A stretch of DNA of 32,000 nt. Origin: Ktedonobacterales bacterium (GTDB lineage: Bacteria > Chloroflexota > Ktedonobacteria > Ktedonobacterales > JADMIN01). Shown here in pieces: positions 1 through 32,000 of this stretch. The notes under the pieces are model-generated. The model saw only the letters and a list, made by a program, of their open reading frames with translations. It was not told the origin of the DNA and searched no databases. The stretch lies in the NCBI GenBank assembly GCA_030167145.1, contig CP126532.1, positions 3,360,001-3,392,000 on the forward strand. The letters run 5' to 3'. Positions within the stretch are counted from its first letter, which is position 1. The number at the start of each line of letters is the position of its first letter. The translations under genes and the position numbers were made by a program.

Positions 1-79
1 ATCTCGTGTATTTCTAGTGCTGACTGGTCGTTGCTAACGAGAAATGTGGTCATTAAGAAGCGCGAAGTATAACCCGCCG

Positions 80-3000
80 TCAATTGAAAGTATTGAACGA
101 ACCTTCAGTGGTCTCCTCGTCAAATACAAGTTCATCTTGACTGATGAATCTCATTAGAATGTCGTGGTCAAGAATTACCGTTTCCTGACTCAAAGGTCGG
201 CTCGGTATGCCGACACTTTCCTGATTTATTCCATGTACTAGCTGCTGAAATGCGGATGGAAAGTCGTCTCTGTCGCGGAAGTCCACCCATTGGAAAGAGC
301 CCAAAAAGCTACCTAGCAAAGCATCCATGGGACACCCGACGAGAATGCACGGAATGATTGGGATACCCTTCTGATGGTGACGCTCTAGCAGAATGACAAG
401 CTCTTTCTTCTGATAGGGTCCGAGGCCATGTTCGCCACAAAAGATGGCCGCGGATTTACACGATGCAAGCGCGCGCACAATTTGATCCATCCACTCCTGC
501 CCTGGGATGGAATCCCACATCTGAAAATATGGTCTAATACCGCGAAGTGTTAGCTCTTTGGCGTATTGTGACACTTCCTTTGCATCATGCGAGTTGTAAC
601 TTATGAATACGTCACGTTGGTCAACATCATCTTTACCTCTTAATGTCATCGCTGCAACAGCAAGGCTAAGGGTGTGGTCAGCACGCTTCTCCATTTCAAT
701 TAAGTCTTGGGATTGTTGGGATTGTAGGCCCGATTCTGCGCTTCCACTATGGTCGAATACTAACGGCGTTCCACAGTAAGAGCAAAAGGCTTGATTTCGA
801 CTGTCATTGATGAGATCTTGCATTTGGGATGGGTTGACTCGCTTCCCACATTCGGTGTTGGGGCAATGAACTATTCTGTGCATTTGTATGGTTCCACGAA
901 CCGCGTGTATGCGTAGATGATTTACGACAAATTCCTCAAATGTTTGCAGAGTCCTATTTGACGCCCCAACATGAAACAAAGTCAAATGGCCGGGCCCGAT
1001 CCCATCGTCTCGCAGGAGCAATCCGCATGTTCCACCAGCGGTAGCAGTGAAGGTAACTGCACCCTTATATACCTGTGGCTCTCGAAATAAACCGGAGTTC
1101 GCAATGCGTGTGGCAAGCGATGCATATATGAGCTGAATTCGTCCTCTAAACTCGATCACGGCGATCATATTGTCAGGTTCGTCGGGGTAGATGCTCGGTT
1201 TGCTTGCCTGCGAGGGGAACACAAGACATTCGTCGCCTTGTGCTGATCCAACGTTTTCGCGCATGGCCAATTCATGCCCAAGGAGGTCTCGCACCATTTC
1301 TACAATCAGCGTACGTTCTTGAGATTTGTCCTGTATGCGCTCATCAGCGGGAATAGGAAAGTCGCAAGCCTCCACTCTCTTGAGCGGGATACTTCCGAGC
1401 CCATCCTCTGCCTCTCTAACGGCATTGAGCAGCGCTGATGCATAGGTATCAAGTTTTTCTGGTCGAAGCAGGACATAGCTACCGAAGCTGAATCGTCTGA
1501 CCAATCCTGCGTTCTCGAGGTAGAATATGGCAGTCTCGAACTGGGTACGTGTGACTGTTATTGAGTCATCGCGGAAGCTCGAATGCCCGTAAGTCTCGTA
1601 CAGTTCTGACATAGTTGATAGGACGGACTTAGGGTTCCGGACACTTGCATTCATGACGAAGCGCATGACACGGATGAAAACATGAGACGAGTATATAGGT
1701 GTAAGCGAATCCCACTGCACAGAGCGAATGATCTTATCTTTGAGCGCATCTGTACCTAATGCGTACTTTGCACTGGTCTCAACATAGTCGTCGTAGCCAA
1801 GATCTCTGACAATCTCTCGAATGCGCGTGCGGTTCGTCCCAATGCCTGCTAAATCTGACTTACCAGCGACCAGGAACTTGGGCAAACGCCGGGTACCAGT
1901 AAGGCCCTCTTTCTGAGCGTCGCGAAGAGCGTGGTCCCAAAATAAGATTCTGTCGAGCGGATCTGCAGACTCACTATCGAACACGACTACCGCAACCGCG
2001 ACGTCGGATAGGTGAAGCAAGTGGATAATCCGAAAAGCCCGCTGCCCGGCCAAATCCCAAAGAAAGATGTTGCGCACTTCCGTAGCATCACCTGACTTCG
2101 CCTCAGGATTCTCCCAGAGCCGCCAAACATGCCGGTTGTGCGTGGGTTCCGTAGCATGCCACCCTTGCCCCGTAAGCCTGAGAGCAAGCCCTGATTTACC
2201 TACACTTTGTTCACCAACGAGAACAACTTTTGCATTTCGATACTTCACGTCATGTTGATCAGTGCCGCTTTGCTCGTTCACTTGCCGAGAGACATTCGCA
2301 ATACGCACAGTCACTGCCGATGTTGCAGCAGTTGCTAGATCATAGTCATAGGGACGGAAGGCCAAAACGATTGCTCTGGGCCGCAGTGTCGGAAACAAGG
2401 TATTCTGCTCGTCAGCGCTCCTGATCTTGATATCGCGACACTGTTCACCACTAATACTACTGAGCCGTGTCCACGATTCTACTCGCCAAAGCAGCACTGA
2501 ATTCATTGGATTATCTGATTGCGAGGCAGAGGCTGACTGTGAGGCTAAGACTGAGCCGTCGTAGGAAAATGACAGGGAACGAACTGGTCCGGTGTGCTGC
2601 TCAAGGCGACCAATCTCGTCGCCACCTACAGGGTCCCAAACTCGGATTGAGCGATCGTCCGACCCAGAAGTGAGGAAGCGGCTGTCAGGAGACCAGGCGA
2701 TGCAGTTGACTCTGCTTGCATGGCCCTCCCAAGCATGGATTTGTGTCCCGAGGACGTCATCCCAAAGCCGAACTGTGCCGTCGCTTGAACCGGATGCGAG
2801 AAAGCGTCCATCCGGAGACCACGCCACGGCGTTAACGGGTTGCGAATGTCCAATCAATATCTTGTCGGATACATCTCTATCGACATCCCATAAGTGCAAT
2901 GTGTGGTCCTCTCTGGCTAGTGCAACTAGCTTGCCATCGGGTGACCACGCTAGACAATTTACGCGGACAGGATTCTTTGAAGGGCAGACTTTAGTTGCGC

Positions 3001-3631
3001 CTGACACGTGATTCCAGGTGAAGACGGTATTCTCTCCGGCAGAAATGGCAATACGATCATCTCTTGGAGAACAAGCAACCGAGTGAATTTGCCTATCTTG
3101 CCGCTGTAGTGAGGCTCTCGTTGTGCCAGTTGCAAGATCAAACACTTGGATTTCGCCAGTATCCAAACCAAATACAAGTAGATTGCCATCTCGTGACCAT
3201 ACTAGCTTTAGAACAATCGGAGCCGGTGCGGATGCCCTAGGAGTAGCCGTCCGCGGCTGGACCGAGGGAGATGTGGGGCCCAGAGCAGCACGTATCGTCC
3301 GTATCGGAGTCACCTGATTGTTGGCATTTCTTTTGGGGCGTCTTGGAGCGTTGCGCCGCGCCGGGGGCATGTCATTCAAGTAAACGGGCGCGAGCAGTAT
3401 GACAAAGCAAACGAATGTAGCAGACCCCGCGACAAAGACAAGAGGGTTCTTGAAGAGATATGAGGCGATTGCAGTGAGCGCGAGCCAATCTAGCAGATCA
3501 AATCTATGCAATTGGGCGTGATTTGCTACCAAGCCTACGTCATTTGCACAGAGGACAGGGACATAGATCACACTTAGCAGTGCGGTGGAAACGCCTGTAG
3601 CTTTCAGCAACGCAACTAAGCGATTATACAC
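80..3631 (-). CDS. Membrane-anchored WD40 / Roc-type small GTPase / COR-like / zinc-ribbon / TIR multidomain protein (1183 aa)
   Basis: Uninterrupted 1183-codon ORF with a GTG start at 3631 and AAGG about 8 nt upstream. Residues 1-85 are hydrophobic (about 3 TM helices). Residues ~140-390 hold 6-7 WD40 units (GHSQPVNAVAWSPDGRFLASGSSDGTVRLWD; GHASRVNCIAWSPDSRFLTSGSDDRSIRVWD). Residues ~465-642 carry Ras/Roc GTPase motifs: G1 GEQSVGKS, G3 WDLAGQ, G4 AGKSD, G5 ETSAK. Residues ~643-920 look like COR-type winged helices. Residues 922-954 form a zinc ribbon (CPNTECGK...CSYCG). Residues ~1005-1125 are TIR-like (RDVFISYNSHD...YQKKELVILLE; nt ~257-619). GC is clearly lower than in the rest of the window. 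Confidence 0.85.
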   Translation of the reverse strand: MYNRLVALLKATGVSTALLSVIYVPVLCANDVGLVANHAQLHRFDLLDWLALTAIASYLFKNPLVFVAGSATFVCFVILLAPVYLNDMPPARRNAPRRPKRNANNQVTPIRTIRAALGPTSPSVQPRTATPRASAPAPIVLKLVWSRDGNLLVFGLDTGEIQVFDLATGTTRASLQRQDRQIHSVACSPRDDRIAISAGENTVFTWNHVSGATKVCPSKNPVRVNCLAWSPDGKLVALAREDHTLHLWDVDRDVSDKILIGHSQPVNAVAWSPDGRFLASGSSDGTVRLWDDVLGTQIHAWEGHASRVNCIAWSPDSRFLTSGSDDRSIRVWDPVGGDEIGRLEQHTGPVRSLSFSYDGSVLASQSASASQSDNPMNSVLLWRVESWTRLSSISGEQCRDIKIRSADEQNTLFPTLRPRAIVLAFRPYDYDLATAATSAVTVRIANVSRQVNEQSGTDQHDVKYRNAKVVLVGEQSVGKSGLALRLTGQGWHATEPTHNRHVWRLWENPEAKSGDATEVRNIFLWDLAGQRAFRIIHLLHLSDVAVAVVVFDSESADPLDRILFWDHALRDAQKEGLTGTRRLPKFLVAGKSDLAGIGTNRTRIREIVRDLGYDDYVETSAKYALGTDALKDKIIRSVQWDSLTPIYSSHVFIRVMRFVMNASVRNPKSVLSTMSELYETYGHSSFRDDSITVTRTQFETAIFYLENAGLVRRFSFGSYVLLRPEKLDTYASALLNAVREAEDGLGSIPLKRVEACDFPIPADERIQDKSQERTLIVEMVRDLLGHELAMRENVGSAQGDECLVFPSQASKPSIYPDEPDNMIAVIEFRGRIQLIYASLATRIANSGLFREPQVYKGAVTFTATAGGTCGLLLRDDGIGPGHLTLFHVGASNRTLQTFEEFVVNHLRIHAVRGTIQMHRIVHCPNTECGKRVNPSQMQDLINDSRNQAFCSYCGTPLVFDHSGSAESGLQSQQSQDLIEMEKRADHTLSLAVAAMTLRGKDDVDQRDVFISYNSHDAKEVSQYAKELTLRGIRPYFQMWDSIPGQEWMDQIVRALASCKSAAIFCGEHGLGPYQKKELVILLERHHQKGIPIIPCILVGCPMDALLGSFLGSFQWVDFRDRDDFPSAFQQLVHGINQESVGIPSRPLSQETVILDHDILMRFISQDELVFDEETTEGSFNTFN

Positions 3632-4057
3632 AGTGTAACCTTTTTGAAAGCTGACTCACTACACAGACAGAAACCTTTGATTTGCAATACTATTGTACAC
3701 AGGTCTAGTTGAGTTGGCAATAATTCCCAGTCACTTGCTGTGCGGTGTTACTCTCTTATCGGCTGTAAGAACACCGCCAGTTCGGCAGAGACGATGAACT
3801 CATGGAGGAGGAGATGAGATGACGAAGAATTTGTAGCGAGGTGGGATGGTTGAATCAATTAGGTAGCACCACGTGTGCCTGGGCAAGCAATGTACATTGC
3901 AAGGGCAGCAGATTGTGCCGAAGTCTTGTAGCGTGATTCAAGCGGATGATGTGATTATGCCTTAGATCAATTTGCACGTAGGGCTTCATAGCGATGCCCA
4001 CGCAAACGATCTTGGACAGTATCGCTGGCGTGGGCTAGGTTTGAGCGTGTGGTCGCG

Positions 4058-4282
4058 TTATGCTTGTGTCTGCTGATCTTCCTCGTCGTCCGCAAACTCG
4101 TCACTGTGGATGAGGGCTTTGACCTCTTCCCACTCGCTCATTGAGCGGAGCGTATGCACGCCGCTCTCCTTGAAGACAGCACGCACGGTGTAGCCAAGTG
4201 GACCGTTACGTACCCCAGACTCCCAATCGGGATAGTTCGCGTTGATGATGCGGGCGAGGTCGTATGCTTCGTTTTCGCGCAC
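4058..4282 (-). CDS. Hypothetical small acidic protein (74 aa), last gene of the leftward arm
   Basis: GTG start at 4282 with AGGAG 8 nt upstream. It begins 19 nt after the TAA stop of the upstream ORF. The composition looks protein-like (MRENEAYDLARIINANYPDWESG...). No family recognised. Confidence 0.55.
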   Translation of the reverse strand: MRENEAYDLARIINANYPDWESGVRNGPLGYTVRAVFKESGVHTLRSMSEWEEVKALIHSDEFADDEEDQQTQA

Positions 4283-4301
4283 GGTGATGACTCCTGGGTA
4301 G

Positions 4302-5555
4302 TTAGGCTTCGGCTGCTGCTTCTTCCTGTTCTATTCCGCTGTGCTGTTCGGGCTGTGCCGCCAGGAGGTCTCTAAGGACGATGGCTTTGAGGTTGCTGGC
4401 GGTGGATTCGCTGATGCGTCGGCGGGTGGCGATGGCGAGTTGACGGGTGAGGTCACGCACGCTCATCTGTGGGTTGTCAAGGAGCAGGTCGCGGGCGATA
4501 CGCTCACGCTCGGTACGCAAGGTCTCGGCGTCGGCTTTGGTACGGCCAACAGAAGCCTTTGTTGTAGCTTTCGTGGTTGCTCGTGTAGCTGTGCGGGCAG
4601 GTGTGCGCACAGGTGACGTGCGAGCGGTGGGAAGGCGGAGTAACCCCCTGTTCGCACGCATGACCTCGGCGGCAGTGCTGGCCTGGGCTGGATGGGTCTG
4701 CACCCCCTGTGCGATTTCGGGGGTATTCGGCCCCTCAAAAGGCGGATAGGCTGGCTCGGTTTGTGGGTCGCGTTGTTGTGGGTTCGGTGGCGGTTCAGGC
4801 GCGGGTAAGGCGGGTTGTGCGAACATGTGTGCTGTGGGAGCCTGCGCTTGCGCTTGAATGGGAGCTTGAATGGGAGCTTGGGTGGGCGCCTGTATTGCGG
4901 CGTAGGCATGGCTGATGATGCGGCGGGTTTCGGGGTCGGGGACCAGTTCGACGAGTGCGCCGGTCATGTCGCGTCCGTCCTTTTCGGCTGCTCGCAGCAT
5001 CTTGCGGCGCTGCTTGCGCGCGATCTTGAAGACATCGGCGAGGGTCGCCCGCGCCTCGGCTTCGAGTTGCGCGGTGATGGGTTCGGCAAGCGGGGCGAGG
5101 AAGGCGGCGGCCATGAACGCGCCCGGGACGACGAGGGCGCGCACGACGTAGGCGAGCCAGCCAGGGAGGGCCAGCGCGGTGGTGGGTGGGGTCCAGGTGT
5201 CGTAGAGATAGTTGAGTTGGTTCCAGGCGGAGAAGGCGAGCAGGCCGGTGAGGATCGCCAGATTGACGCGCATGGCGCGGGTGGCGCGTTCGCGTTCGAT
5301 GCTGCCAGGAGTAGAGGCTTGCCCGTCCTGCCAGGCGACGCGCACACGACGCGCGCTGATGTAGCAGTGGGTCTCGACGGCGAAGGCGAGCGCCCAGGGT
5401 AGGATGCCGTTGAGCGTATCTTCGATGGCGGCGGGCAGGTGGCCTGCGCCGAAGTAGACGGCGACGGCGGTGATGCCTGCCAAGAGGTAGGCGATACGAA
5501 TAAGACCGGCGGCGGCTTCGTCGAGCCAGTCGAGGAAGCGGGTGAGGTTGCTCAC
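4302..5555 (-). CDS. Hypothetical multi-TM protein with a low-complexity linker and a C-terminal HTH-like segment (417 aa)
   Basis: GTG start at 5555 preceded by GGAGG (6-nt spacer). It overlaps the upstream stop (GTGA at 5552-5555). There are about four hydrophobic helices in the first 170 aa (LIRIAYLLAGITAVAVYFGAG, ILPWALAFAVETHCYI, VNLAILTGLLAFSAW, LVVPGAFMAAAFLAPL). A QAPTQAPIQAPIQAQAQAPT repeat is encoded by an imperfect 12-nt tandem repeat at ~4843-4896. The C-terminus is HTH-like (MSVRDLTRQLAIATRRRISESTASNLKAIV). The resemblance to DUF2637-type membrane proteins is from memory only. Confidence 0.7.
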   Translation of the reverse strand: MSNLTRFLDWLDEAAAGLIRIAYLLAGITAVAVYFGAGHLPAAIEDTLNGILPWALAFAVETHCYISARRVRVAWQDGQASTPGSIERERATRAMRVNLAILTGLLAFSAWNQLNYLYDTWTPPTTALALPGWLAYVVRALVVPGAFMAAAFLAPLAEPITAQLEAEARATLADVFKIARKQRRKMLRAAEKDGRDMTGALVELVPDPETRRIISHAYAAIQAPTQAPIQAPIQAQAQAPTAHMFAQPALPAPEPPPNPQQRDPQTEPAYPPFEGPNTPEIAQGVQTHPAQASTAAEVMRANRGLLRLPTARTSPVRTPARTATRATTKATTKASVGRTKADAETLRTERERIARDLLLDNPQMSVRDLTRQLAIATRRRISESTASNLKAIVLRDLLAAQPEQHSGIEQEEAAAEA

Positions 5556-5896
5556 TCTGCGCCTCCGTTCTCATCGGGGTTGTTCTGATGCGCTACAAGG
5601 GCTTGATAGGCGGGGACCCAGAGTTGCGGCAGGACAACAAACTCGGCGATGCGGTAGCGGTCGTGTTCCAGCCAGACGCACCACGTACCCAGGGTGCCGC
5701 CAGATTGGTAGCAGTACACGTCAAGGCCTGCGCTGGCGAGGGCGAGCAGGGTTGTGCGGGCGGGTCCGTCAGGTAGGAGCGAGCGAGGGACGGCTTCGAT
5801 GCTGGCAACGTTTTCGGAGATCTCGGAGATCTCGAATGCGGTTGCCGTGACGGTGGGCTGGTCGGTCGTTCGGTCGTTCGGTCGCTTGTTTCGCAC
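5552..5896 (-). CDS. Hypothetical protein (114 aa)
   Basis: GTG start at 5896 with GGAGG 12 nt upstream. Its stop overlaps the next start (GTGA). No recognisable motif. Confidence 0.55.
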   Translation of the reverse strand: MRNKRPNDRTTDQPTVTATAFEISEISENVASIEAVPRSLLPDGPARTTLLALASAGLDVYCYQSGGTLGTWCVWLEHDRYRIAEFVVLPQLWVPAYQALVAHQNNPDENGGAE

Positions 5897-6226
5897 GGTA
5901 GTTTTGCGCCTCCAATGGGGATAGTGGAGGGCAGCAAGAGGGGACGGAGGGGATACCCAAAGGGTAGACGCGCAGCGTATAGATAGGCTACGATGCGCGA
6001 TAGGTCCGGGCTTGCTACCACAAGTTTGGACTAGCCGGGGTCAGAGCGCCAACTCTGATTCCCGGCGACTACACACGACTATTCGATGACGGCAGTATAG
6101 CATAGCGGGCGGCGGCGGCGGATGGGCCGTGGGCCAGGTGGCCCGTTTGGCTTGTGTACGCATAGCCCGAACGGGTAGGGGTTCGCTGGCACGTCGGTTC
6201 GGCTCACCGTCAGCCTCGAACGCTCG

Positions 6227-6295
6227 CCCTCTTCGGAACCCCTCCTCGGAACGGCTCAGAGGGGCTTCGCGCTCAGAGGGGCCGCGCTGCGCTTG
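6227..6295 (+). repeat. Hairpin mini-element family C, copy 1: one copy apparently nested inside another
   Basis: The sequence reads ccctcttcggaac | ccctcctcggaacggctcagaggggcttcgc | gctcagaggggccgcgctgcgcttg. The outer halves together match the family consensus CCCTCYTCGGAACGRMTCRGAGGGG-CYGCGCT-N-CGCTTG. The inner 31 nt form a second copy. Confidence 0.6.
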
Positions 6296-6567
6296 CACGG
6301 GGTCTAGTGGGGGTGTGGGGGTGGAACCCCCACGACAGATCAACGGTGGTGAGGCAGGATGATTGCCGTTAGCCACAACGGCTCGCACGGGTGACCGGCG
6401 GCGGCTTGGCGTCCCAGTGGGGGCGAGCGCCACGGCAAGCGACCTAGCGCAGCCGCAGCGAGAGCCAAGCCGCCGCCGTTCTGTCCTGGGGGTGTGGGGG
6501 GCATCCCCCCACGTGCGTCCTATGCGCTTCGGCTCATCTTTAGTCGCTTCGGGTCGGGGGGCGTCAG

Positions 6568-6731
6568 CTCTGGGATTATCCTCTGTTTATCATCCAGTCC
6601 TTTCTACGGCGGTTCGCATCACCTTTAGTCGGTAGCCGTCGGACGCGGGAATGCCTCTGTTTATCATCTCTGGGATTATCCAATCCTTTCTACGGCGGTT
6701 CGCATCACCTTTAGTCGGTAGCCGTCGGACG
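6568..6731 (+). repeat. Tandem ~86-nt repeat (family B), two units
   Basis: Both units (6568-6645 and 6654-6731) end in the identical 45-mer tttctacggcggttcgcatcacctttagtcggtagccgtcggacg. The short modules ctctgggattatc and ctctgtttatcat precede it in swapped order in the two units. Related fragments occur at 7310-7330 and 13497-13519. Confidence 0.7.
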
Positions 6732-6744
6732 GGAGACAACGCTG

Positions 6745-6784
6745 CCCTCCTCGGAACGGACTCGGAGGGGCTGCGCTTCGCTTG
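6745..6784 (+). repeat. Hairpin mini-element family C, copy 2
   Basis: ccctcctcggaacggactcggaggggctgcgcttcgcttg. The stem is CCCTCC/GGAGGG around the loop tcggaacggactc. Confidence 0.6.
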
Positions 6785-6798
6785 CGCTGGTCGCTTCG

Positions 6799-6847
6799 TG
6801 TGCGCTCCGAGTTGGTGGGTTCAATGATAGCTGTTCTGTTATTCGTA
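6799..6847 (+). repeat. Family A core repeat, copy 1
   Basis: gtgcgctccgagttggtgggttcaatgatagctgttctgttattcgta. The core (A/G)T(A/G)GCYGTTCTGTTA recurs at 7125-7149, 7331-7371, 7527-7553, 13554-13594 and 13752-13778, always in the same orientation. Confidence 0.6.
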
Positions 6848-7124
6848 CTCCCCCACCGTGGCGGGCGATCATGGTGGCAATGCACGGTAGCGGTGGGAGG
6901 GGTTCTGCGGCGGGGCGCTGGGTGGCGGGGTCCCCCACTGGGGGCTTGTTGGTGATGGGGTGGGGGAAGCGCGCCGCGTGGGGTGGTTGGGTGGGGTCTG
7001 CGCGCGTGGCGGCGGAGTTGGGGTGGTGGGGTTGGGGGCCGCGACGCGCTCTGCGTTGGGGGTTCGGGGTGGTCTGCTCAACGCTGCGGTGGCCGCTCCG
7101 CGTGCCAGTTAGTTTTGCTGGTGC

Positions 7125-7220
7125 GATCATAGCTGTTCTGTTATTCGTACCCTTCGTACCCTTCGTACCCTTGGCGCGGCAACCCGAGTAGCCCAAGGGG
7201 CAATCGGGGCCGCGCCAAGC
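7125..7220 (+). repeat. Family A core copy 2, then a 9-nt tandem repeat and a variant of the family A hairpin
   Basis: gatcatagctgttctgttattcgta is followed by cccttcgta x3 (about 7146-7172). Next comes CTTGGCGCGGC-aacccgagtagcccaaggggcaatcgg-GCCGCGCCAAG, an 11-bp stem. The equivalent stem at 7374-7420 is CCGCGCGGC/GCCGCGCGG, so the changes are paired on both sides. Confidence 0.6.
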
Positions 7221-7255
7221 CGTAACCTAGAGGCGGGGGGGTTGGGGTGGGGGGT

Positions 7256-7303
7256 GTGGGGGGCGGGTGGGGGCAAACTTTACCCCCAACTCCCGCCCCC
7301 CAC
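7256..7303. repeat. Long G/C-tract hairpin
   Basis: GTGGGGGGCGGG-t-GGGGG-caaacttta-CCCCC-aact-CCCGCCCCCCAC gives 12 + 5 bp of pairing. It sits in G-runs (7234-7275). Smaller relatives are TGGGGGtggaaCCCCCA (~6317-6333) and TGGGGGGcatCCCCCCA (~6494-6510). Confidence 0.5.
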
Positions 7304-7330
7304 TTCTCCGCATGGCGGTTCGCTTGCCCT

Positions 7331-7567
7331 CCGAGTTGGTGGGTTCAATGATAGCTGTTCTGTTATTCGTAATCCCGCGCGGCAACCCGAGTTCTTGGAT
7401 GATAATCGGGGCCGCGCGGTCTGTGTGGCAGGATGCCGGTATGGCTTATACGCCGCCCGCGTAGGGCCGCGCAGCGCGTACCCTCAACGCTGTGGTGGCG
7501 GTACGGCTTCAATTGCGGTTTTGTGGGTTCAATAGTGGCTGTTCTGTTAGGGGTGGGTGGTCGGGGG
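7331..7567 (+). repeat. Long direct repeat, left copy (partner at 13554-13835)
   Basis: 7331-7447 matches 13554-13670 at 115 of 117 positions by my reading. After a short divergent spacer, 7466-7567 is homologous to 13696-13835. The only gap is a 39-nt insertion present in the right copy alone. Confidence 0.8.
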
Positions 7568-7660
7568 ACGGCGGGGTGTGGTGGGGGGTGTGGGGCCGGT
7601 GGGTGTGGGGGTTGGGGTGGTGGGGCGTCCATGCCCCGGTGGTTGCGCTATCGTGTTGCG

Positions 7661-8086
7661 CTACTTTGTTGCGGGCCGTGGTTCGGGCCGGTCGGGCAGG
7701 CAGTGGTAGCAGAGGAAGTTGGCGGGGAGGGGCATGGTGGGGAAGCGCCAGCGGCCATGCGTTTTGCAGACGTGTCGCCCGCAGCCGTCGCAGCGGTACT
7801 CGATGGGTTGGCCGCAGTCCGGCTCGGCGCAGCGGTCGTCCATTGGTTCGCAGGTGTCGGCTTCAGCTTCGTCGCCGTCGCCGTGGAGCCGTGCGCGCAT
7901 GGCGGTGCAAGCGGCGCGGACATGCTTAGCGGTGACCTGGGGCGTGTAGTGGTCGCGGGCGATCCGCTCGGCCTCGTAGGGCAGTTCGAGGCGGTCGGCT
8001 TCGGTGATGGCCGGATGGTGGAGGCAGGTGTCACGGCAGCGCATGACTTGGCGTTGGGCGTCAGAGGTGAAGATGAGGGTAAGCAT
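7661..8086 (-). CDS. Hypothetical Cys-rich (zinc-binding-like) protein (141 aa)
   Basis: ATG at 8086 with AGGAGAG upstream. The C-terminal half (CAEPDCGQPIEYRCDGCGRHVCKTHG...FLCYHC) suggests two zinc knuckles. No family recognised. Confidence 0.6.
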   Translation of the reverse strand: MLTLIFTSDAQRQVMRCRDTCLHHPAITEADRLELPYEAERIARDHYTPQVTAKHVRAACTAMRARLHGDGDEAEADTCEPMDDRCAEPDCGQPIEYRCDGCGRHVCKTHGRWRFPTMPLPANFLCYHCLPDRPEPRPATK

Positions 8087-8207
8087 GGTAGGTGTTCGCT
8101 CTCCTGTACGTAGGTTGGTCAGTTTGGTTTGGTTGGTTTGGGTGCGGGCCAGCTACGGGGGCCAGCCCGTCTGTTTGGTCGGTTGGTTATTCGGTTAGCC
8201 GGATGGG

Positions 8208-8603
8208 TTAGCGTTGGGTGATGGGGCGCAGATACCAGACGCTCCCAAGGAGGGCGATCTGGCGAATGCGCTCGGCGCAGTAGGCATCGGTGTAGGCGGA
8301 CTGTGCCGCCATGAAGCGGGCGAATGCGGCTTCTTTCTTGCGCCACATGGCGCGAATGGTTGCTGCGTCTTCGTAGGCGTCGGGTCGCATGATCGCGGCA
8401 AAGGCGTCGTGGAGTGGTCGCCAGATGGCGGCGGCGGCGCATGACTCCTGGTAGAGTTGGCGCACGGCGGGGGTGTTGCGGACGCGCTCCGCTACGGCTA
8501 GCTCGGCATCGGCGCTGAGGCGCGGCTGTCGTGCCGGTGGGTCGGTGGTGAAGGGCGTTGTTGCTCCAGTGGCGCGGCTTGTGCCTAGTGTGTTCGTTTG
8601 CAC
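8208..8603 (-). CDS. Hypothetical protein (131 aa)
   Basis: GTG start at 8603 preceded by GAGGAGCGTACCAACC. This leader is shared with the gene starting at 10756. The composition is helical and protein-like. Confidence 0.6.
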   Translation of the reverse strand: MQTNTLGTSRATGATTPFTTDPPARQPRLSADAELAVAERVRNTPAVRQLYQESCAAAAIWRPLHDAFAAIMRPDAYEDAATIRAMWRKKEAAFARFMAAQSAYTDAYCAERIRQIALLGSVWYLRPITQR

Positions 8604-8624
8604 GGTTGGTACGCTCCTCGTTCT

Positions 8625-8669
8625 GATGCGCCCTCCTCGGAACGGACTCGGAGGGACTGCGCTACGCTT
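8625..8669 (+). repeat. Hairpin mini-element family C, copy 3, interrupting a conserved leader cassette
   Basis: gatgcgccctcctcggaacggactcggagggactgcgctacgctt lies between two gttct pentamers (8620-8624 and 8670-8674). The uninterrupted homologous leader at 10757-10787 reads ...gctccgttctcggtggttc. Confidence 0.6.
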
Positions 8670-8684
8670 GTTCTCGGTGGTTTA

Positions 8685-8729
8685 GGTGAATGGCTGGCCG
8701 GTAGGTTACTCAGGCATGCTCCGGCCAGC
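8685..8729. promoter_or_regulatory. Intercistronic GC-rich hairpin (family F)
   Basis: The stem is GCTGGCCGG (8693-8701) / CCGGCCAGC (8721-8729) with a 19-nt loop. The 18-nt lead-in ggtgaatggctggccggt is identical to 9467-9484. It lies in the 8604-8766 gap of the leftward operon. Confidence 0.4.
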
Positions 8730-8766
8730 GGACGTGCTACAGGGTGGGACTACGGGGACGATCACG

Positions 8767-9285
8767 CTAGAAGGGGATGTCAGCGGACTCGGCGCGCTTG
8801 GCGGCTTGCTGCTCCATCCACGCGGGGTAGTCGTCTATGGCGTCGAGGAGGGCGCTGGTGAGGTCTTCGCCGGAGTAGTTGATGGGTATGGCTTCGTGGT
8901 AGCTGTTGGGGCCGTAGACGCGCCAGGGGCGATAGCCCTGGAAGTAGCGATAGGCCAGTATCCACGGTTCGCCATGCACGGTTATGGTGACGATAGCGCC
9001 GGTGTTGTCGTCGTCTTCGCGCTGCTCGTCGTAGTCCACTTCGGCGGCGAGGGCGTGCATCAGTTCGGCGCTGAAGTGGTCGCGTACCAGGGCGGCGAGG
9101 TTGTTCATCGCGTCTTCGCGCTCCTGGGCGATCTGGCGGGCGCGGTGGGCTTCGGCTTCGGCGCGCTCCTCGGCGCGGACGCTGCGGCGCGCGGCTAGCA
9201 GGTCATCGAGCGTGGGACTGTGCGTGGGCGCTCCGGTCGCCGTGGTGGTCGTGGTCGTCGTGTTGTTTGATACGTGGTTGCTCAT
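8767..9285 (-). CDS. Hypothetical protein (172 aa) ending in an SSB-like DIPF tip
   Basis: I chose ATG 9285 because it forms an ATGA overlap with the stop of the upstream 53-aa ORF. The ORF track's longer 9369 start would overlap that ORF. Features are an N-terminal Thr run (NNTTTTTTTATG), a charged helical segment, a globular C-terminal half, and a terminus ...AKRAESADIPF. Confidence 0.65.
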   Translation of the reverse strand: MSNHVSNNTTTTTTTATGAPTHSPTLDDLLAARRSVRAEERAEAEAHRARQIAQEREDAMNNLAALVRDHFSAELMHALAAEVDYDEQREDDDNTGAIVTITVHGEPWILAYRYFQGYRPWRVYGPNSYHEAIPINYSGEDLTSALLDAIDDYPAWMEQQAAKRAESADIPF

Positions 9286-9443
9286 GGGAGTTGGTTCGTG
9301 CCTTTCTTGCTTGCTCGTTTCCGGGCAATGGGTCGGACGATAAAAAGCCATATGTCTAGGGCGACGCATGCTAGTGCGAGCAATGCGAGGATGAGCCAGC
9401 CAATCGCGTCTGCGATGTCGAGGATGTTCAGTAGGGTGTGCAT
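9282..9443 (-). CDS. Small single-TM protein (53 aa)
   Basis: ATG at 9443 with GGAG 13 nt upstream. The sequence is MHTLLNILDIADAIGWLILALLALACVALDIWLFIVRPIARKRASKKGTNQLP, one hydrophobic helix plus a basic tail. It is translationally coupled to the next gene (ATGA). Confidence 0.45.
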   Translation of the reverse strand: MHTLLNILDIADAIGWLILALLALACVALDIWLFIVRPIARKRASKKGTNQLP

Positions 9444-9466
9444 GCTAGTCGGTTGGCTCCGTTTGT

Positions 9467-9506
9467 GGTGAATGGCTGGCCGGTCGGTCAACTCCGCGCG
9501 GCCAGC
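9467..9506. promoter_or_regulatory. Intercistronic GC-rich hairpin (family F)
   Basis: The stem is GCTGGCCG (9475-9482) / CGGCCAGC (9499-9506) with a 16-nt loop. The lead-in is the same as at 8685. It is followed by ggtacgcgctacaaggg, which recurs at ~10358-10375. Confidence 0.4.
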
Positions 9507-9569
9507 GGTGAACCTACGGGTACGATCAGGGGAAACCAAGGGTGAACCTACAGGTACGCGCTACAAGGG

Positions 9570-10265
9570 TTAAAAGGGGATGGCTTCACAGGCGACAGGG
9601 TCGGCGGTTTCGGCGGTTTCGGCAGTGGTTGCGGTATCCGGCGCAGTGGGGTCTTCGGGTACAAGCTGCTTGGCGAGGAAGGCCAGCAGGGCGCAGGCGA
9701 TGTGCTGCGGCACGCCGTCTATCGTCACTCGCACGGCGTCCGGGTAGGGGTAGGCGCCGTCGTGTCCTGGTTGCTGGTGAAACACAATGCGGGTGTGTGA
9801 ACGGGGATAGCTCGGATGGGGTACGCCATCGAGTACGGTTTCGCCGTTCAGGGTGGTATGGCTCGCCGTCAGTGGTCGGGCGGCGTCCAGCAGTTCTGCT
9901 AACATCTCGGCGCTACGCTGCTCGCGGGCGTCTTGCTCACGCTTGATGCGTGTGGCCTCGGCGAGCACCTGCCGGTACTCTGGCCAGATGCGGCGCTCGA
10001 TCTCGCGCACGATGACGGCGGCTCCGCGACTACTGGCAACAGTGATGGTGGGTATGGTCATCCCGTGGGGATGTGTCAGGCCATCGGGTAGCCATACGTC
10101 CACCTGTGTGCGTGTGCCGTTGTCGCTGATGCTGAGGCGCTGGCCGTCTGGCCCACGGAAGACGGTTTTCCATCCATAGTCTTTATCCTGTTGCCAGCCA
10201 GCGCCAAGCTGTGTAAGGAATAGGGCGGCGTTCTCGTCGCTCAGGGTTCCAGAAATGTAGCTCAT
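9570..10265 (-). CDS. Hypothetical protein (231 aa) with a disordered acidic tail ending in AIPF
   Basis: I chose ATG 10265 because GAGGAG lies 11 nt upstream. The track's 10346 start adds an unlikely extension. The body is globular, followed by the tail PEDPTAPDTATTAETAETADPVACEAIPF. Confidence 0.65.
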   Translation of the reverse strand: MSYISGTLSDENAALFLTQLGAGWQQDKDYGWKTVFRGPDGQRLSISDNGTRTQVDVWLPDGLTHPHGMTIPTITVASSRGAAVIVREIERRIWPEYRQVLAEATRIKREQDAREQRSAEMLAELLDAARPLTASHTTLNGETVLDGVPHPSYPRSHTRIVFHQQPGHDGAYPYPDAVRVTIDGVPQHIACALLAFLAKQLVPEDPTAPDTATTAETAETADPVACEAIPF

Positions 10266-10474
10266 GGCTAGGTATGCTCCTCGGTGGTCGGGTTGGTGTT
10301 CTTGGTGATTCGGGTTGGATAGGCTGGCTGTGGCTCCGGTTGCCAAAGCCAGCGGGTACGCGCTACAGGGACAATGGTTGGTGGGTGGTGTCTCCTCCGC
10401 TCCGGTGCGCGTCCGTTAGGACTCTCCTTGCGCTGATGTATCTGCTGTCCAGCCCCGGCGCGGTGGGGTAGCTA

Positions 10475-10756
10475 TCAGGCGCGCTTACGTCGGGTACGCT
10501 TATCGCGTGCGTAGGCGCTCAGGTCGGCAAGGACTGTGCTCCCGCGCATGGCTTCTCGAAGCTCATTCGCTTCGGCTTCGGGGTCAAAATCGGCGAAGAG
10601 CGGCGGCGGTGGGTCGTCGGGTAGGTCCGTCCAGAGGTACAGGTTCATGCGGCGGGCGGCTCCGCAACGCAAGCAGATTTCGTAGGCGTCGGCGCATGCG
10701 GGGTTCCATTGGTGTCCGGTGGCCTTGCAAGCGGCTTTCTTGCCTTTGATAGCCAT
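10475..10756 (-). CDS. Small zinc-ribbon protein (93 aa)
   Basis: ATG at 10756 preceded by ACGGAGCGTACCAACC. The sequence MAIKGKKAACKATGHQWNPACADAYEICLRCG has a C..C..CxxC pattern, and the C-terminus is basic (KRTRRKRA). The track's upstream extension overlaps the previous gene. Confidence 0.6.
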   Translation of the reverse strand: MAIKGKKAACKATGHQWNPACADAYEICLRCGAARRMNLYLWTDLPDDPPPPLFADFDPEAEANELREAMRGSTVLADLSAYARDKRTRRKRA

Positions 10757-10799
10757 GGTTGGTACGCTCCGTTCTCGGTGGTTCAGGTGGTCGGTTCGG

Positions 10800-12164
10800 T
10801 TACTTCCAGATGGAAAATGGGCGATTGTCGCGGGCAAGTGGTGCGGTTTCGCGGTCGTAGGCTTCGGGGTCGTACTCCGCGCGCCACTCCTCATCACTGA
10901 GGCGGCGGGCGTCATTGGCTCGGCCTTCCTCGCGGTACTTGCGTTGGCGCAGCTGCTCGCGGCGGATCATGCGGCGGGCGGCGGCGGTGCTATCTTTGCT
11001 GCCGCGTGTGAGGAAGTGGGGCCGGTAATCGGGGGCGCCGGTTCCGGCATTGGCGCGGGCCGTGTGGAGCAGGCCGCGCCGGGCGGCGCAGTCGTCGCAG
11101 ATATATTCGCGGTCAAGCTCGCCGGTGGCCGCCGCGCCGCAATGGCAGCGGGGGATGATAAGCTGCTCGCCGGTGGTGGGATTAGAGTAGGCGCGTTCGA
11201 GGCACGAGAGGCAGTCGCCAAGCTGGGCTAGCTCCTCGGCGCTGATGGGGCCGCCGCAGGAGGGGCACGCCAGCAGGCCAGCGGGGGCAACGGTGATGGG
11301 GGACTCGGCGGCGGGGGCTGGCTCGACGGCAACCGGCGCGGGCGCTGGGACGGGGTCGGGTAGCGCAGGACCGCGCGGAACCCCGGCATACGAGGCAGGA
11401 TGACTCGTCGCCGGATCGCCCGCAGGCGACTCCCCCGCGTCGCTCGGCTCGGCTGCGCCACCATTGGGGGATGGTGGCTCCGGGTTGGGGTCGTCGTCGT
11501 TGCTTTCGATGCCAATGGCGATGCCAAGCTCGGCGGCGCGCATCTCGGCGTGCGTCATCCAGCGGGCCATAGGCGCAACGGGGTGGGCGATTTCGTCGGC
11601 GGTTGGCTCGCCAGCGAAATAGGCGCAGCGAGCGCAATAGCCGCGCGGGTCAGACTTGACATAATCGGCATCCTTAAAATCGGCATTGCAACGCCAGTGA
11701 CGGCAATAGGCCGGTGCGCGCTCTTCGACGACCACGGCAACTGGCGCGGGGGACTCGACCACGGCGGCGGCAACGGGAGGAACCACGGGGGCGGGGGCGC
11801 TGGCCGAAGCCTGGGCTGGGGCTGCGAGAACCCCAGCGGCGACGAGAAGATGCAACCGCACAAACGCGCAATGGGAGCAGGTGCCCGCGCGGCGGCAACC
11901 GGGGCAGGGGCAGACGAGACGCGCGCCAGCCACACGCACCACATAGGCCACGCCGGCGGAAGAACCGGACGCCACCACCCATGCGCTATCTGCGATGTGC
12001 TCGCCGGGAAGCTCGGCAAGCAGGGCGAGGGGGCGAGACAGGGCACGAAGGCCAGCACGGGCGACGGCGGCGGCGAGGGCGGCGGGCAGGCCAGACGGCA
12101 CGAACCCGGCGGGCAGGGACGGGGCAACGGTGGCGGGGGCGGTGATCGAAGCGGCTGCGCTCAT
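10800..12164 (-). CDS. SWIM zinc-finger and multi-zinc-ribbon protein (454 aa), first gene of the leftward operon
   Basis: ATG at 12164 with GAGGAG 9 nt upstream. There is a SWIM-like CxC...CxH motif (LVCPCPGCRRAGTCSHCAFV, nt ~11868-11915). Further Cys clusters are CRHWRCN...CARCAYF, CPSCGG...CLSC and CHCG...CDDC, separated by Ala/Pro linkers. The ORF-track model (to 12962) runs across the AT-rich region and tandem repeats, so I rejected that part. Confidence 0.7.
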   Translation of the reverse strand: MSAAASITAPATVAPSLPAGFVPSGLPAALAAAVARAGLRALSRPLALLAELPGEHIADSAWVVASGSSAGVAYVVRVAGARLVCPCPGCRRAGTCSHCAFVRLHLLVAAGVLAAPAQASASAPAPVVPPVAAAVVESPAPVAVVVEERAPAYCRHWRCNADFKDADYVKSDPRGYCARCAYFAGEPTADEIAHPVAPMARWMTHAEMRAAELGIAIGIESNDDDPNPEPPSPNGGAAEPSDAGESPAGDPATSHPASYAGVPRGPALPDPVPAPAPVAVEPAPAAESPITVAPAGLLACPSCGGPISAEELAQLGDCLSCLERAYSNPTTGEQLIIPRCHCGAAATGELDREYICDDCAARRGLLHTARANAGTGAPDYRPHFLTRGSKDSTAAARRMIRREQLRQRKYREEGRANDARRLSDEEWRAEYDPEAYDRETAPLARDNRPFSIWK

Positions 12165-12270
12165 GGCTAGATTCTCCTCGGCGAACATTAGATGCAAATG
12201 ACTATTTGATGATTCTATTGTCTCATATTTGATACAAAATGACAACATATAAACGTCGCAAATGTCGAAT
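12165..12270 (-). promoter_or_regulatory. AT-rich island: candidate promoter/operator for the leftward operon, or a DNA-unwinding element
   Basis: This is the only strongly AT-rich stretch inside the element (gatgcaaatgactatttgatgattctattgtctcatatttgatacaaaatgacaacatataaacg). On the minus strand it reads TTGTCA (12245-12240), a 17-nt spacer, then GACAAT (12222-12217). The direct repeats AAATGAC and ATTTGAT each occur twice. Confidence 0.4.
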
Positions 12271-12311
12271 GCGCGCGACGGGGCTGGGCTGCGCCTGGAC
12301 TCCGCGCCAGC

Positions 12312-12619
12312 GGGGGAACGCGGGGGCGGTGGTCGAGGACACTCGCGCCAGCTCGCGCCAGCCGGAAAACGCGGGGACGCCGAGACGCCCCTCGACCAGG
12401 GGCAGGAAAGCCGGAAAACGCGGGGGCAACCGACGCCCGGAGCCGACGCCCGGAGCCGACGCCCGGAGCCGGGAAACGCGGGGCACGCCAGAGCGCCAAA
12501 CGACGCCGAAAACGCGGAGGACGCCGAAAACGCGGAGGACGCCGACCCGCCGAAAAGGCGAAAAATGCGCTCGGCGAGAGCGCCAACCCGACGCCCAACC
12601 GCCGACGAAAACGCGCGTG
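12312..12619. repeat. Iteron-like array beside the AT-rich island
   Basis: There are at least 7 copies of G(G/A)AAACGCGG(G/A)G: 12312-12326, 12361-12376, 12410-12426, 12468-12483, 12502-12519, 12520-12537 and 12604-12619. Also present are 13-nt cgacgcccggagc x3 (12431-12469), 18-nt gacgccgaaaacgcggag x2.5 (12502-12546), and ctcgaccagggg at ~12390 and ~12663. Confidence 0.6.
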
Positions 12620-12795
12620 CGCTCGTCGAGCCGACGCCCGCCGCCGACGCCCAAAGCGCGCGCTCGACCAGGGGCCGAACGACAAGCAGGCGGAGGCCAC
12701 CACCACCCCAAACACCCTCAGAGGGTCTGCTCTCGTCCGCGCGGAGGCGCGGGGTCAAAAAAATTGCTCCCTCTGGTGGGTGGCAACAAGCAGAC

Positions 12796-13027
12796 GTAGT
12801 CCCGTTAGGGAAGCGCCCACCACCCGCGCAGATGCTCGGACGGAAAAAGAGCAAAGTCCCGTTAGGGAAACGGTAGCCATATGCGGAGATGCTCGGACGG
12901 TAGGATGCCCTCTCTTCTCTCGAAGAGAGAACGGGGTCAAAAACACCGTGCTGCTCAATCACGCATCCGCCCTATTGAGGGAAAGAGCAAAGTCCCGTTA
13001 GGGAAACGGTAGCCATATGCGGAGATG
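12796..13027 (+). repeat. Three spaced copies of a ~46-nt unit
   Basis: A perfect 46-mer, aaagagcaaagtcccgttagggaaacggtagccatatgcggagatg, occurs at 12846-12891 and 12982-13027. A diverged copy lies at 12796-12843 (gtagtcccgttagggaagcg...gcagatgctcggacgg). Each contains the mini-hairpin CCGTTagggaAACGG. Confidence 0.7.
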
Positions 13028-13553
13028 GTGGGGTGAGGAGATGCCGTAGTCCCCAACTCGCTGTACGGTGATGCTTCGCTGTGGCCTGTTCGCTTGCGGC
13101 GCTGCGGCATGCTTCGCGCAGATGTTGACTATACACACAGATGGTCGGTTGTACAGCGCACCATGCTGGCTTCGATGCGCCGCCTCGCAATGGCCTGTAT
13201 GTGCTTCTCCCCCGTCATTAAAAAAGCGCCGCAGCGCCGCGGTGGGTGTGGCCCCTACGGAATGGCCTGTGACCTCACCCTCCACGGAGATCTTTCAATT
13301 ACCGCAATGTCGAAGGGGCCACCCCACCGCGTTCCCGGAGGGAAAATCTTTAACCTCGCCACGCTGGGATGCTCACTATGCACGCGGATGCTGAGTCGTA
13401 CAGCGTCACTTGCTCGTGCAGCGTCCTATGAATCGCCGACGCGCCCGATCCCGTCACGCGCGTACCCTCCAACGCGCTAGGCTACACTGCTCCGCTTTAG
13501 CCTGTGGCCGTCGGACGGAATGCGATGCCGCAATGGCCTGCGCCGTGTGCGCT

Positions 13554-13835
13554 CCGCGTTGGTGGGTTCAATGATAGCCGTTCTGTTATTCGTAATCCCG
13601 CGCGGCAACCCGAGTTCTTGGATGATAATCGGGGCCGCGCGGTCTGTGTGGCAGGATGCCGGTATGGCTTGGCATGGGGTGCAGGGGTGTCCCCTGCCGC
13701 GCAGCGCGTACCCCCCAACTCGCTCTGTCGGTACGGCTCAACTCCGAGTTGGAGGTGACAACGATAGCTGTTCTGTTAGGGCAAGCGCAGCGCAGCCCCT
13801 CCGAGCCGTTCCGAGGAGGGGTGGGTGGTCGGGGG
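13554..13835 (+). repeat. Long direct repeat, right copy (partner at 7331-7567)
   Basis: See the left copy. This one also holds the hairpin CAGGGGtgtCCCCTG (~13682-13697) in the divergent spacer, and the 39-nt family C insertion. Confidence 0.8.
13782..13820 (-). repeat. Hairpin mini-element family C, copy 4 (inverted), at a filled site
   Basis: The reverse complement reads ccctcctcggaacggctcggaggggctgcgctgcgcttg. The flanks are ttaggg | element | gtgggtggtcggggg. The left repeat copy reads ttaggg-gtgggtggtcggggg without it (7547-7567). Confidence 0.7.
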
Positions 13836-14027
13836 TGGTCGGACGCCGCGATGCTCGGAAGCGGGTGGGATGGTCGGAGGGAACACATGGTGAACGGGGC
13901 GGGGGGTGGTGGGGCATATACTCAGCGGTGACATGCCCATCGTGAACTTGACAGGGTCGTTGGGCGTGTGGTAGATTTGTTCTAACGGTCGGTACTTTCC
14001 GTTGTTCTCGGTGGTTCGACGTGTAGT

Positions 14028-14088
14028 CGCCGCCTCGGCTCATTCCACTGGCATCCGTGCTGGTGTTGAGTTGGGGCGGCGCTTTTTT
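14028..14088 (+). terminator. Possible intrinsic terminator just upstream of the head operon
   Basis: CGCCGCCTC (14028-14036) can pair with GGGGCGGCG (14073-14081), followed by T6 (14083-14088). The 36-nt loop is long, so confidence is low. gcggcgcttttttatgac (14076-14093) is the near-exact inverted partner of 13214-13232. Confidence 0.3.
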
Positions 14089-14152
14089 ATGACACGTCGG
14101 CGGCGGTAGGCGGGTCTACGACGGGGATGGGCGAGGGGTCAGGTGAGGCGAT

Positions 14153-16558
14153 ATGGGAAGAACCATGGCGGCACAGGCACGGACGGCGAAGACTCCGAAG
14201 ACGGTGGAGAAACCTTTGGAGAAGCGGGCGGCGGCGGCGGGCGAAGCAGTCAAGGCGGAGAGAACGTTGACGCGCGTGGCGTTGCCGTGCTCGATCAGGA
14301 TTGTGGACGAGGAGCGGCGCGAGGTGGAGATCTGCGCGACGAGTGAGGCGCTGGACTCGTATGGGACGGTCTTCGACTATGACGCGAGCAAAGACGCCTT
14401 CACGCGGTGGATCGGCAATGTGCGCGAGATGCACGAGAGGAAGGCTGTGGGCCAGCGGGTGGCGGTGCGCTACGATGATGACGCGCGGAAGGTGTACGCG
14501 CGGGTGCGCATCAGCGCGGGGGCGGAGGACACCTGGGAGAAGGTGAAGGACGGGACGCTGCGCGGGGCGAGCATCGGGGCAAGCAATGTGGAATGGCGCA
14601 CGCAGCGGCGCACGGTCGGCGGTGGCCTGGACGGCAGAGAGACGGATGTGCCGGTGGCGACGCGCTACGATCTGGTGGAACTGAGCTTGGTGGACAATCC
14701 GAGCAACCCGGATGCGGTGGGCGTGACGTTCATCCGCAATGGCGAGGTGGACGCTGAGCGGCTGGAATATCTGCAATCGCTGGTCGGAGACTACGAAGGC
14801 GACGCCGAAGATGAGATGGATGGTGGGCTAGCTGGGGAGAACCGTACTGCTGTATCAGGCCCGGCTCCATCGTCCGTCCCCACCGTTGCCGCCGCTGGCC
14901 TTGGCTCAGCGGTTGCTACGCCAGCGCCCTCTATCATCGAGCGCAACGGCTCGCTTTCGACGGTGGACCCGGCGGAGGCGATAGCGGCGGCGGCGCTGAA
15001 ACGCGGAATGTCTGGGCTACGCCAGGTAGCTGCTGGTGAGACTGCAACGCCAGAGAGCGGTCAACTCTCGGCCTATCATGCGAAGCTGGCACGGCTCGGT
15101 GCGCCGGGGTACGCCAATTACGCCAATGGCGACAGTGCTGAGCGCGTGGCAGCCGCTCCGGCTCCAGGCCAGGGGACATCTGGCTATGGCGTCCAGCAGG
15201 GCTACGACGTGGACGGCGATCATGAGTCGCCGGACGACTACATCAGCATTCAATCGGGACCGACGGCGGGCGCGGTGATGGCGCCCTCGCCTGAAGGCTC
15301 GGTGGCGCATATGGCGCACAGCCACCACCACACCGGCAGGTACGATGACCCAGCGGACCATACGGAGATCTCGGCGCACATGCACCAGGATGGGACGTCG
15401 CACACGCACGAGCATGTGATGGACCATCAGCACGGCGGGCATGAGGGGTTCCCGAACGGCCATACGCACCCGCACGTGCATGTGCCGGAGCACTCGCACG
15501 TCTACCGCTGCGCCGATGGGGAGCCGCTAGACCCACGGGTGCTTGCGCCGGAGGAGGCGCGGAAGCTCGCGTATGTCTCGGCGGCGGCATTCCGCAGCGT
15601 CGGCGGCATCGAGGGTCAGGCGCTCAGCGATGAGCAGTTTCGCGCGGCTGTCGTGCATCATCTGCGGCTGGCTCAGGGACGGCTCGATTCCCCGGCCAGC
15701 GAGCAAGCTGCTACGCATACCGCTGTTACCCAAGCTGATGCGGGTACGGCGGCGGTGGAAAGCCGTGCGCTTGGGCCATACTCACGCAATCCAGGCGGGC
15801 CAGCGGACGCGGGGACGCCGGATATGGTGGACGCAGCGGCGACGGAAACACTCACAGGCGAGGCTGCGCTCGGTGATGGCAACGGCGGTATGCCTGCCCT
15901 GGGTGATGTGGCGGAATGGCTCACACGGCGGGGGACGTGTCCGCTGTGCCAGGGGCAGGTGCGGGCGCTGGACCGCGATGGGAAAGCGATAGCGGGGGCT
16001 GATGCCAATGGTGCGGTCGCCGCTGAGAACGCGGCTGCTATGGCAGGACAAGGCACGCTGGATGTCTCGACGCCGCCGGATGGCTGGACCGGGCGCGGGC
16101 GTCAGCCTGACGCCCCTACGTCTTCCACTGGCACTCCCAAGGCTGCCTACTCTGCTGAGCCAACCATGTATCAGTCGGTGTTCGCGCAGACACTGACCAG
16201 TGAGGTGACGCGGGCGGTGGAGGCACAAACTCGCATCATGGCGGCGGCGCTGGGCGATCTGAAAGAGCGGCTGGCACGCATCGAGGCGCAACCGCAGGCG
16301 GGTGGTCCGGTGCTACGCGCGGCGGAGAAGTCCACGGCGCTGCATCCAAACGGGACTGCTGGCACACAGGGCGCGCCGGGCGCGGGTGAGCAGATACGGG
16401 CGCTGGAGGCGTTGGCGGGGCGGGTGACGGACCCACAGATACAGGTGGCGCTGGCGGCGGAGATGATCCGCTTGCAGCAGGAGCAGGCGGGTCTCCCTCC
16501 GGCGATGATGGTGATGCCCAGGGCTGGCCTCGACGTGACGCGGCGGCAATTCCCTTGA
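14153..16558 (+). CDS. Prohead (HK97-type, S78/U35-like) protease fused to a long His-rich and scaffold-like region (801 aa)
   Basis: ATG at 14153 follows AGGTGAGG. Residues ~45-190 resemble the HK97 prohead protease family (CATSEALDSYGTVFDYDA..., NVREMHERK, LRGASIGAS, YDLVELSLVDNPSNPDAVG). Residues 386-450 are His-rich. Residues ~670-801 are helical and scaffold-like (QTRIMAAALGDLKERLARIEAQ; EMIRLQQEQAG). Confidence 0.85.
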   Translation: MGRTMAAQARTAKTPKTVEKPLEKRAAAAGEAVKAERTLTRVALPCSIRIVDEERREVEICATSEALDSYGTVFDYDASKDAFTRWIGNVREMHERKAVGQRVAVRYDDDARKVYARVRISAGAEDTWEKVKDGTLRGASIGASNVEWRTQRRTVGGGLDGRETDVPVATRYDLVELSLVDNPSNPDAVGVTFIRNGEVDAERLEYLQSLVGDYEGDAEDEMDGGLAGENRTAVSGPAPSSVPTVAAAGLGSAVATPAPSIIERNGSLSTVDPAEAIAAAALKRGMSGLRQVAAGETATPESGQLSAYHAKLARLGAPGYANYANGDSAERVAAAPAPGQGTSGYGVQQGYDVDGDHESPDDYISIQSGPTAGAVMAPSPEGSVAHMAHSHHHTGRYDDPADHTEISAHMHQDGTSHTHEHVMDHQHGGHEGFPNGHTHPHVHVPEHSHVYRCADGEPLDPRVLAPEEARKLAYVSAAAFRSVGGIEGQALSDEQFRAAVVHHLRLAQGRLDSPASEQAATHTAVTQADAGTAAVESRALGPYSRNPGGPADAGTPDMVDAAATETLTGEAALGDGNGGMPALGDVAEWLTRRGTCPLCQGQVRALDRDGKAIAGADANGAVAAENAAAMAGQGTLDVSTPPDGWTGRGRQPDAPTSSTGTPKAAYSAEPTMYQSVFAQTLTSEVTRAVEAQTRIMAAALGDLKERLARIEAQPQAGGPVLRAAEKSTALHPNGTAGTQGAPGAGEQIRALEALAGRVTDPQIQVALAAEMIRLQQEQAGLPPAMMVMPRAGLDVTRRQFP
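16097..16117. repeat. 21-nt palindromic element (family D), copy inside the protease-scaffold CDS
   Basis: gggcgtcagcctgacgcccct is identical to 18600-18620. The stem is GGCGTCA/TGACGCC. It encodes GRQPDAP in both host genes. Confidence 0.6.
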
Positions 16559-16658
16559 TTCCCTTGATGACGGCTCAGCCATGAGCTGAGAAACACATAG
16601 ATGTGGCGATTTCTTCGTGCGGATGGATGTGGTGGTTTGGGGAGGGTAGGTAACGTAG

Positions 16659-18194
16659 GTGGCGGGAGCGATTGCGACAAGTCCATTTTTTGGTGGGGGC
16701 CAGGTGGGGCCGACGATTACGGATGAGACGGTGGCGCTGGTGCGCACGGCGATGGCGGAGACCTCGCGGGCGATTACGGCCGCTTCGGGGCTGATCGGCT
16801 ACGAACTGGAAGCGCCAGCCAAGGTCGTGGTGCCGGTGATTACGCCGCTGGTGAACATGCTGCCGAGGCGCAAGGGCAACGGCGTGGACGTGGTCCACTG
16901 GAAGGCGATCACATCGTTCGACACGGCACGCAACTGGGGCACGCTGGCGGATGGCGGCACACCTCAATCTGTCACCTATCAGGTGGCGCAGATGCAGAAC
17001 ACGCTGCAAACCATCTCGCTGATGAACTCGGTGAGCTTCCAGGCGCAGTGGCGTGGACGTTCCCTCGAAGCGGATGTGCGGGCGCGGCGGGTGGCCGAAC
17101 TGCTCTATCAGCTCAAGATCACCGAAGAGCGGTGGCTGCTGGGTGGCTCGGCGCTGCTGATGACGCCGCCGACCCCGGACCTGACCACGCCGGCGACTGG
17201 TGGGACGGTGGCGGCGGGGACGTATTGGGTGGCGGTGACGGCGAAGAACGCCCAGGGTGAGACCCAGGCCGGAACGACCTTCGCCAAGATCGTGACGACG
17301 GGCACGACTTCGACGGTGACGGTGATCATCTACACCGTGCCCAACGCCACCCAGTACAACGTCTACATCGGCTCCGGCGGCTCGCAGCCCGCGACCAGCG
17401 CCATGTGGCTGCAAGCGGGGATTTCGGGGGCGAATGCGGCGCAACCGGCGACGGGGGCGAGCGTGACGCTGGCCGACGGCGTGACGGTGATGCCGTCGGG
17501 CGAGGTGCAACCGGCGTACCTGACGGTGACGCTGACGGCTCCGCCCGCGACGAGTGGCACGGCGCTTTCCACGGTGGCTGCGAACACCGCCAAGACGTTC
17601 GTGGACGGCTCGAACAACATCCTGATGTGGGATGGGCTGATTGCGCAGGCGATCAACAACCAGGGGACGGGCAACGGCGCGACGCTGGGCGCACAGGTGG
17701 CGCAACCAGCGGCGGCGACGGGCCTGCTGGCCTTGTCGGACATTGATAACCTGCTGGCGGCGATGTACTTGCAGGCGGCGGGCGATCCCGACTACATCAT
17801 CATGAACCCGCTGGACAACGTGCGACTGACCAATCTGGTGGTCGGCGCGGGGCAACTGCGGTATGTGGTGCAGCAGCAGGGCGGGGACAACGGCGATCTC
17901 ACGGCGCAGTATCGCGTCACGCGGTATCTGAACAAGAGCACCGGCAAAGAGATGCCGATCATTCTGGATAGGTACTGTCCGCAGGGGACGATGGTCTTCC
18001 TGCCGATGAGCATTCCGTTCCCGGTGCCGGAAGTCTCCAACGCGGTGGAGATTGAGACGAACCAGGAATACTGGGGCGTAGACTTCGCGATCACCGACGC
18101 CAACTTCAAGTTCGCCGACTTCGTGGAAGAGACGGTGAAAGTCTACTTCCTCGGCGGCTTGGGCGTGCTGCGGGGCATCTACCCGTCGTTCTAA
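16659..18194 (+). CDS. Major capsid protein, HK97-fold-like, with an inserted FN3/Ig-like domain (511 aa)
   Basis: GTG start at 16659 with GGAGGG 12 nt upstream. It sits directly after the protease. Capsid-family style segments are QMQNTLQTISLMNSVSFQAQWRGRSL, ITEERWLLGG and PDYIIMNPLDNVRLTNL. Residues ~168-305 (nt ~17160-17573) look like an FN3/Ig insertion (AGTYWVAVTAKNAQGETQ...TVIIYTVPNATQYNVYIG). A strong terminator follows. Confidence 0.9.
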   Translation: MAGAIATSPFFGGGQVGPTITDETVALVRTAMAETSRAITAASGLIGYELEAPAKVVVPVITPLVNMLPRRKGNGVDVVHWKAITSFDTARNWGTLADGGTPQSVTYQVAQMQNTLQTISLMNSVSFQAQWRGRSLEADVRARRVAELLYQLKITEERWLLGGSALLMTPPTPDLTTPATGGTVAAGTYWVAVTAKNAQGETQAGTTFAKIVTTGTTSTVTVIIYTVPNATQYNVYIGSGGSQPATSAMWLQAGISGANAAQPATGASVTLADGVTVMPSGEVQPAYLTVTLTAPPATSGTALSTVAANTAKTFVDGSNNILMWDGLIAQAINNQGTGNGATLGAQVAQPAAATGLLALSDIDNLLAAMYLQAAGDPDYIIMNPLDNVRLTNLVVGAGQLRYVVQQQGGDNGDLTAQYRVTRYLNKSTGKEMPIILDRYCPQGTMVFLPMSIPFPVPEVSNAVEIETNQEYWGVDFAITDANFKFADFVEETVKVYFLGGLGVLRGIYPSF

Positions 18195-18243
18195 GCGTAT
18201 TGTAAGCCCCTGCGCTACGGCGCGGGGCGTCTCCCAACTCACA

Positions 18244-18280
18244 GGGCTGGTCGGTCACCCCACCGGCCAGCCCGCTTTTT
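18244..18280 (+). terminator. Rho-independent terminator after the capsid gene
   Basis: GGGCTGGTCGGT-cacccc-ACCGGCCAGCCC forms a 12-bp stem with one G-U pair, followed by gcTTTTT. The stem sequence is related to the family F hairpins at 8693 and 9475. Confidence 0.75.
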
Positions 18281-18290
18281 CGGCTCAGCC

Positions 18291-18701
18291 ATGTCAGACA
18301 GCAGTCAGACAGCAGTCAGGATGGTGGAACAGATGTTCGGGATATTTGCGAAGGCGGGGGCATATGCCAATTTGTCACCGGCGGCGCGGGCGACGTTGCG
18401 GTATGTGGAGGTGCAGGCGTTGGGCATCGCGCTTTCGGGGTTGCAGGCGGTGACGCCGCTGCTGTCGAATCCTGATCCGGCGGCGATCCCGTGGGCGAGC
18501 GTGGCGCATACGTTCGTGACGACGGTGGTGCTGTCGCTGGCGGCGGCGGGGGCGAAGTATTACAAGGCGCAGGGCGACCCGCCGATACCGCTCGCGGGAG
18601 GGCGTCAGCCTGACGCCCCTCTTCGGAACGACTCAGAGGGACTGCGCTCCGCTGGTCCTACGCCTGCGGTTGCTCCTCCGGCTGCGCCTCCAGTGGCATG
18701 A
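18291..18701 (+). CDS. Hypothetical protein with two hydrophobic segments (136 aa); the C-terminal tail is built from repeat elements
   Basis: ATG at 18291 has no clear RBS, and an alternative ATG lies at 18321. Hydrophobic segments are VEVQALGIALSGLQAVTPLL and FVTTVVLSLAAAGA. The C-terminal GGRQPDAPLRNDSEGLRSAG is encoded by the family D plus family C elements. Confidence 0.5.
   Translation: MSDSSQTAVRMVEQMFGIFAKAGAYANLSPAARATLRYVEVQALGIALSGLQAVTPLLSNPDPAAIPWASVAHTFVTTVVLSLAAAGAKYYKAQGDPPIPLAGGRQPDAPLRNDSEGLRSAGPTPAVAPPAAPPVA
18600..18655 (+). repeat. Composite family D plus family C (copy 5) element inside a CDS
   Basis: gggcgtcagcctgacgcccct overlaps ccctcttcggaacgactcagagggactgcgctccgctgg. 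Confidence 0.65.
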
Positions 18702-18714
18702 GCGGAGCTTGCAA

Positions 18715-18987
18715 ATGTTCAGGCAGGCGGGGATAGATACGGCGGTGCTGGAAGAACTGCGGGCGATCCGCGCGGAGATCCACGAGCTGGCGGAGAAGGT
18801 GGGGCAGGCGGCGACGCGGGATGATCTGGCGGACTACGTGACACGCGAGGCGTTTGACGCGCATGTGAACCAGCACAAAGAGCGGGTGGCGGACTGGCGG
18901 TTCTGGCTGCCGTATGCGCTGACCGCGTTGATGTTTGTGCTGTATGTGATGCAAGACCTGGGTGTGCGGCTCGTAGCAGGCCGATAG
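18715..18987 (+). CDS. Hypothetical coiled-coil protein with a C-terminal TM anchor (90 aa)
   Basis: I preferred ATG 18715 (GGAG 7 nt upstream, just after the 18701 stop) over the track start at 18670. The sequence is MFRQAGIDTAVLEELRAIRAEIHELAEKVG...WRFWLPYALTALMFVLYVM. Confidence 0.5.
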   Translation: MFRQAGIDTAVLEELRAIRAEIHELAEKVGQAATRDDLADYVTREAFDAHVNQHKERVADWRFWLPYALTALMFVLYVMQDLGVRLVAGR

Positions 18988-19006
18988 GTAGGGAGGTGAG
19001 GCGAGA

Positions 19007-19933
19007 ATGGCGGCGACACTGGGACTCAGCGCCTACATAGATGTGCCGACCTATCTGCGTAGCCCTGTCAATCAGGAGACGGTGACGCTGCTGGGGCTGA
19101 ATACGACGCTCAGCGCGGGCAGCACGCCAGCGGGTACAACGGCGCTGGGTGTGGTCTCGTCTACCGGCTGGGCGGTGGGTACGGCGTGGCTGCTGGATGG
19201 TCCGTACTCGGAGATCGTCACGATTACGGGGAGCGCAGACGGCACGCATGTGACGCTGGCGGCGCCTGGAACACAGTTCGCGCATGGGTTGGGCGCGAGC
19301 ATCTCGCAGGCGGGGACGGCGGGCAGCCTCGCGGAGACGCTGCTGCGGGCCAGCGCGTGGGTGGAGAACTACTGCCAGCAGGGGACGGGCGGCGGGGATA
19401 GGTCGCTGTATGCTGTGGCGCGGACGGAGCGATGGGGTATGCCGTCTACACGCGCGTACATTGACCGTGACAACGTGGTGGCGGTGATGCCTGGGCACTT
19501 CCCGGTGCAGAGTGTCAGCGCGCTCTCCATCGAGTTTGGGCAGGGGCAGAGCCTGAGCCTGGATGTGTCGCAGCTCGAGGAGATGACGGTGGGGCGGATG
19601 GTGGAAGTGCCGTATCTGCTGGCGGGTGGTCCGACGGTGGGGCAACAACTGTTCCTCGACACGGTGGGTCTCTCGCGGACCAGAAGGCAATGGGCGGTGC
19701 TGAGCTACGTGGGCGGCATTACACCCGGCAGCATCCCCTACGATGTGCAGCAGGCGGCGGCGCTGATCGCCTCGGAGGTATTGGGGCAGCGCAGGAATCC
19801 GACGGGGGCAGCGGAGTACAAGCTCGGCAAACTGGACGTGGTGCAGCGGCAACGCGGGGATGCCGTCGGCGATAGCATCCTGCTGCTGCGCGCCAGGGAT
19901 TTGTTGCAACCGTACCGCAGCGAGGTGTGGTGA
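19007..19933 (+). CDS. Putative head-tail connector / head-completion protein with an N-terminal extension (308 aa)
   Basis: ATG at 19007 follows GGGAGGTGAGG. The central segment LAETLLRASAWVENYCQQ resembles gp6-type head-tail connector proteins. The position after the capsid gene fits. The assignment is motif-level only. Confidence 0.55.
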   Translation: MAATLGLSAYIDVPTYLRSPVNQETVTLLGLNTTLSAGSTPAGTTALGVVSSTGWAVGTAWLLDGPYSEIVTITGSADGTHVTLAAPGTQFAHGLGASISQAGTAGSLAETLLRASAWVENYCQQGTGGGDRSLYAVARTERWGMPSTRAYIDRDNVVAVMPGHFPVQSVSALSIEFGQGQSLSLDVSQLEEMTVGRMVEVPYLLAGGPTVGQQLFLDTVGLSRTRRQWAVLSYVGGITPGSIPYDVQQAAALIASEVLGQRRNPTGAAEYKLGKLDVVQRQRGDAVGDSILLLRARDLLQPYRSEVW

Positions 19934-19991
19934 TGGGCGCACGCCACGCCAGGAGGGCGCACACCATGCGCCCCTACTTTCCATAAAGTTC

Positions 19992-20028
19992 GGTATTTCG
20001 GATGTGCTTTGAGTACACGAGAAATACC
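19992..20028 (+). promoter_or_regulatory. Hairpin in a lower-GC gap inside the head operon
   Basis: The stem is GGTATTTC (19992-19999) / GAAATACC (20021-20028) with a 21-nt loop. It is followed by GGGAGG and a 5-codon mini-ORF (ATG 20049, MWPGL stop). The 19934-20114 gap is the only sizeable intergenic gap in the operon. Confidence 0.3.
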
Positions 20029-20114
20029 AAAGTGGGAGGTAAAGCCGTATGTGGCCTGGGCTGTGATAGATTTTGTGATTTTTCGCGCGTGACATGCAAA
20101 CAGAGGCGGCGGCG

Positions 20115-20219
20115 ATGTTCATTGGCGTGCTGGCAATCCTTGCCGCTGTCGTGCTGGCTGTGGCTCCCATCGTTGCGGTGATGGTGATAGGCAGGAACGG
20201 TGATACGTCATGCTACTGA
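20115..20219 (+). CDS. Possible 34-aa hydrophobic micro-protein (below the ORF-track threshold)
   Basis: The ORF encodes MFIGVLAILAAVVLAVAPIVAVMVIGRNGDTSCY, a single predicted TM helix. Its stop (20217-20219) overlaps the ATG of the next gene (20210). The RBS is weak (agagg). Confidence 0.25.
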   Translation: MFIGVLAILAAVVLAVAPIVAVMVIGRNGDTSCY

Positions 20220-20521
20220 CGACGGTACGGCTGGAACGGCCGGAGGGGACGGTGCTGCTGCGGGGCATCTCGGTGCAGATTGAGCAGGCGACGGAACTGG
20301 CGCTCAACGATTTGGAGGGGGCGCGGAGCTACGATAGGTTCTGGCTCTACACACTGCAAGGCGTGCCGACCACGGCGATAGCGCGGCGGGATGTGCTGTT
20401 CGATGAGGTGAATGTGGACGCGGAGACGGGAACGCTGGCGAAATACAGGGTGAGCGGACTGGTGGAGACGTTTGCGGGCGATCATCAAGAGGCGCTGGTC
20501 GAACGGGTAGTGGGGAACTGA
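20210..20521 (+). CDS. Putative head-tail adaptor / head-closure protein (103 aa)
   Basis: Its size, its position, and a C-terminal pattern (KYRVSGLVETFAGDHQEALVERV) recall head-tail joining proteins. No stronger evidence. Confidence 0.5.
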   Translation: MLLTTVRLERPEGTVLLRGISVQIEQATELALNDLEGARSYDRFWLYTLQGVPTTAIARRDVLFDEVNVDAETGTLAKYRVSGLVETFAGDHQEALVERVVGN

Positions 20522-20528
20522 GGCGGAT

Positions 20529-22076
20529 ATGAGCAGGCGAGAGCGGCGCAAGCACAACCGAAAAGCTGGCAGCATTCCGGCGGGGGCGTCGCTGCGTCCG
20601 ATCACAAACCTACCCCCTAGCCCCCTCCCTACAAGGGAAGGGGGAAGGCCTGCCACGCCGCTCGCGGGCGCTTTCTCGGCCAACGGAGGGGCGACGAACC
20701 TGAGCGGTGGGAGCCAGATGCCGCCAGGGGAGCCGCTGCTGCCCAATGTGGGGGTGGTGCCGTCAGATGGTGGGCCGCGCCAGTTTGCGTACCCTGTCGG
20801 CTACAACATCGCGCAGCGGCCACGCGCCACCGAACAGACATCCTTCGAATCGCTCAGGAATCTGGCGTCGCTGTATGATGGTGTGCAGATCTGCGAACGG
20901 GTGTACTTCGATTTGCTGGGCAGGCTGGAACTGCGGGTGGCTCCGCGCGCGGACCTGCTGGCGGATGGCGAGGATGCGCGTGCGCCGAGGTGGCGCAATC
21001 CAGCGGCGGCGATTGAGGGCTTTCTGGAATGCCCCGACCGCGCGCAAGACCTAAGAAGCTGGCTGGTGGCGTTCGTCCGCGACATCCTCGAAGTGGACGC
21101 GATAGGTATCTATCGTAGGCGGGACCGCGCGGGCAGGCTCTACGCGCTGGAGCTCGTTGCTGGTGACACCTTGAAGCCCTTGATCGAGCAGCATGGCAGA
21201 ACGCCGCAGCCGCCGCAACCGGCGTACCAGCAATTCGTGTATGGCGTTCCGGCGGGGTGGTACACGACGGATGAGATAGATTATCTCAGAGAGACGGCGC
21301 GGACCGAAAGCGTGTATGGGTTGAGCCGGGTGGAACGGATCATCCTGCGGGTGAATCAGGCGCTCCGCAAGCAGGACTTCGATATGGCGCGGTTCACTGA
21401 TGGCAGCACGCCGCTGGGACTGATCGCGCCGCCCGCTGACCTGGCCTGGACACCGGAACAACTCAGAACGTTCGAGCAGACATTCAACGGGTTGCTGGCG
21501 GGCAACGACCAGATGCGCGTGCGGGCCAAGGCGCTACCCCCTGGCGCGACGTGGCAGAGCTTACTTGGCGATGACCCGCTGATCGCGTTTGACCGCTTCC
21601 TGCTGAACGTGACGGTGGCGGCGTTCGGTCTGACGATGGATGAGCTAGGCTTCACGGAGACGAGCAACCGCAGCACGGGACTGACGCAAGAGGGGGTGGT
21701 GTACCGGCGAGCGGTGGCTCCGGTGGCGGGGCTGGTGGCGGGCTATCTGACGCGCATCGTCCGGCGGGAGATAGACCCACGGTTCACGGTGAGCTTTGGG
21801 GGATTCGAGGAGCCAGAGGATTTCGCGGCGCGGGCCGAAGCGTTCGCGCGGCTGATACCGACGGGCGCCATCTCGCCGAGCGATGCGGCCAGAGCCTTGC
21901 ACTTGCCGGTGGCACACGAGACGCCCGCGTACATCCTGACGCGGATGGGTCCGGTGCTGGTGGATGACCTTATCACGGGCAAAGTGAAAGTGAATCCGGC
22001 GGCGGCGGCGGGCAGTGCTTCAGTGGGTGAGCCTGTGCCGGATGAGGAAGACGCGGCAGTGGGGAATGACCAGTAG
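20529..22076 (+). CDS. Portal protein (515 aa)
   Basis: ATG at 20529 with GAGG 5 nt upstream. Portal-family style segments are FESLRNLASLYDGVQICERVYFDLLGRLELRV, ILEVDAIGIYRRRDRAGRLYALELV, VYGLSRVERIILRVNQALRKQDFDMARFTDGSTPLGLI and NDQMRVRAKALPPGA. It lies adjacent to the terminase genes. Confidence 0.85.
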   Translation: MSRRERRKHNRKAGSIPAGASLRPITNLPPSPLPTREGGRPATPLAGAFSANGGATNLSGGSQMPPGEPLLPNVGVVPSDGGPRQFAYPVGYNIAQRPRATEQTSFESLRNLASLYDGVQICERVYFDLLGRLELRVAPRADLLADGEDARAPRWRNPAAAIEGFLECPDRAQDLRSWLVAFVRDILEVDAIGIYRRRDRAGRLYALELVAGDTLKPLIEQHGRTPQPPQPAYQQFVYGVPAGWYTTDEIDYLRETARTESVYGLSRVERIILRVNQALRKQDFDMARFTDGSTPLGLIAPPADLAWTPEQLRTFEQTFNGLLAGNDQMRVRAKALPPGATWQSLLGDDPLIAFDRFLLNVTVAAFGLTMDELGFTETSNRSTGLTQEGVVYRRAVAPVAGLVAGYLTRIVRREIDPRFTVSFGGFEEPEDFAARAEAFARLIPTGAISPSDAARALHLPVAHETPAYILTRMGPVLVDDLITGKVKVNPAAAAGSASVGEPVPDEEDAAVGNDQ

Positions 22077-22101
22077 GGCAAGCAAGGACGGCGGCACCGA
22101 C

Positions 22102-22761
22102 ATGGCAAACATGACAGACAAGGCGAAGCAGCTACAGCCCGCAGAAGAAACAAGCATACAGCAGAATGCGGCCACGGAGGATCTGCGGGCGCGGGTGTGG
22201 GAACTGCATTTGCGGGGGGCGACGAAGCGGGCGATTGCGGAGGTGGTGGGGGTTCACCGGCAGACAGTGGGGCGCTGGTTGGCGGCGGGATATGCGGAAC
22301 TGGAGGCGGACCGCAAGGCGCGGCAGAAGCGGCTATTGGCGGCGGCGGTGGCGCGCATGCGGCGGGTGCAGGAGCAGGCATGGGATGATCATGATGCGGA
22401 TGATGCGCGTGAGCAAGCGGTGTTAGATGCGGCCCTCTTCGGAACGGCTCAGAGGGGCCGCTCTGCGGCGCTCAGTGCGGCGGCAACGTCAGAGGGGAAC
22501 GATGAGAGAGGCGGCGGCGGTGTTCAGGGGATACGCTTGCAGTCGCAGCGGGCGCAATACCTGCGGGTGGTGCTGGACGCGGAGAAGGAGATTGCGCGGC
22601 TAGAGGGGCTGTACGAGGCGACAGGCGACGAGGGCGCGGCGGTATCGTTCGTGGTCCTTCGTGATGATGGGAGCCGTCTGACGGCCAGCGTGGGGCTGCT
22701 GAGGGGTAAAAGCAGGGCCGCGGCTGCGGTGTCAGAGTCAGAGGCGGCGGAAGATGAGTAG
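22102..22761 (+). CDS. Putative terminase small subunit / HTH DNA-binding protein (about 219 aa; start uncertain)
   Basis: Candidate starts are 22066, 22102 and 22111; the track start 22015 overlaps the portal gene. It has an HTH (GATKRAIAEVVGVHRQTVGRWL) followed by a coiled coil. Its stop overlaps the TerL start by 8 nt. It contains a family C element in frame. Confidence 0.6.
   Translation: MANMTDKAKQLQPAEETSIQQNAATEDLRARVWELHLRGATKRAIAEVVGVHRQTVGRWLAAGYAELEADRKARQKRLLAAAVARMRRVQEQAWDDHDADDAREQAVLDAALFGTAQRGRSAALSAAATSEGNDERGGGGVQGIRLQSQRAQYLRVVLDAEKEIARLEGLYEATGDEGAAVSFVVLRDDGSRLTASVGLLRGKSRAAAAVSESEAAEDE
22433..22473 (+). repeat. Hairpin mini-element family C, copy 6, inside the TerS-like CDS
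   Basis: ccctcttcggaacggctcagaggggccgctctgcggcgctc encodes ALFGTAQRGRSAA. This is a different reading frame from copy 5. Confidence 0.6.
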
Positions 22762-24097
22762 CCGTAGCACAGGTGTACGCGCCAAACGCAGAGCGCATGA
22801 GACGCTGAATCGGAGGCGGGAACTGCTGCTGAATCCCAAGCAGTACGACTTCGTGTTTTCGGAGGCGCGGTTCAGCTTCTACGTGGGTGGCATCGGCGCG
22901 GGCAAGACGTATGCGGGCGCGCTGCGGGCGCTGTTCGCGGGTCAGCAGCTGCCGGGGTCGCTGGGGCTGGTGGGCGCCCCCACGTATCCGATGCTCAGAG
23001 ACGCCACGCAGCGGACGTTCTTCGCGCTCTGCCCCGACGCGCTGATTCGCTCGTGGAACAAGACCGAGCAGCATCTGGTGTTCACCAACGGCAGTGAGAT
23101 ATTGTTCAGGAGTATGGACCAGCCGGATAGGGTGCGCGGGCTGAATCTGGCGTGGGCGTGGCTGGATGAGGCGCCGCTGTGTGGCTACTACGGCTGGCAA
23201 GTGCTGAAGGGCAGACTGCGGCAAGCGGGGTATCCAGCGCGAGCGTGGGCGACGGGGACGCCGCAGGGCCGGGATGGCTACGCGCGGGACTTTGAGTTGG
23301 AGCCACGCGACGGGCATGCGCTGTATCGGGCGAGCACCAGAGAGAATGCGTGCAACCTGCCGCCGGGGTTCATCGAGGACTTGGGCTATACGGGTCAGTT
23401 CGCGGCGCAGGAAATTGAAGGCCAGTTCGTGGCGTTCGAGGGGCTGGTGTACAGCTTCGATGCTGACGCCGTGGACGGGAATGTTCGGAGTTGGGCAGGC
23501 GGGGAGTTCCGTAGCGTGGTCGGTGGCATAGATTGGGGCTACACGAATCCAGCGGCGGCGGTGGTGTTTGGGCTGGATGGCGACGGGCGGGCGTGGCAGA
23601 CTGACGAGTTCTATCAGCGACGGGCAGGGCTGGAAGAGACGGTGCTGCCGGCGATAGTGGCGCTGACACGGCGGTATGGCGTGGTGCGCTGGTATGCGGA
23701 CTCGGAAGACCCGGAGGCGATAGACCGCTTGAACGCGGCGCTGGCACGGGAAGGATTGCAGACACGGGCGCGGGCGGCGGTGAAGGGCGCTGGCTCGGTG
23801 CGGGCGGGGATACAGACGGTGACGGGGCTGCTCTCGAAGCGCGGGGATGGGACGCGGGGGCTGTACGTTGACCCGCGGTGCGTGGCGACGATTGCGGAAT
23901 ATGGGACGTATGCGTATGCGACGGTGGACCGGGCGAAGCGGGATGCGTCGGAGGAGCCGCTGAAGCAGAGCGACCATGCGCTCGACGCGAGCCGGTATGC
24001 GCTGCATGGGGAGCTGGCGGGTGCGGCGAAGACGGAGGCGTACTTGGCGTCCATGCGGGGCAGATTGGAACACGAAAGCGTCTCGGTGGAACACTAA
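22754..24097 (+). CDS. terL: Terminase large subunit (447 aa)
   Basis: Walker A is YVGGIGAGKTYAG and Walker B-like is LAWAWLDEA. Nuclease-domain acidic motifs are GGIDWGYTNPAA, WYADSEDPEAIDRL and SDHALDASRYAL. The start overlaps the upstream gene. Confidence 0.92.
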   Translation: MSSRSTGVRAKRRAHETLNRRRELLLNPKQYDFVFSEARFSFYVGGIGAGKTYAGALRALFAGQQLPGSLGLVGAPTYPMLRDATQRTFFALCPDALIRSWNKTEQHLVFTNGSEILFRSMDQPDRVRGLNLAWAWLDEAPLCGYYGWQVLKGRLRQAGYPARAWATGTPQGRDGYARDFELEPRDGHALYRASTRENACNLPPGFIEDLGYTGQFAAQEIEGQFVAFEGLVYSFDADAVDGNVRSWAGGEFRSVVGGIDWGYTNPAAAVVFGLDGDGRAWQTDEFYQRRAGLEETVLPAIVALTRRYGVVRWYADSEDPEAIDRLNAALAREGLQTRARAAVKGAGSVRAGIQTVTGLLSKRGDGTRGLYVDPRCVATIAEYGTYAYATVDRAKRDASEEPLKQSDHALDASRYALHGELAGAAKTEAYLASMRGRLEHESVSVEH

Positions 24098-24136
24098 GAC
24101 GCTGATTTGGAACAGGGAACAGGTGAGGTGGAACAG

Positions 24137-25072
24137 ATGGGGAACCCGATGATCGTGAACGTGCCGATTGTGAATCAGCGGACGCAGACGGGGGCGGATG
24201 GGCGGCCGCCGGAAGACGGGAACATGGACTGCGTGCCCGCCAGCTTGAGCGCGATGGTGGCGGCGCTGATCGGGCAGCCGCAGAATGCCGACGGCTGGCA
24301 CGATGCGGTGTATGGGCAGGGGTACGTGGGGATGCAAGACCCGGCGAAGTACGTCGTGCATGCTCTCGGCCTGGGCGTGCATTTGTTCGCGTTCAACGGC
24401 ACAGCGCAGAACCTCGTGGCGGTGGCGGTGGAGGCGATACGCGCGGGGCATCCGGCGCTGCTCAGCATTCCGAGCGATTGGCTGGATGAGCCGCCGCACA
24501 GTCAGTACGCGCATATGGTGGCGGGCTGCGACGTGTCGGCGGATGGGCAGCAGTTGACATGCATGAATCCGTGGACGGCGGCGTATGAGACGCATACGCT
24601 GGCGTGGTGGGAAGAGCGGCTGAACTGCTGCTCGTACAAGACGGTGTGGGTATTGGAGAAGGTGGAGGGTAGTCAGGTGGACAACTGGACCGATGTGAGT
24701 GATGCGAGCGGTGCGGCGGCGCGTGATCAGCATGGGAACGAACTGCGGTTTGGGCAGGCGGCGTATGTGCTGGCGAACAAGAGCACGGCGAATGCGGTTG
24801 AGGGGGTAGCGGCGCAGGCGTATCCGTTCGGACCGGACTACTCCATCACCGCGCTGGAAGATGGCACGGCGTTGATCTACGGCAAGCAATCGAATGTGGT
24901 GAGCCATGTCGGCGGGGACGCGGGCGCGGTGATCAGCGGGCTGTATCTGGCGTTGGTGAAGCTACAAGAGGCAGATCCGGGTACGACGCCGCCACCGGCG
25001 GAACCCCCGGAAGATGCGGCGGCGTTGGCTGCGGTGCGGGCGCTGGCGGCTGCGTTGGCGCAGGTGGGGTGA
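24137..25072 (+). CDS. Putative cysteine peptidase (C39-like / papain fold), possible lysin (311 aa)
   Basis: I preferred ATG 24137 (GGTGAGGTGGA upstream) over the TTG at 24107. The motifs are VNVPIVNQRTQTG...NMDCVPASLSAMVAALIG (Cys motif) and YAHMVAGCDV...LTCMNPW (His motif). It is the last gene of the rightward operon. Confidence 0.6.
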   Translation: MGNPMIVNVPIVNQRTQTGADGRPPEDGNMDCVPASLSAMVAALIGQPQNADGWHDAVYGQGYVGMQDPAKYVVHALGLGVHLFAFNGTAQNLVAVAVEAIRAGHPALLSIPSDWLDEPPHSQYAHMVAGCDVSADGQQLTCMNPWTAAYETHTLAWWEERLNCCSYKTVWVLEKVEGSQVDNWTDVSDASGAAARDQHGNELRFGQAAYVLANKSTANAVEGVAAQAYPFGPDYSITALEDGTALIYGKQSNVVSHVGGDAGAVISGLYLALVKLQEADPGTTPPPAEPPEDAAALAAVRALAAALAQVG

Positions 25073-25082
25073 GGGGAAGGGG

Positions 25083-25124
25083 GTGCGCCCCGGCTGGCTA
25101 CGGTGAATGATGGCAGGGGCGCAC
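25083..25124. terminator. Hairpin between convergent genes (possible bidirectional terminator)
   Basis: The stem is GTGCGCCCC (25083-25091) / GGGGCGCAC (25116-25124) with a 24-nt loop. There is no clear T-tract. Confidence 0.35.
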
Positions 25125-25137
25125 GAGCGGGAGCATG

Positions 25138-27087
25138 TCATCGGGAGAAGAGGCGCTGAAGGAGGACGGCGACGAAGAGGCTTTCGATGACAATGCCGGC
25201 AATGGATTCGGCGGTGGCGATCCAGGATTGGACGGTATCGAGGCCGAACTGGGCGAAGAAGACGCGCCCGTGGATGGCGTTGAGGCTGATCTGCGCGGCT
25301 TGGTCGGGGCGTAATGCGTTGGCGCCAGGGCCGCCAAGGGAGCCAGCGAGCCAAAAGAGGGCAGCAAAGAGGGCGACGGTGAGGACGTACGTGATGAGGA
25401 TACGATGCAGGCGGTAGCCATAGCCGACGAGCAGGGAGAGGAAGCCAGAGGCAAGGTAACTGCCGAAGCGGCGCTCGTACCAGCGTTGCTTGCGCTGCAT
25501 GACCTGGGCGCGGTAGGCGTAACGGTCGGCGATGTCGCCGAGGCCCTGGTCTTTGAGTTTCGTGGCGAGCAGGCGATAGGCGCGTGCGGCGGCGGCGCAC
25601 TCGGTGGCGCGGATAGCACGCGATTTGCGCTTCTGATCTTTATCCAAAGCCACACGGGCGATATGCTCGTCGCCCAGGACGGGCACGAGATCCCAATCCA
25701 CGACGCTGAGGTTGGTGTTGTCGAAGGTAGCCTGGTCGAGCCGGACTCTGGTCAAGATGGCCCCATTCAACCGGGTGGTTTTGTCCAGAGAGGCCACGCC
25801 GAGGTCAGCGTCTGCCAGGTGCGCGTCGTTGAGGATAGTCCCTTCCAGGTGCGCCTGTTGCAGGTTGGCTCCTTCCAGGTGCGCCTGTTGCAGGTTGGCT
25901 CCTTCCAGGTGCGCAGCGCGAAGGTCAGCTCCGTCCAGATGCGCATCGTCGAGATGGGCCGCATCAAGGTGGGTTGTGCGCAGATTAGCCCGATCGAGGT
26001 GCGCTCCGCTCAGGTAGGCCCGCTCCAGGTGTGCTTGGTAGAGGTCGGCTTCCTCCAAATGCGCCTGACTGAGGTCGGCCTCCTCCAGGTACGCCGAGTC
26101 GAGGCTGGCCCCGTCCAGATGTGCCTCCCTGAGGCTGGCCCGCTCGAGGTGAGCATCGTTGAGGCTGGCCCGCTCGAGGTGAGCTCGGTTGAGGTCCGTC
26201 CGCTCGAGGTGAGCATCGTTCAAGTCGGCTTCCTCCAAATGCGCCTCAGTGAGGATGGTTCCGTCTAGCAGCGCTGCTCTGAGGTTGGCTCGTTCCAGGT
26301 GCGTTCCGGTGAGATTGACCTGTTCCAGGCGTGCCTTGTGCAGGTCAGCCTCGTGCAGGTCAGCCCCGGTGAGGAAGGCGTCCCATAGGAGCGCCTCGCT
26401 GAGGTCGGCCCCGTCCAGCGTGGCCCCCTCCAGGTGCACCCGTTTGAGTTCAGACTCCTTCAGATGTGCCCCGCTGAGGTTGGCTCGCTCCAGGTGAGCA
26501 TCGTTGAGGTAAACGTGCTCCAAGGTTGCATTGGAGAGGTCAGCCCGTTCCAGGTGTGCCTCAATGAGTGTGGCCCTGTTCAGGAGCGCCTTGCTGACTT
26601 TGGCCTCGTCTAGATAGGCGCGAGAGAGATTGGCCCCAGTCAGGTATGCCTCGCTGAGGTCGGCTCGTTCCAGGTGTGCCTCGGAGAGAAAGGAGTCCAC
26701 CAGGTGCGCCCCTTGCAGGACTGCCCCCTCCAGGTGGAGGTCTGAAAGCGGGAAATGTCCGTAGTCGTGCAACCTGAGTCTAGTGGCTAGGGTGTCGAGG
26801 TCGCTTTCAGGTCCAGCGACGGCGAGCGCCGCGAGCCAGAAGACGTCGGCTCCGGTGAGGTGGACACCTGTGAAGACGCTGGAGTCTACGTGGCGCTCGC
26901 CGTCAGGCTGGGCAGCCCACGCGCGCTGGCGTTCGGTGAGGTCGCGGAGTTCGGCGAGGCGGGCGTCGGAGATGGGGTCACCCCAGCTGTCGAGCCCAGG
27001 TTGGTTCTCGGATGTGGTGGAGAATATGGTGAGGGATGGTGACTGATCAGCGGGCGAGGTGGTGTCGGGTTGGGATGCATCGGTCAT
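25138..27087 (-). CDS. Pentapeptide-repeat protein with a C-terminal two-helix channel-like membrane domain (650 aa)
   Basis: I preferred ATG 27087 (GGAGGG 10 nt upstream) over the track start at 27282. About 380 aa are A(D/N)LxX repeats (HLERADLSEAYLTGANLSRAYLDEA...). The C-terminus has hydrophobic helices flanking a pore-like loop (GYGYRLHRILITYVLTVALFAALFWL...SLNAIHGRVFFAQFG...IAGIVIESLFVAVLLQRL). Confidence 0.85.
   Translation of the reverse strand: MTDASQPDTTSPADQSPSLTIFSTTSENQPGLDSWGDPISDARLAELRDLTERQRAWAAQPDGERHVDSSVFTGVHLTGADVFWLAALAVAGPESDLDTLATRLRLHDYGHFPLSDLHLEGAVLQGAHLVDSFLSEAHLERADLSEAYLTGANLSRAYLDEAKVSKALLNRATLIEAHLERADLSNATLEHVYLNDAHLERANLSGAHLKESELKRVHLEGATLDGADLSEALLWDAFLTGADLHEADLHKARLEQVNLTGTHLERANLRAALLDGTILTEAHLEEADLNDAHLERTDLNRAHLERASLNDAHLERASLREAHLDGASLDSAYLEEADLSQAHLEEADLYQAHLERAYLSGAHLDRANLRTTHLDAAHLDDAHLDGADLRAAHLEGANLQQAHLEGANLQQAHLEGTILNDAHLADADLGVASLDKTTRLNGAILTRVRLDQATFDNTNLSVVDWDLVPVLGDEHIARVALDKDQKRKSRAIRATECAAAARAYRLLATKLKDQGLGDIADRYAYRAQVMQRKQRWYERRFGSYLASGFLSLLVGYGYRLHRILITYVLTVALFAALFWLAGSLGGPGANALRPDQAAQISLNAIHGRVFFAQFGLDTVQSWIATAESIAGIVIESLFVAVLLQRLFSR
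25841..25900. repeat. Perfect 30-bp tandem duplication inside the pentapeptide gene
   Basis: ccttccaggtgcgcctgttgcaggttggct occurs twice, encoding AHLEGANLQQ twice. The next 10 nt repeat again. Confidence 0.9.
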
Positions 27088-27418
27088 GGGTCTGGTGCCC
27101 TCCGAACTGAGGCGGGATGGTGGAACGACGACGACGGGCGGTGGGTGTAGTGTGAGACGCAGTATAGCAGCAGGCGGCGGCGATGGGAAGCGATGGCTGC
27201 CGCAGGGGCTGCTCATTTTATAACCCATCATCCTGGCAGTGATAGTGACGCTCTCGCATCGACGTGAACGACCCCCCAGCAATCGCAGCAGGTACGCCGA
27301 CGCCGTTGACAGGTGGCGGGAGGTTGCGCAACAAGCGAAAGAAATGACAATAATGGTGGCAAGTATTTCGCTAGCTTCTTGTGGTCTGACCTCAACGAGA
27401 ACGGGGGAGTGAGACGGT

Positions 27419-27979
27419 ATGAGAGTAGTGGAGATCTATGCCCGCGGTGGATTCCTGGCATCCGTAGTAATGCGTCCGGGGGAGGACTGGAAAGAGATTG
27501 CCACACGCACCTACGCGGCGCTCCTCTACCCGCGCACGCGGAGTATGCGCGTGTGGAGAATTGTGCCTGTGGATGAGCACTCCTGGGACCTGTGGTTCAG
27601 CGTCTCTTCTGGTGAAGTACATGGAGAGGCGTTCGTGTCGGTGAGCGACCAGGAGGAGCCCGCTGTCGGCGAACCGGGAACCGTGGAGATTTGGGGACCT
27701 AGCGGTGAACTGATGGCAACGGCGGCGCTTCAGCCGCATGTGTACTGGGAAACAGTTGCCGCACGGCTTTTCGCGGCGTTGCGGCAGCCGCTAGCGGTAC
27801 AGCGTATGCGCACGCGAAGAGACCTTTCTGATGACAACGCAGATCTAGAAGACAACGCAAATCGCGTGAAGTTTGGAATAGAACACGGTGCGTATGATTT
27901 TGAAGTGATACAAAAAGCCATCGTGCGGTTGAACAAACCTGTAGGGCAGGCGGAGACTGGTGAGTTGGACCACCATTGA
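27419..27979 (+). CDS. Hypothetical protein with an internal domain duplication (186 aa)
   Basis: ATG at 27419 follows GGGGGAGTGAG. VEIYARGGFLASVVMRPGEDWKEIATRTYAALLYP parallels VEIWGPSGELMATAALQPHVYWETVAARLFAALRQP. It is divergent from the pentapeptide gene across a lower-GC gap. Confidence 0.6.
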   Translation: MRVVEIYARGGFLASVVMRPGEDWKEIATRTYAALLYPRTRSMRVWRIVPVDEHSWDLWFSVSSGEVHGEAFVSVSDQEEPAVGEPGTVEIWGPSGELMATAALQPHVYWETVAARLFAALRQPLAVQRMRTRRDLSDDNADLEDNANRVKFGIEHGAYDFEVIQKAIVRLNKPVGQAETGELDHH

Positions 27980-28066
27980 GCGTCTGTGATACCTGGCGCA
28001 GAGTGTGAACCCTTCGGTGCGCAGGGAACGCTGAGTATGAGGTGGGCGCCTCACTTGACTAGCGTG

Positions 28067-28120
28067 TGTCGGTCATGTCAGTCCTGTCGGTCATGTCAGT
28101 CCTGTCGGACCTGTCAATCT
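28067..28120. repeat. 9-nt periodic tandem repeat (six units, or three 18-nt units)
   Basis: The units are tgtcggtca tgtcagtcc tgtcggtca tgtcagtcc tgtcggacc tgtcaatct. The array overlaps the stop codon of the helicase remnant. Confidence 0.8.
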
Positions 28121-28437
28121 ATGGGGCTGGCTCTGCTGCCGGTGATGAGGTTGACGGCGGTGTCCCAGAGGCTGGGCTGGTAGACGGCGATGTCGCGCTC
28201 GGTGCCCAGGACGATGACGTCGTGCATGGCGCGGGAGATGGCGATGGAGAGCAGGGTGTCGCGTTTGGGGTGCTTGGCGATCGCGTCAAGCTCGGTGAGG
28301 ATGACGACTTTGGCTTCGAGGCCTTTGGCGGCGCGGATGGTGGTGAGGGGGATTTCGTCGGTGTAGAGGCTGTCGTTGAGCCAGCGGAGGCGGTGCTCAG
28401 GCCCACCGCTGCGTCGCCTCGCAGCAGTGGCGTGACC
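28114..28437 (-). pseudogene. Remnant of the C-terminal domain of an SF1 (UvrD/NERD-associated type) helicase-like gene
   Basis: This frame is absent from the ORF track because it has no start codon. My translation is ...PEHRLRWLNDSLYTDEIPLTTIRAAKGLEAKVVILTELDAIAKHPKRDTLLSIAISRAMHDVIVLGTERDIAVYQPSLWDTAVNLITGSRASPID, stop at 28114-28116. T(I)xxAKGLE...V(V)IL and (L/I)S(I)AISRA...(V)L resemble the last SF1 helicase motifs. An in-frame stop lies at 28438-28440, and the only in-frame Met is 37 codons from the end. Confidence 0.45.
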
Positions 28438-28568
28438 TCATCTCCTCCGCCTCCCGCTCTCACAGGTGGCCACGGCAGAGCGACATACACCAGGGGCCCA
28501 GGGCAATTGCATGCCAGACACACGTAATAGCCCCAGGCAATGCCGGGGATGTCGTATTGCTTCTGTAC

Positions 28569-29285
28569 TCAGCCTGAGTAGGTAACGATGTACTCCTGCT
28601 GATTCGTCATGGCTCCGCCGATGTCGAGTGTCAGGGTGTATGTGAGATTGGTGGCATTCGGGTCAATGTTCCCCTGGCCGTTGGAGTCGTTCACATCAAG
28701 GTTGATACGCCCTGCGGTGTAGACATCGCCCACTTCATTTTGATGATAATAGGCGAACACGATAGATCCGCAGGGGCTATCAAGTTGCTGACCATAGAAG
28801 TAGGCGAGTAAGTCCTCGGCGAGTTGCTGGCCCGTGACGCTTGGGTCAACAATGACCTCGCGCTTTGGCTGGGGGCAGACCCCGACAAGGCCCACGCTCT
28901 CGCTGTGGACGGTCTGTATGGCGCTCGCATTTCCTTGTGCGGCAAGCCCACGCAAATCGTCGAGCGTGGTTGGCGGGTAGTGGACGATCCGAGGAGTCGG
29001 CGTGGGCTTGGGTGTGGCCGTCGAGGCTGGCGTATGGGGCGATGTCGCCGTTTGCCCGACCGAGTTGCCGCCATTGCTGCCTGCTGACGAGATGGCCGCA
29101 GCGACGCCGCTGCAGACGACGCACACGGTCAAGAGCGCGACGCACCCGATGCCGATCTGGAGCGGGCGCGATGCCGACCGGAACCAGCCGAACAGGCTGC
29201 GGTGCTGGGGCGGCGCGGGCGGCGCGGGCGGCGCGGGCGGCGGAGTCTGCGGATGCGGTGGCTGCTCAAACGGGGGTTGGTTCAT
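28569..29285 (-). CDS. Membrane-anchored protein: Pro-rich N-terminus, one TM, Thr/Pro linker, globular exported domain (238 aa)
   Basis: The N-terminus is MNQPPFEQPPHPQTPPPAPPAPPAPP, with a 9-nt ggcgcgggc x3 repeat at ~29213-29240. The TM helix is LQIGIGCVALLTVCVVCSGVAAAI and the linker is TPASTATPKPTPTP. The C-terminal domain of about 130 aa has two Cys. Confidence 0.7.
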   Translation of the reverse strand: MNQPPFEQPPHPQTPPPAPPAPPAPPQHRSLFGWFRSASRPLQIGIGCVALLTVCVVCSGVAAAISSAGSNGGNSVGQTATSPHTPASTATPKPTPTPRIVHYPPTTLDDLRGLAAQGNASAIQTVHSESVGLVGVCPQPKREVIVDPSVTGQQLAEDLLAYFYGQQLDSPCGSIVFAYYHQNEVGDVYTAGRINLDVNDSNGQGNIDPNATNLTYTLTLDIGGAMTNQQEYIVTYSG

Positions 29286-29869
29286 TGTTGCGGCTCCTCT
29301 GTGTGCTTACTCTCGTAGTGGCGGTGTTCGATGACTGCCACCTACATCTCACACTACGATACTCCCGCTGTCAAGCAGGGAGCTTGATGCGGCTGCAACA
29401 CTGGACCTGCTCACTGTCGGCTGGCGACGTTGACGGCTGCGATTACAGAGGGGACCAGTGCGAAATGCGGGGGTGACGGTAGCGAGGAGGTATAGCTGCC
29501 GCGCAGATGCGAGAAACGGCATGAAGAACCATCGGGGAACCCCCCACCATTCCTGGCGTCTGAGTCGGTGCAAGTGCTGAGAACAATCCGCGCCCGCTCC
29601 TACTGGCAACTACTGAGAATTATCCATGGACGATACGGCGCTGCCGACGAAAGATTCTACAGTGCGTGGCGCGTTCCCAATTAGCAGTGTTCGCCGTCTC
29701 TACCACAATTGAAAATCTCTATACAACGTGCTAGACTGGCGAGGCAGACGGACGCCGTCTTACTGCCAGGTGGCTGTTGGTCCCGGAAACCTACCTGGGT
29801 CTTAGCCCCACTTACTTTGCGCTGGGCATTCATGGCCGCGCATTGCCCGATCACCAGGAAACGCCGGAT

Positions 29870-31399
29870 ATGAGCAAGATCTTTATCTGCTATCGCCGTG
29901 ACGATAGCGGCGCCGCCTGCGGTCGCATTTATGAGCACCTGTGCAACCACTTCGGCCGTGGCAACGTCTTCAAAGACGTAGATGCCACTCCCTGGGGCGT
30001 GCGCTTCCCGGATCACCTAGCCCAGCAGCTAACCGCTTGTCGCATCGAACTGGTGCTCATCGGCCGGTTCTGGCTGACCCTCAAAACCGCCGATGGCACC
30101 CGGCGACTGGACGCGCCTGATGACTTTGTGCGCACCGAGATCGAGACGGGGCTACGCTCTGGGAAGATCGTTGTTCCCCTCCCGGTGGACAACGCGACCA
30201 TGCCACATGCCGTCCAATTGCCTGCCAGTATTCGCGAGCTAGTCGAGTTCCAAGGTGCGCAGGTGCGAAATGATCCCGACTTTGACACCGATATGCAGCG
30301 CCTCATTCGCCAAGTAGAAGGCTGGCTTCGCGTTCCGCCACCCGCCGACACTCGACCGACGCCTGGAGCAACTGTTGGTGGTGTGGGCGAATCGCAAGAT
30401 GCGGCAATGCTGCAAGCGCAGATCGAAAAGTTGCTGCAAGAGGTCAGTGCGGTAGGCGATGGCGACCTGCGTGTGCAGGCGGAGGTCACGCCAGACACAC
30501 TCGGCGTGCTCGCGGACTCATTCAACTACATGATCGAAGAACTGGCGAAGGTTGTCGGCCGTGTGCAGGCGACTACCTTTCAGGTGACGAACGGGGCCCG
30601 GCGTCTGCTGGACCGCTTTGCAGAGGTCGCCGATGCCTCGCAGACCCAGGCATATCAAACCTCGCAAACGATGCAAGCGGTGGCCCAACTTGCCGACTTC
30701 GTGCAGCTTACCGCCAGCAACGCTATCTCGGCGGCAGAGGCGGCGCGCGAAACATTGCGGAACGCTGAGGGCGGCCAGCACGCCGTGGTGCAGACCATTG
30801 ATGGCATGGTTCACATCCGCGAAAACGTGCAGGAAACCTCAAAGAAGATCAAGCGCCTGGGCGAGCGCTCGCAGGAGGTCGGTGAAATCGTGCGTCTCGT
30901 CGAAGACGTTGCCGACCAGACCAACCTCCTTGCGCTCAACGCCGCCATCCAGTCGGCGACGGCTGGCGAACATGGGCGCGGCTTTGCCGTGGTCGCCGAA
31001 GAAATCCGAATGTTGGCTGAACGTGTCACCGAGGCCACCAAGCGTATCGCTACGCTCGTCAAGGGCATTCAAGGCGATACCTATGCAGCAGTTGTCGCCA
31101 TGGAGGAGAGCACCCAGGAGGTCGTCAACGGCTCTCGGTTCGCCGACGAAGCTGGTGAGGCGCTGCGTCGTATCTACTCTGTTGTAGACCATCAGGCGCA
31201 GATGATCGAAGACATCGCCCGCGCCGCCGGCGAGCGTACAGAGGCGGCAGAGAAGGTTGCGAGCGCGATGAGCCGTCTAGACGAGATCACGAGCCAGACC
31301 AACACCGCGATGCAGGATGCCAGCGCCGGGGTAATGTATCTCGCGGAGCTTGCCGAACAGTTGCGCGCCTCTGTTGCCACCTTCCGCCTGTCAGAGTAG
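29870..31399 (+). CDS. Soluble TIR - HAMP-like - methyl-accepting chemotaxis protein (MCP) signalling-domain fusion (509 aa)
   Basis: I preferred ATG 29870 (AGGA 11 nt upstream) over the track start at 29777. The N-terminal TIR_2-like region is [24 protein letters not shown]...VLIGRFWL...[11 protein letters not shown]...[13 protein letters not shown]. The HAMP-like part is [30 protein letters not shown]. The MCP hairpin core is [49 protein letters not shown] saw no TM helix. Confidence 0.88.
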
Positions 31400-31657
31400 G
31401 CGACGCAATAGTTGCCAGTGCCGCGCGACTAGGTCGCAACCCTGTTCAGGTGAAGAAGTCAAATATGCGGTTATAGGAGAGAAAACAGCCGCACTCTCCG
31501 CGCTCGCCGCTGCCGTCGTCGCTGCTGGCTCCTAAGCCACAGGAAGCCGATGAACCCCATTGTTGTATGGCCCTTTCTGTTCCGTTTCTGCTCTTCCACT
31601 GTGATCGCTGGGTGATTGTCACTGTGGATGAGCATGCGTGCCAGGTGGTCGTGGCTG

Positions 31658-32000
31658 CTAGCCGCCGGTGACGCGGCGGGTGAAGGCGGCAATGAAGATG
31701 CCTTCGATGAGGAGGCCGAAGACGGCTTCGAGGCCGGAGAGGGCGGTGACGGTGTCGTTCTCGGTGAGACCCTTGGGTTGGAGGCCGCGCCCGTGGAAGG
31801 AGGTGACGCTGAGGACGAAGGAGTCGATGATGTTGCGGACGGTGGGGAGGACGAGCGCGTGATTGGCGCCGATCCAGAAGGCGAGTGCGAAGACGGTGAT
31901 GACGGTGGCGTAGGTGGCGAACAGGCGCCAGATTTCGTCGCCGTAGCCTGCGAAGGTGCCGAGGAGCCAGGAGAAGAGCCAGCGCCCATAGTGGCGGCTG
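31658..32000 (-). CDS. Partial CDS (3' end only): channel-like two-helix membrane domain paralogous to the C-terminus of 25138-27087
   Basis: This frame is not in the ORF track because its start lies beyond the window. My translation is ...SRHYGRWLFSWLLGTFAGYGDEIWRLFATYATVITVFALAFWIGANHALVLPTVRNIIDSFVLSVTSFHGRGLQPKGLTENDTVTALSGLEAVFGLLIEGIFIAAFTRRVTGG, stop TAG at 31658-31660. The layout parallels ...LLVGYGYRLHRILITYVLTVALFAALFWL...AIHGRVF...ESIAGIVIESLFVAVLLQRLFSR. Confidence 0.6.
   Translation of the reverse strand, partial: SRHYGRWLFSWLLGTFAGYGDEIWRLFATYATVITVFALAFWIGANHALVLPTVRNIIDSFVLSVTSFHGRGLQPKGLTENDTVTALSGLEAVFGLLIEGIFIAAFTRRVTGG

Follow-up and report, generated by a model that had tools for sequence, protein, structure and literature searches.

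In 2021, Kaur, Iyer, Burroughs and Aravind (eLife 10:e70394; PMC8195603) predicted counter-invader systems that centre on an AP-GTPase (= Roc) plus COR and end in TIR or another effector. They are single-gene systems, found in several copies per genome and with a predicted immune role, in which an N-terminal repeat sensor is followed by a Roc switch and a variable C-terminal effector, including TIR. The source data of that study (Fig. 6; PMC8195603) list the architecture 'BetaPropeller+AP-GTPase+TIR', for example HFS11412.1 from Anabaena (1179 aa), and Npun_F6039 is named as an example (Fig. 6D / source data). In the literature, we found no experimental test of this family. Two further groups of proteins share parts of this design. 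The Runella protease of the bacterial gasdermin study is a Roc-COR-CHAT protein (Johnson et al., bioRxiv 10.1101/2021.06.07.447441). SpbK and the DUF4062 protein 'Swarozyc' are single-protein TIR or TIR-like NADases reported to act by abortive infection via NAD+ hydrolysis; a phage portal is reported as the activator of Swarozyc, and SpbK was characterised together with YonE, an SPbeta protein (PMC12847820; 10.64898/2026.05.01.722283). The phage against which SpbK protects is the temperate SPbeta.

Here, we describe a divergent relative of the systems of Kaur et al., encoded at one end of the window (the whole 32,000-nucleotide stretch of DNA that was analysed). The ORF list contains, as the initial annotation had stated, a single 1183-aa frame with a GTG start, and its features are as follows:

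80..3631 (-): complete ORF of 1183 aa, GTG1 to stop, ROCO-type, in the order (TM)-WD40-Roc-COR-ZnR-TIR
3692..3720 (-): best promoter-like site, TTGCCA-17-TACAAT, 10/12 matches, ~60 nt upstream of GTG1
3371..3631 (-): putative membrane anchor, residues 1-87, with 2-3 hydrophobic helices (5-27, 46-60, 63-86)
2291..3313 (-): seven-bladed WD40 beta-propeller, putative sensor, residues 107-447 (Pfam, PDB matches, AF2)
1712..2248 (-): Roc (Ras-of-complex) GTPase, residues 462-640 (Pfam Roc and Ras; G1-G5)
896..1699 (-): COR, residues 645-912, helical COR-A then alpha/beta COR-B (Foldseek of the AF2 model)
758..886 (-): four-cysteine zinc ribbon, residues 916-958, between COR-B and the arm leading to TIR
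626..709 (-): long single helix from zinc ribbon to TIR, residues 975-1002 (AF2, high pLDDT)
224..616 (-): TIR, putative NADase effector, residues 1006-1136 (Pfam TIR_2; motif GPYQKKE with E1077)
83..217 (-): C-terminal tail, residues 1139-1183, predicted disordered (pLDDT 27-37)

Profile searches and AlphaFold (AF2) models, the checks that the initial annotation had called for, uphold all of its domain calls, that of COR through structure comparison only. The AF2 model of residues 441-1183 reaches a pLDDT of 87.1 and a pTM of 0.87, and the full-length model a pLDDT of 81.6. In Pfam, residues 140-410 match WD40 and beta-propeller families (E 1e-44 to 2e-42), the PDB sequence matches include WD40 proteins (e.g. 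2ymu at 4e-102), and the full-length model contains 28 strands in seven blades (six to seven had been counted earlier), the last of which (blade 7) is closed by strand 107-114. The Ras-like GTPase is matched by Pfam Roc PF08477 at residues 468-572 (E 1.3e-13, 51.6 bits, cut-off 27) and by Ras at 468-638 (E 1.4e-12), and all G motifs lie where they had been read: G1 GEQSVGKS 473-480 (K479), switch I T494/T497, G3 WDLAGQ 525-530, G4 AGKSD 589-593 and G5 ETSAK 618-622. Across 114 sequences, K479, T494, W525-Q530, D593, T619 and S620 show no or almost no variation, and with its intact nucleotide-binding motifs the domain is a Roc GTPase as in ROCO proteins.

Pfam COR-A/COR-B gave no match at E<=1 in the protein, but the COR-like region resembles LRRK1/2 and bacterial RocCOR in predicted structure. 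When the AF2 model of residues 441-1183 was compared with the PDB by Foldseek, the best match was LRRK1 8e05 (E 9e-19, 589 columns), with further matches to LRRK2 8fo9, C. tepidum RocCOR 3dpu_A (533 columns, TM 0.61 on the target) and M. barkeri Roco2 4wnr (E 1e-13). These Roc-COR matches span 368-589 columns, well past the GTPase, whereas plain Ras/Rho matches span just ~175-190; the model, rather than a sequence profile, thus places a predicted COR directly C-terminal to Roc. Behind it, all 114 of 114 sequences (and 82/82) keep C923, C928, C950 and C953, and AF2 folds residues 916-958 as a small ribbon with small beta hairpins, in agreement with the zinc ribbon proposed earlier, for which Pfam returned sub-threshold matches only.

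The C-terminal TIR assignment is likewise confirmed, with Pfam TIR_2 matching residues 1008-1132 over the full profile (122/122; E 1e-19 to 6e-21, 71-75 bits, cut-off 28) and AF2 predicting residues 1006-1136 as an alpha/beta domain at high pLDDT, so that profile and model both indicate a TIR fold. E1077, singled out in the initial annotation, is kept in 111/114 family members. A weak phmmer alignment with the plant AtTIR 3jrn (E 0.075) pairs it with the Glu of W-C-L-D-E-L, the catalytic Glu of plant TIRs. E1077 is the conserved glutamate of catalytic type, and NADase activity itself is predicted.

At the other end of the protein, where about three transmembrane helices had been read earlier, the membrane anchor is uncertain. 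The hydrophobic segments at 5-27, 46-60 and 63-86 are present, Kyte-Doolittle windows >=1.6 occur at residues 5-23 and 59-77, and a basic stretch (RRNAPRRPKR) follows; AF2 places helices at 2-12, 16-36, 46-59 and 63-86, but at low pLDDT (36-64). A membrane anchor is plausible from these predictions, and it would be real only if translation begins at or near GTG1, the putative start. Over the first 135 codons, the frame of the ORF has 0 stops and the other two frames 9 and 6, and codon-position GC is as in the rest of the gene. The segment is absent from most homologues, N-terminal hydrophobic helices having been called independently in 9/119. JGI lists an identical protein, annotated with 1028 aa and called from L156; this start is probably wrong, because part of blade 1, as seen in the full-length model, would be lost. 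Promoter-like sites are no more numerous in the region than expected from shuffling, which makes the site at 3692..3720 weak evidence.

Compared with the systems of Kaur et al., the protein has the same domain order as their BetaPropeller+AP-GTPase+TIR proteins (HFS11412.1 being compared by its listed architecture), and its sequence conforms to their counter-invader design of variable N-terminal repeats, AP-GTPase(+COR) and a variable C-terminal effector. The architecture and the sensor-switch-effector logic are not new; they are already found in Kaur et al. 2021 (PMC8195603). LRRs characterise their main class whereas our protein carries WD40, and their table shows the propeller versions with neither COR nor a zinc ribbon, whereas in our protein the predicted structure shows COR and conservation shows a four-Cys ribbon. 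The protein also adds the putative membrane anchor, is prophage-borne, and shares at most 41-44% identity with the other members found.

Similar comparisons can be drawn with more distant systems. CtRoco of Chlorobium tepidum (3dpu), Methanosarcina barkeri Roco2 (4wnr), and human LRRK1 and LRRK2 have the Roc-COR fold in common with our protein (Foldseek E 9e-19 to 1e-13), and it keeps their P-loop, switch I Thr, DxxGQ and G4 Asp, yet sequence identity is just 12-17%. Its WD40 is N-terminal in place of LRR, whereas that of LRRK2 stands at the C-terminus; a zinc ribbon follows COR-B, and the output is a TIR rather than a kinase or nothing. The Runella protein likewise fuses Roc-COR to a C-terminal conflict-type effector within a bacterial cell-death system, but there a CHAT protease takes the place of TIR, and the system includes a separate gasdermin gene. 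With SpbK and Swarozyc the protein shares a TIR-type domain with a catalytic(-type) Glu; neither of those two has the GTPase switch or the propeller of our protein.

Avs, bNACHT and TIR-STAND fusions also combine a repeat sensor, an NTP-dependent switch or oligomeriser and a death effector, but the NTPase of Avs and bNACHT is a STAND ATPase and that of our protein a Ras-like GTPase with COR. No STAND-type (NACHT/NB-ARC) ATPase occurs among the best 25 of 55 whole-protein Pfam matches, no STAND family was found by Pfam when the Roc, COR-ZnR and TIR segments were scanned separately, and no Avs or NLR model in PADLOC was matched. We therefore rejected membership of STAND, Avs or bNACHT, as the NTPase is Ras-like and the Pfam and PADLOC matches contain no STAND core; judged by its sequence, the protein may work in a STAND manner without being a member of that class. 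No system model of PADLOC-DB v2 matched. Individual PADLOC matches comprise HEAT-ARM_XIII, through the WD40 region (E 3e-15), and known defence TIR subfamilies, to which the TIR is matched weakly (E >= 1e-3).

The family comprises ~1049 clusters at 50% identity, with at least 523 loci in species-representative genomes. It is distributed patchily over filamentous or complex bacteria (Chloroflexota, Nostocales, Actinomycetota, Acidobacteriota, Planctomycetota and Myxococcota), and paralogues occur within one genome. Mean identity among homologues is 0.37 for WD40 versus 0.65 for Roc, 0.60 for COR and 0.59 for TIR. Among 144 family representatives, 114 end in TIR and ~21 carry another domain after the same Roc-COR-ZnR; those scanned contain a nucleotide cyclase, a PNP_UDP_1 nucleosidase or nSTAND2/AAA. 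N-terminal variants carry a caspase or AAA_16. No operon partner is conserved family-wide at the loci examined. TIR_2 (9), NACHT (3), nSTAND3 (2) and VWA (2) are, as raw counts, the commonest families of 132 immediate neighbours at 33 loci, and part of the TIR excess stems from family members themselves, in split or duplicated pieces. The survey of homologues suggested in the initial annotation supports effector swapping and a variable sensor. Neighbourhoods are mixed, and at many loci the surrounding genes are of housekeeping type and do not form a recognisable defence island.

The genomic context of the gene is defined by a compositional tract and by phage genes:

1..4070 (no strand): low-GC tract (0.506), ~4.1 kb (composition profiles, 100-bp windows)
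14153..24097 (+): prophage head/packaging module (PHROG matches), which defines the surrounding element
14153-16558 (+): protease/major-head fusion (PHROG E 3e-32)
19007-19933 (+): head-tail adaptor (PHROG E 3e-4)
20529-22076 (+): portal (PHROG E 1e-40)
22754-24097 (+): large terminase (PHROG E 1e-42)

The tract consists of the gene with ~430 bp upstream and ~110 bp downstream, and extends ~110 bp beyond the left edge of the window. Its edges are sharp (~100-200 bp wide), and GC is 0.508 in the ORF compared with 0.642-0.654 in the flanks on both sides, so the low GC noted earlier, and with it the horizontally acquired status, holds. Neither flanking direct repeats nor a tRNA were found at the tract. 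The gene had been described as lying beside a phage-like element; it instead lies inside one, between a Laminin_G_3 virion protein and the prophage early and head genes. The large terminase is at most 32.5% identical to that of any deposited phage, and in three related Ktedonobacterales elements no such gene stands beside the homologue of the neighbouring 417-aa protein. The gene is foreign and prophage-borne, and most likely accessory cargo of a temperate phage of a Ktedonobacterales host.

With moderate confidence, we read the protein as a single-polypeptide ROCO-type conflict receptor, immune or abortive-infection, carried as temperate-phage cargo in its Ktedonobacterales host. This retains much of the original proposal of a sensor-switch-effector module with Roc in place of a STAND ATPase: the architecture, the conservation, the variable WD40, effector swapping, patchy distribution and prophage cargo speak for it, while the lack of a PADLOC model and the mixed neighbourhoods speak against it. 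We infer a defence or abortive-infection role and NADase activity, as well as the trigger, the direction of GTP control and the protective phenotype; TIR domains can also serve as scaffolds or signal generators. The variable seven-bladed WD40 would bind the trigger, for which the likeliest candidate is a protein from a superinfecting phage or another invader, and binding would change the nucleotide state and conformation of Roc-COR. Solved bacterial Roco proteins undergo a large GTP-driven Roc-COR rearrangement, coupled to a dimer-monomer change. In our scheme, the change would be relayed via the zinc ribbon and the long helix to the C-terminal TIRs, which may then form an active NAD+-cleaving assembly; loss of NAD+, or a TIR-made nucleotide signal, would stop the infected cell. 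If GTG1 is the start, the 2-3-helix N-terminal anchor would keep the protein at the membrane.

One alternative is a role outside immunity, in which a ROCO protein of filamentous 'multicellular' bacteria serves signalling or regulated cell death (developmental control, kin discrimination or stress-induced death, for example), its WD40 binds an endogenous partner and the prophage location is incidental. Eukaryotic ROCO proteins act in signalling, members of the family come mainly from filamentous or complex lineages (Ktedonobacteria, Nostocales, actinomycetes and myxobacteria), many of its loci lie amid housekeeping genes, and at ~60% across phyla Roc-COR-TIR is unusually conserved, as expected of a constrained core machine. 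We nevertheless consider this unlikely, as the gene is a foreign low-GC insert in a prophage whose related elements lack it, the commonest neighbours encode TIR, NACHT and nSTAND, and the swapping of cyclase, PNP and STAND domains, the variable N-terminal sensors, the paralogy and the patchiness are typical of conflict genes.

A second alternative accepts defence but has the TIR produce a signalling nucleotide, for example a cyclic ADP-ribose isomer or a similar compound, for a separate effector encoded elsewhere, rather than kill directly by NAD+ depletion. Thoeris-type bacterial TIRs produce a nucleotide signal that activates a separate effector; a nucleotide cyclase, itself a signal generator, takes the place of TIR in some relatives, and Tyr stands in for Trp as the aromatic residue ahead of the Glu, which could change product chemistry. 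That no partner gene is conserved family-wide at the loci examined, that a degradative enzyme (the PNP nucleosidase) also replaces TIR, and that single-protein TIR NADases are known to act by depletion make this version decidedly doubtful.

The protein is also an outlier: its identity is 35-45%, compared with ~60% among the other members. At nearly invariant sites it has P496 where the family has Ser (switch I), K591 in place of Arg (G4), R531 in place of Pro and, four residues upstream of E1077, Y1073 in place of Trp; an altered or weakened activity is therefore possible. That it is a decaying or functionally altered copy, which arrived recently as cargo, is under relaxed selection and has a GTPase or TIR that has departed from how it works elsewhere in the family, would agree with these changes being unique to it (S496P, R591K, P531R, W1073Y), with its long branch and with the unique disordered C-terminal tail (occupancy 0.17, absent from most homologues), but is very improbable given an intact frame of 1183 codons in ~51% GC DNA, the retention of K479, T494, DxxGQ, D593, TSAK, all four Cys and E1077, and a confident AF2 model for all domains.

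The protein is a relative of the GTPase switch of human LRRK2, with a putative propeller sensor and a TIR at its opposite ends.

The window's ORF list contains, on the minus strand at 80..3631, an ORF of 1183 codons with a GTG start, hereafter the ROCO gene. The 1183-aa WD40/Roc/TIR ORF described in the initial annotation is real: Pfam finds all three domains, supporting both the Roc and the TIR assignments, and the quoted G motifs and E1077 lie at the residues given for them.

Domains and motifs of the ROCO protein (residues numbered from GTG1)
~140-410: WD40 and beta-propeller families, Pfam E 1e-44 to 2e-42
468-638: Roc (PF08477) and Ras, Pfam; Roc E 1.3e-13, 51.6 bits against a cut-off of 27
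473-480, 525-530, 589-593, 618-622: Roc motifs GEQSVGKS (including K479), WDLAGQ, AGKSD and ETSAK
1008-1132: TIR_2, Pfam E 1e-19 (whole protein), 6e-21 (segment alone)
1077: glutamate of the TIR domain (E1077)

The reported drop in GC content holds as well, with 0.508 in the ORF, 0.642 in the rest of the window and 0.654 in the DNA past the window's left edge. Composition profiles limit the low GC to ~4.1 kb with sharp edges (~9100-13200 of L001, the locus record), a tract comprising the ROCO gene, ~430 bp upstream and ~110 bp downstream. PADLOC and NCBIfam scans of the protein gave no system-level match, and a sequence search of the TIR segment against the PDB returned one weak match (AtTIR, E 0.075).

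Because a Pfam scan of residues 640-1000 detected neither COR-A nor COR-B, even at E<=1, we tested for COR by structure comparison. A model of residues 441-1183, built from an alignment with 113 homologues, reached a mean pLDDT of 87.1 and a pTM of 0.87.

Foldseek matches of the predicted structure in the PDB
LRRK1 (8e05), ranked first: E 9e-19, 589 columns
LRRK2 (8fo9): E 1.4e-17
C. tepidum RocCOR tandem (3dpu_A): E 2e-16, 533 columns, TM 0.61 normalised on target
M. barkeri Roco2 RocCOR-deltaC (4wnr): E 1e-13, 368 columns

Small GTPases ranked below the ROCO structures and aligned over only ~175-190 columns; since the ROCO matches span far more, the alignment reaches well past the GTPase. 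According to this model, residues ~645-912 fold as COR and the protein genuinely belongs to the ROCO class, bearing out the COR-like region of the initial annotation despite the negative sequence test. The zinc ribbon matches Pfam only below threshold. Its four cysteines (C923, C928, C950 and C953) are invariant in 114/114 aligned sequences and in 82/82 of a second set, and the segment forms small hairpins in the predicted structures, which together corroborate the CxxC...CxxC ribbon.

A word-indexed search with residues 441-1183 yielded at least 400 matches, the best 120 of which show ~87-96% query coverage at 36-41% identity; most of the matches listed are ~1000 aa long and combine WD40, Roc and TIR_2. 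When the COR and zinc-ribbon segment (640-1000) was searched exhaustively against 1.84 billion cluster representatives, we obtained 1049 clusters (counted at 50% identity) at E<=1e-3, 667 at <=1e-10 and 229 at <=1e-30, the closest being at most ~45% identical to the query, partial matches included. A scan of one genome per species located at least 523 family loci. Hosts include Ktedonobacteria and other Chloroflexota, Nostocales, Acidobacteriota, Planctomycetota, Myxococcota and others, as well as the Actinomycetota Lentzea (one genome with two copies), Actinoplanes and Streptosporangiaceae. At the Lentzea loci L050, L052, L055, L056, L060, L066, L068 and L072, simple ORF calling gives members of 1626-1762 aa, with ~650 aa extra at the N-terminus relative to the usual 1000-aa form. 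In BFVD, the only viral proteins that matched were giant-virus Ras GTPases, none of them a counterpart of Roc-COR-TIR.

We classified 144 representatives with family-specific HMMs and found Roc, COR, zinc ribbon and TIR together in 114 of them. Roughly 21 carry another C-terminus behind the same Roc-COR-zinc ribbon core; in those scanned, Pfam recognised a class III nucleotide cyclase (E 1e-16), a PNP_UDP_1 nucleosidase (E 2e-11) and an nSTAND2/AAA ATPase (E 7e-20). In some relatives the N-terminal WD40 is swapped for a caspase (PF00656), other domains or nothing. Conflict systems are expected to look like this: the switch stays constant, the sensor varies and the enzymatic output can be exchanged.

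Our analyses establish the architecture, the Roc-COR fold, the conserved GTPase and TIR catalytic-type residues, the swapping of effectors and the mobility of the gene; the mechanism that we infer from here on has four steps. The propeller would bind an invader-derived trigger, Roc-COR would turn this binding into an altered nucleotide and oligomeric state, the zinc ribbon and a long helix (975-1002) would relay the change to the TIR domain, and the TIR domain would then deplete NAD+. TIR NADases need self-association for active-site formation. Abortive infection by TIR and TIR-like NADases is described in two abstracts (PMC12847820; 10.64898/2026.05.01.722283), the second of which reports that Swarozyc, a DUF4062 TIR-like NADase system, is switched on by a phage portal.

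Alternatively, the TIR domain could make a signal for a separate effector, a possible but less likely variant, since the family shows no conserved partner gene. None was found at three annotated homologue loci, where the neighbours are mostly housekeeping genes, with an integrase near one locus, and a VWA gene plus a small TIR gene at one. Among 132 immediate neighbours (two per side at 33 loci, own ORF calls), the commonest Pfam families are TIR_2 (9), NACHT (3), NCH2 (3), nSTAND3 (2), VWA (2) and protein kinase (2), and some of the TIR neighbours derive from ROCO-TIR family members that are themselves split or duplicated. With regard to the defence setting that the initial annotation had proposed to look for, TIR_2, NACHT and nSTAND3 do occur, and the remaining families are mostly single occurrences of housekeeping type; the counts, uncorrected for background, lend only mild support to a conflict role.

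In Calothrix, Nostoc and Coleofasciculaceae, an ORF that may be a lineage-specific partner lies ~25-100 bp after the ROCO-TIR gene.

Downstream ORFs of 169 aa, each on the strand of its ROCO-TIR gene
L019:12108-12617
L023:12160-12669
L033:12157-12666
L034:12045-12554
L053:12109-12618

On plasmid4 of Calothrix sp. NIES-4101 (L016, 13078-15356), a family member is followed by a local TIR array, consisting of a 281-aa ORF in which the family TIR occurs twice in tandem and then a 457-aa ORF with the same TIR.

The query is an outlier within the family. Mean identity among homologues is 0.65 for Roc, 0.60-0.62 for COR, 0.59 for TIR and 0.37 for WD40, compared with 0.45, 0.39, 0.35 and 0.31, respectively, for the query, which alone carries P496, R531, K591 and Y1073 at nearly invariant positions. 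It keeps K479, T494, the DxxGQ motif, D593, TSAK, the four cysteines and E1077. A pseudogene is unlikely given the intact frame and the retained catalytic residues, and assignment to STAND/Avs proteins was rejected because the NTPase class is wrong.

In the full-length model (pLDDT 81.6, pTM 0.81), the propeller comprises 28 strands at 140-447, corresponding to seven blades, and an additional strand at 107-114 closes the last blade. The JGI annotation of the same protein is 1028 aa long and starts at L156 (window 3166) rather than at GTG1 (3631). As this would cut the closing strand and part of blade 1, the public start, inside the first WD40 blade, is probably mis-called, and if the model is correct, translation must begin no later than V107. 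Possible start codons are GTG1, TTG8, GTG21, TTG34, TTG41, TTG85, ATG88 and GTG107. In favour of GTG1, 135 upstream codons are open in frame, against 9 and 6 stops in the other two frames; residues 1-87 show a codon-position GC of 0.59/0.36/0.52, like the remainder of the gene; and AAAGG lies ~9 nt upstream. The region's best promoter-like site, ~60 nt before GTG1, also favours this start but is weak evidence, such sites being no more numerous than in shuffles, and promoter and terminator scans of the region did not exceed shuffled expectation.

A putative N-terminal membrane anchor is likely, though well short of certain. Hydrophobic helices ahead of the propeller were called independently in 9 of 119 homologues; against an anchor, the N-terminal segment is missing from most homologues and has a pLDDT of 36-64 in the full-length model. 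The query's hydrophobic region shows no significant sequence similarity to those of the TM-bearing homologues, so homology cannot confirm the anchor.

To view the gene in context, it was taken with 10-kb flanks from a 5.07-Mb JGI contig (L001). To its right, in the window, lie genes for a phage protease/major-head fusion, head-tail adaptor, portal and large terminase; to its left, outside the window, lies that of a 1174-aa Laminin_G_3 protein matching PHROG virion structural families. With phage genes on both flanks, the ROCO gene sits inside a prophage, at the meeting point of two convergently transcribed blocks; the phage-like element previously noted is present, but the gene is within it and not beside it.

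Features around the ROCO gene (window coordinates unless marked L001)
4302-5555, minus strand: 417-aa ORF adjoining the ROCO gene
7552-7624: G-rich imperfect tandem repeats, periods 23 and 28
14153-24097, plus strand: head module, with protease/major-head fusion (801 aa), adaptor, portal and large terminase, all on the plus strand
20529-22076, plus strand: portal
25138-27282, minus strand: 714-aa ORF adjoining the terminase, with 15/30/60-nt tandem periodicity
L001:20766-23087, plus strand in locus orientation, outside the window: gene of >867 aa, DUF4062 followed by TPR repeats

The large terminase is at most 32.5% identical to that of any deposited phage. Of the portal's 240 relatives at 65-80% identity, almost all come from Ktedonobacterales metagenome bins, which marks this order as the host lineage. 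A 76%-identical portal copy lies on a Ktedonobacterales contig, and the genome may contain a second prophage related to this one. The 417-aa neighbour has hydrophobic N-terminal segments and a Pro/Ala/Thr/Gln-rich low-complexity middle (APTQAPIQAPIQAQAQAP), with no match in Pfam, PHROG or IMG/VR. Its homologues (41-78% identity) occur in three other Ktedonobacterales mobile elements, adjoining integrase, Prim-Pol/D5 primase or RecT; in one element, a Laminin_G_3/Sipho_Gp37 gene in convergent orientation is present as well. All three lack a ROCO gene at that position, which identifies the gene as accessory cargo (a moron) of this prophage. No tRNA, Rfam family or flanking direct repeats were found at the island borders.

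Several other features of the region were recorded. Phage head genes are usually transcribed in the order terminase-portal-protease-capsid, and the head module here runs in reverse. The 714-aa ORF contains 5-residue repeats resembling pentapeptide repeats and matches many PHROG families of unknown function (E 1e-27 to 5e-54), and the window has few convincing ORFs at 5.6-7.6 kb. The DUF4062-TPR gene lies ~7.7 kb past the 3' end of the ROCO gene; as the abstract of a 2026 preprint describes DUF4062 as a TIR-like NADase forming the anti-phage system Swarozyc (10.64898/2026.05.01.722283), there may be two NADase-type candidate immune genes within ~8 kb.

Prokaryotic counter-invader systems centred on an AP-GTPase (Roc) and COR were described by Kaur et al. 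2021 (PMC8195603), with LRRs at the N-terminus and a choice of at least 24 domains at the C-terminus, TIR among them. Their source data include ~580 'COR+TIR' matches (~290 proteins if each is written twice) and 'BetaPropeller+AP-GTPase+TIR' entries such as the 1179-aa HFS11412.1 from Anabaena, which are grouped with the AP-GTPases in which no LRRs were detected and have no COR in their listed architecture. Concept and domain order were thus already published as predictions, and the conceptual picture is unchanged. Full-text literature searches turned up no experiment that tests a ROCO-TIR protein for phage defence; in a Runella gasdermin study, the protease is a Roc-COR-CHAT fusion (bioRxiv 10.1101/2021.06.07.447441). 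To this our analysis contributes a COR domain assigned from structure, a zinc ribbon with invariant cysteines, the alternative effectors seen inside this clade, an estimate of family size, and a divergent, possibly membrane-anchored, prophage-carried member.

The sensor-switch-effector interpretation of the initial annotation is reasonable and fits all of the evidence, while being unproven and not original. We consider it possible, if somewhat short of probable, that this is a true anti-phage or abortive-infection family in which the switch controlling a TIR NADase is a Ras-like Roc-COR GTPase rather than a STAND ATPase, forming a bacterial immune receptor class directly homologous to the LRRK/DAPK branch among eukaryotic ROCO proteins, with this copy membrane-tethered and deployed by its prophage against superinfecting phages. 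This copy offers a clean test case, being a single gene that forms a complete cassette, brings its upstream region with it, is foreign in composition and sits in a prophage. Physiological control of the Roc-COR switch of human LRRK2 is still debated. If our prediction is right, a bacterial NLR-like immune receptor would run on that same switch, a GTPase-switched class would join the known phage-defence repertoire, and the coupling of GTP state to output would be directly testable through the easily assayed loss of NAD+. This sizeable family would then point to an ancestral immune function for the Roc-COR switch and would be a simple setting in which to learn how an output domain is governed by GTP state.

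Follow-up and report, generated by a model that had tools for sequence, protein, structure and literature searches.

What is a block of phage head and DNA-packaging genes doing in the genome of a soil bacterium when no tail genes can be recognised beside it? The question is raised by the 32,000-nucleotide stretch of DNA analysed here (the window), which lies on the 5.07 Mb contig of the genome of a member of the order Ktedonobacterales. Members of this little-studied host group grow as mycelia and form spores. An initial annotation of the window had described one packed plus-strand head and packaging block at 14153–25072, and this description holds: ten consecutive ORFs, all on the plus strand with small gaps or overlaps, form a single block there, and profile and structure matches agree. 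The window has all ten genes in intact form; its features are as follows.

4058–12188, minus strand: leftward arm of about 10 small genes; no Pfam or PHROG matches; conserved in part alongside the cluster in other genomes
4302–5555, minus strand: membrane and HTH protein, part of the leftward arm
10800–12188, minus strand: SWIM-type zinc-finger protein (ORF extends to 12962), always the first gene divergent from the protease gene
12189–14152, no strand: non-coding, repeat-rich region of about 2 kb that separates the divergent arms; promoter-like sites point in both directions
13786–13822, no strand: REP-like hairpin repeat, genome-specific; further copies at 6237–6274, 6743–6780, 8629–8666, 18614–18651 and 22430–22467
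14153–16558, plus strand: fusion of a prohead serine protease (N-terminal ~200 aa) with a long C-terminal part that is variable and scaffold-like; phrog_9427 E 3e-32, PF04586 weak
16659–18194, plus strand: major capsid protein, SU10-type HK97 fold; PF17236 SU10_MCP E 7e-8, phrog_13692 E 3.5e-56
18291–18701, plus strand: small protein; no Pfam or PHROG match; almost confined to compact (type A) clusters, plus L017
18670–18987, plus strand: small protein (18715–18987 in the source's gene call); no Pfam or PHROG match; specific to compact clusters
19007–19933, plus strand: predicted head-to-tail adaptor (portal-binding type) with an extra N-terminal beta domain; predicted structure, phrog_442 weak
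20210–20521, plus strand: 103-aa stopper-sized protein, always directly after the adaptor, in compact and dispersed loci
20529–22076, plus strand: portal (start at 20718 in the source's gene call); PF04860 E 1e-10, phrog_2662 E 1e-40
22015–22761, plus strand: TerS-like HTH protein in the TerS position; PF13384 HTH_23 E 3e-7, weak TerS PHROG matches
22754–24097, plus strand: TerL (ATPase and nuclease); PF03237, PF17289, phrog_2 E 1e-42
24107–25072, plus strand: C39-like (papain-fold) cysteine peptidase with a C-terminal extension; PF13529 matched by 22 of 60 homologues

Across loci, the protease-scaffold protein is conserved at its N-terminus and over its last ~90 amino acids and varies in its middle segment, which is His-rich in the window; His94 and Ser140 of the protease are conserved in at least 90% of 34 homologues. 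The capsid protein, which starts at 16704 in the source's gene call, passes the curated cut-off of PF17236 (32.8 bits versus 24.1) and has 193 relatives, mostly 75–86% identical; dN/dS for the capsid is 0.07–0.21. Homologues of the first small protein occupy the same position in the related loci L006, L012, L017, L038, L042 and L057, and those of the second are found in L012, L038, L042 and L057.

An AlphaFold2 model of the 19007–19933 product (120-sequence alignment; pLDDT 86, pTM 0.83) has as its top Foldseek matches the adaptor chains of the T5, DT57C, RcGTA, phage 812 and Milano necks, with E values from 3e-6 to 5e-4. The protein also aligns with the one at the adaptor position of phage THSA-485A (hhalign probability 95.9%), and its predicted structure shows it to be a head-to-tail adaptor. 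The 103-aa protein, for which dN/dS is about 0.2 and a single-sequence model reached pLDDT 44, is by size and position a candidate head-closure (stopper) protein. The portal has 270 metagenomic relatives. The TerS-like gene lies directly 5′ of TerL in all compact loci, and its linker carries in frame, at 22430–22467, a host repeat element absent from L012, L038 and L057. TerL has a Walker A motif, GGIGAGKT, at residue 45, and its acidic residues are invariant in the alignment. The peptidase is found 3′ of TerL in the window, L012, L038 and L060; Cys42 and His136 are invariant in a 60-sequence alignment, and Gln24, Cys42 and His115 are conserved in a 4-sequence alignment of local copies. It is possibly a lysis or processing enzyme.

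Like encapsulins, the block could be a case in which the host has domesticated and retained HK97-fold shell genes, and stand-alone protease and capsid pairs in its relatives resemble a shell-plus-partner operon. Unlike encapsulins, the window cluster has a portal, a terminase and an adaptor, and shows no evidence of cargo targeting; it is therefore predicted to specify a DNA-packaging head rather than a closed protein compartment. An encapsulin was ruled out on the portal, TerS and TerL.

The block ends, as the initial annotation had stated, at a convergent non-phage gene, a pentapeptide-repeat gene at 25138–27282. Searched against Pfam and PHROG, the called ORFs at 4058–13945 matched none of the tail, baseplate, fibre, integrase or replication families, and the called ORFs of the block, with small membrane ORFs present, matched no tail family. 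The earlier statements that no tail genes, integrase or replicase are recognisable in 4–25 kb are thus borne out, where the absence of tail genes is that given by profile searches and one structure prediction, with small ORFs without matches remaining. No tRNA or Rfam matches were found, and no direct repeats of at least 13 nt are shared by the two boundary regions. A complete tailed prophage (Caudoviricetes) was rejected, since tail, lysis and integration or replication genes were not found contiguous with the head module, while canonical relatives elsewhere have them.

The gene order is protease-scaffold, capsid, two small ORFs, adaptor, 103-aa protein, portal, TerS-like protein, TerL and peptidase. 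It had been called atypical, and comparison upholds this: distant metagenomic relatives have the order portal-MuF-protease-MCP, and the nearest isolated phage, the Thermoanaerobacterium siphovirus THSA-485A with its SU10-type capsid, has the order TerS-TerL-portal-661 aa-MCP-adaptor-tape measure. The phage and the window have homologous capsids (about 30% identity), in each case with a gene of protease-scaffold size 5′ of the capsid gene and a homologous adaptor two small genes 3′ of it. However, it has TerS-TerL-portal upstream and continues into the tape measure, tail genes, a primase-helicase and regulators, whereas the window has portal-TerS-TerL 3′ of the neck genes and no tail.

The same tail-less order is repeated in at least seven other contigs (L012, L038, L042, L057, L099, L115 and, in part, L006), and is therefore not a recent truncation, the origin that had been suggested as one option. 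Across the copies, all cluster genes have dN/dS values of 0.2–0.3 at dS values of 0.8–1.4 (saturating), and a tail module beyond TerL or the peptidase occurs at none of the five junctions with sequence there. Inactivating mutations in orthologues gave a divided result. The genes are intact in L012 and L057 as in the window, and the fragments L099 and L115 are also intact; in two long-read MAGs the compact cluster is frame-disrupted (three of six genes in L038, six of six in L042). Because the other loci of both MAGs are intact, the compact cluster can be taken as dispensable and as decaying in some lineages. These disruptions, together with the incomplete second copy and isolated fragments found in this genome, the IS elements near L057 and L060, and the lack of detected tail, lysis cassette, integrase and replication genes, are what a defective prophage remnant would leave, with no present function and a head module surviving by chance or weak selection. 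We regard such a remnant as quite improbable given the intact copies, the conserved catalytic residues and the low dN/dS maintained across saturating divergence. In addition, the boundary is common to independent genomes, and random deletion therefore does not fit.

In four genomes the cluster is accompanied by a left arm of orphan genes, a pattern that a mobile element would show. Similarity links the SWIM protein to L038 5320–6012, L042 5132–6205 and L012 3–269, and the protein family at 8767–9369 to L038 2744–3631 and L042 2967–3719; the 4302 protein resembles L038 647–2153 by eye (membrane N-terminus, C-terminal HTH-like motif) and gave no BLAST match. No recombinase family, AlpA/MerR/Stl-type regulator or primase-replicase was detected in this arm, whose orphan proteins could hide analogues. 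The arm is missing from L057, where the module lies directly between host genes. Between the arms, a promoter-like TTGACA-18-TAGATT is found at 13948–13977 on the plus strand and a minus-strand site at 12245–12217, along with 13-nt and 18-nt tandem repeats and three 64-nt repeats. The REP-like repeat, present six times within the element, is restricted to loci of the same genome (the window, L060 and L061) and occurs in 0 of about 90 loci from other genomes; the copy in frame within TerS is common to a second copy of that gene.

This layout bears on the main rival to the reading favoured below, a capsid-forming satellite resembling the cf-PICIs, as had been proposed at the outset: an integrated, helper-induced element whose own small heads would be filled with its own DNA and fitted with tails taken from a co-resident long-tailed phage. 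The cf-PICIs release tail-less DNA-filled heads which take tails later. Their packaging gene set (capsid, protease, portal, adaptor, connector-sized protein, TerS and TerL) is matched here, the connector-sized protein by size and position, with no tail found; the adaptor is of the long-tailed-phage type, and such tails join finished heads. The two-arm layout is conserved at differing genomic sites, a second TerS-TerL-peptidase copy adjoins an IS605 TnpB gene, canonical prophages with a 65% identical TerL in related hosts are possible helpers, and the decay in some genomes would also be consistent with a satellite. The proposal stood in its gene content, but the marks of mobility were not detected: unlike cf-PICIs, the window has no recognised integrase, AlpA-type regulator, primase-replicase or attachment repeats (flanking direct repeats of at least 13 nt), no near-identical copies across hosts (none above 86% identity outside this genome) and unrelated sequence families. 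Invasion of the element by host REP elements, the module of L057 standing between host genes without the left arm, and signs of vertical descent, namely an adaptor and stopper that co-diverge with a syntenic host locus, likewise count against a satellite, which we consider rather unlikely.

Outside the cluster, ordinary host genes of this genome and of others are interspersed with relatives of its genes: protease and capsid pairs, adaptor-stopper-c4 trios and lone portals, often in synteny; a lone TerL is a single case, found only in the window's genome. Whereas the flanks of the compact cluster vary between genomes, the dispersed loci are syntenic. The dN/dS values of the pairs, trios and lone portals, 0.07–0.3, are similar to those of neighbouring housekeeping genes: capsid genes in syntenic loci range from 0.07 to 0.16, against 0.15–0.21 for the flanking housekeeping genes, and lone portals have a median of 0.23. 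No shared upstream motif linking the dispersed modules was found. The best matches outside the genome, among 5.8 billion proteins, are 86% identical for the capsid, 76% for TerL and 72% for the adaptor; of 2.9 million viral contigs, a single one contains the adaptor family and three contain the capsid family. Since the relatives are conserved across the whole order, they point to a long-kept particle-making system, not a broken virus.

In three genomes, identities in the compact cluster are 67/65/78% for the adaptor and 66/67/86% for the stopper, versus 62/60/78% and 65/64/86% in the syntenic paralogous locus. This equal divergence, a congruence test of three genomes, suggests that the compact cluster is inherited vertically. 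The capsid gene departs from the congruence, which may be due to gene conversion, the window capsid being 88% identical to a paralogue in the same genome.

The dispersed loci also raise a further alternative, in which the block belongs to a complete virus and the tail or attachment proteins either have diverged beyond recognition or are encoded at a separate locus, for example a short-tailed particle of the adaptor, the 103-aa protein, c4, a ~490-aa protein and an 870–1162-aa LamG-domain structural protein. L021 and L045 have, on one strand, genes for the adaptor and the 103-aa protein and then for c4, a LamG-type protein (985 and 870 aa, respectively) and the ~490-aa protein; the LamG protein matches virion structural PHROGs. 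At 2.87 Mb, the window's own genome encodes c4 and a 1162-aa LamG protein, and 5′ of the second TerS-TerL copy it has a ~490-aa homologue that is split. None of the c4, ~490-aa and LamG proteins has a tail-family match at a significant level, however, and the window encodes none of them; in most syntenic loci c4 is followed by a nuclease-family gene instead of the LamG gene. The adaptor fold is nearest to that of long-tailed phages, and replication and integration genes were not found. A complete virus is, in our estimation, improbable.

With moderate confidence, and from sequence comparisons, we favour the reading that the window carries an intact, Ktedonobacterales-specific, phage-derived head and DNA-packaging cassette that is long resident, vertically inherited and never accompanied by tail genes, resembling a gene transfer agent (GTA), with heads completed in trans or working without a tail. 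The tailless particle producer of the initial annotation is accordingly the option retained, widened to an order-wide conserved, partly dispersed family under purifying selection. The cassette is best read as closer in kind to a GTA, a domesticated particle producer, than to a mobile satellite. Like the GTA of Rhodobacter capsulatus (RcGTA) and other Alphaproteobacteria, it is a structural and packaging cluster of phage origin in the chromosome, has no recognised genes for integration or replication, and shows vertical inheritance, purifying selection and more loci elsewhere in the genome (here from a small sample), as well as loss or decay in some lineages; its predicted adaptor fold matches the RcGTA neck adaptor (6toa, 6te8). 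In contrast, RcGTA clusters encode a full tail, of which none was found in the window or related clusters. The system of the window also differs in gene order, in its paralogous dispersed copies of several genes and in its phylum (Chloroflexota). The differing flanks, the travelling left arm, the decay in two MAGs, the capsid off congruence and the failure to find an upstream motif common to the dispersed modules speak against a domesticated cassette, and a tail or delivery device was not identified anywhere with confidence.

If the cassette is functional, a putative promoter 5′ of 14153 would drive the block, the protease-scaffold and capsid proteins would build a procapsid on the portal, and TerS and TerL would load it with DNA. 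The adaptor and 103-aa protein would then close the portal, and the peptidase may aid release or processing. The product would be a tail-less DNA-filled head that either acts without a tail or acquires tail or attachment parts encoded elsewhere. Candidate sources of such parts are the adaptor-stopper-c4-LamG locus, at a distance of 500 kb on this genome, and resident prophages whose terminases are related.

It is possible, although we put this forward only tentatively, that the Ktedonobacterales keep a tail-less head and packaging gene set, compact or scattered among housekeeping genes, by vertical descent and purifying selection, and that tail-less DNA-filled capsids serve the host, for example in DNA exchange or storage in mycelia or spores. 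Such particles would form a new class distinct from GTAs and satellites. To our knowledge, the well-studied domesticated DNA-packaging particles, the GTAs, all have tails, and the known tail-less head producers, the cf-PICIs, are all mobile satellites of Proteobacteria and Firmicutes. A predicted DNA-packaging system that is tail-less, apparently vertical (by the three-genome test) and scattered yet conserved would bring virus domestication to the Chloroflexota, and raises the question of how a tail-less head delivers or uses its DNA. The ten window genes, with the adaptor-stopper-c4 and LamG loci, offer a concrete gene set, and the conserved dispersed single genes, such as lone portals and protease-capsid pairs, would be a natural experiment on the survival of phage modules after domestication.

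Both the listed ORFs and the gene calls of the source place ten successive genes, all on the plus strand, at window positions 14153-25072. The G+C content is 62–70% from about 4 kb onward and about 50% in the first 4 kb of the window. Five of the ten genes (protease, capsid, portal, the HTH protein at the TerS position and TerL) were named by profile searches, and the functions given here for the cluster genes are all predicted from sequence.

Assigned genes of the head-and-packaging block (14153-25072)
14153-16558, plus strand: head maturation protease, forming the N-terminal part of an 801-aa protein (profile search)
Within the block, plus strand: major capsid protein, SU10-type (profile search)
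19007-19933, plus strand: adaptor, 308 aa (predicted structure and profile comparison)
20210-20521, plus strand: 103-aa protein, candidate stopper by size and position
Within the block, plus strand: portal (profile search)
Within the block, plus strand: HTH protein at the TerS position (profile search)
Within the block, plus strand: large terminase, TerL (profile search)
Last gene of the block, plus strand: papain-like peptidase (residues and homologue family matches)

The protease contains the His94/Ser140 pair and the terminase a Walker A motif. In the peptidase, Cys42 and His136 are invariant across a 60-sequence alignment, and 22 of the 60 homologues match Peptidase_C39_2. The model of the 308-aa adaptor, from a 120-sequence alignment, has a pLDDT of 86, and its best structural matches are the neck adaptor chains of T5, DT57C, RcGTA, phage 812 and Milano; profile comparison also ties it to the adaptor-position protein of siphovirus THSA-485A. 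The single-sequence model of the stopper has a pLDDT of 44, too low to be of use. The middle region of the protease-scaffold protein is very unlike between homologues, and a His-rich stretch within it (HSHHHTGRYDD...HTHEHVMDHQHGGHEGFPNGHTHPHVHVPEHSH, 15200-15500) could possibly bind metal. One TerL homologue, P0187 (617 aa), matches the Hint-domain families PF07591 and PF13403, which suggests that this terminase harbours an intein. An encapsulin-like reading was rejected for the window because a portal and a terminase are present, and a simple circular permutation of the canonical phage order because the portal precedes TerS.

The called leftward-arm ORFs (4058-13285, minus strand) and the flanking ORFs gave no match to tail, integrase or replication families. 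No match was returned by tRNA and Rfam scans of the window, and no direct repeats of 13 nt or more were found between the element boundaries. These results, with the adaptor structure, therefore confirm the initial annotation's observation of a head-and-packaging module without a tail, the absence of a tail being judged by profile searches plus one confident structure. The family profiles of the adaptor, the stopper and c4 (a family that follows these two in dispersed loci) had no match among PDB sequences, and that of the peptidase no meaningful one; hhalign comparison of the stopper and c4 families with two THSA-485A neck-position proteins was negative, as was a tblastn search of 50,697 phage genomes with the adaptor.

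The window's capsid protein has an identical match encoded on a 5.07 Mb contig of a Ktedonobacterales MAG. The capsid search returned 193 relatives, most of them 75–86% identical, and nearly all those listed with a source name are from Ktedonobacterales. In a scan of species-representative genomes, 48 loci were found. Their labels are Ktedonobacterales, Ktedonobacteria, Chloroflexia or Chloroflexota in almost every case; the label Proteobacteria on two of them is probably a result of mis-binning. The capsid family occurs in only three of 2.9 million viral contigs and the adaptor family in only one. The nearest isolated phages have capsid proteins of 23–30% identity, and siphoviruses make up at least two of these: THSA-485A, with a tape measure gene, and, by name, the Brevundimonas vB_BpoS phages. 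In the literature library searched, no relevant work turned up on Ktedonobacteria capsids or prophages, on gene transfer agents (GTAs) of Chloroflexi or on tail-less domesticated systems of HK97 type, and none on a system like this one in Ktedonobacteria or Chloroflexota.

Gene arrangements were established by placing the proteins of the window on every locus retrieved and by clustering all ORFs. The compact order (protease, capsid, two small genes, adaptor, 103-aa gene, portal, TerS, TerL and usually the peptidase) is also found in the related loci L012, L038, L042 and L057, with fragments in L006, L099 and L115. Sequence past TerL or the peptidase is free of any tail module in the window, in L038, L042 and L057, and in L060, a partial copy in the window's own genome. 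Because the same boundary recurs in related clusters at deep divergence, the recently truncated prophage that the initial annotation had offered as one explanation is excluded.

Other relatives are dispersed. Protease and capsid pairs stand alone amid host genes; at least two syntenic settings are seen, one beside an acyl-CoA synthetase and the other beside a DEAD-box helicase. Adaptor-stopper-c4 trios are either solitary or downstream of such a pair. In syntenic loci of this dispersed kind, an endonuclease/exonuclease/phosphatase gene regularly follows c4 (PF03372, E 6e-24; for example L028 14355-15392), and a YggT-family membrane protein is encoded between the capsid and adaptor genes. Close portal relatives are mostly single genes between ordinary host genes, in syntenic groups; lone intact portals among housekeeping genes are seen in L100, L105, L128 and other metagenome loci. 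Single intact portal or TerL genes in such surroundings are an unusual pattern for phage genes. No motif common to the upstream regions of protease genes and lone portals was found by 8-mer enrichment, a crude test. Distant relatives (30–50% identity) show the canonical phage order of portal, MuF-like protein, protease, capsid and adaptor, and related hosts have canonical prophages with replication genes and a TerL of 65% identity.

The leftward arm is composed of orphans. For three of them, protein comparison found weakly similar proteins that occupy the matching position in other compact clusters.

Leftward-arm proteins with weak counterparts in other compact clusters
Leftward arm, minus strand: SWIM-type zinc-finger protein; its gene always comes first on the side divergent from the protease gene
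8767-9369, minus strand: protein family
Leftward arm, minus strand: membrane and HTH protein

Between the arms lies a 2-kb non-coding, repeat-rich region with promoter-like sites facing both ways. L057 has no leftward arm; an IS200/IS605 pair and host genes abut its head module. The window flanks showed no significant conservation with related loci in tblastx. At 80-3631 (minus strand), a gene of about 50% G+C, next to sequence of 62–65%, encodes a protein of 1183 aa in which WD40 repeats and a Roc/Ras-like GTPase domain are combined with a TIR domain at the C-terminus; directly abutting the element, it resembles an NLR-like or anti-phage protein gained by horizontal transfer. A 714-aa pentapeptide-repeat protein (25138-27282, minus strand) is convergent with the cluster end. 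Pentapeptide-repeat genes also lie near portals in two metagenomic loci (L112 351-1238 and L117 2458-3069); as such genes abound in these genomes, the proximity may be due to chance. Positions 29777-31399 encode a protein of the methyl-accepting chemotaxis type that has a TIR-like domain at its N-terminus, and a homologous TIR-domain protein (L094 4168-5619) lies about 4 kb upstream of a stand-alone adaptor-stopper-c4 trio in another genome.

Pairwise dN/dS for the capsid was 0.16 and 0.07 in two syntenic groups and 0.21 in compact clusters; values for other genes were 0.2–0.45, with lone portals at about 0.23, compared with 0.21 and 0.15 for two flanking housekeeping genes. Synonymous divergence in these pairs was 0.4–1.4. 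Congruence was assessed in three genomes that combine a compact cluster with a dispersed adaptor-stopper-c4 locus; in two of them the dispersed locus is syntenic. Adaptor identities were 67/65/78% among compact copies and 62/60/78% among syntenic copies, and stopper identities 66/67/86% and 65/64/86%; the two paralogous sets have therefore diverged in parallel in these three genomes, which is the prediction of vertical descent and is unexpected for an element that moves freely. The capsid gene departs from this pattern: the window capsid is most similar (87–88%) to the paralogue within its own genome, and gene conversion may have occurred. Homologue searches found no copy of a cluster gene above 86% identity outside the window's genome.

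A REP-like hairpin with the core CCCTCCTCGGAACGGCTCGGAGGGG has six copies within the element.

Copies of the REP-like hairpin
6237-6274
6743-6780
8629-8666
13786-13822
18614-18651
22430-22467

The hairpin is found only in loci of the window's genome, including tandem copies upstream of a lone intact TerL amid host genes (L061, 3.53 Mb). One hairpin is an in-frame insertion in the linker of TerS, present in both in-genome TerS copies. The presence of such genome-specific repeats inside the element argues for long residence. Arrays of longer repeats (62–141 nt) occupy 6589-7650 and 13495-13940, and a 123-nt pair, 98% identical (7325-7447 and 13548-13670), brackets most of the left arm; these may be MITE-like elements or recombination substrates.

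A satellite, also suggested by the initial annotation, offers a good functional analogy in the cf-PICIs, which are known to release tail-less, DNA-filled heads. The integrase, regulator and primase-replicase that define a cf-PICI were looked for and not detected in the window element, however, and the adaptor/stopper congruence in three genomes leaves mobility as a satellite unsupported.

Further pieces are present in the same genome. L060 (324–346 kb, at about 0.33 Mb) contains a second TerS-TerL-C39 peptidase copy with 82–87% DNA identity to window 22041-24981, adjoining an IS605 TnpB and a giant Tc-toxin-like gene. Upstream of this copy is a frame-split homologue of a ~490-aa protein that is encoded among neck genes in L045 and after a LamG gene in L021. 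L092 (2.861–2.882 Mb) contains a second protease and capsid pair (capsid 87.6% identical), followed after about 6 kb of host-like genes by YggT-like, adaptor (63%), stopper (71%) and c4 genes and, beyond c4, by genes that encode a secreted protein, a beta-propeller protein and a LamG-domain protein of 1162 aa with matches to virion-structural PHROGs. LamG homologues are encoded directly after c4 in L021 and a short way downstream of it in L045; in L040 the LamG gene follows that of the capsid. Against PHROG, nothing significant was found for c4, the ~490-aa protein or a 541-aa protein, and the LamG proteins matched only virion-structural or unknown families, through the LamG domain, and no tail family. 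The L092 proteins are candidates for parts supplied in trans, and the LamG proteins and their homologues are the only ones in the loci covered that could be attachment or tail-like parts, with no significant tail-family match.

The reading that fits best is a particle system of GTA-like kind, domesticated or at any rate immobilised, since the cluster resembles a GTA in being chromosomal, without integration or replication genes, under purifying selection, apparently vertically inherited and accompanied by extra loci elsewhere. Against this reading, the compact cluster is found at different sites in different genomes, and an arm of orphan genes travels with it. It is also frame-disrupted in two long-read MAGs (three of six and six of six genes, which may partly be sequencing errors) whose other loci are intact, so the compact cluster appears dispensable in some lineages. 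For the delivery of DNA, tail-less heads might be completed in trans, with parts from the c4/LamG locus or with tails of prophages, or they might serve a function that needs no tail.

Follow-up and report, generated by a model that had tools for sequence, protein, structure and literature searches.

Has a DNA unit of only 39 nucleotides, with the sequence of a hairpin, been inserted into a bacterial chromosome as a mobile element, and by what route? This question is raised by a 32,000-nt stretch of DNA (hereafter the window) from the MAG of a Ktedonobacterales soil bacterium, recorded on a single 5.07-Mb contig (JGI 3300045419 Ga0494333_323; OJF49_ locus tags) whose coordinates are the window positions plus 3,360,000. 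At 13782-13820 of the window, 39 additional nucleotides (caagcgcagcgcagcccctccgagccgttccgaggaggg) split the 15-mer GCTGTTCTGTTAGGG from the 15-mer GTGGGTGGTCGGGGG, whereas at 7538-7567 one 15-mer directly adjoins the other. The explanation that we favor, with moderate confidence, is that a new family of insertion elements, very small and non-autonomous, is represented here by one copy.

The filled site holds copy c4, which lies on the minus strand; it is the minimal unit of 39 nt, CCCTCCTCGGAACGGCTCGGAGGGGCTGCGCTGCGCTTG, flanked on either side by GGG, and it scores 65.6 bits with the covariance model described below; together with both 15-mers, the filled stretch spans 13767-13835. The paralogous empty site (7538-7567, plus strand) reads gctGTTCTGTTAGGG followed directly by GTGGGTGGTCGGGGG, and the right copy has the identical 15 + 15 nt with exactly 39 nt between them. 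The 15-mer GTGGGTGGTCGGGGG occurs just twice in the window, at 7553 and 13821. Because GGG flanks both sides, the c4 junction is ambiguous by up to 3 nt, which gives four possible positions. The original prediction that a 39-nt hairpin unit had been inserted into the right-hand repeat is borne out by this exact junction, and the family C consensus, to which it took the extra bases to be reverse complementary, does have a minus-strand core match at 13797. The same prediction described the long repeats that carry the two sites as collinear except here, which was overstated: 98% identity extends over a 123-nt core only (7325-7447 and 13548-13670), and the ~100 nt from this core to the insertion site are ~62-72% identical, with further indels. 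The long repeats are mosaic, and the comparison of filled and empty c4 sites therefore depends on the exact 15 + 15 nt junction.

The core pattern of the family, CCCTCYTCGGAACGN{1,2}CTCRGAGGG, has six matches in the window (plus strand at 6240, 6745, 8631, 18617 and 22433; minus strand at 13797), where 100 shuffles gave an expectation of 0. With the split outer copy at 6227-6295, the window total is seven copies, all of which lie between 6227 and 22471, i.e., within a phage-like island. The minimal unit of 39 nt comprises a 6-bp stem (CCCTCY / RGAGGG), a 12-13-nt loop and a 15-nt tail of GCTNC-like pentamers (RCTGC GCTNC GCTKG). Some copies have ~6 additional 5' bases (GATGCG) that are able to extend the stem, and the unit ranges from 39 to 46 nt; GATGCG(G) stands directly 5' of the core in c3 and c6 and is missing from c4, and most of the tail is missing from the inner c1 copy.

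Ten copies could be aligned, namely the seven window copies (the nested pair as two rows) and those of loci L008, L003 and L002, which are described below; in the row for the outer nested copy, manual splicing put one G into the loop and left the stem columns untouched. All ten begin with CCCTC and finish with CGCTKG or a variant of it, and pairwise identity among them is 72-95%. The loop, TCGGAACG-(G/GA/A)-CTC, is invariant except at the G/GA/A position. Stem pair 6 is C-G in five copies, T-A in four and unpaired in one, and the other five pairs are constant. Copies c5 and L003 have a common tail and differ in stem pair 6; the switch from C-G to T-A occurs on different tail types, and a single inherited double change is therefore insufficient to account for it. 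The stem is kept by compensation and the loop is kept in sequence. Hairpin stability showed no excess over shuffled sequence (z-scores -1.4 to +0.65) and is not unusual for this G+C content. A covariance model was built from eight copies and used to search 156 kb, in which the true copies scored 42.7-65.6 bits, everything else scored at most 14.5 bits, and no decayed copies were found.

Further insertion events can be read from the other copies. First, the composite copy c1 (6227-6295, plus strand) consists of an outer copy (6227-6239 and 6271-6295) whose loop is split behind GGAAC by an inner, tail-shortened copy (6240-6270). The inner copy scores 42.7 bits and the right half of the outer copy 10.5 bits; after removal of the inner copy, the outer loop is 1 nt below the consensus or has one mismatch. 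This is the layout that the original prediction had described, an element within the loop of another, and it is directly explained by insertion; tandem duplication would need additional rearrangements. Copy c2 (6745-6784, plus strand) lies in a non-coding mosaic array and is 95% identical to c3 and c4.

Second, copy c3 provides another filled site with empty counterparts. On the plus strand it is arranged as GTTCT (8620-8624), GATGCG (8625-8630), the element (8631-8670) and a second GTTCT (8670-8674), the last base of the element doubling as the first base of the second pentamer. It is located in the 5' leader of a minus-strand gene with a GTG start at 8603. The empty leader cassette ggttggtacgctccGTTCTcggtggttcagg (10757-10790 in plus coordinates) stands upstream, on the minus strand, of a gene with an ATG start at 10756, and on that strand the cassette forms the ribosome-binding region of both genes. 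A third copy of the cassette, also empty (cggtactttccgttGTTCTcggtggttcga, 13990-14019, plus strand), was absent from the original list. The segment 8575-8700 aligns with 10728-10805 and 13962-14030 apart from ~50 additional nt (GTTCT-GATGCG-element). The second pair that had been proposed, 8604-8680 filled and 10757-10787 empty, thus holds with ~50 extra nt between the GTTCT pentamers, and it gains the third, empty cassette.

Third, two copies lie in frame within protein genes. Copy c5 (18617-18655, plus strand) is in a 136-aa gene (18291-18701, plus strand) and is translated as APLRNDSEGLRSAG; it interrupts the Pro/Ala-rich C-terminal tail of the protein, which continues in frame afterwards. 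The element-encoded peptide was found in none of 14 homologues of the 136-aa protein, nor in two syntenic relatives. Copy c6 (22433-22471, plus strand), preceded by GATGCGG at 22426-22432, is in a terS-like HTH gene (22066-22761, plus strand) and is translated as ALFGTAQRGRSA in a variable linker. It is flanked by the protein blocks …DHDADDAREQAVL and RLQSQRAQYLRVVLDAEKEIARLEGLY…, both of which are kept in terS homologues, and the linker between these blocks is variable or wholly missing in the homologues. The element-encoded peptide is missing from all 11 of the more distant terS homologues examined (42-54% identical). The c5 and c6 peptides were likewise not found in three related islands, the syntenic L009 and L015 included. 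The two copies are translated in different reading frames and add 12-15 residues; for both, the empty state is read from variable linkers and not from alignable DNA.

Collectively, a block of 39-46 nt has been added at no fewer than five separate, unrelated sites: a non-coding cassette, a 5' leader, the loop of another copy and two protein genes. The block is tolerated in leaders, non-coding arrays and variable protein segments. Its orientation is independent of transcription, as plus-strand copies are found among both minus- and plus-strand genes. The past mobility that had been suggested is supported and strengthened by the two pairs of filled and empty sites, the nested copy and the two in-frame coding copies, the last of which are new.

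The same pairs of sites could be read in the opposite direction, with the filled form ancestral and the empty sites at 7550 and 10771 produced by precise slippage deletion between GGG...GGG and GTTCT...GTTCT. Hairpins between direct repeats are classical substrates of replication-slippage deletion, and short direct repeats do bound both filled sites, with one repeat left at each empty site. We regard this reading as highly improbable, however. Of the two GTTCTGTTAGGG cassettes only one is filled, as is only one leader cassette of three, and several independent precise deletions would be required; the nested copy and the two coding copies, which no homologue examined has, call for insertion in any case; and related islands are without the family altogether.

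The favored reading, insertion, leaves the question of when the copies arrived. A terS paralogue in the same genome (locus L008, genome 323,708-344,391) has 95% protein identity to the terS-like protein of the window and carries c6 at the same position (L008 10332-10370). The c6 insertion is therefore older than that duplication, after which the terS copies have diverged by ~8% and the whole shared segment by ~13%. The suggestion that the family was recently mobile is doubtful in light of this divergence and of the 72-95% identity among copies. Strain polymorphism offered no further resolution, since the 90%-identity clusters of five island proteins contain no genome but this one. The alignments point to an element whose former mobility was probably real; current mobility is unproven at the ~10 copies known, which are 72-95% identical.

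Examination of the ends and flanks bears on the mechanism. At the c4 pair the unit is defined as 39 nt, and the GGG lets its position move by up to 3 nt. A check of termini and target-site duplications had been proposed; flanking repeats range from 0 to 5 nt and no conserved target is apparent. Copy c4 has a direct repeat of 3 nt (GGG) and c3 one of 4-5 nt ((G)TTCT), and the nested copy has 0-1 nt. Sequences immediately 5' of the element vary from copy to copy (…GCTG, …TGCG, …CCAC, …GACGC, …GCGG) and have at most a weak G/C-rich bias. Neither a consistent terminus nor a fixed duplication or target sequence was found among the ~10 aligned copies. Such variable flanking repeats and ends are incompatible with a transposase making a fixed staggered cut, and flanks without a conserved motif fail the target-site rule of IS200/IS605 elements. 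The joins would fit microhomology, or a single-strand mechanism without duplication.

A mobilizing gene was sought among the island ORFs by Pfam, PHROGs, NCBIfam and PDB sequence searches, which gave nothing usable, and a scan of these ORFs for the HUH motif found none in a plausible protein. The original statement that no transposase for the element is visible in the window therefore stands. Neither a RAYT nor a Y1 HUH transposase was found in the window or in the ~80 kb fetched of the 5.07-Mb genome. An IS605-type TnpB gene is present in the same genome (L008 5876-6874) and was considered; it was rejected, as nothing near it resembles the element.

The DNA that hosts the family appears, from its gene content, to be a capsid-only, phage-like island of ~19 kb. 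Its plus-strand genes (14165-25072) start with that of a 797-aa protein (14165-16558) and encode prohead-protease-like, SU10-type major capsid, small and head-tail adaptor-like proteins, a portal, the HTH terS-like protein, a large terminase and a 321-aa protein; no tail genes were found among them. The left part of the island consists of small minus-strand ORFan genes (7661-12188), and this block is flanked by two non-coding mosaic arrays (~5900-7660 and 12880-14150). No tRNA genes were found in the window.

The distribution of copies follows the island. The ~22 kb of island-type DNA hold eight copies. None is present in the 57 kb sampled elsewhere in this genome, which comprise the window flanks, a further 5 kb on the right-hand side, locus L004 and those parts of L008 that lie outside the terminase segment. 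At island density, 20 copies would be expected in 57 kb, and the probability of finding none is ~1e-9; the data allow up to ~270 copies outside the island genome-wide. The family is not genome-dispersed in the DNA sampled; its copies cluster in a single phage-like island. No copy and no analogous repeat family is present in the related islands that share this gene order (L009-L012, L015 and L016); the terS proteins of L009-L012 are 46-51% identical, depending on the alignment, and the capsid proteins of L015 and L016 are 77-79% identical.

Public collections, which do not include the source genome, yielded two further copies only. The exact core pattern has one match in 185,579 species-representative genomes, where the chance expectation is ~0.1 by a uniform-base estimate: this copy (L002) is on a 3.3-kb contig of a MAG labelled Micromonosporaceae, and it has an identical core and a tail related to the family tail. 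In the JGI metagenomes, the same pattern gave one clear member, L003, on a soil metagenome contig, whose tail (ACTGCGCTCYGCTGGTCC) matches that of c5. The L003 copy adjoins a long ORF that is Ser/Thr protein kinase-like by reading of its translation, and no phage genes were found on the 3.2-kb contig. The presence of this copy in other surroundings indicates that the unit travels independently of its flanks and is not tied to island sequence.

The other searches were negative. Two patterns had no match in IMG/VR; when the element was compared by BLAST with phage (50,697) and plasmid (72,556) records, only partial matches of the quality expected by chance turned up (E ~0.8); and BLAST of the window segment 6000-14200 gave no match in the phage records. 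Concatenated six-frame peptides used as a query amount to ~8-9 bits per copy (E ~1e5). At gathering thresholds no Rfam family matched the element, and permissive thresholds returned only a generic long hairpin at 7237-7317. A role as a transcription terminator was considered and rejected because terminator and promoter scans were blank at the element; two copies also lie within genes.

A different function could nevertheless be imagined for a repeat so concentrated in one island. It might be a cis-element of the island, such as an operator bound by a protein (the 6-bp inverted repeat CCCTCC-N12/13-GGAGGG), a site for packaging or terS binding, or a signal for RNA processing, that is kept by selection and spread by cassette recombination. 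A loop that varies only at the G/GA/A position and a stem with five of six pairs constant in 10 copies would fit sequence-specific recognition. Also in favor of a cis-element are the failure to find decayed copies, the concentration in the island and the location of six of the seven window copies on the same strand. One copy lies within the terS-like gene, and pac sites often lie within terS. However, three related islands with the same gene order are without a copy or an analogous motif, and the L003 copy stands next to a kinase-like ORF on a contig without phage genes. The nested copy would have destroyed the site that it entered, two proteins gain 12-15 residues from copies read in different frames, and copy orientation is unrelated to the direction of transcription. 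The hairpin has neither a T run after it nor a matching Rfam family. On balance, we consider a cis-element unlikely.

If the copies are instead those of an insertion element, as we favor, the unit would be copied in trans by a factor encoded outside the window, which may recognize the unit by its conserved stem and loop when the single strand is folded. Joining would take place at short, variable microhomologies (0-5 nt) with no fixed staggered cut. Two routes can be envisaged. First, the hairpin could direct insertion into single-stranded DNA in the manner of REP and IS200 elements. Second, the hairpin could stall the replication of the island and so lead to microhomology-mediated templated copying. 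The present evidence does not separate single-strand insertion from templated copying, and either route would explain the pile-up of copies in the island.

Copying could also have passed through RNA, by reverse transcription of a small structured transcript, as proposed for the 21-27-nt SDRs of Nostoc. The extent of the copies does vary, with c4 lacking the 5' GATGCG of c3 and c6 and the inner c1 copy lacking most of its tail; flanking repeats are variable in length; and copies are nested, as those of SDRs are said to be. Against this stand the failure to find a reverse transcriptase in the window or the fetched loci, the absence of an A-rich or other priming tail, and the lack of evidence for transcription of the element; ~10 copies are too few for statistics on truncation patterns. 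We judge an RNA intermediate very unlikely.

A bolder version of the insertion reading can be put forward tentatively, as a possibility that we think unlikely. The family might be a selfish module of less than 50 nt that multiplies in a capsid-only phage satellite without a transposase. Replication stalled by the hairpin would lead to templated copying nearby, variable protein linkers included, and would thereby give new peptides to packaging proteins such as the small terminase.

Compared to known miniature repeats, the element resembles several and appears, by their defining features, to belong to none. The family was originally assigned to the REP/Correia/RPE type, an assignment that does not hold up: there is no GTAG/CGTC tag, no terminal inverted repeat beyond the 6-bp stem, and no fixed duplication or target. 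It is better described as a REP-, RPE- and SDR-like miniature hairpin repeat and, judging from its sequence, a new family. The combination of traits is unusual: a size of 39-46 nt, nesting, in-frame coding insertions and residence in a capsid-only phage-like island in Ktedonobacterales.

At the 5' end of REP palindromes stands a conserved tetranucleotide, GTAG or CGTC (PMC3733652), and REPINs are REPs arranged as inverted doublets (PMC3116915). The genome encodes a cognate RAYT (Y1 HUH) transposase, whose gene commonly lies between REPs. The present element is like them in that REPs and REPINs are imperfect palindromes of 20-40 nt that are non-autonomous, mostly extragenic and without a fixed target-site duplication; recognition of a folded single strand, as for REPs, would account for the conserved stem and loop. 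It differs in several respects. First, GTAG or CGTC is at neither terminus in 10 of 10 copies. Second, there are no inverted doublets, no RAYT gene is visible in the window or in the ~80 kb fetched, and two copies are in coding sequence. Third, the high-copy extragenic dispersal of REPs is not seen, as 0 copies were found in 57 kb of ordinary chromosome and the copies are clustered in the island.

RPEs are hairpin repeats found between genes and in frame within genes, where a peptide is added and the protein is kept (reviewed in PMC10969869). Copies c5 and c6 share this in-frame insertion with the protein retained, since the conserved blocks or the Pro/Ala-rich tail continue beyond them. RPEs, however, are ~100-150 bp long, are confined to Rickettsia and have many copies. 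The element described here is 39-46 nt long, is hosted in Chloroflexota with ~8 known copies there and is concentrated in an island, and by these descriptions it is set apart.

Elhai et al. in 2008 reportedly described the SDRs of Nostoc punctiforme as units of 21-27 nt with hundreds of copies across cyanobacterial chromosomes; they are said to form a hairpin with compensatory change, to be nested copy within copy and to be associated with short tandem repeats, and movement through RNA was reportedly proposed, with no transposase known. By this definition, the present element is SDR-like in its length of less than 50 nt, its nesting (c1), its one compensatory pair, its tail of GCTNC pentamers and the lack of a known transposase. 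It is longer than SDRs, rare and island-associated, and thus differs from them in size, host and abundance.

Correia elements are 100-155 bp long, with ~26-bp terminal inverted repeats and a TA duplication. Like these and other MITEs, the present element is a small non-autonomous insertion with filled and empty sites, and its leader positions could possibly alter expression. The sole inverted repeat, however, is the internal 6-bp stem, and the 3' tail of c4 has no complementary 5' terminus; the flanking repeats are inconsistent at 0-5 nt, in contrast to a target-site duplication of fixed length. IS200/IS605 PATEs share single-stranded, hairpin-directed movement, the lack of a duplication and a strand bias, and an IS605-type TnpB is encoded in the same genome. 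PATEs require distinct hairpins at their two ends as well as a conserved target of 4-5 nt on the 5' side of the left end, whereas the present element has one hairpin and a 5' flank that is not conserved.

We know of no earlier family of this kind in Ktedonobacteria (Chloroflexota). If the favored reading is true, the element would be among the smallest DNA units with direct evidence of repeated insertion. Its value for study lies in the presence of filled and empty sites, a nested copy and two in-frame insertions in one clonable island of ~19 kb, which makes it a test bed for the question of how hairpin repeats of less than 50 nt move without a nearby transposase. It also illustrates how a putative packaging protein, here the terS-like one, can acquire peptide segments from elements of this kind.

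As a separate observation, of six contig ends mapped from a short-read assembly of this strain, three are located inside copies of the element, which may therefore contribute to assembly breaks.

Among the copies of the ~39-nt hairpin element, c6 (22433-22471, plus strand) lies inside the terS-like gene of the window, and a paralogue of this gene elsewhere in the same genome (locus L008) carries it as well. In the linker of terS that includes c6, the window (22425-22542) and L008 (10324-10441) differ at 1 of 117 nucleotides, and the remainder of the gene shows about 8% divergence between the two paralogues. GATGCGG, the hairpin element's 5' extension, marks the exact start of the identical tract. 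The near-identical linker may be a gene-conversion patch; the significance of its identity is weakened because another part of terS is also identical over 74 consecutive nucleotides. L008 also encodes an IS605-type TnpB (5876-6874; OrfB_IS605 with a Cas12f-like TNB domain), which adjoins the second terminase remnant of the genome and a very large Tc-toxin-like gene; no sequence link was found between the TnpB locus and the hairpin element.

Short-read Logan contigs of the same strain (L001, L007, and L014; SRR22113990) were mapped on the window. Contig ends were located inside element copies c5 (at 18619), c4 (13791), and c1 (6256), and the remaining mapped ends (22097 and 17022) fell in sequence common to paralogues. 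This pattern agrees with repeated k-mers or with coverage loss at hairpins; repeated k-mers would possibly reflect further identical element copies elsewhere in the genome.

Two non-coding mosaic arrays (5900-7660 and 12880-14150) bracket the early genes. A module ending in GGTTCAATGATAGCTGTTCTGTTA is present in six copies over both arrays, all on the plus strand (6774-6841, 7076-7143, 7298-7365, 7482-7549, 13521-13588, and 13711-13778), with either TTCGTA... or G-rich tracts after each of these copies. A promoter scan detected no sigma-70-like site in them. The arrays also contain a second conserved hairpin, CCGCGCGGCAACCCGAG...AATCGGGGCCGCGCGG (7376-7428 and 13599-13651), with a variant at 7176-7222 (TTGGCGCGGC...GCCGCGCCAA) in which changes on both sides preserve the stem. 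None of the three sites had a match in Rfam, and the hairpin may be a structured RNA or a binding site. In a long hairpin at 7232-7312, a G-rich arm pairs with a C-rich arm; many microRNA precursor models matched it, all weakly and below threshold, and these matches reflect its generic hairpin shape.

A common leader cassette, GGT(T/C)GGTAC...GTTCTCGGTGGTT, occurs at 8604-8685, 10757-10790, and 13990-14019. The first two lie upstream of minus-strand genes with starts at 8603 and 10756, and the third adjoins the only good sigma-70-like site of the region (13948-13977, plus strand; TTGACA-18-TAGATT, with TG), which is directed toward the capsid genes. The 13-nt tandem repeat GAGCCGACGCCCG and a 64-nt repeat in three copies (…AAGTCCCGTTAGGGAAACGG…GATGCTCGGACGG), at 12427-12482 and 12789-13045, lie in the stretch that would be read as protein in the longest open reading frame (10800-12962). 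The N-terminal part of this frame looks non-coding; the JGI gene call within it starts at 12188.

The plus-strand genes at 14165-25072 form a capsid-only set, with tail genes absent and ordinary host genes on either side. They encode a 797-aa protein resembling a protease, a capsid protein of the SU10 type, an adaptor-like protein, a portal, an HTH terS-like protein, a large terminase, and a 321-aa protein. The same layout was found in relatives from other metagenomes (L009-L012 and L015), and the island has the appearance of a phage satellite of the capsid-forming kind (cf-PICI-like) rather than of a full prophage. The prohead-protease-like gene (14165-16558) is unusually long, and its 797-aa product has only a weak S78 match, at residues 121-188. 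The homologous 821-aa protein of a related island (P0007; L009 1987-4452) contains a DNA cytosine methylase domain.

The neighborhood of the island may be a defense island. The flanking genes encode a WD40-Roc-TIR protein (80-3631, minus strand), a TIR-HAMP-MCP-signaling protein (29777-31399, plus strand), and a 649-aa pentapeptide-repeat protein (25138-27087, minus strand), and a type I restriction HsdR gene lies just past the right end of the window (L013 1-1566). The 30-nt periodic repeats at 25777-26742 stem from the pentapeptide-repeat gene.

Follow-up and report, generated by a model that had tools for sequence, protein, structure and literature searches.

What does a TIR domain do at the head of a chemoreceptor stalk? 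The question is raised by a gene in a 32,000-nucleotide stretch of contig CP126532.1 from an uncultured, soil-type Ktedonobacterales bacterium (hereafter the window), whose product was described in the original prediction as a cytoplasmic TIR domain of about 135 residues followed by a Pro-rich linker, a HAMP domain and the conserved tip of a methyl-accepting chemotaxis protein (MCP), with the TIR domain serving either as the sensory input of a soluble chemoreceptor or as an output scaffolded by it. Clustering is what activates TIR enzymes, and few bacterial proteins self-assemble as strongly as chemoreceptors do. Joined in one natural protein, the two would represent a novel means of controlling a TIR domain, and a chemosensory array would for the first time be connected with NAD+-based signalling or immunity.

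Architecture of the TIR-headed protein

The gene is intact and selectively maintained, and its soluble product consists, from the N-terminus to the C-terminus, of a SARM1-like TIR domain, a flexible tether of about 20 residues, a HAMP domain and a complete 40-heptad MCP hairpin. The features of the locus are as follows.

29709..29737, + strand: sigma-70-like promoter match, TTGAAA-17-TAGACT with extended TG (consensus match only; about 130 nt upstream of the ATG)
29870..31399, + strand: TIR-HAMP-MCP gene, intact, coding for 509 aa plus stop codon
29870..30328, + strand: TIR domain, aa 1-153, SARM1-like (profile, PDB, structure-model and family evidence)
30137..30139, + strand: codon of E90, catalytic-type glutamate (family-invariant; aligns with SARM1 E642)
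30329..30388, + strand: Pro-rich disordered tether, aa 154-173 (its end part, PGATVGGVG, is homologous to the linker of the paralogue P0002)
30389..30553, + strand: HAMP domain, aa 174-228 (AS1 174-197, connector 198-207, AS2 from 208)
30554..30961, + strand: N-terminal arm of the MCP hairpin, aa 229-364 (profile, AF2 and PDB matches)
30614..31171, + strand: segment aa 249-434, missing from four 'tipless' relatives (P0280/L014, P0146, P0152 and P0281)
30962..30976, + strand: hairpin U-turn AGEHG, aa 365-369 (E367), within the conserved tip [28 protein letters not shown]
30977..31396, + strand: C-terminal arm of the MCP hairpin, aa 370-509 (AF2; the ORF ends directly after the hairpin, without a low-complexity tail)

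The ORF spans 29777..31399 (+), with the start ATG at 29870 preceded by AGGA, and has the codon-position GC pattern of a real gene. Its 509-aa product, beginning [12 protein letters not shown], is identical to P0001, which is annotated as 'Methyl-accepting chemotaxis protein' in a Ktedonobacterales MAG. The predicted order of domains was recovered by Pfam, phmmer, AF2 and Foldseek, and the predicted absence of a TM segment and of a ligand-binding domain also holds for the whole 509-aa protein, with a KD19 maximum of 1.08 versus 2.70 in the paralogue P0002.

Although the Pfam TIR_2 profile (PF13676) scores below threshold on residues 4-145 (20.9 bits; cutoff 28), the assignment of the N-terminal domain stands because of four independent results. 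In a phmmer search against the PDB, the SARM1 TIR domain was matched over the whole domain with an E-value of 1.7e-5, the FISYRR motif of SARM1 being aligned with FICYRR. The AF2 model of the domain (pLDDT 85.5) has the flavodoxin-like TIR fold, and its top 30 Foldseek matches are all SARM1/TIR-1 TIR domains with E-values down to 3e-9, the isolated TIR-domain chains among them having TMt values of 0.73-0.85; the SARM1 TIR itself is matched with an E-value of 2.8e-9 and TMt of 0.81-0.85, and plant and bacterial TIRs come next. An exhaustive search of cluster representatives found 31,422 that match the domain at E<=1e-3, and all 79 of the closest representatives scanned pass the TIR_2 threshold. 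The originally predicted TIR fold with a catalytic-type glutamate is thus upheld, the domain being larger than supposed at about 153 residues, and since the N-terminus has this fold and this residue, the objection of a non-TIR fold without the glutamate falls away. E90 (the first E of VRTEIE) is invariant in both family alignments, A1 and A2, and lies opposite the E of HKEI in SARM1 (E642 by chain numbering), which we take, in line with the title of an E642A PDB entry, to be the catalytic residue. Every other family-invariant residue of the TIR domain is also retained.

The 20-residue tether between TIR and HAMP is modelled with pLDDT below 50, and its length and sequence differ among relatives. 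The HAMP domain scores above threshold with Pfam (PF00672, residues 183-225, 26.9 bits; cutoff 25) and is modelled by AF2 as two helices, 174-197 and 208 onward, joined by a low-confidence connector. The MCP signalling domain is matched with high significance (PF00015, residues 290-474, E-value 3.8e-41, 141.2 bits; cutoff 34.6), as are MCPs in the PDB, with E-values down to 2.7e-28. The AF2 model shows an antiparallel hairpin, with a helix from 208 to 364, a turn at 365 and a helix from 366 to 503; the arms are of about 138 and 142 residues, which makes the hairpin about 40 heptads long. The tip carries three changes relative to the family consensus, of which two are conservative (I to V) and one is M to T.

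Origin in a pilus-type receptor, and relatives

The HAMP-MCP half arose by recent duplication from the single PilJ/PixJ-like receptor of the genome: residues 174-509 show 89% amino-acid identity to residues 134-469 of P0002, encoded on the same 5.07 Mb contig at a locus 2.17 Mb away, and the homology extends into a P0002-specific linker. The protein shares with PilJ/PixJ 40-heptad MCPs the paralogous HAMP domain and hairpin, the length in heptads and the intact tip motif, its HAMP domain being the counterpart of the second HAMP in the paralogue. It differs from them in having lost the two-TM anchor, the first HAMP and the C-terminal low-complexity tail and in carrying a TIR domain at the N-terminus instead, as well as in its distance from the receptor operon and its faster rate of amino-acid change. 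Among about 119 orthologues of P0002 the layout is an N-terminal region of about 130-140 residues (two TM segments and a HAMP in the five that were read), a 336-residue core and a tail, the TIR-headed protein being the sole exception.

No che genes are present in the window, as had been predicted; the suggestion that the genome be checked for cheA and cheW led to the operon of P0002, which places both a cognate CheW and a cognate CheA on the contig of the TIR gene. The gene order there is PatA_N (PATAN), REC (CheY), REC (CheY), CheW, MCP and a hybrid CheA, the last being a 1474-residue Hpt-Hpt-HATPase-CheW-REC kinase; in another species the same order is found upstream of the receptor, and the contig ends before any CheA gene. 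Neither CheR nor CheB is encoded within the operon, and the methylation consensus [ASTG][ASTG]xx[EQ][EQ]xx[ASTG][ASTG] is absent from both the TIR-headed protein and P0002. PilJ of P. aeruginosa is another PilJ/PixJ-type MCP of type IV pilus systems. The operon is of the type IV pilus (Tfp/Tax-like) chemosensory type and not of the flagellar type; an example of such a system is Synechocystis Tax1, PixJ-PixL-PixG/PixH (PMC11181946; bioRxiv 10.1101/2021.06.11.447907). The recent copying of the resident PilJ-like receptor, its CheW/CheA operon and the pilus-type character of the system had all been missed in the original prediction.

The two sides of the tether have different affinities. The TIR-side motif WLxxxPPxDxxPT is common to this protein and P0280, and the stalk-side motif PGAxxGGxGESQDAA is common only to this protein and P0002. 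P0280 is one of only four other TIR-HAMP-MCP-derived proteins found among 5.8 billion proteins, all of which keep the TIR domain, the Pro-rich linker, the same HAMP and a bundle with the same C-terminal arm, likewise without the tail, but have lost residues 249-434, including the CheA/CheW-binding tip, by one and the same internal deletion. As judged from identity tables and counts of shared substitutions, these tipless proteins form a clade of their own, and the stalk of the full-length protein groups not with them but with the resident PilJ-like gene; identity to the receptor in the HAMP and N-terminal arm is 95% in the full-length protein versus 51-81% in the tipless relatives. The TIR domain of P0280, which occurs on at least 33 contigs from many sequencing runs, is 77% identical to that of the full-length protein. 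In P0281 the same HAMP-bundle module is headed by another TIR subtype (ThsB_TIR-like), so the pairing of TIR and module has been selected more than once. No neighbouring gene is conserved across the family members. The full-length form is a singleton, and it may either be ancestral, held similar to pilJ by gene conversion, or stem from a recent independent fusion.

The pairing of a TIR domain with a chemoreceptor stalk is very rare, and the supposition that this coupling is uncharacterised agrees with the literature, in which we found no paper describing a TIR-headed chemoreceptor. The family has very few members, all of them from uncultured Ktedonobacterales. Together, the membrane receptor, the TIR-headed full copy, the tipless forms and the second TIR subtype provide a series for testing what a TIR domain needs from its scaffold.

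A misjoin of a TIR gene to the pilJ-like gene during assembly was considered and is effectively refuted. The genome has a second copy of the MCP half, and a second assembly breaks inside this repeat at window position 30550; with 12% of its nucleotides different from those of P0002, however, the MCP half is a separate locus, and the TIR-to-HAMP junction was found again in a separate Logan assembly of SRR22113990, one contig of which is 100% identical to window 25885..30550 and spans TIR, linker and HAMP. Related fusions also occur in other datasets.

Relative to P0002, the copy has a dS of 0.41, a dN of 0.061 and an omega of 0.15. The derived amino-acid changes number 33 on the branch of the TIR copy versus 2 on that of P0002, with synonymous changes split 20 to 25, the division of dS between the branches being rough, as dS to the outgroup is about 1.1-1.2. 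On the TIR-copy branch non-synonymous change proceeds at about 0.3-0.4 of the synonymous rate; omega is about 0.05 in the HAMP domain and about 1 or above in the last 56 residues of the C-terminal arm, which evolve fast. As judged from these substitution patterns, the HAMP domain and tip are still constrained despite the faster evolution of the copy, and from omega, this constraint and the branch changes it follows that the gene is not decaying. In the copy, 14 of 210 near-invariant columns also carry a deviant residue, a count that no other receptor-family member reaches and that, together with the rate in the last 56 residues, could reflect a loss of ancestral signalling properties.

Input or output

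Of the two roles originally offered for the TIR domain, the evidence leans to the scaffolded output and makes the input less favoured. We tentatively prefer a reading, which falls somewhat short of an even chance, in which the TIR domain works as an output, tethered to a scaffold that dimerises or forms arrays, and not as a sensor that drives the HAMP domain. This reading is favoured because the tether is disordered and variable, because the tip has been deleted in four relatives and because TIR domains of this subfamily are promiscuous N-terminal modules, joined to many unrelated C-terminal domains. The protein would dimerise through its HAMP domain and four-helix bundle, and its conserved tip would bring it into trimers-of-dimers or arrays together with CheW, CheA and the PilJ-like receptor. 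Flexible tethers at the membrane-proximal end would keep the TIR domains locally concentrated. Like those of SARM1 or TIR-STING, they would respond to proximity by cleaving NAD+ or by making a nucleotide signal; activation of TIR enzymes by proximity or oligomerisation is described in PMC9402430 and PMC7414095. The tipless relatives also count against the proposal, since their existence makes array docking unnecessary for the core function of the family; the tip of the full-length protein, though constrained, could be a leftover of the recent duplication, and a dimer with two TIR domains may be too small to activate an NADase. A stronger form, in which the chemoreceptor array is itself the activation platform and its state is turned into NAD+ cleavage or a nucleotide second messenger by a TIR copy co-assembled with receptor, CheW and CheA, seems distinctly unlikely. 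What the array reports could in that case be the load on pili, contact with a surface, the adsorption of phages to pili or an attack by a phage protein, and the protein would amount to a bacterial SARM1 analogue coupled to a motility sensor.

That the TIR domain acts instead as an input or adaptor is, in our estimate, rather unlikely. It would bind NAD+, a nucleotide signal or the cytoplasmic TIRs of the numerous TIR-TM-ectodomain proteins in its subfamily, and its occupancy or clustering would alter CheA through HAMP and tip; pilus-based motility would thereby respond to a cue, with the protein as a MyD88-like adaptor that links TIR receptors to a chemosensory kinase. In canonical receptors HAMP domains transmit from their N-terminal to their C-terminal side. 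In keeping with such a role, HAMP and tip are complete and constrained, the genome has the cognate CheW and CheA, and 56 of 107 relatives with an N-terminal TIR have a TM segment, mostly single-pass, about 50 residues past the TIR domain, which would place their TIRs at the same sub-membrane level as that of the copy. The tether, being disordered, Pro-rich and variable in length, is nevertheless ill suited to passing on conformational signals, the tipless relatives keep TIR and HAMP while unable to control a kinase, and the invariance of the catalytic-type glutamate in all relatives points to an enzyme rather than a pure adaptor. In an integrated decoy or guard, the PilJ-derived stalk would be a bait, and an antagonist of the pilus receptor that bound it would trigger the TIR domain and abortive infection. 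Type IV pili are common phage receptors, the bait stays close to the resident receptor in its HAMP and N-terminal arm and in its HAMP omega, the same module carries two TIR subtypes, and a prophage-like module, a type I restriction subunit and another TIR protein lie nearby; still, the idea is purely inferential with no known antagonist, the tipless baits have diverged much further from the receptor, and no defence system is matched, which leaves it improbable. The chimera could also be a by-product without a selected function of its own, being either neutral or active only as a soluble dominant-negative towards the PilJ-like array. Within the receptor family no other member evolves as fast as this one, the C-terminal end of which is under little apparent constraint; its full-length form is a singleton, and it is flanked by duplicated pentapeptide-repeat genes, which suggest a rearranged region. 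We consider this very doubtful, as the 509-codon frame has stayed open over a dS of about 0.4 with non-synonymous change held well below the synonymous rate, HAMP and tip are under strong constraint, the TIR domain keeps all invariant family residues, the same kind of fusion has been kept in at least four other lineages, and P0280 is widespread.

Neighbourhood and known systems

The neighbourhood contains a type I HsdR, a prophage-like head module and a WD40-Roc-TIR protein, the TIR of which has no detectable relation by BLAST to that of the TIR-HAMP-MCP protein, and makes a role in defence or stress plausible. Neither the gene nor its small neighbours could be assigned to a system with PADLOC or PHROGs, the only PADLOC matches being weak and partial ones to ThsB (18.7 bits) and ZorA. 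The ThcB4 profile covers residues 3-61 only (23.8 bits; cutoff 220), and no partner gene (ThsA, STING, Argonaute or other) lies in the window or in the 7 kb beyond, so the protein does not belong to Thoeris or another catalogued defence system by full-length match and partner. No tRNA or other integration landmark was found in the window.

SARM1, a metazoan NAD+ hydrolase, is the best match to the TIR domain in both sequence and structure, including the SYRR-type motif and the position of the catalytic glutamate, and by analogy both proteins appear to tether their TIR domains by a linker to an oligomeric scaffold. The present protein differs in having neither ARM nor SAM domains, its scaffold being the HAMP/MCP coiled coil, in an identity of only about 25%, and in that its NADase activity is putative. 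As in TIR-STING (PMC9402430), Thoeris ThsB and SPARTA TIR-APAZ, a TIR domain with a catalytic-type glutamate is joined to a module that sets the oligomeric state, whereas the matches to these systems are weak and partial and their partner genes are absent near the gene. Cytoplasmic chemoreceptors headed by PAS or CZB domains are likewise soluble and combine an MCP domain with a globular N-terminal domain that replaces the periplasmic sensor, but the head here is an enzyme-type TIR on a disordered tether and not a known sensor domain. In a scan of a genome collection from which the source genome is absent, TIR relatives at 41-52% identity were found, none of them with an MCP downstream of the TIR. 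A closer TIR domain, 72% identical, is encoded by P0121 in assembly GCA_050695615.1, whose contig stops within the linker and whose upstream gene is unrelated to that in the window.

Domain anatomy and authenticity of the TIR–MCP gene

The gene occupies the following positions in the window:

29777..31399, + strand: open frame of the TIR–MCP gene
29870, + strand: ATG start, preceded by AGGA; 509-aa product

Its codon-position GC follows the real-gene pattern for the host genome of ~62% GC. The original prediction of a TIR domain fused to HAMP and MCP domains without a TM segment was confirmed by Pfam, phmmer, AF2/Foldseek and KD19. Pfam placed MCPsignal at aa 290–474 (E 3.8e-41), HAMP at aa 183–225 (26.9 bits, cutoff 25) and a sub-threshold TIR_2 at aa 4–145 (20.9 bits, cutoff 28), which was accepted because four other lines of evidence support the TIR independently. 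A phmmer comparison with PDB sequences aligned the whole domain with the SARM1 TIR (E 1.7e-5), with FICYRR corresponding to FISYRR and VRTE(90)IE to VHKE(642)IV. The AF2 model of the TIR, computed from ten homologues (pLDDT 85.5), gave SARM1/TIR-1 TIR domains as the top 30 Foldseek matches (E down to 2.8e-9; TMt 0.73–0.85 where the chain is an isolated TIR domain); TIRs of plants, animals and bacteria came next. In an exhaustive search, 31,422 cluster representatives reached E<=1e-3, and E90 is invariant across the homologue alignments.

In the full-length model, the TIR (aa 1–153, pLDDT > 90) is followed by a disordered tether (aa 154–173, pLDDT < 50), HAMP helices at 174–197 and from 208, an unbroken helix up to 364 and, past a turn at 365, the returning helix (366–503). 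The hairpin arms comprise ~138 and ~142 residues, and the hairpin is therefore of the 40-heptad type. The maximum KD19 is 1.08, compared with 2.70 in P0002, a PilJ/PixJ-like membrane receptor encoded on the same contig. The protein thus has an MCP domain, a HAMP domain and a TIR fold with a catalytic-type Glu.

The window covers positions 3,360,001–3,392,000 of a 5.07 Mb contig of a Ktedonobacterales MAG, and an assembly artefact joining TIR to MCP was effectively ruled out. The independent Logan assembly of SRR22113990 contains a 4,666-bp contig, 100% identical to window positions 25885..30550, which covers the TIR, linker and HAMP. The MCP half is a distinct locus, since 12% of its nucleotides differ from those of the nearest paralogue.

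Origin of the stalk in a PilJ-like receptor family

The best 120 matches to the whole protein cover only its C-terminal two-thirds and form a single orthologous receptor family across Ktedonobacterales, some members of which are labelled PilJ by some sources. These receptors have an N-terminus of 130–140 aa (in the five members read, it comprises two TM helices and the first HAMP), a 336-aa core containing the second HAMP and the hairpin, and a G-, Y-, P- and Q-rich tail of 90–300 aa. The TIR–MCP protein retains the second HAMP and hairpin exactly, whereas the TIR and tether stand in place of the TM anchor and first HAMP, and the protein lacks the tail, ending two residues past the hairpin (ATFRLSE*). 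Within the family (P0002–P0120; P0002 is encoded at L001 10001..11872, in the sequence of its operon), the receptors carry two HAMPs in tandem and hardly any periplasmic loop; the core is 75–92% identical across Ktedonobacterales and the tail is highly variable.

The closest member is P0002, at about 1.2 Mb on the same contig, which is 89% identical to aa 174–509 of the TIR–MCP protein, and the homology reaches into a linker motif exclusive to these two proteins (PGAPGGGMGESQDAA in P0002). The P0002 operon encodes, in order, a PATAN-domain protein, a CheY-like REC, a REC, CheW, the MCP and an Hpt-Hpt-HATPase-CheW-REC kinase (1,474 aa), and the order upstream of the receptor is the same in another species, on a contig that ends just past the receptor gene. 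This composition is that of the cyanobacterial Tax1/Pix and Pil-Chp type IV pilus systems (PMC11181946; bioRxiv 10.1101/2021.06.11.447907). The original prediction had noted no che genes in the window; the genome does encode pilus-type cognate CheW and CheA, 2.17 Mb from the TIR–MCP gene.

Between TIR–MCP and P0002, dS is 0.41, dN 0.061 and omega 0.15. Changes were assigned to branches by means of an outgroup orthologue taken from another species: 33 derived amino-acid differences fell on the TIR–MCP side and 2 on that of P0002, with 20 and 25 synonymous codon changes, respectively; the protein sequence of the TIR–MCP copy has therefore changed far more quickly. Among 210 near-invariant columns it differs at 14, the highest count of any family member (median 1). 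The omega of its branch is ~0.3–0.4, well below neutrality, with ~0.05 in the HAMP and ~1 or above in the final 56 residues, all rough values as dS to the outgroup is ~1.1–1.2. The tip region has three changes, of which I344V and I347V are conservative and the third is M364T. Constraint is uneven, the HAMP and tip being constrained and the C-terminal end not. The GC of the gene (0.61) matches that of the host che region (0.62), unlike that of the adjoining prophage-like segment (0.65).

Relatives of the fusion and the proposed role of the TIR

No MCP domain occurs in the 79 closest TIR representatives scanned; their partners include FGE-sulfatase (9), BNR, TPR, PQQ, GUN4 and periplasmic-binding domains, among others. 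Among the relatives with an N-terminal TIR, about half contain a TM segment ~50 aa past it, and these are mostly single-pass. A metagenome scan yielded the contig L014, with a 314-aa ORF (P0280) whose TIR is 77% identical to that of TIR–MCP:

L014 1537..2481: P0280; TIR, linker shorter than in TIR–MCP, same HAMP, short MCP-derived bundle

P0280 jumps from the start of the N-arm directly into the final 75 residues of the C-arm, the missing segment being TIR–MCP aa 249–434, tip included. It occurs on at least 33 contigs from many runs, and its gene adjoins that of a Guanylate_cyc-NB-ARC-TPR protein. The search for the TIR–HAMP–MCP architecture that the original prediction had called for detected, among 5.8 billion proteins in a profile search, only four further members, P0280, P0146, P0152 and P0281 (311–342 aa), all tipless, and full-text literature searches returned no account of a TIR fused to HAMP or MCP. 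The four have a common deletion junction and several common substitutions, and therefore form one clade from one deletion, although the TIR of P0281 is of a different subtype (TIR_2 75 bits, with a ThsB_TIR match). Their genes are solitary at the loci examined, with no che genes and no common neighbour. The TIR–MCP stalk groups with P0002 (95% identity in the HAMP and N-arm) and not with the tipless clade (51–81%). The full-length form may be ancestral, gene conversion having kept it close to pilJ, or it may be a recent independent fusion. By membership tests, TIR–MCP does not belong to Thoeris or another catalogued defence system. The fusion is real, very rare and lineage-restricted, and its evolutionary origin is clear; the mechanism outlined below is a proposal.

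The protein is soluble and consists of TIR, tether, HAMP and hairpin; its TIR carries a catalytic-type Glu, its HAMP and tip are under constraint, and cognate array genes are present elsewhere in the genome. Between the two original readings of the TIR, sensory input or scaffolded output, output is favoured because the tether is disordered and variable, because the tipless relatives retain TIR, HAMP and bundle without the kinase-control surface, and because a second TIR type is also joined to the same HAMP-bundle module. A role as input or adaptor is possible, in keeping with the conserved tip, but the same tether and tipless relatives argue against it. A decoy or guard and a neutral chimera are rival explanations. 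With the TIR as output, TIR–MCP would dimerize via its HAMP and bundle, and its tip may dock into trimers-of-dimers with the PilJ-like receptor, CheW and CheA. The tethered TIRs would then be held at the membrane-proximal end, where their closeness could let NAD+ cleavage or signal production occur, by analogy with SARM1, TIR-STING filaments (PMC9402430) and induced-proximity experiments (PMC7414095).

Genomic neighbourhood

The surrounding features are as follows (L012 overlaps the window and extends beyond its end at 32000):

80..3631, - strand: WD40-Roc/Ras-TIR_2 protein, 1183 aa; C-terminal TIR_2, 71.6 bits
14153..25072, + strand: prophage-like head and packaging module, upstream of TIR–MCP, also with an HTH protein
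14153-16558, + strand: protease/major-head fusion of this module
16659-18194, + strand: phrog_13692 of this module
20529-22076, + strand: portal of this module
22754-24097, + strand: large terminase of this module
25138..27282, - strand: pentapeptide-repeat membrane protein, upstream of TIR–MCP
31658..33271 (L012 6015..7628), - strand: second, paralogous pentapeptide-repeat protein
L012 444..4248, ~3.7–7.5 kb past the window end, opposite to TIR–MCP: type I restriction HsdR (1106 aa), DUF1643 protein and a 521-aa protein that matches no family

The WD40-Roc/Ras-TIR_2 gene lies in a segment of much lower GC (0.51, against about 0.62–0.65), and BLAST detected no relationship between its TIR and that of TIR–MCP. 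The order of the prophage-like module is reversed relative to the usual terminase-portal-capsid, and within the window it is accompanied by no recognized integrase, tRNA or tail genes. The pentapeptide-repeat paralogues (41% identity, with a common C-terminal membrane domain) flank a 4.4-kb segment with the TIR–MCP gene and, upstream of it, two small uncharacterized genes. The WD40-Roc-TIR, prophage-like and HsdR neighbours suggest a variable, defence-rich region, which is no proof of a defence role for TIR–MCP.

At 10800..12962, the GC is the highest of the window (0.70) and the AT skew changes sign; many long ORFs without family matches overlap there on both strands. Two tandem repeats were also observed: an intergenic one at 28067..28116 (9/18-bp unit TGTCGGTCATGTCAGTCC, 2.8 copies) and one at 29208..29242 (9-bp unit GGGCGGCGC, 3.9 copies), which codes for the PPAPPAPPA run of a 238-aa gene product.
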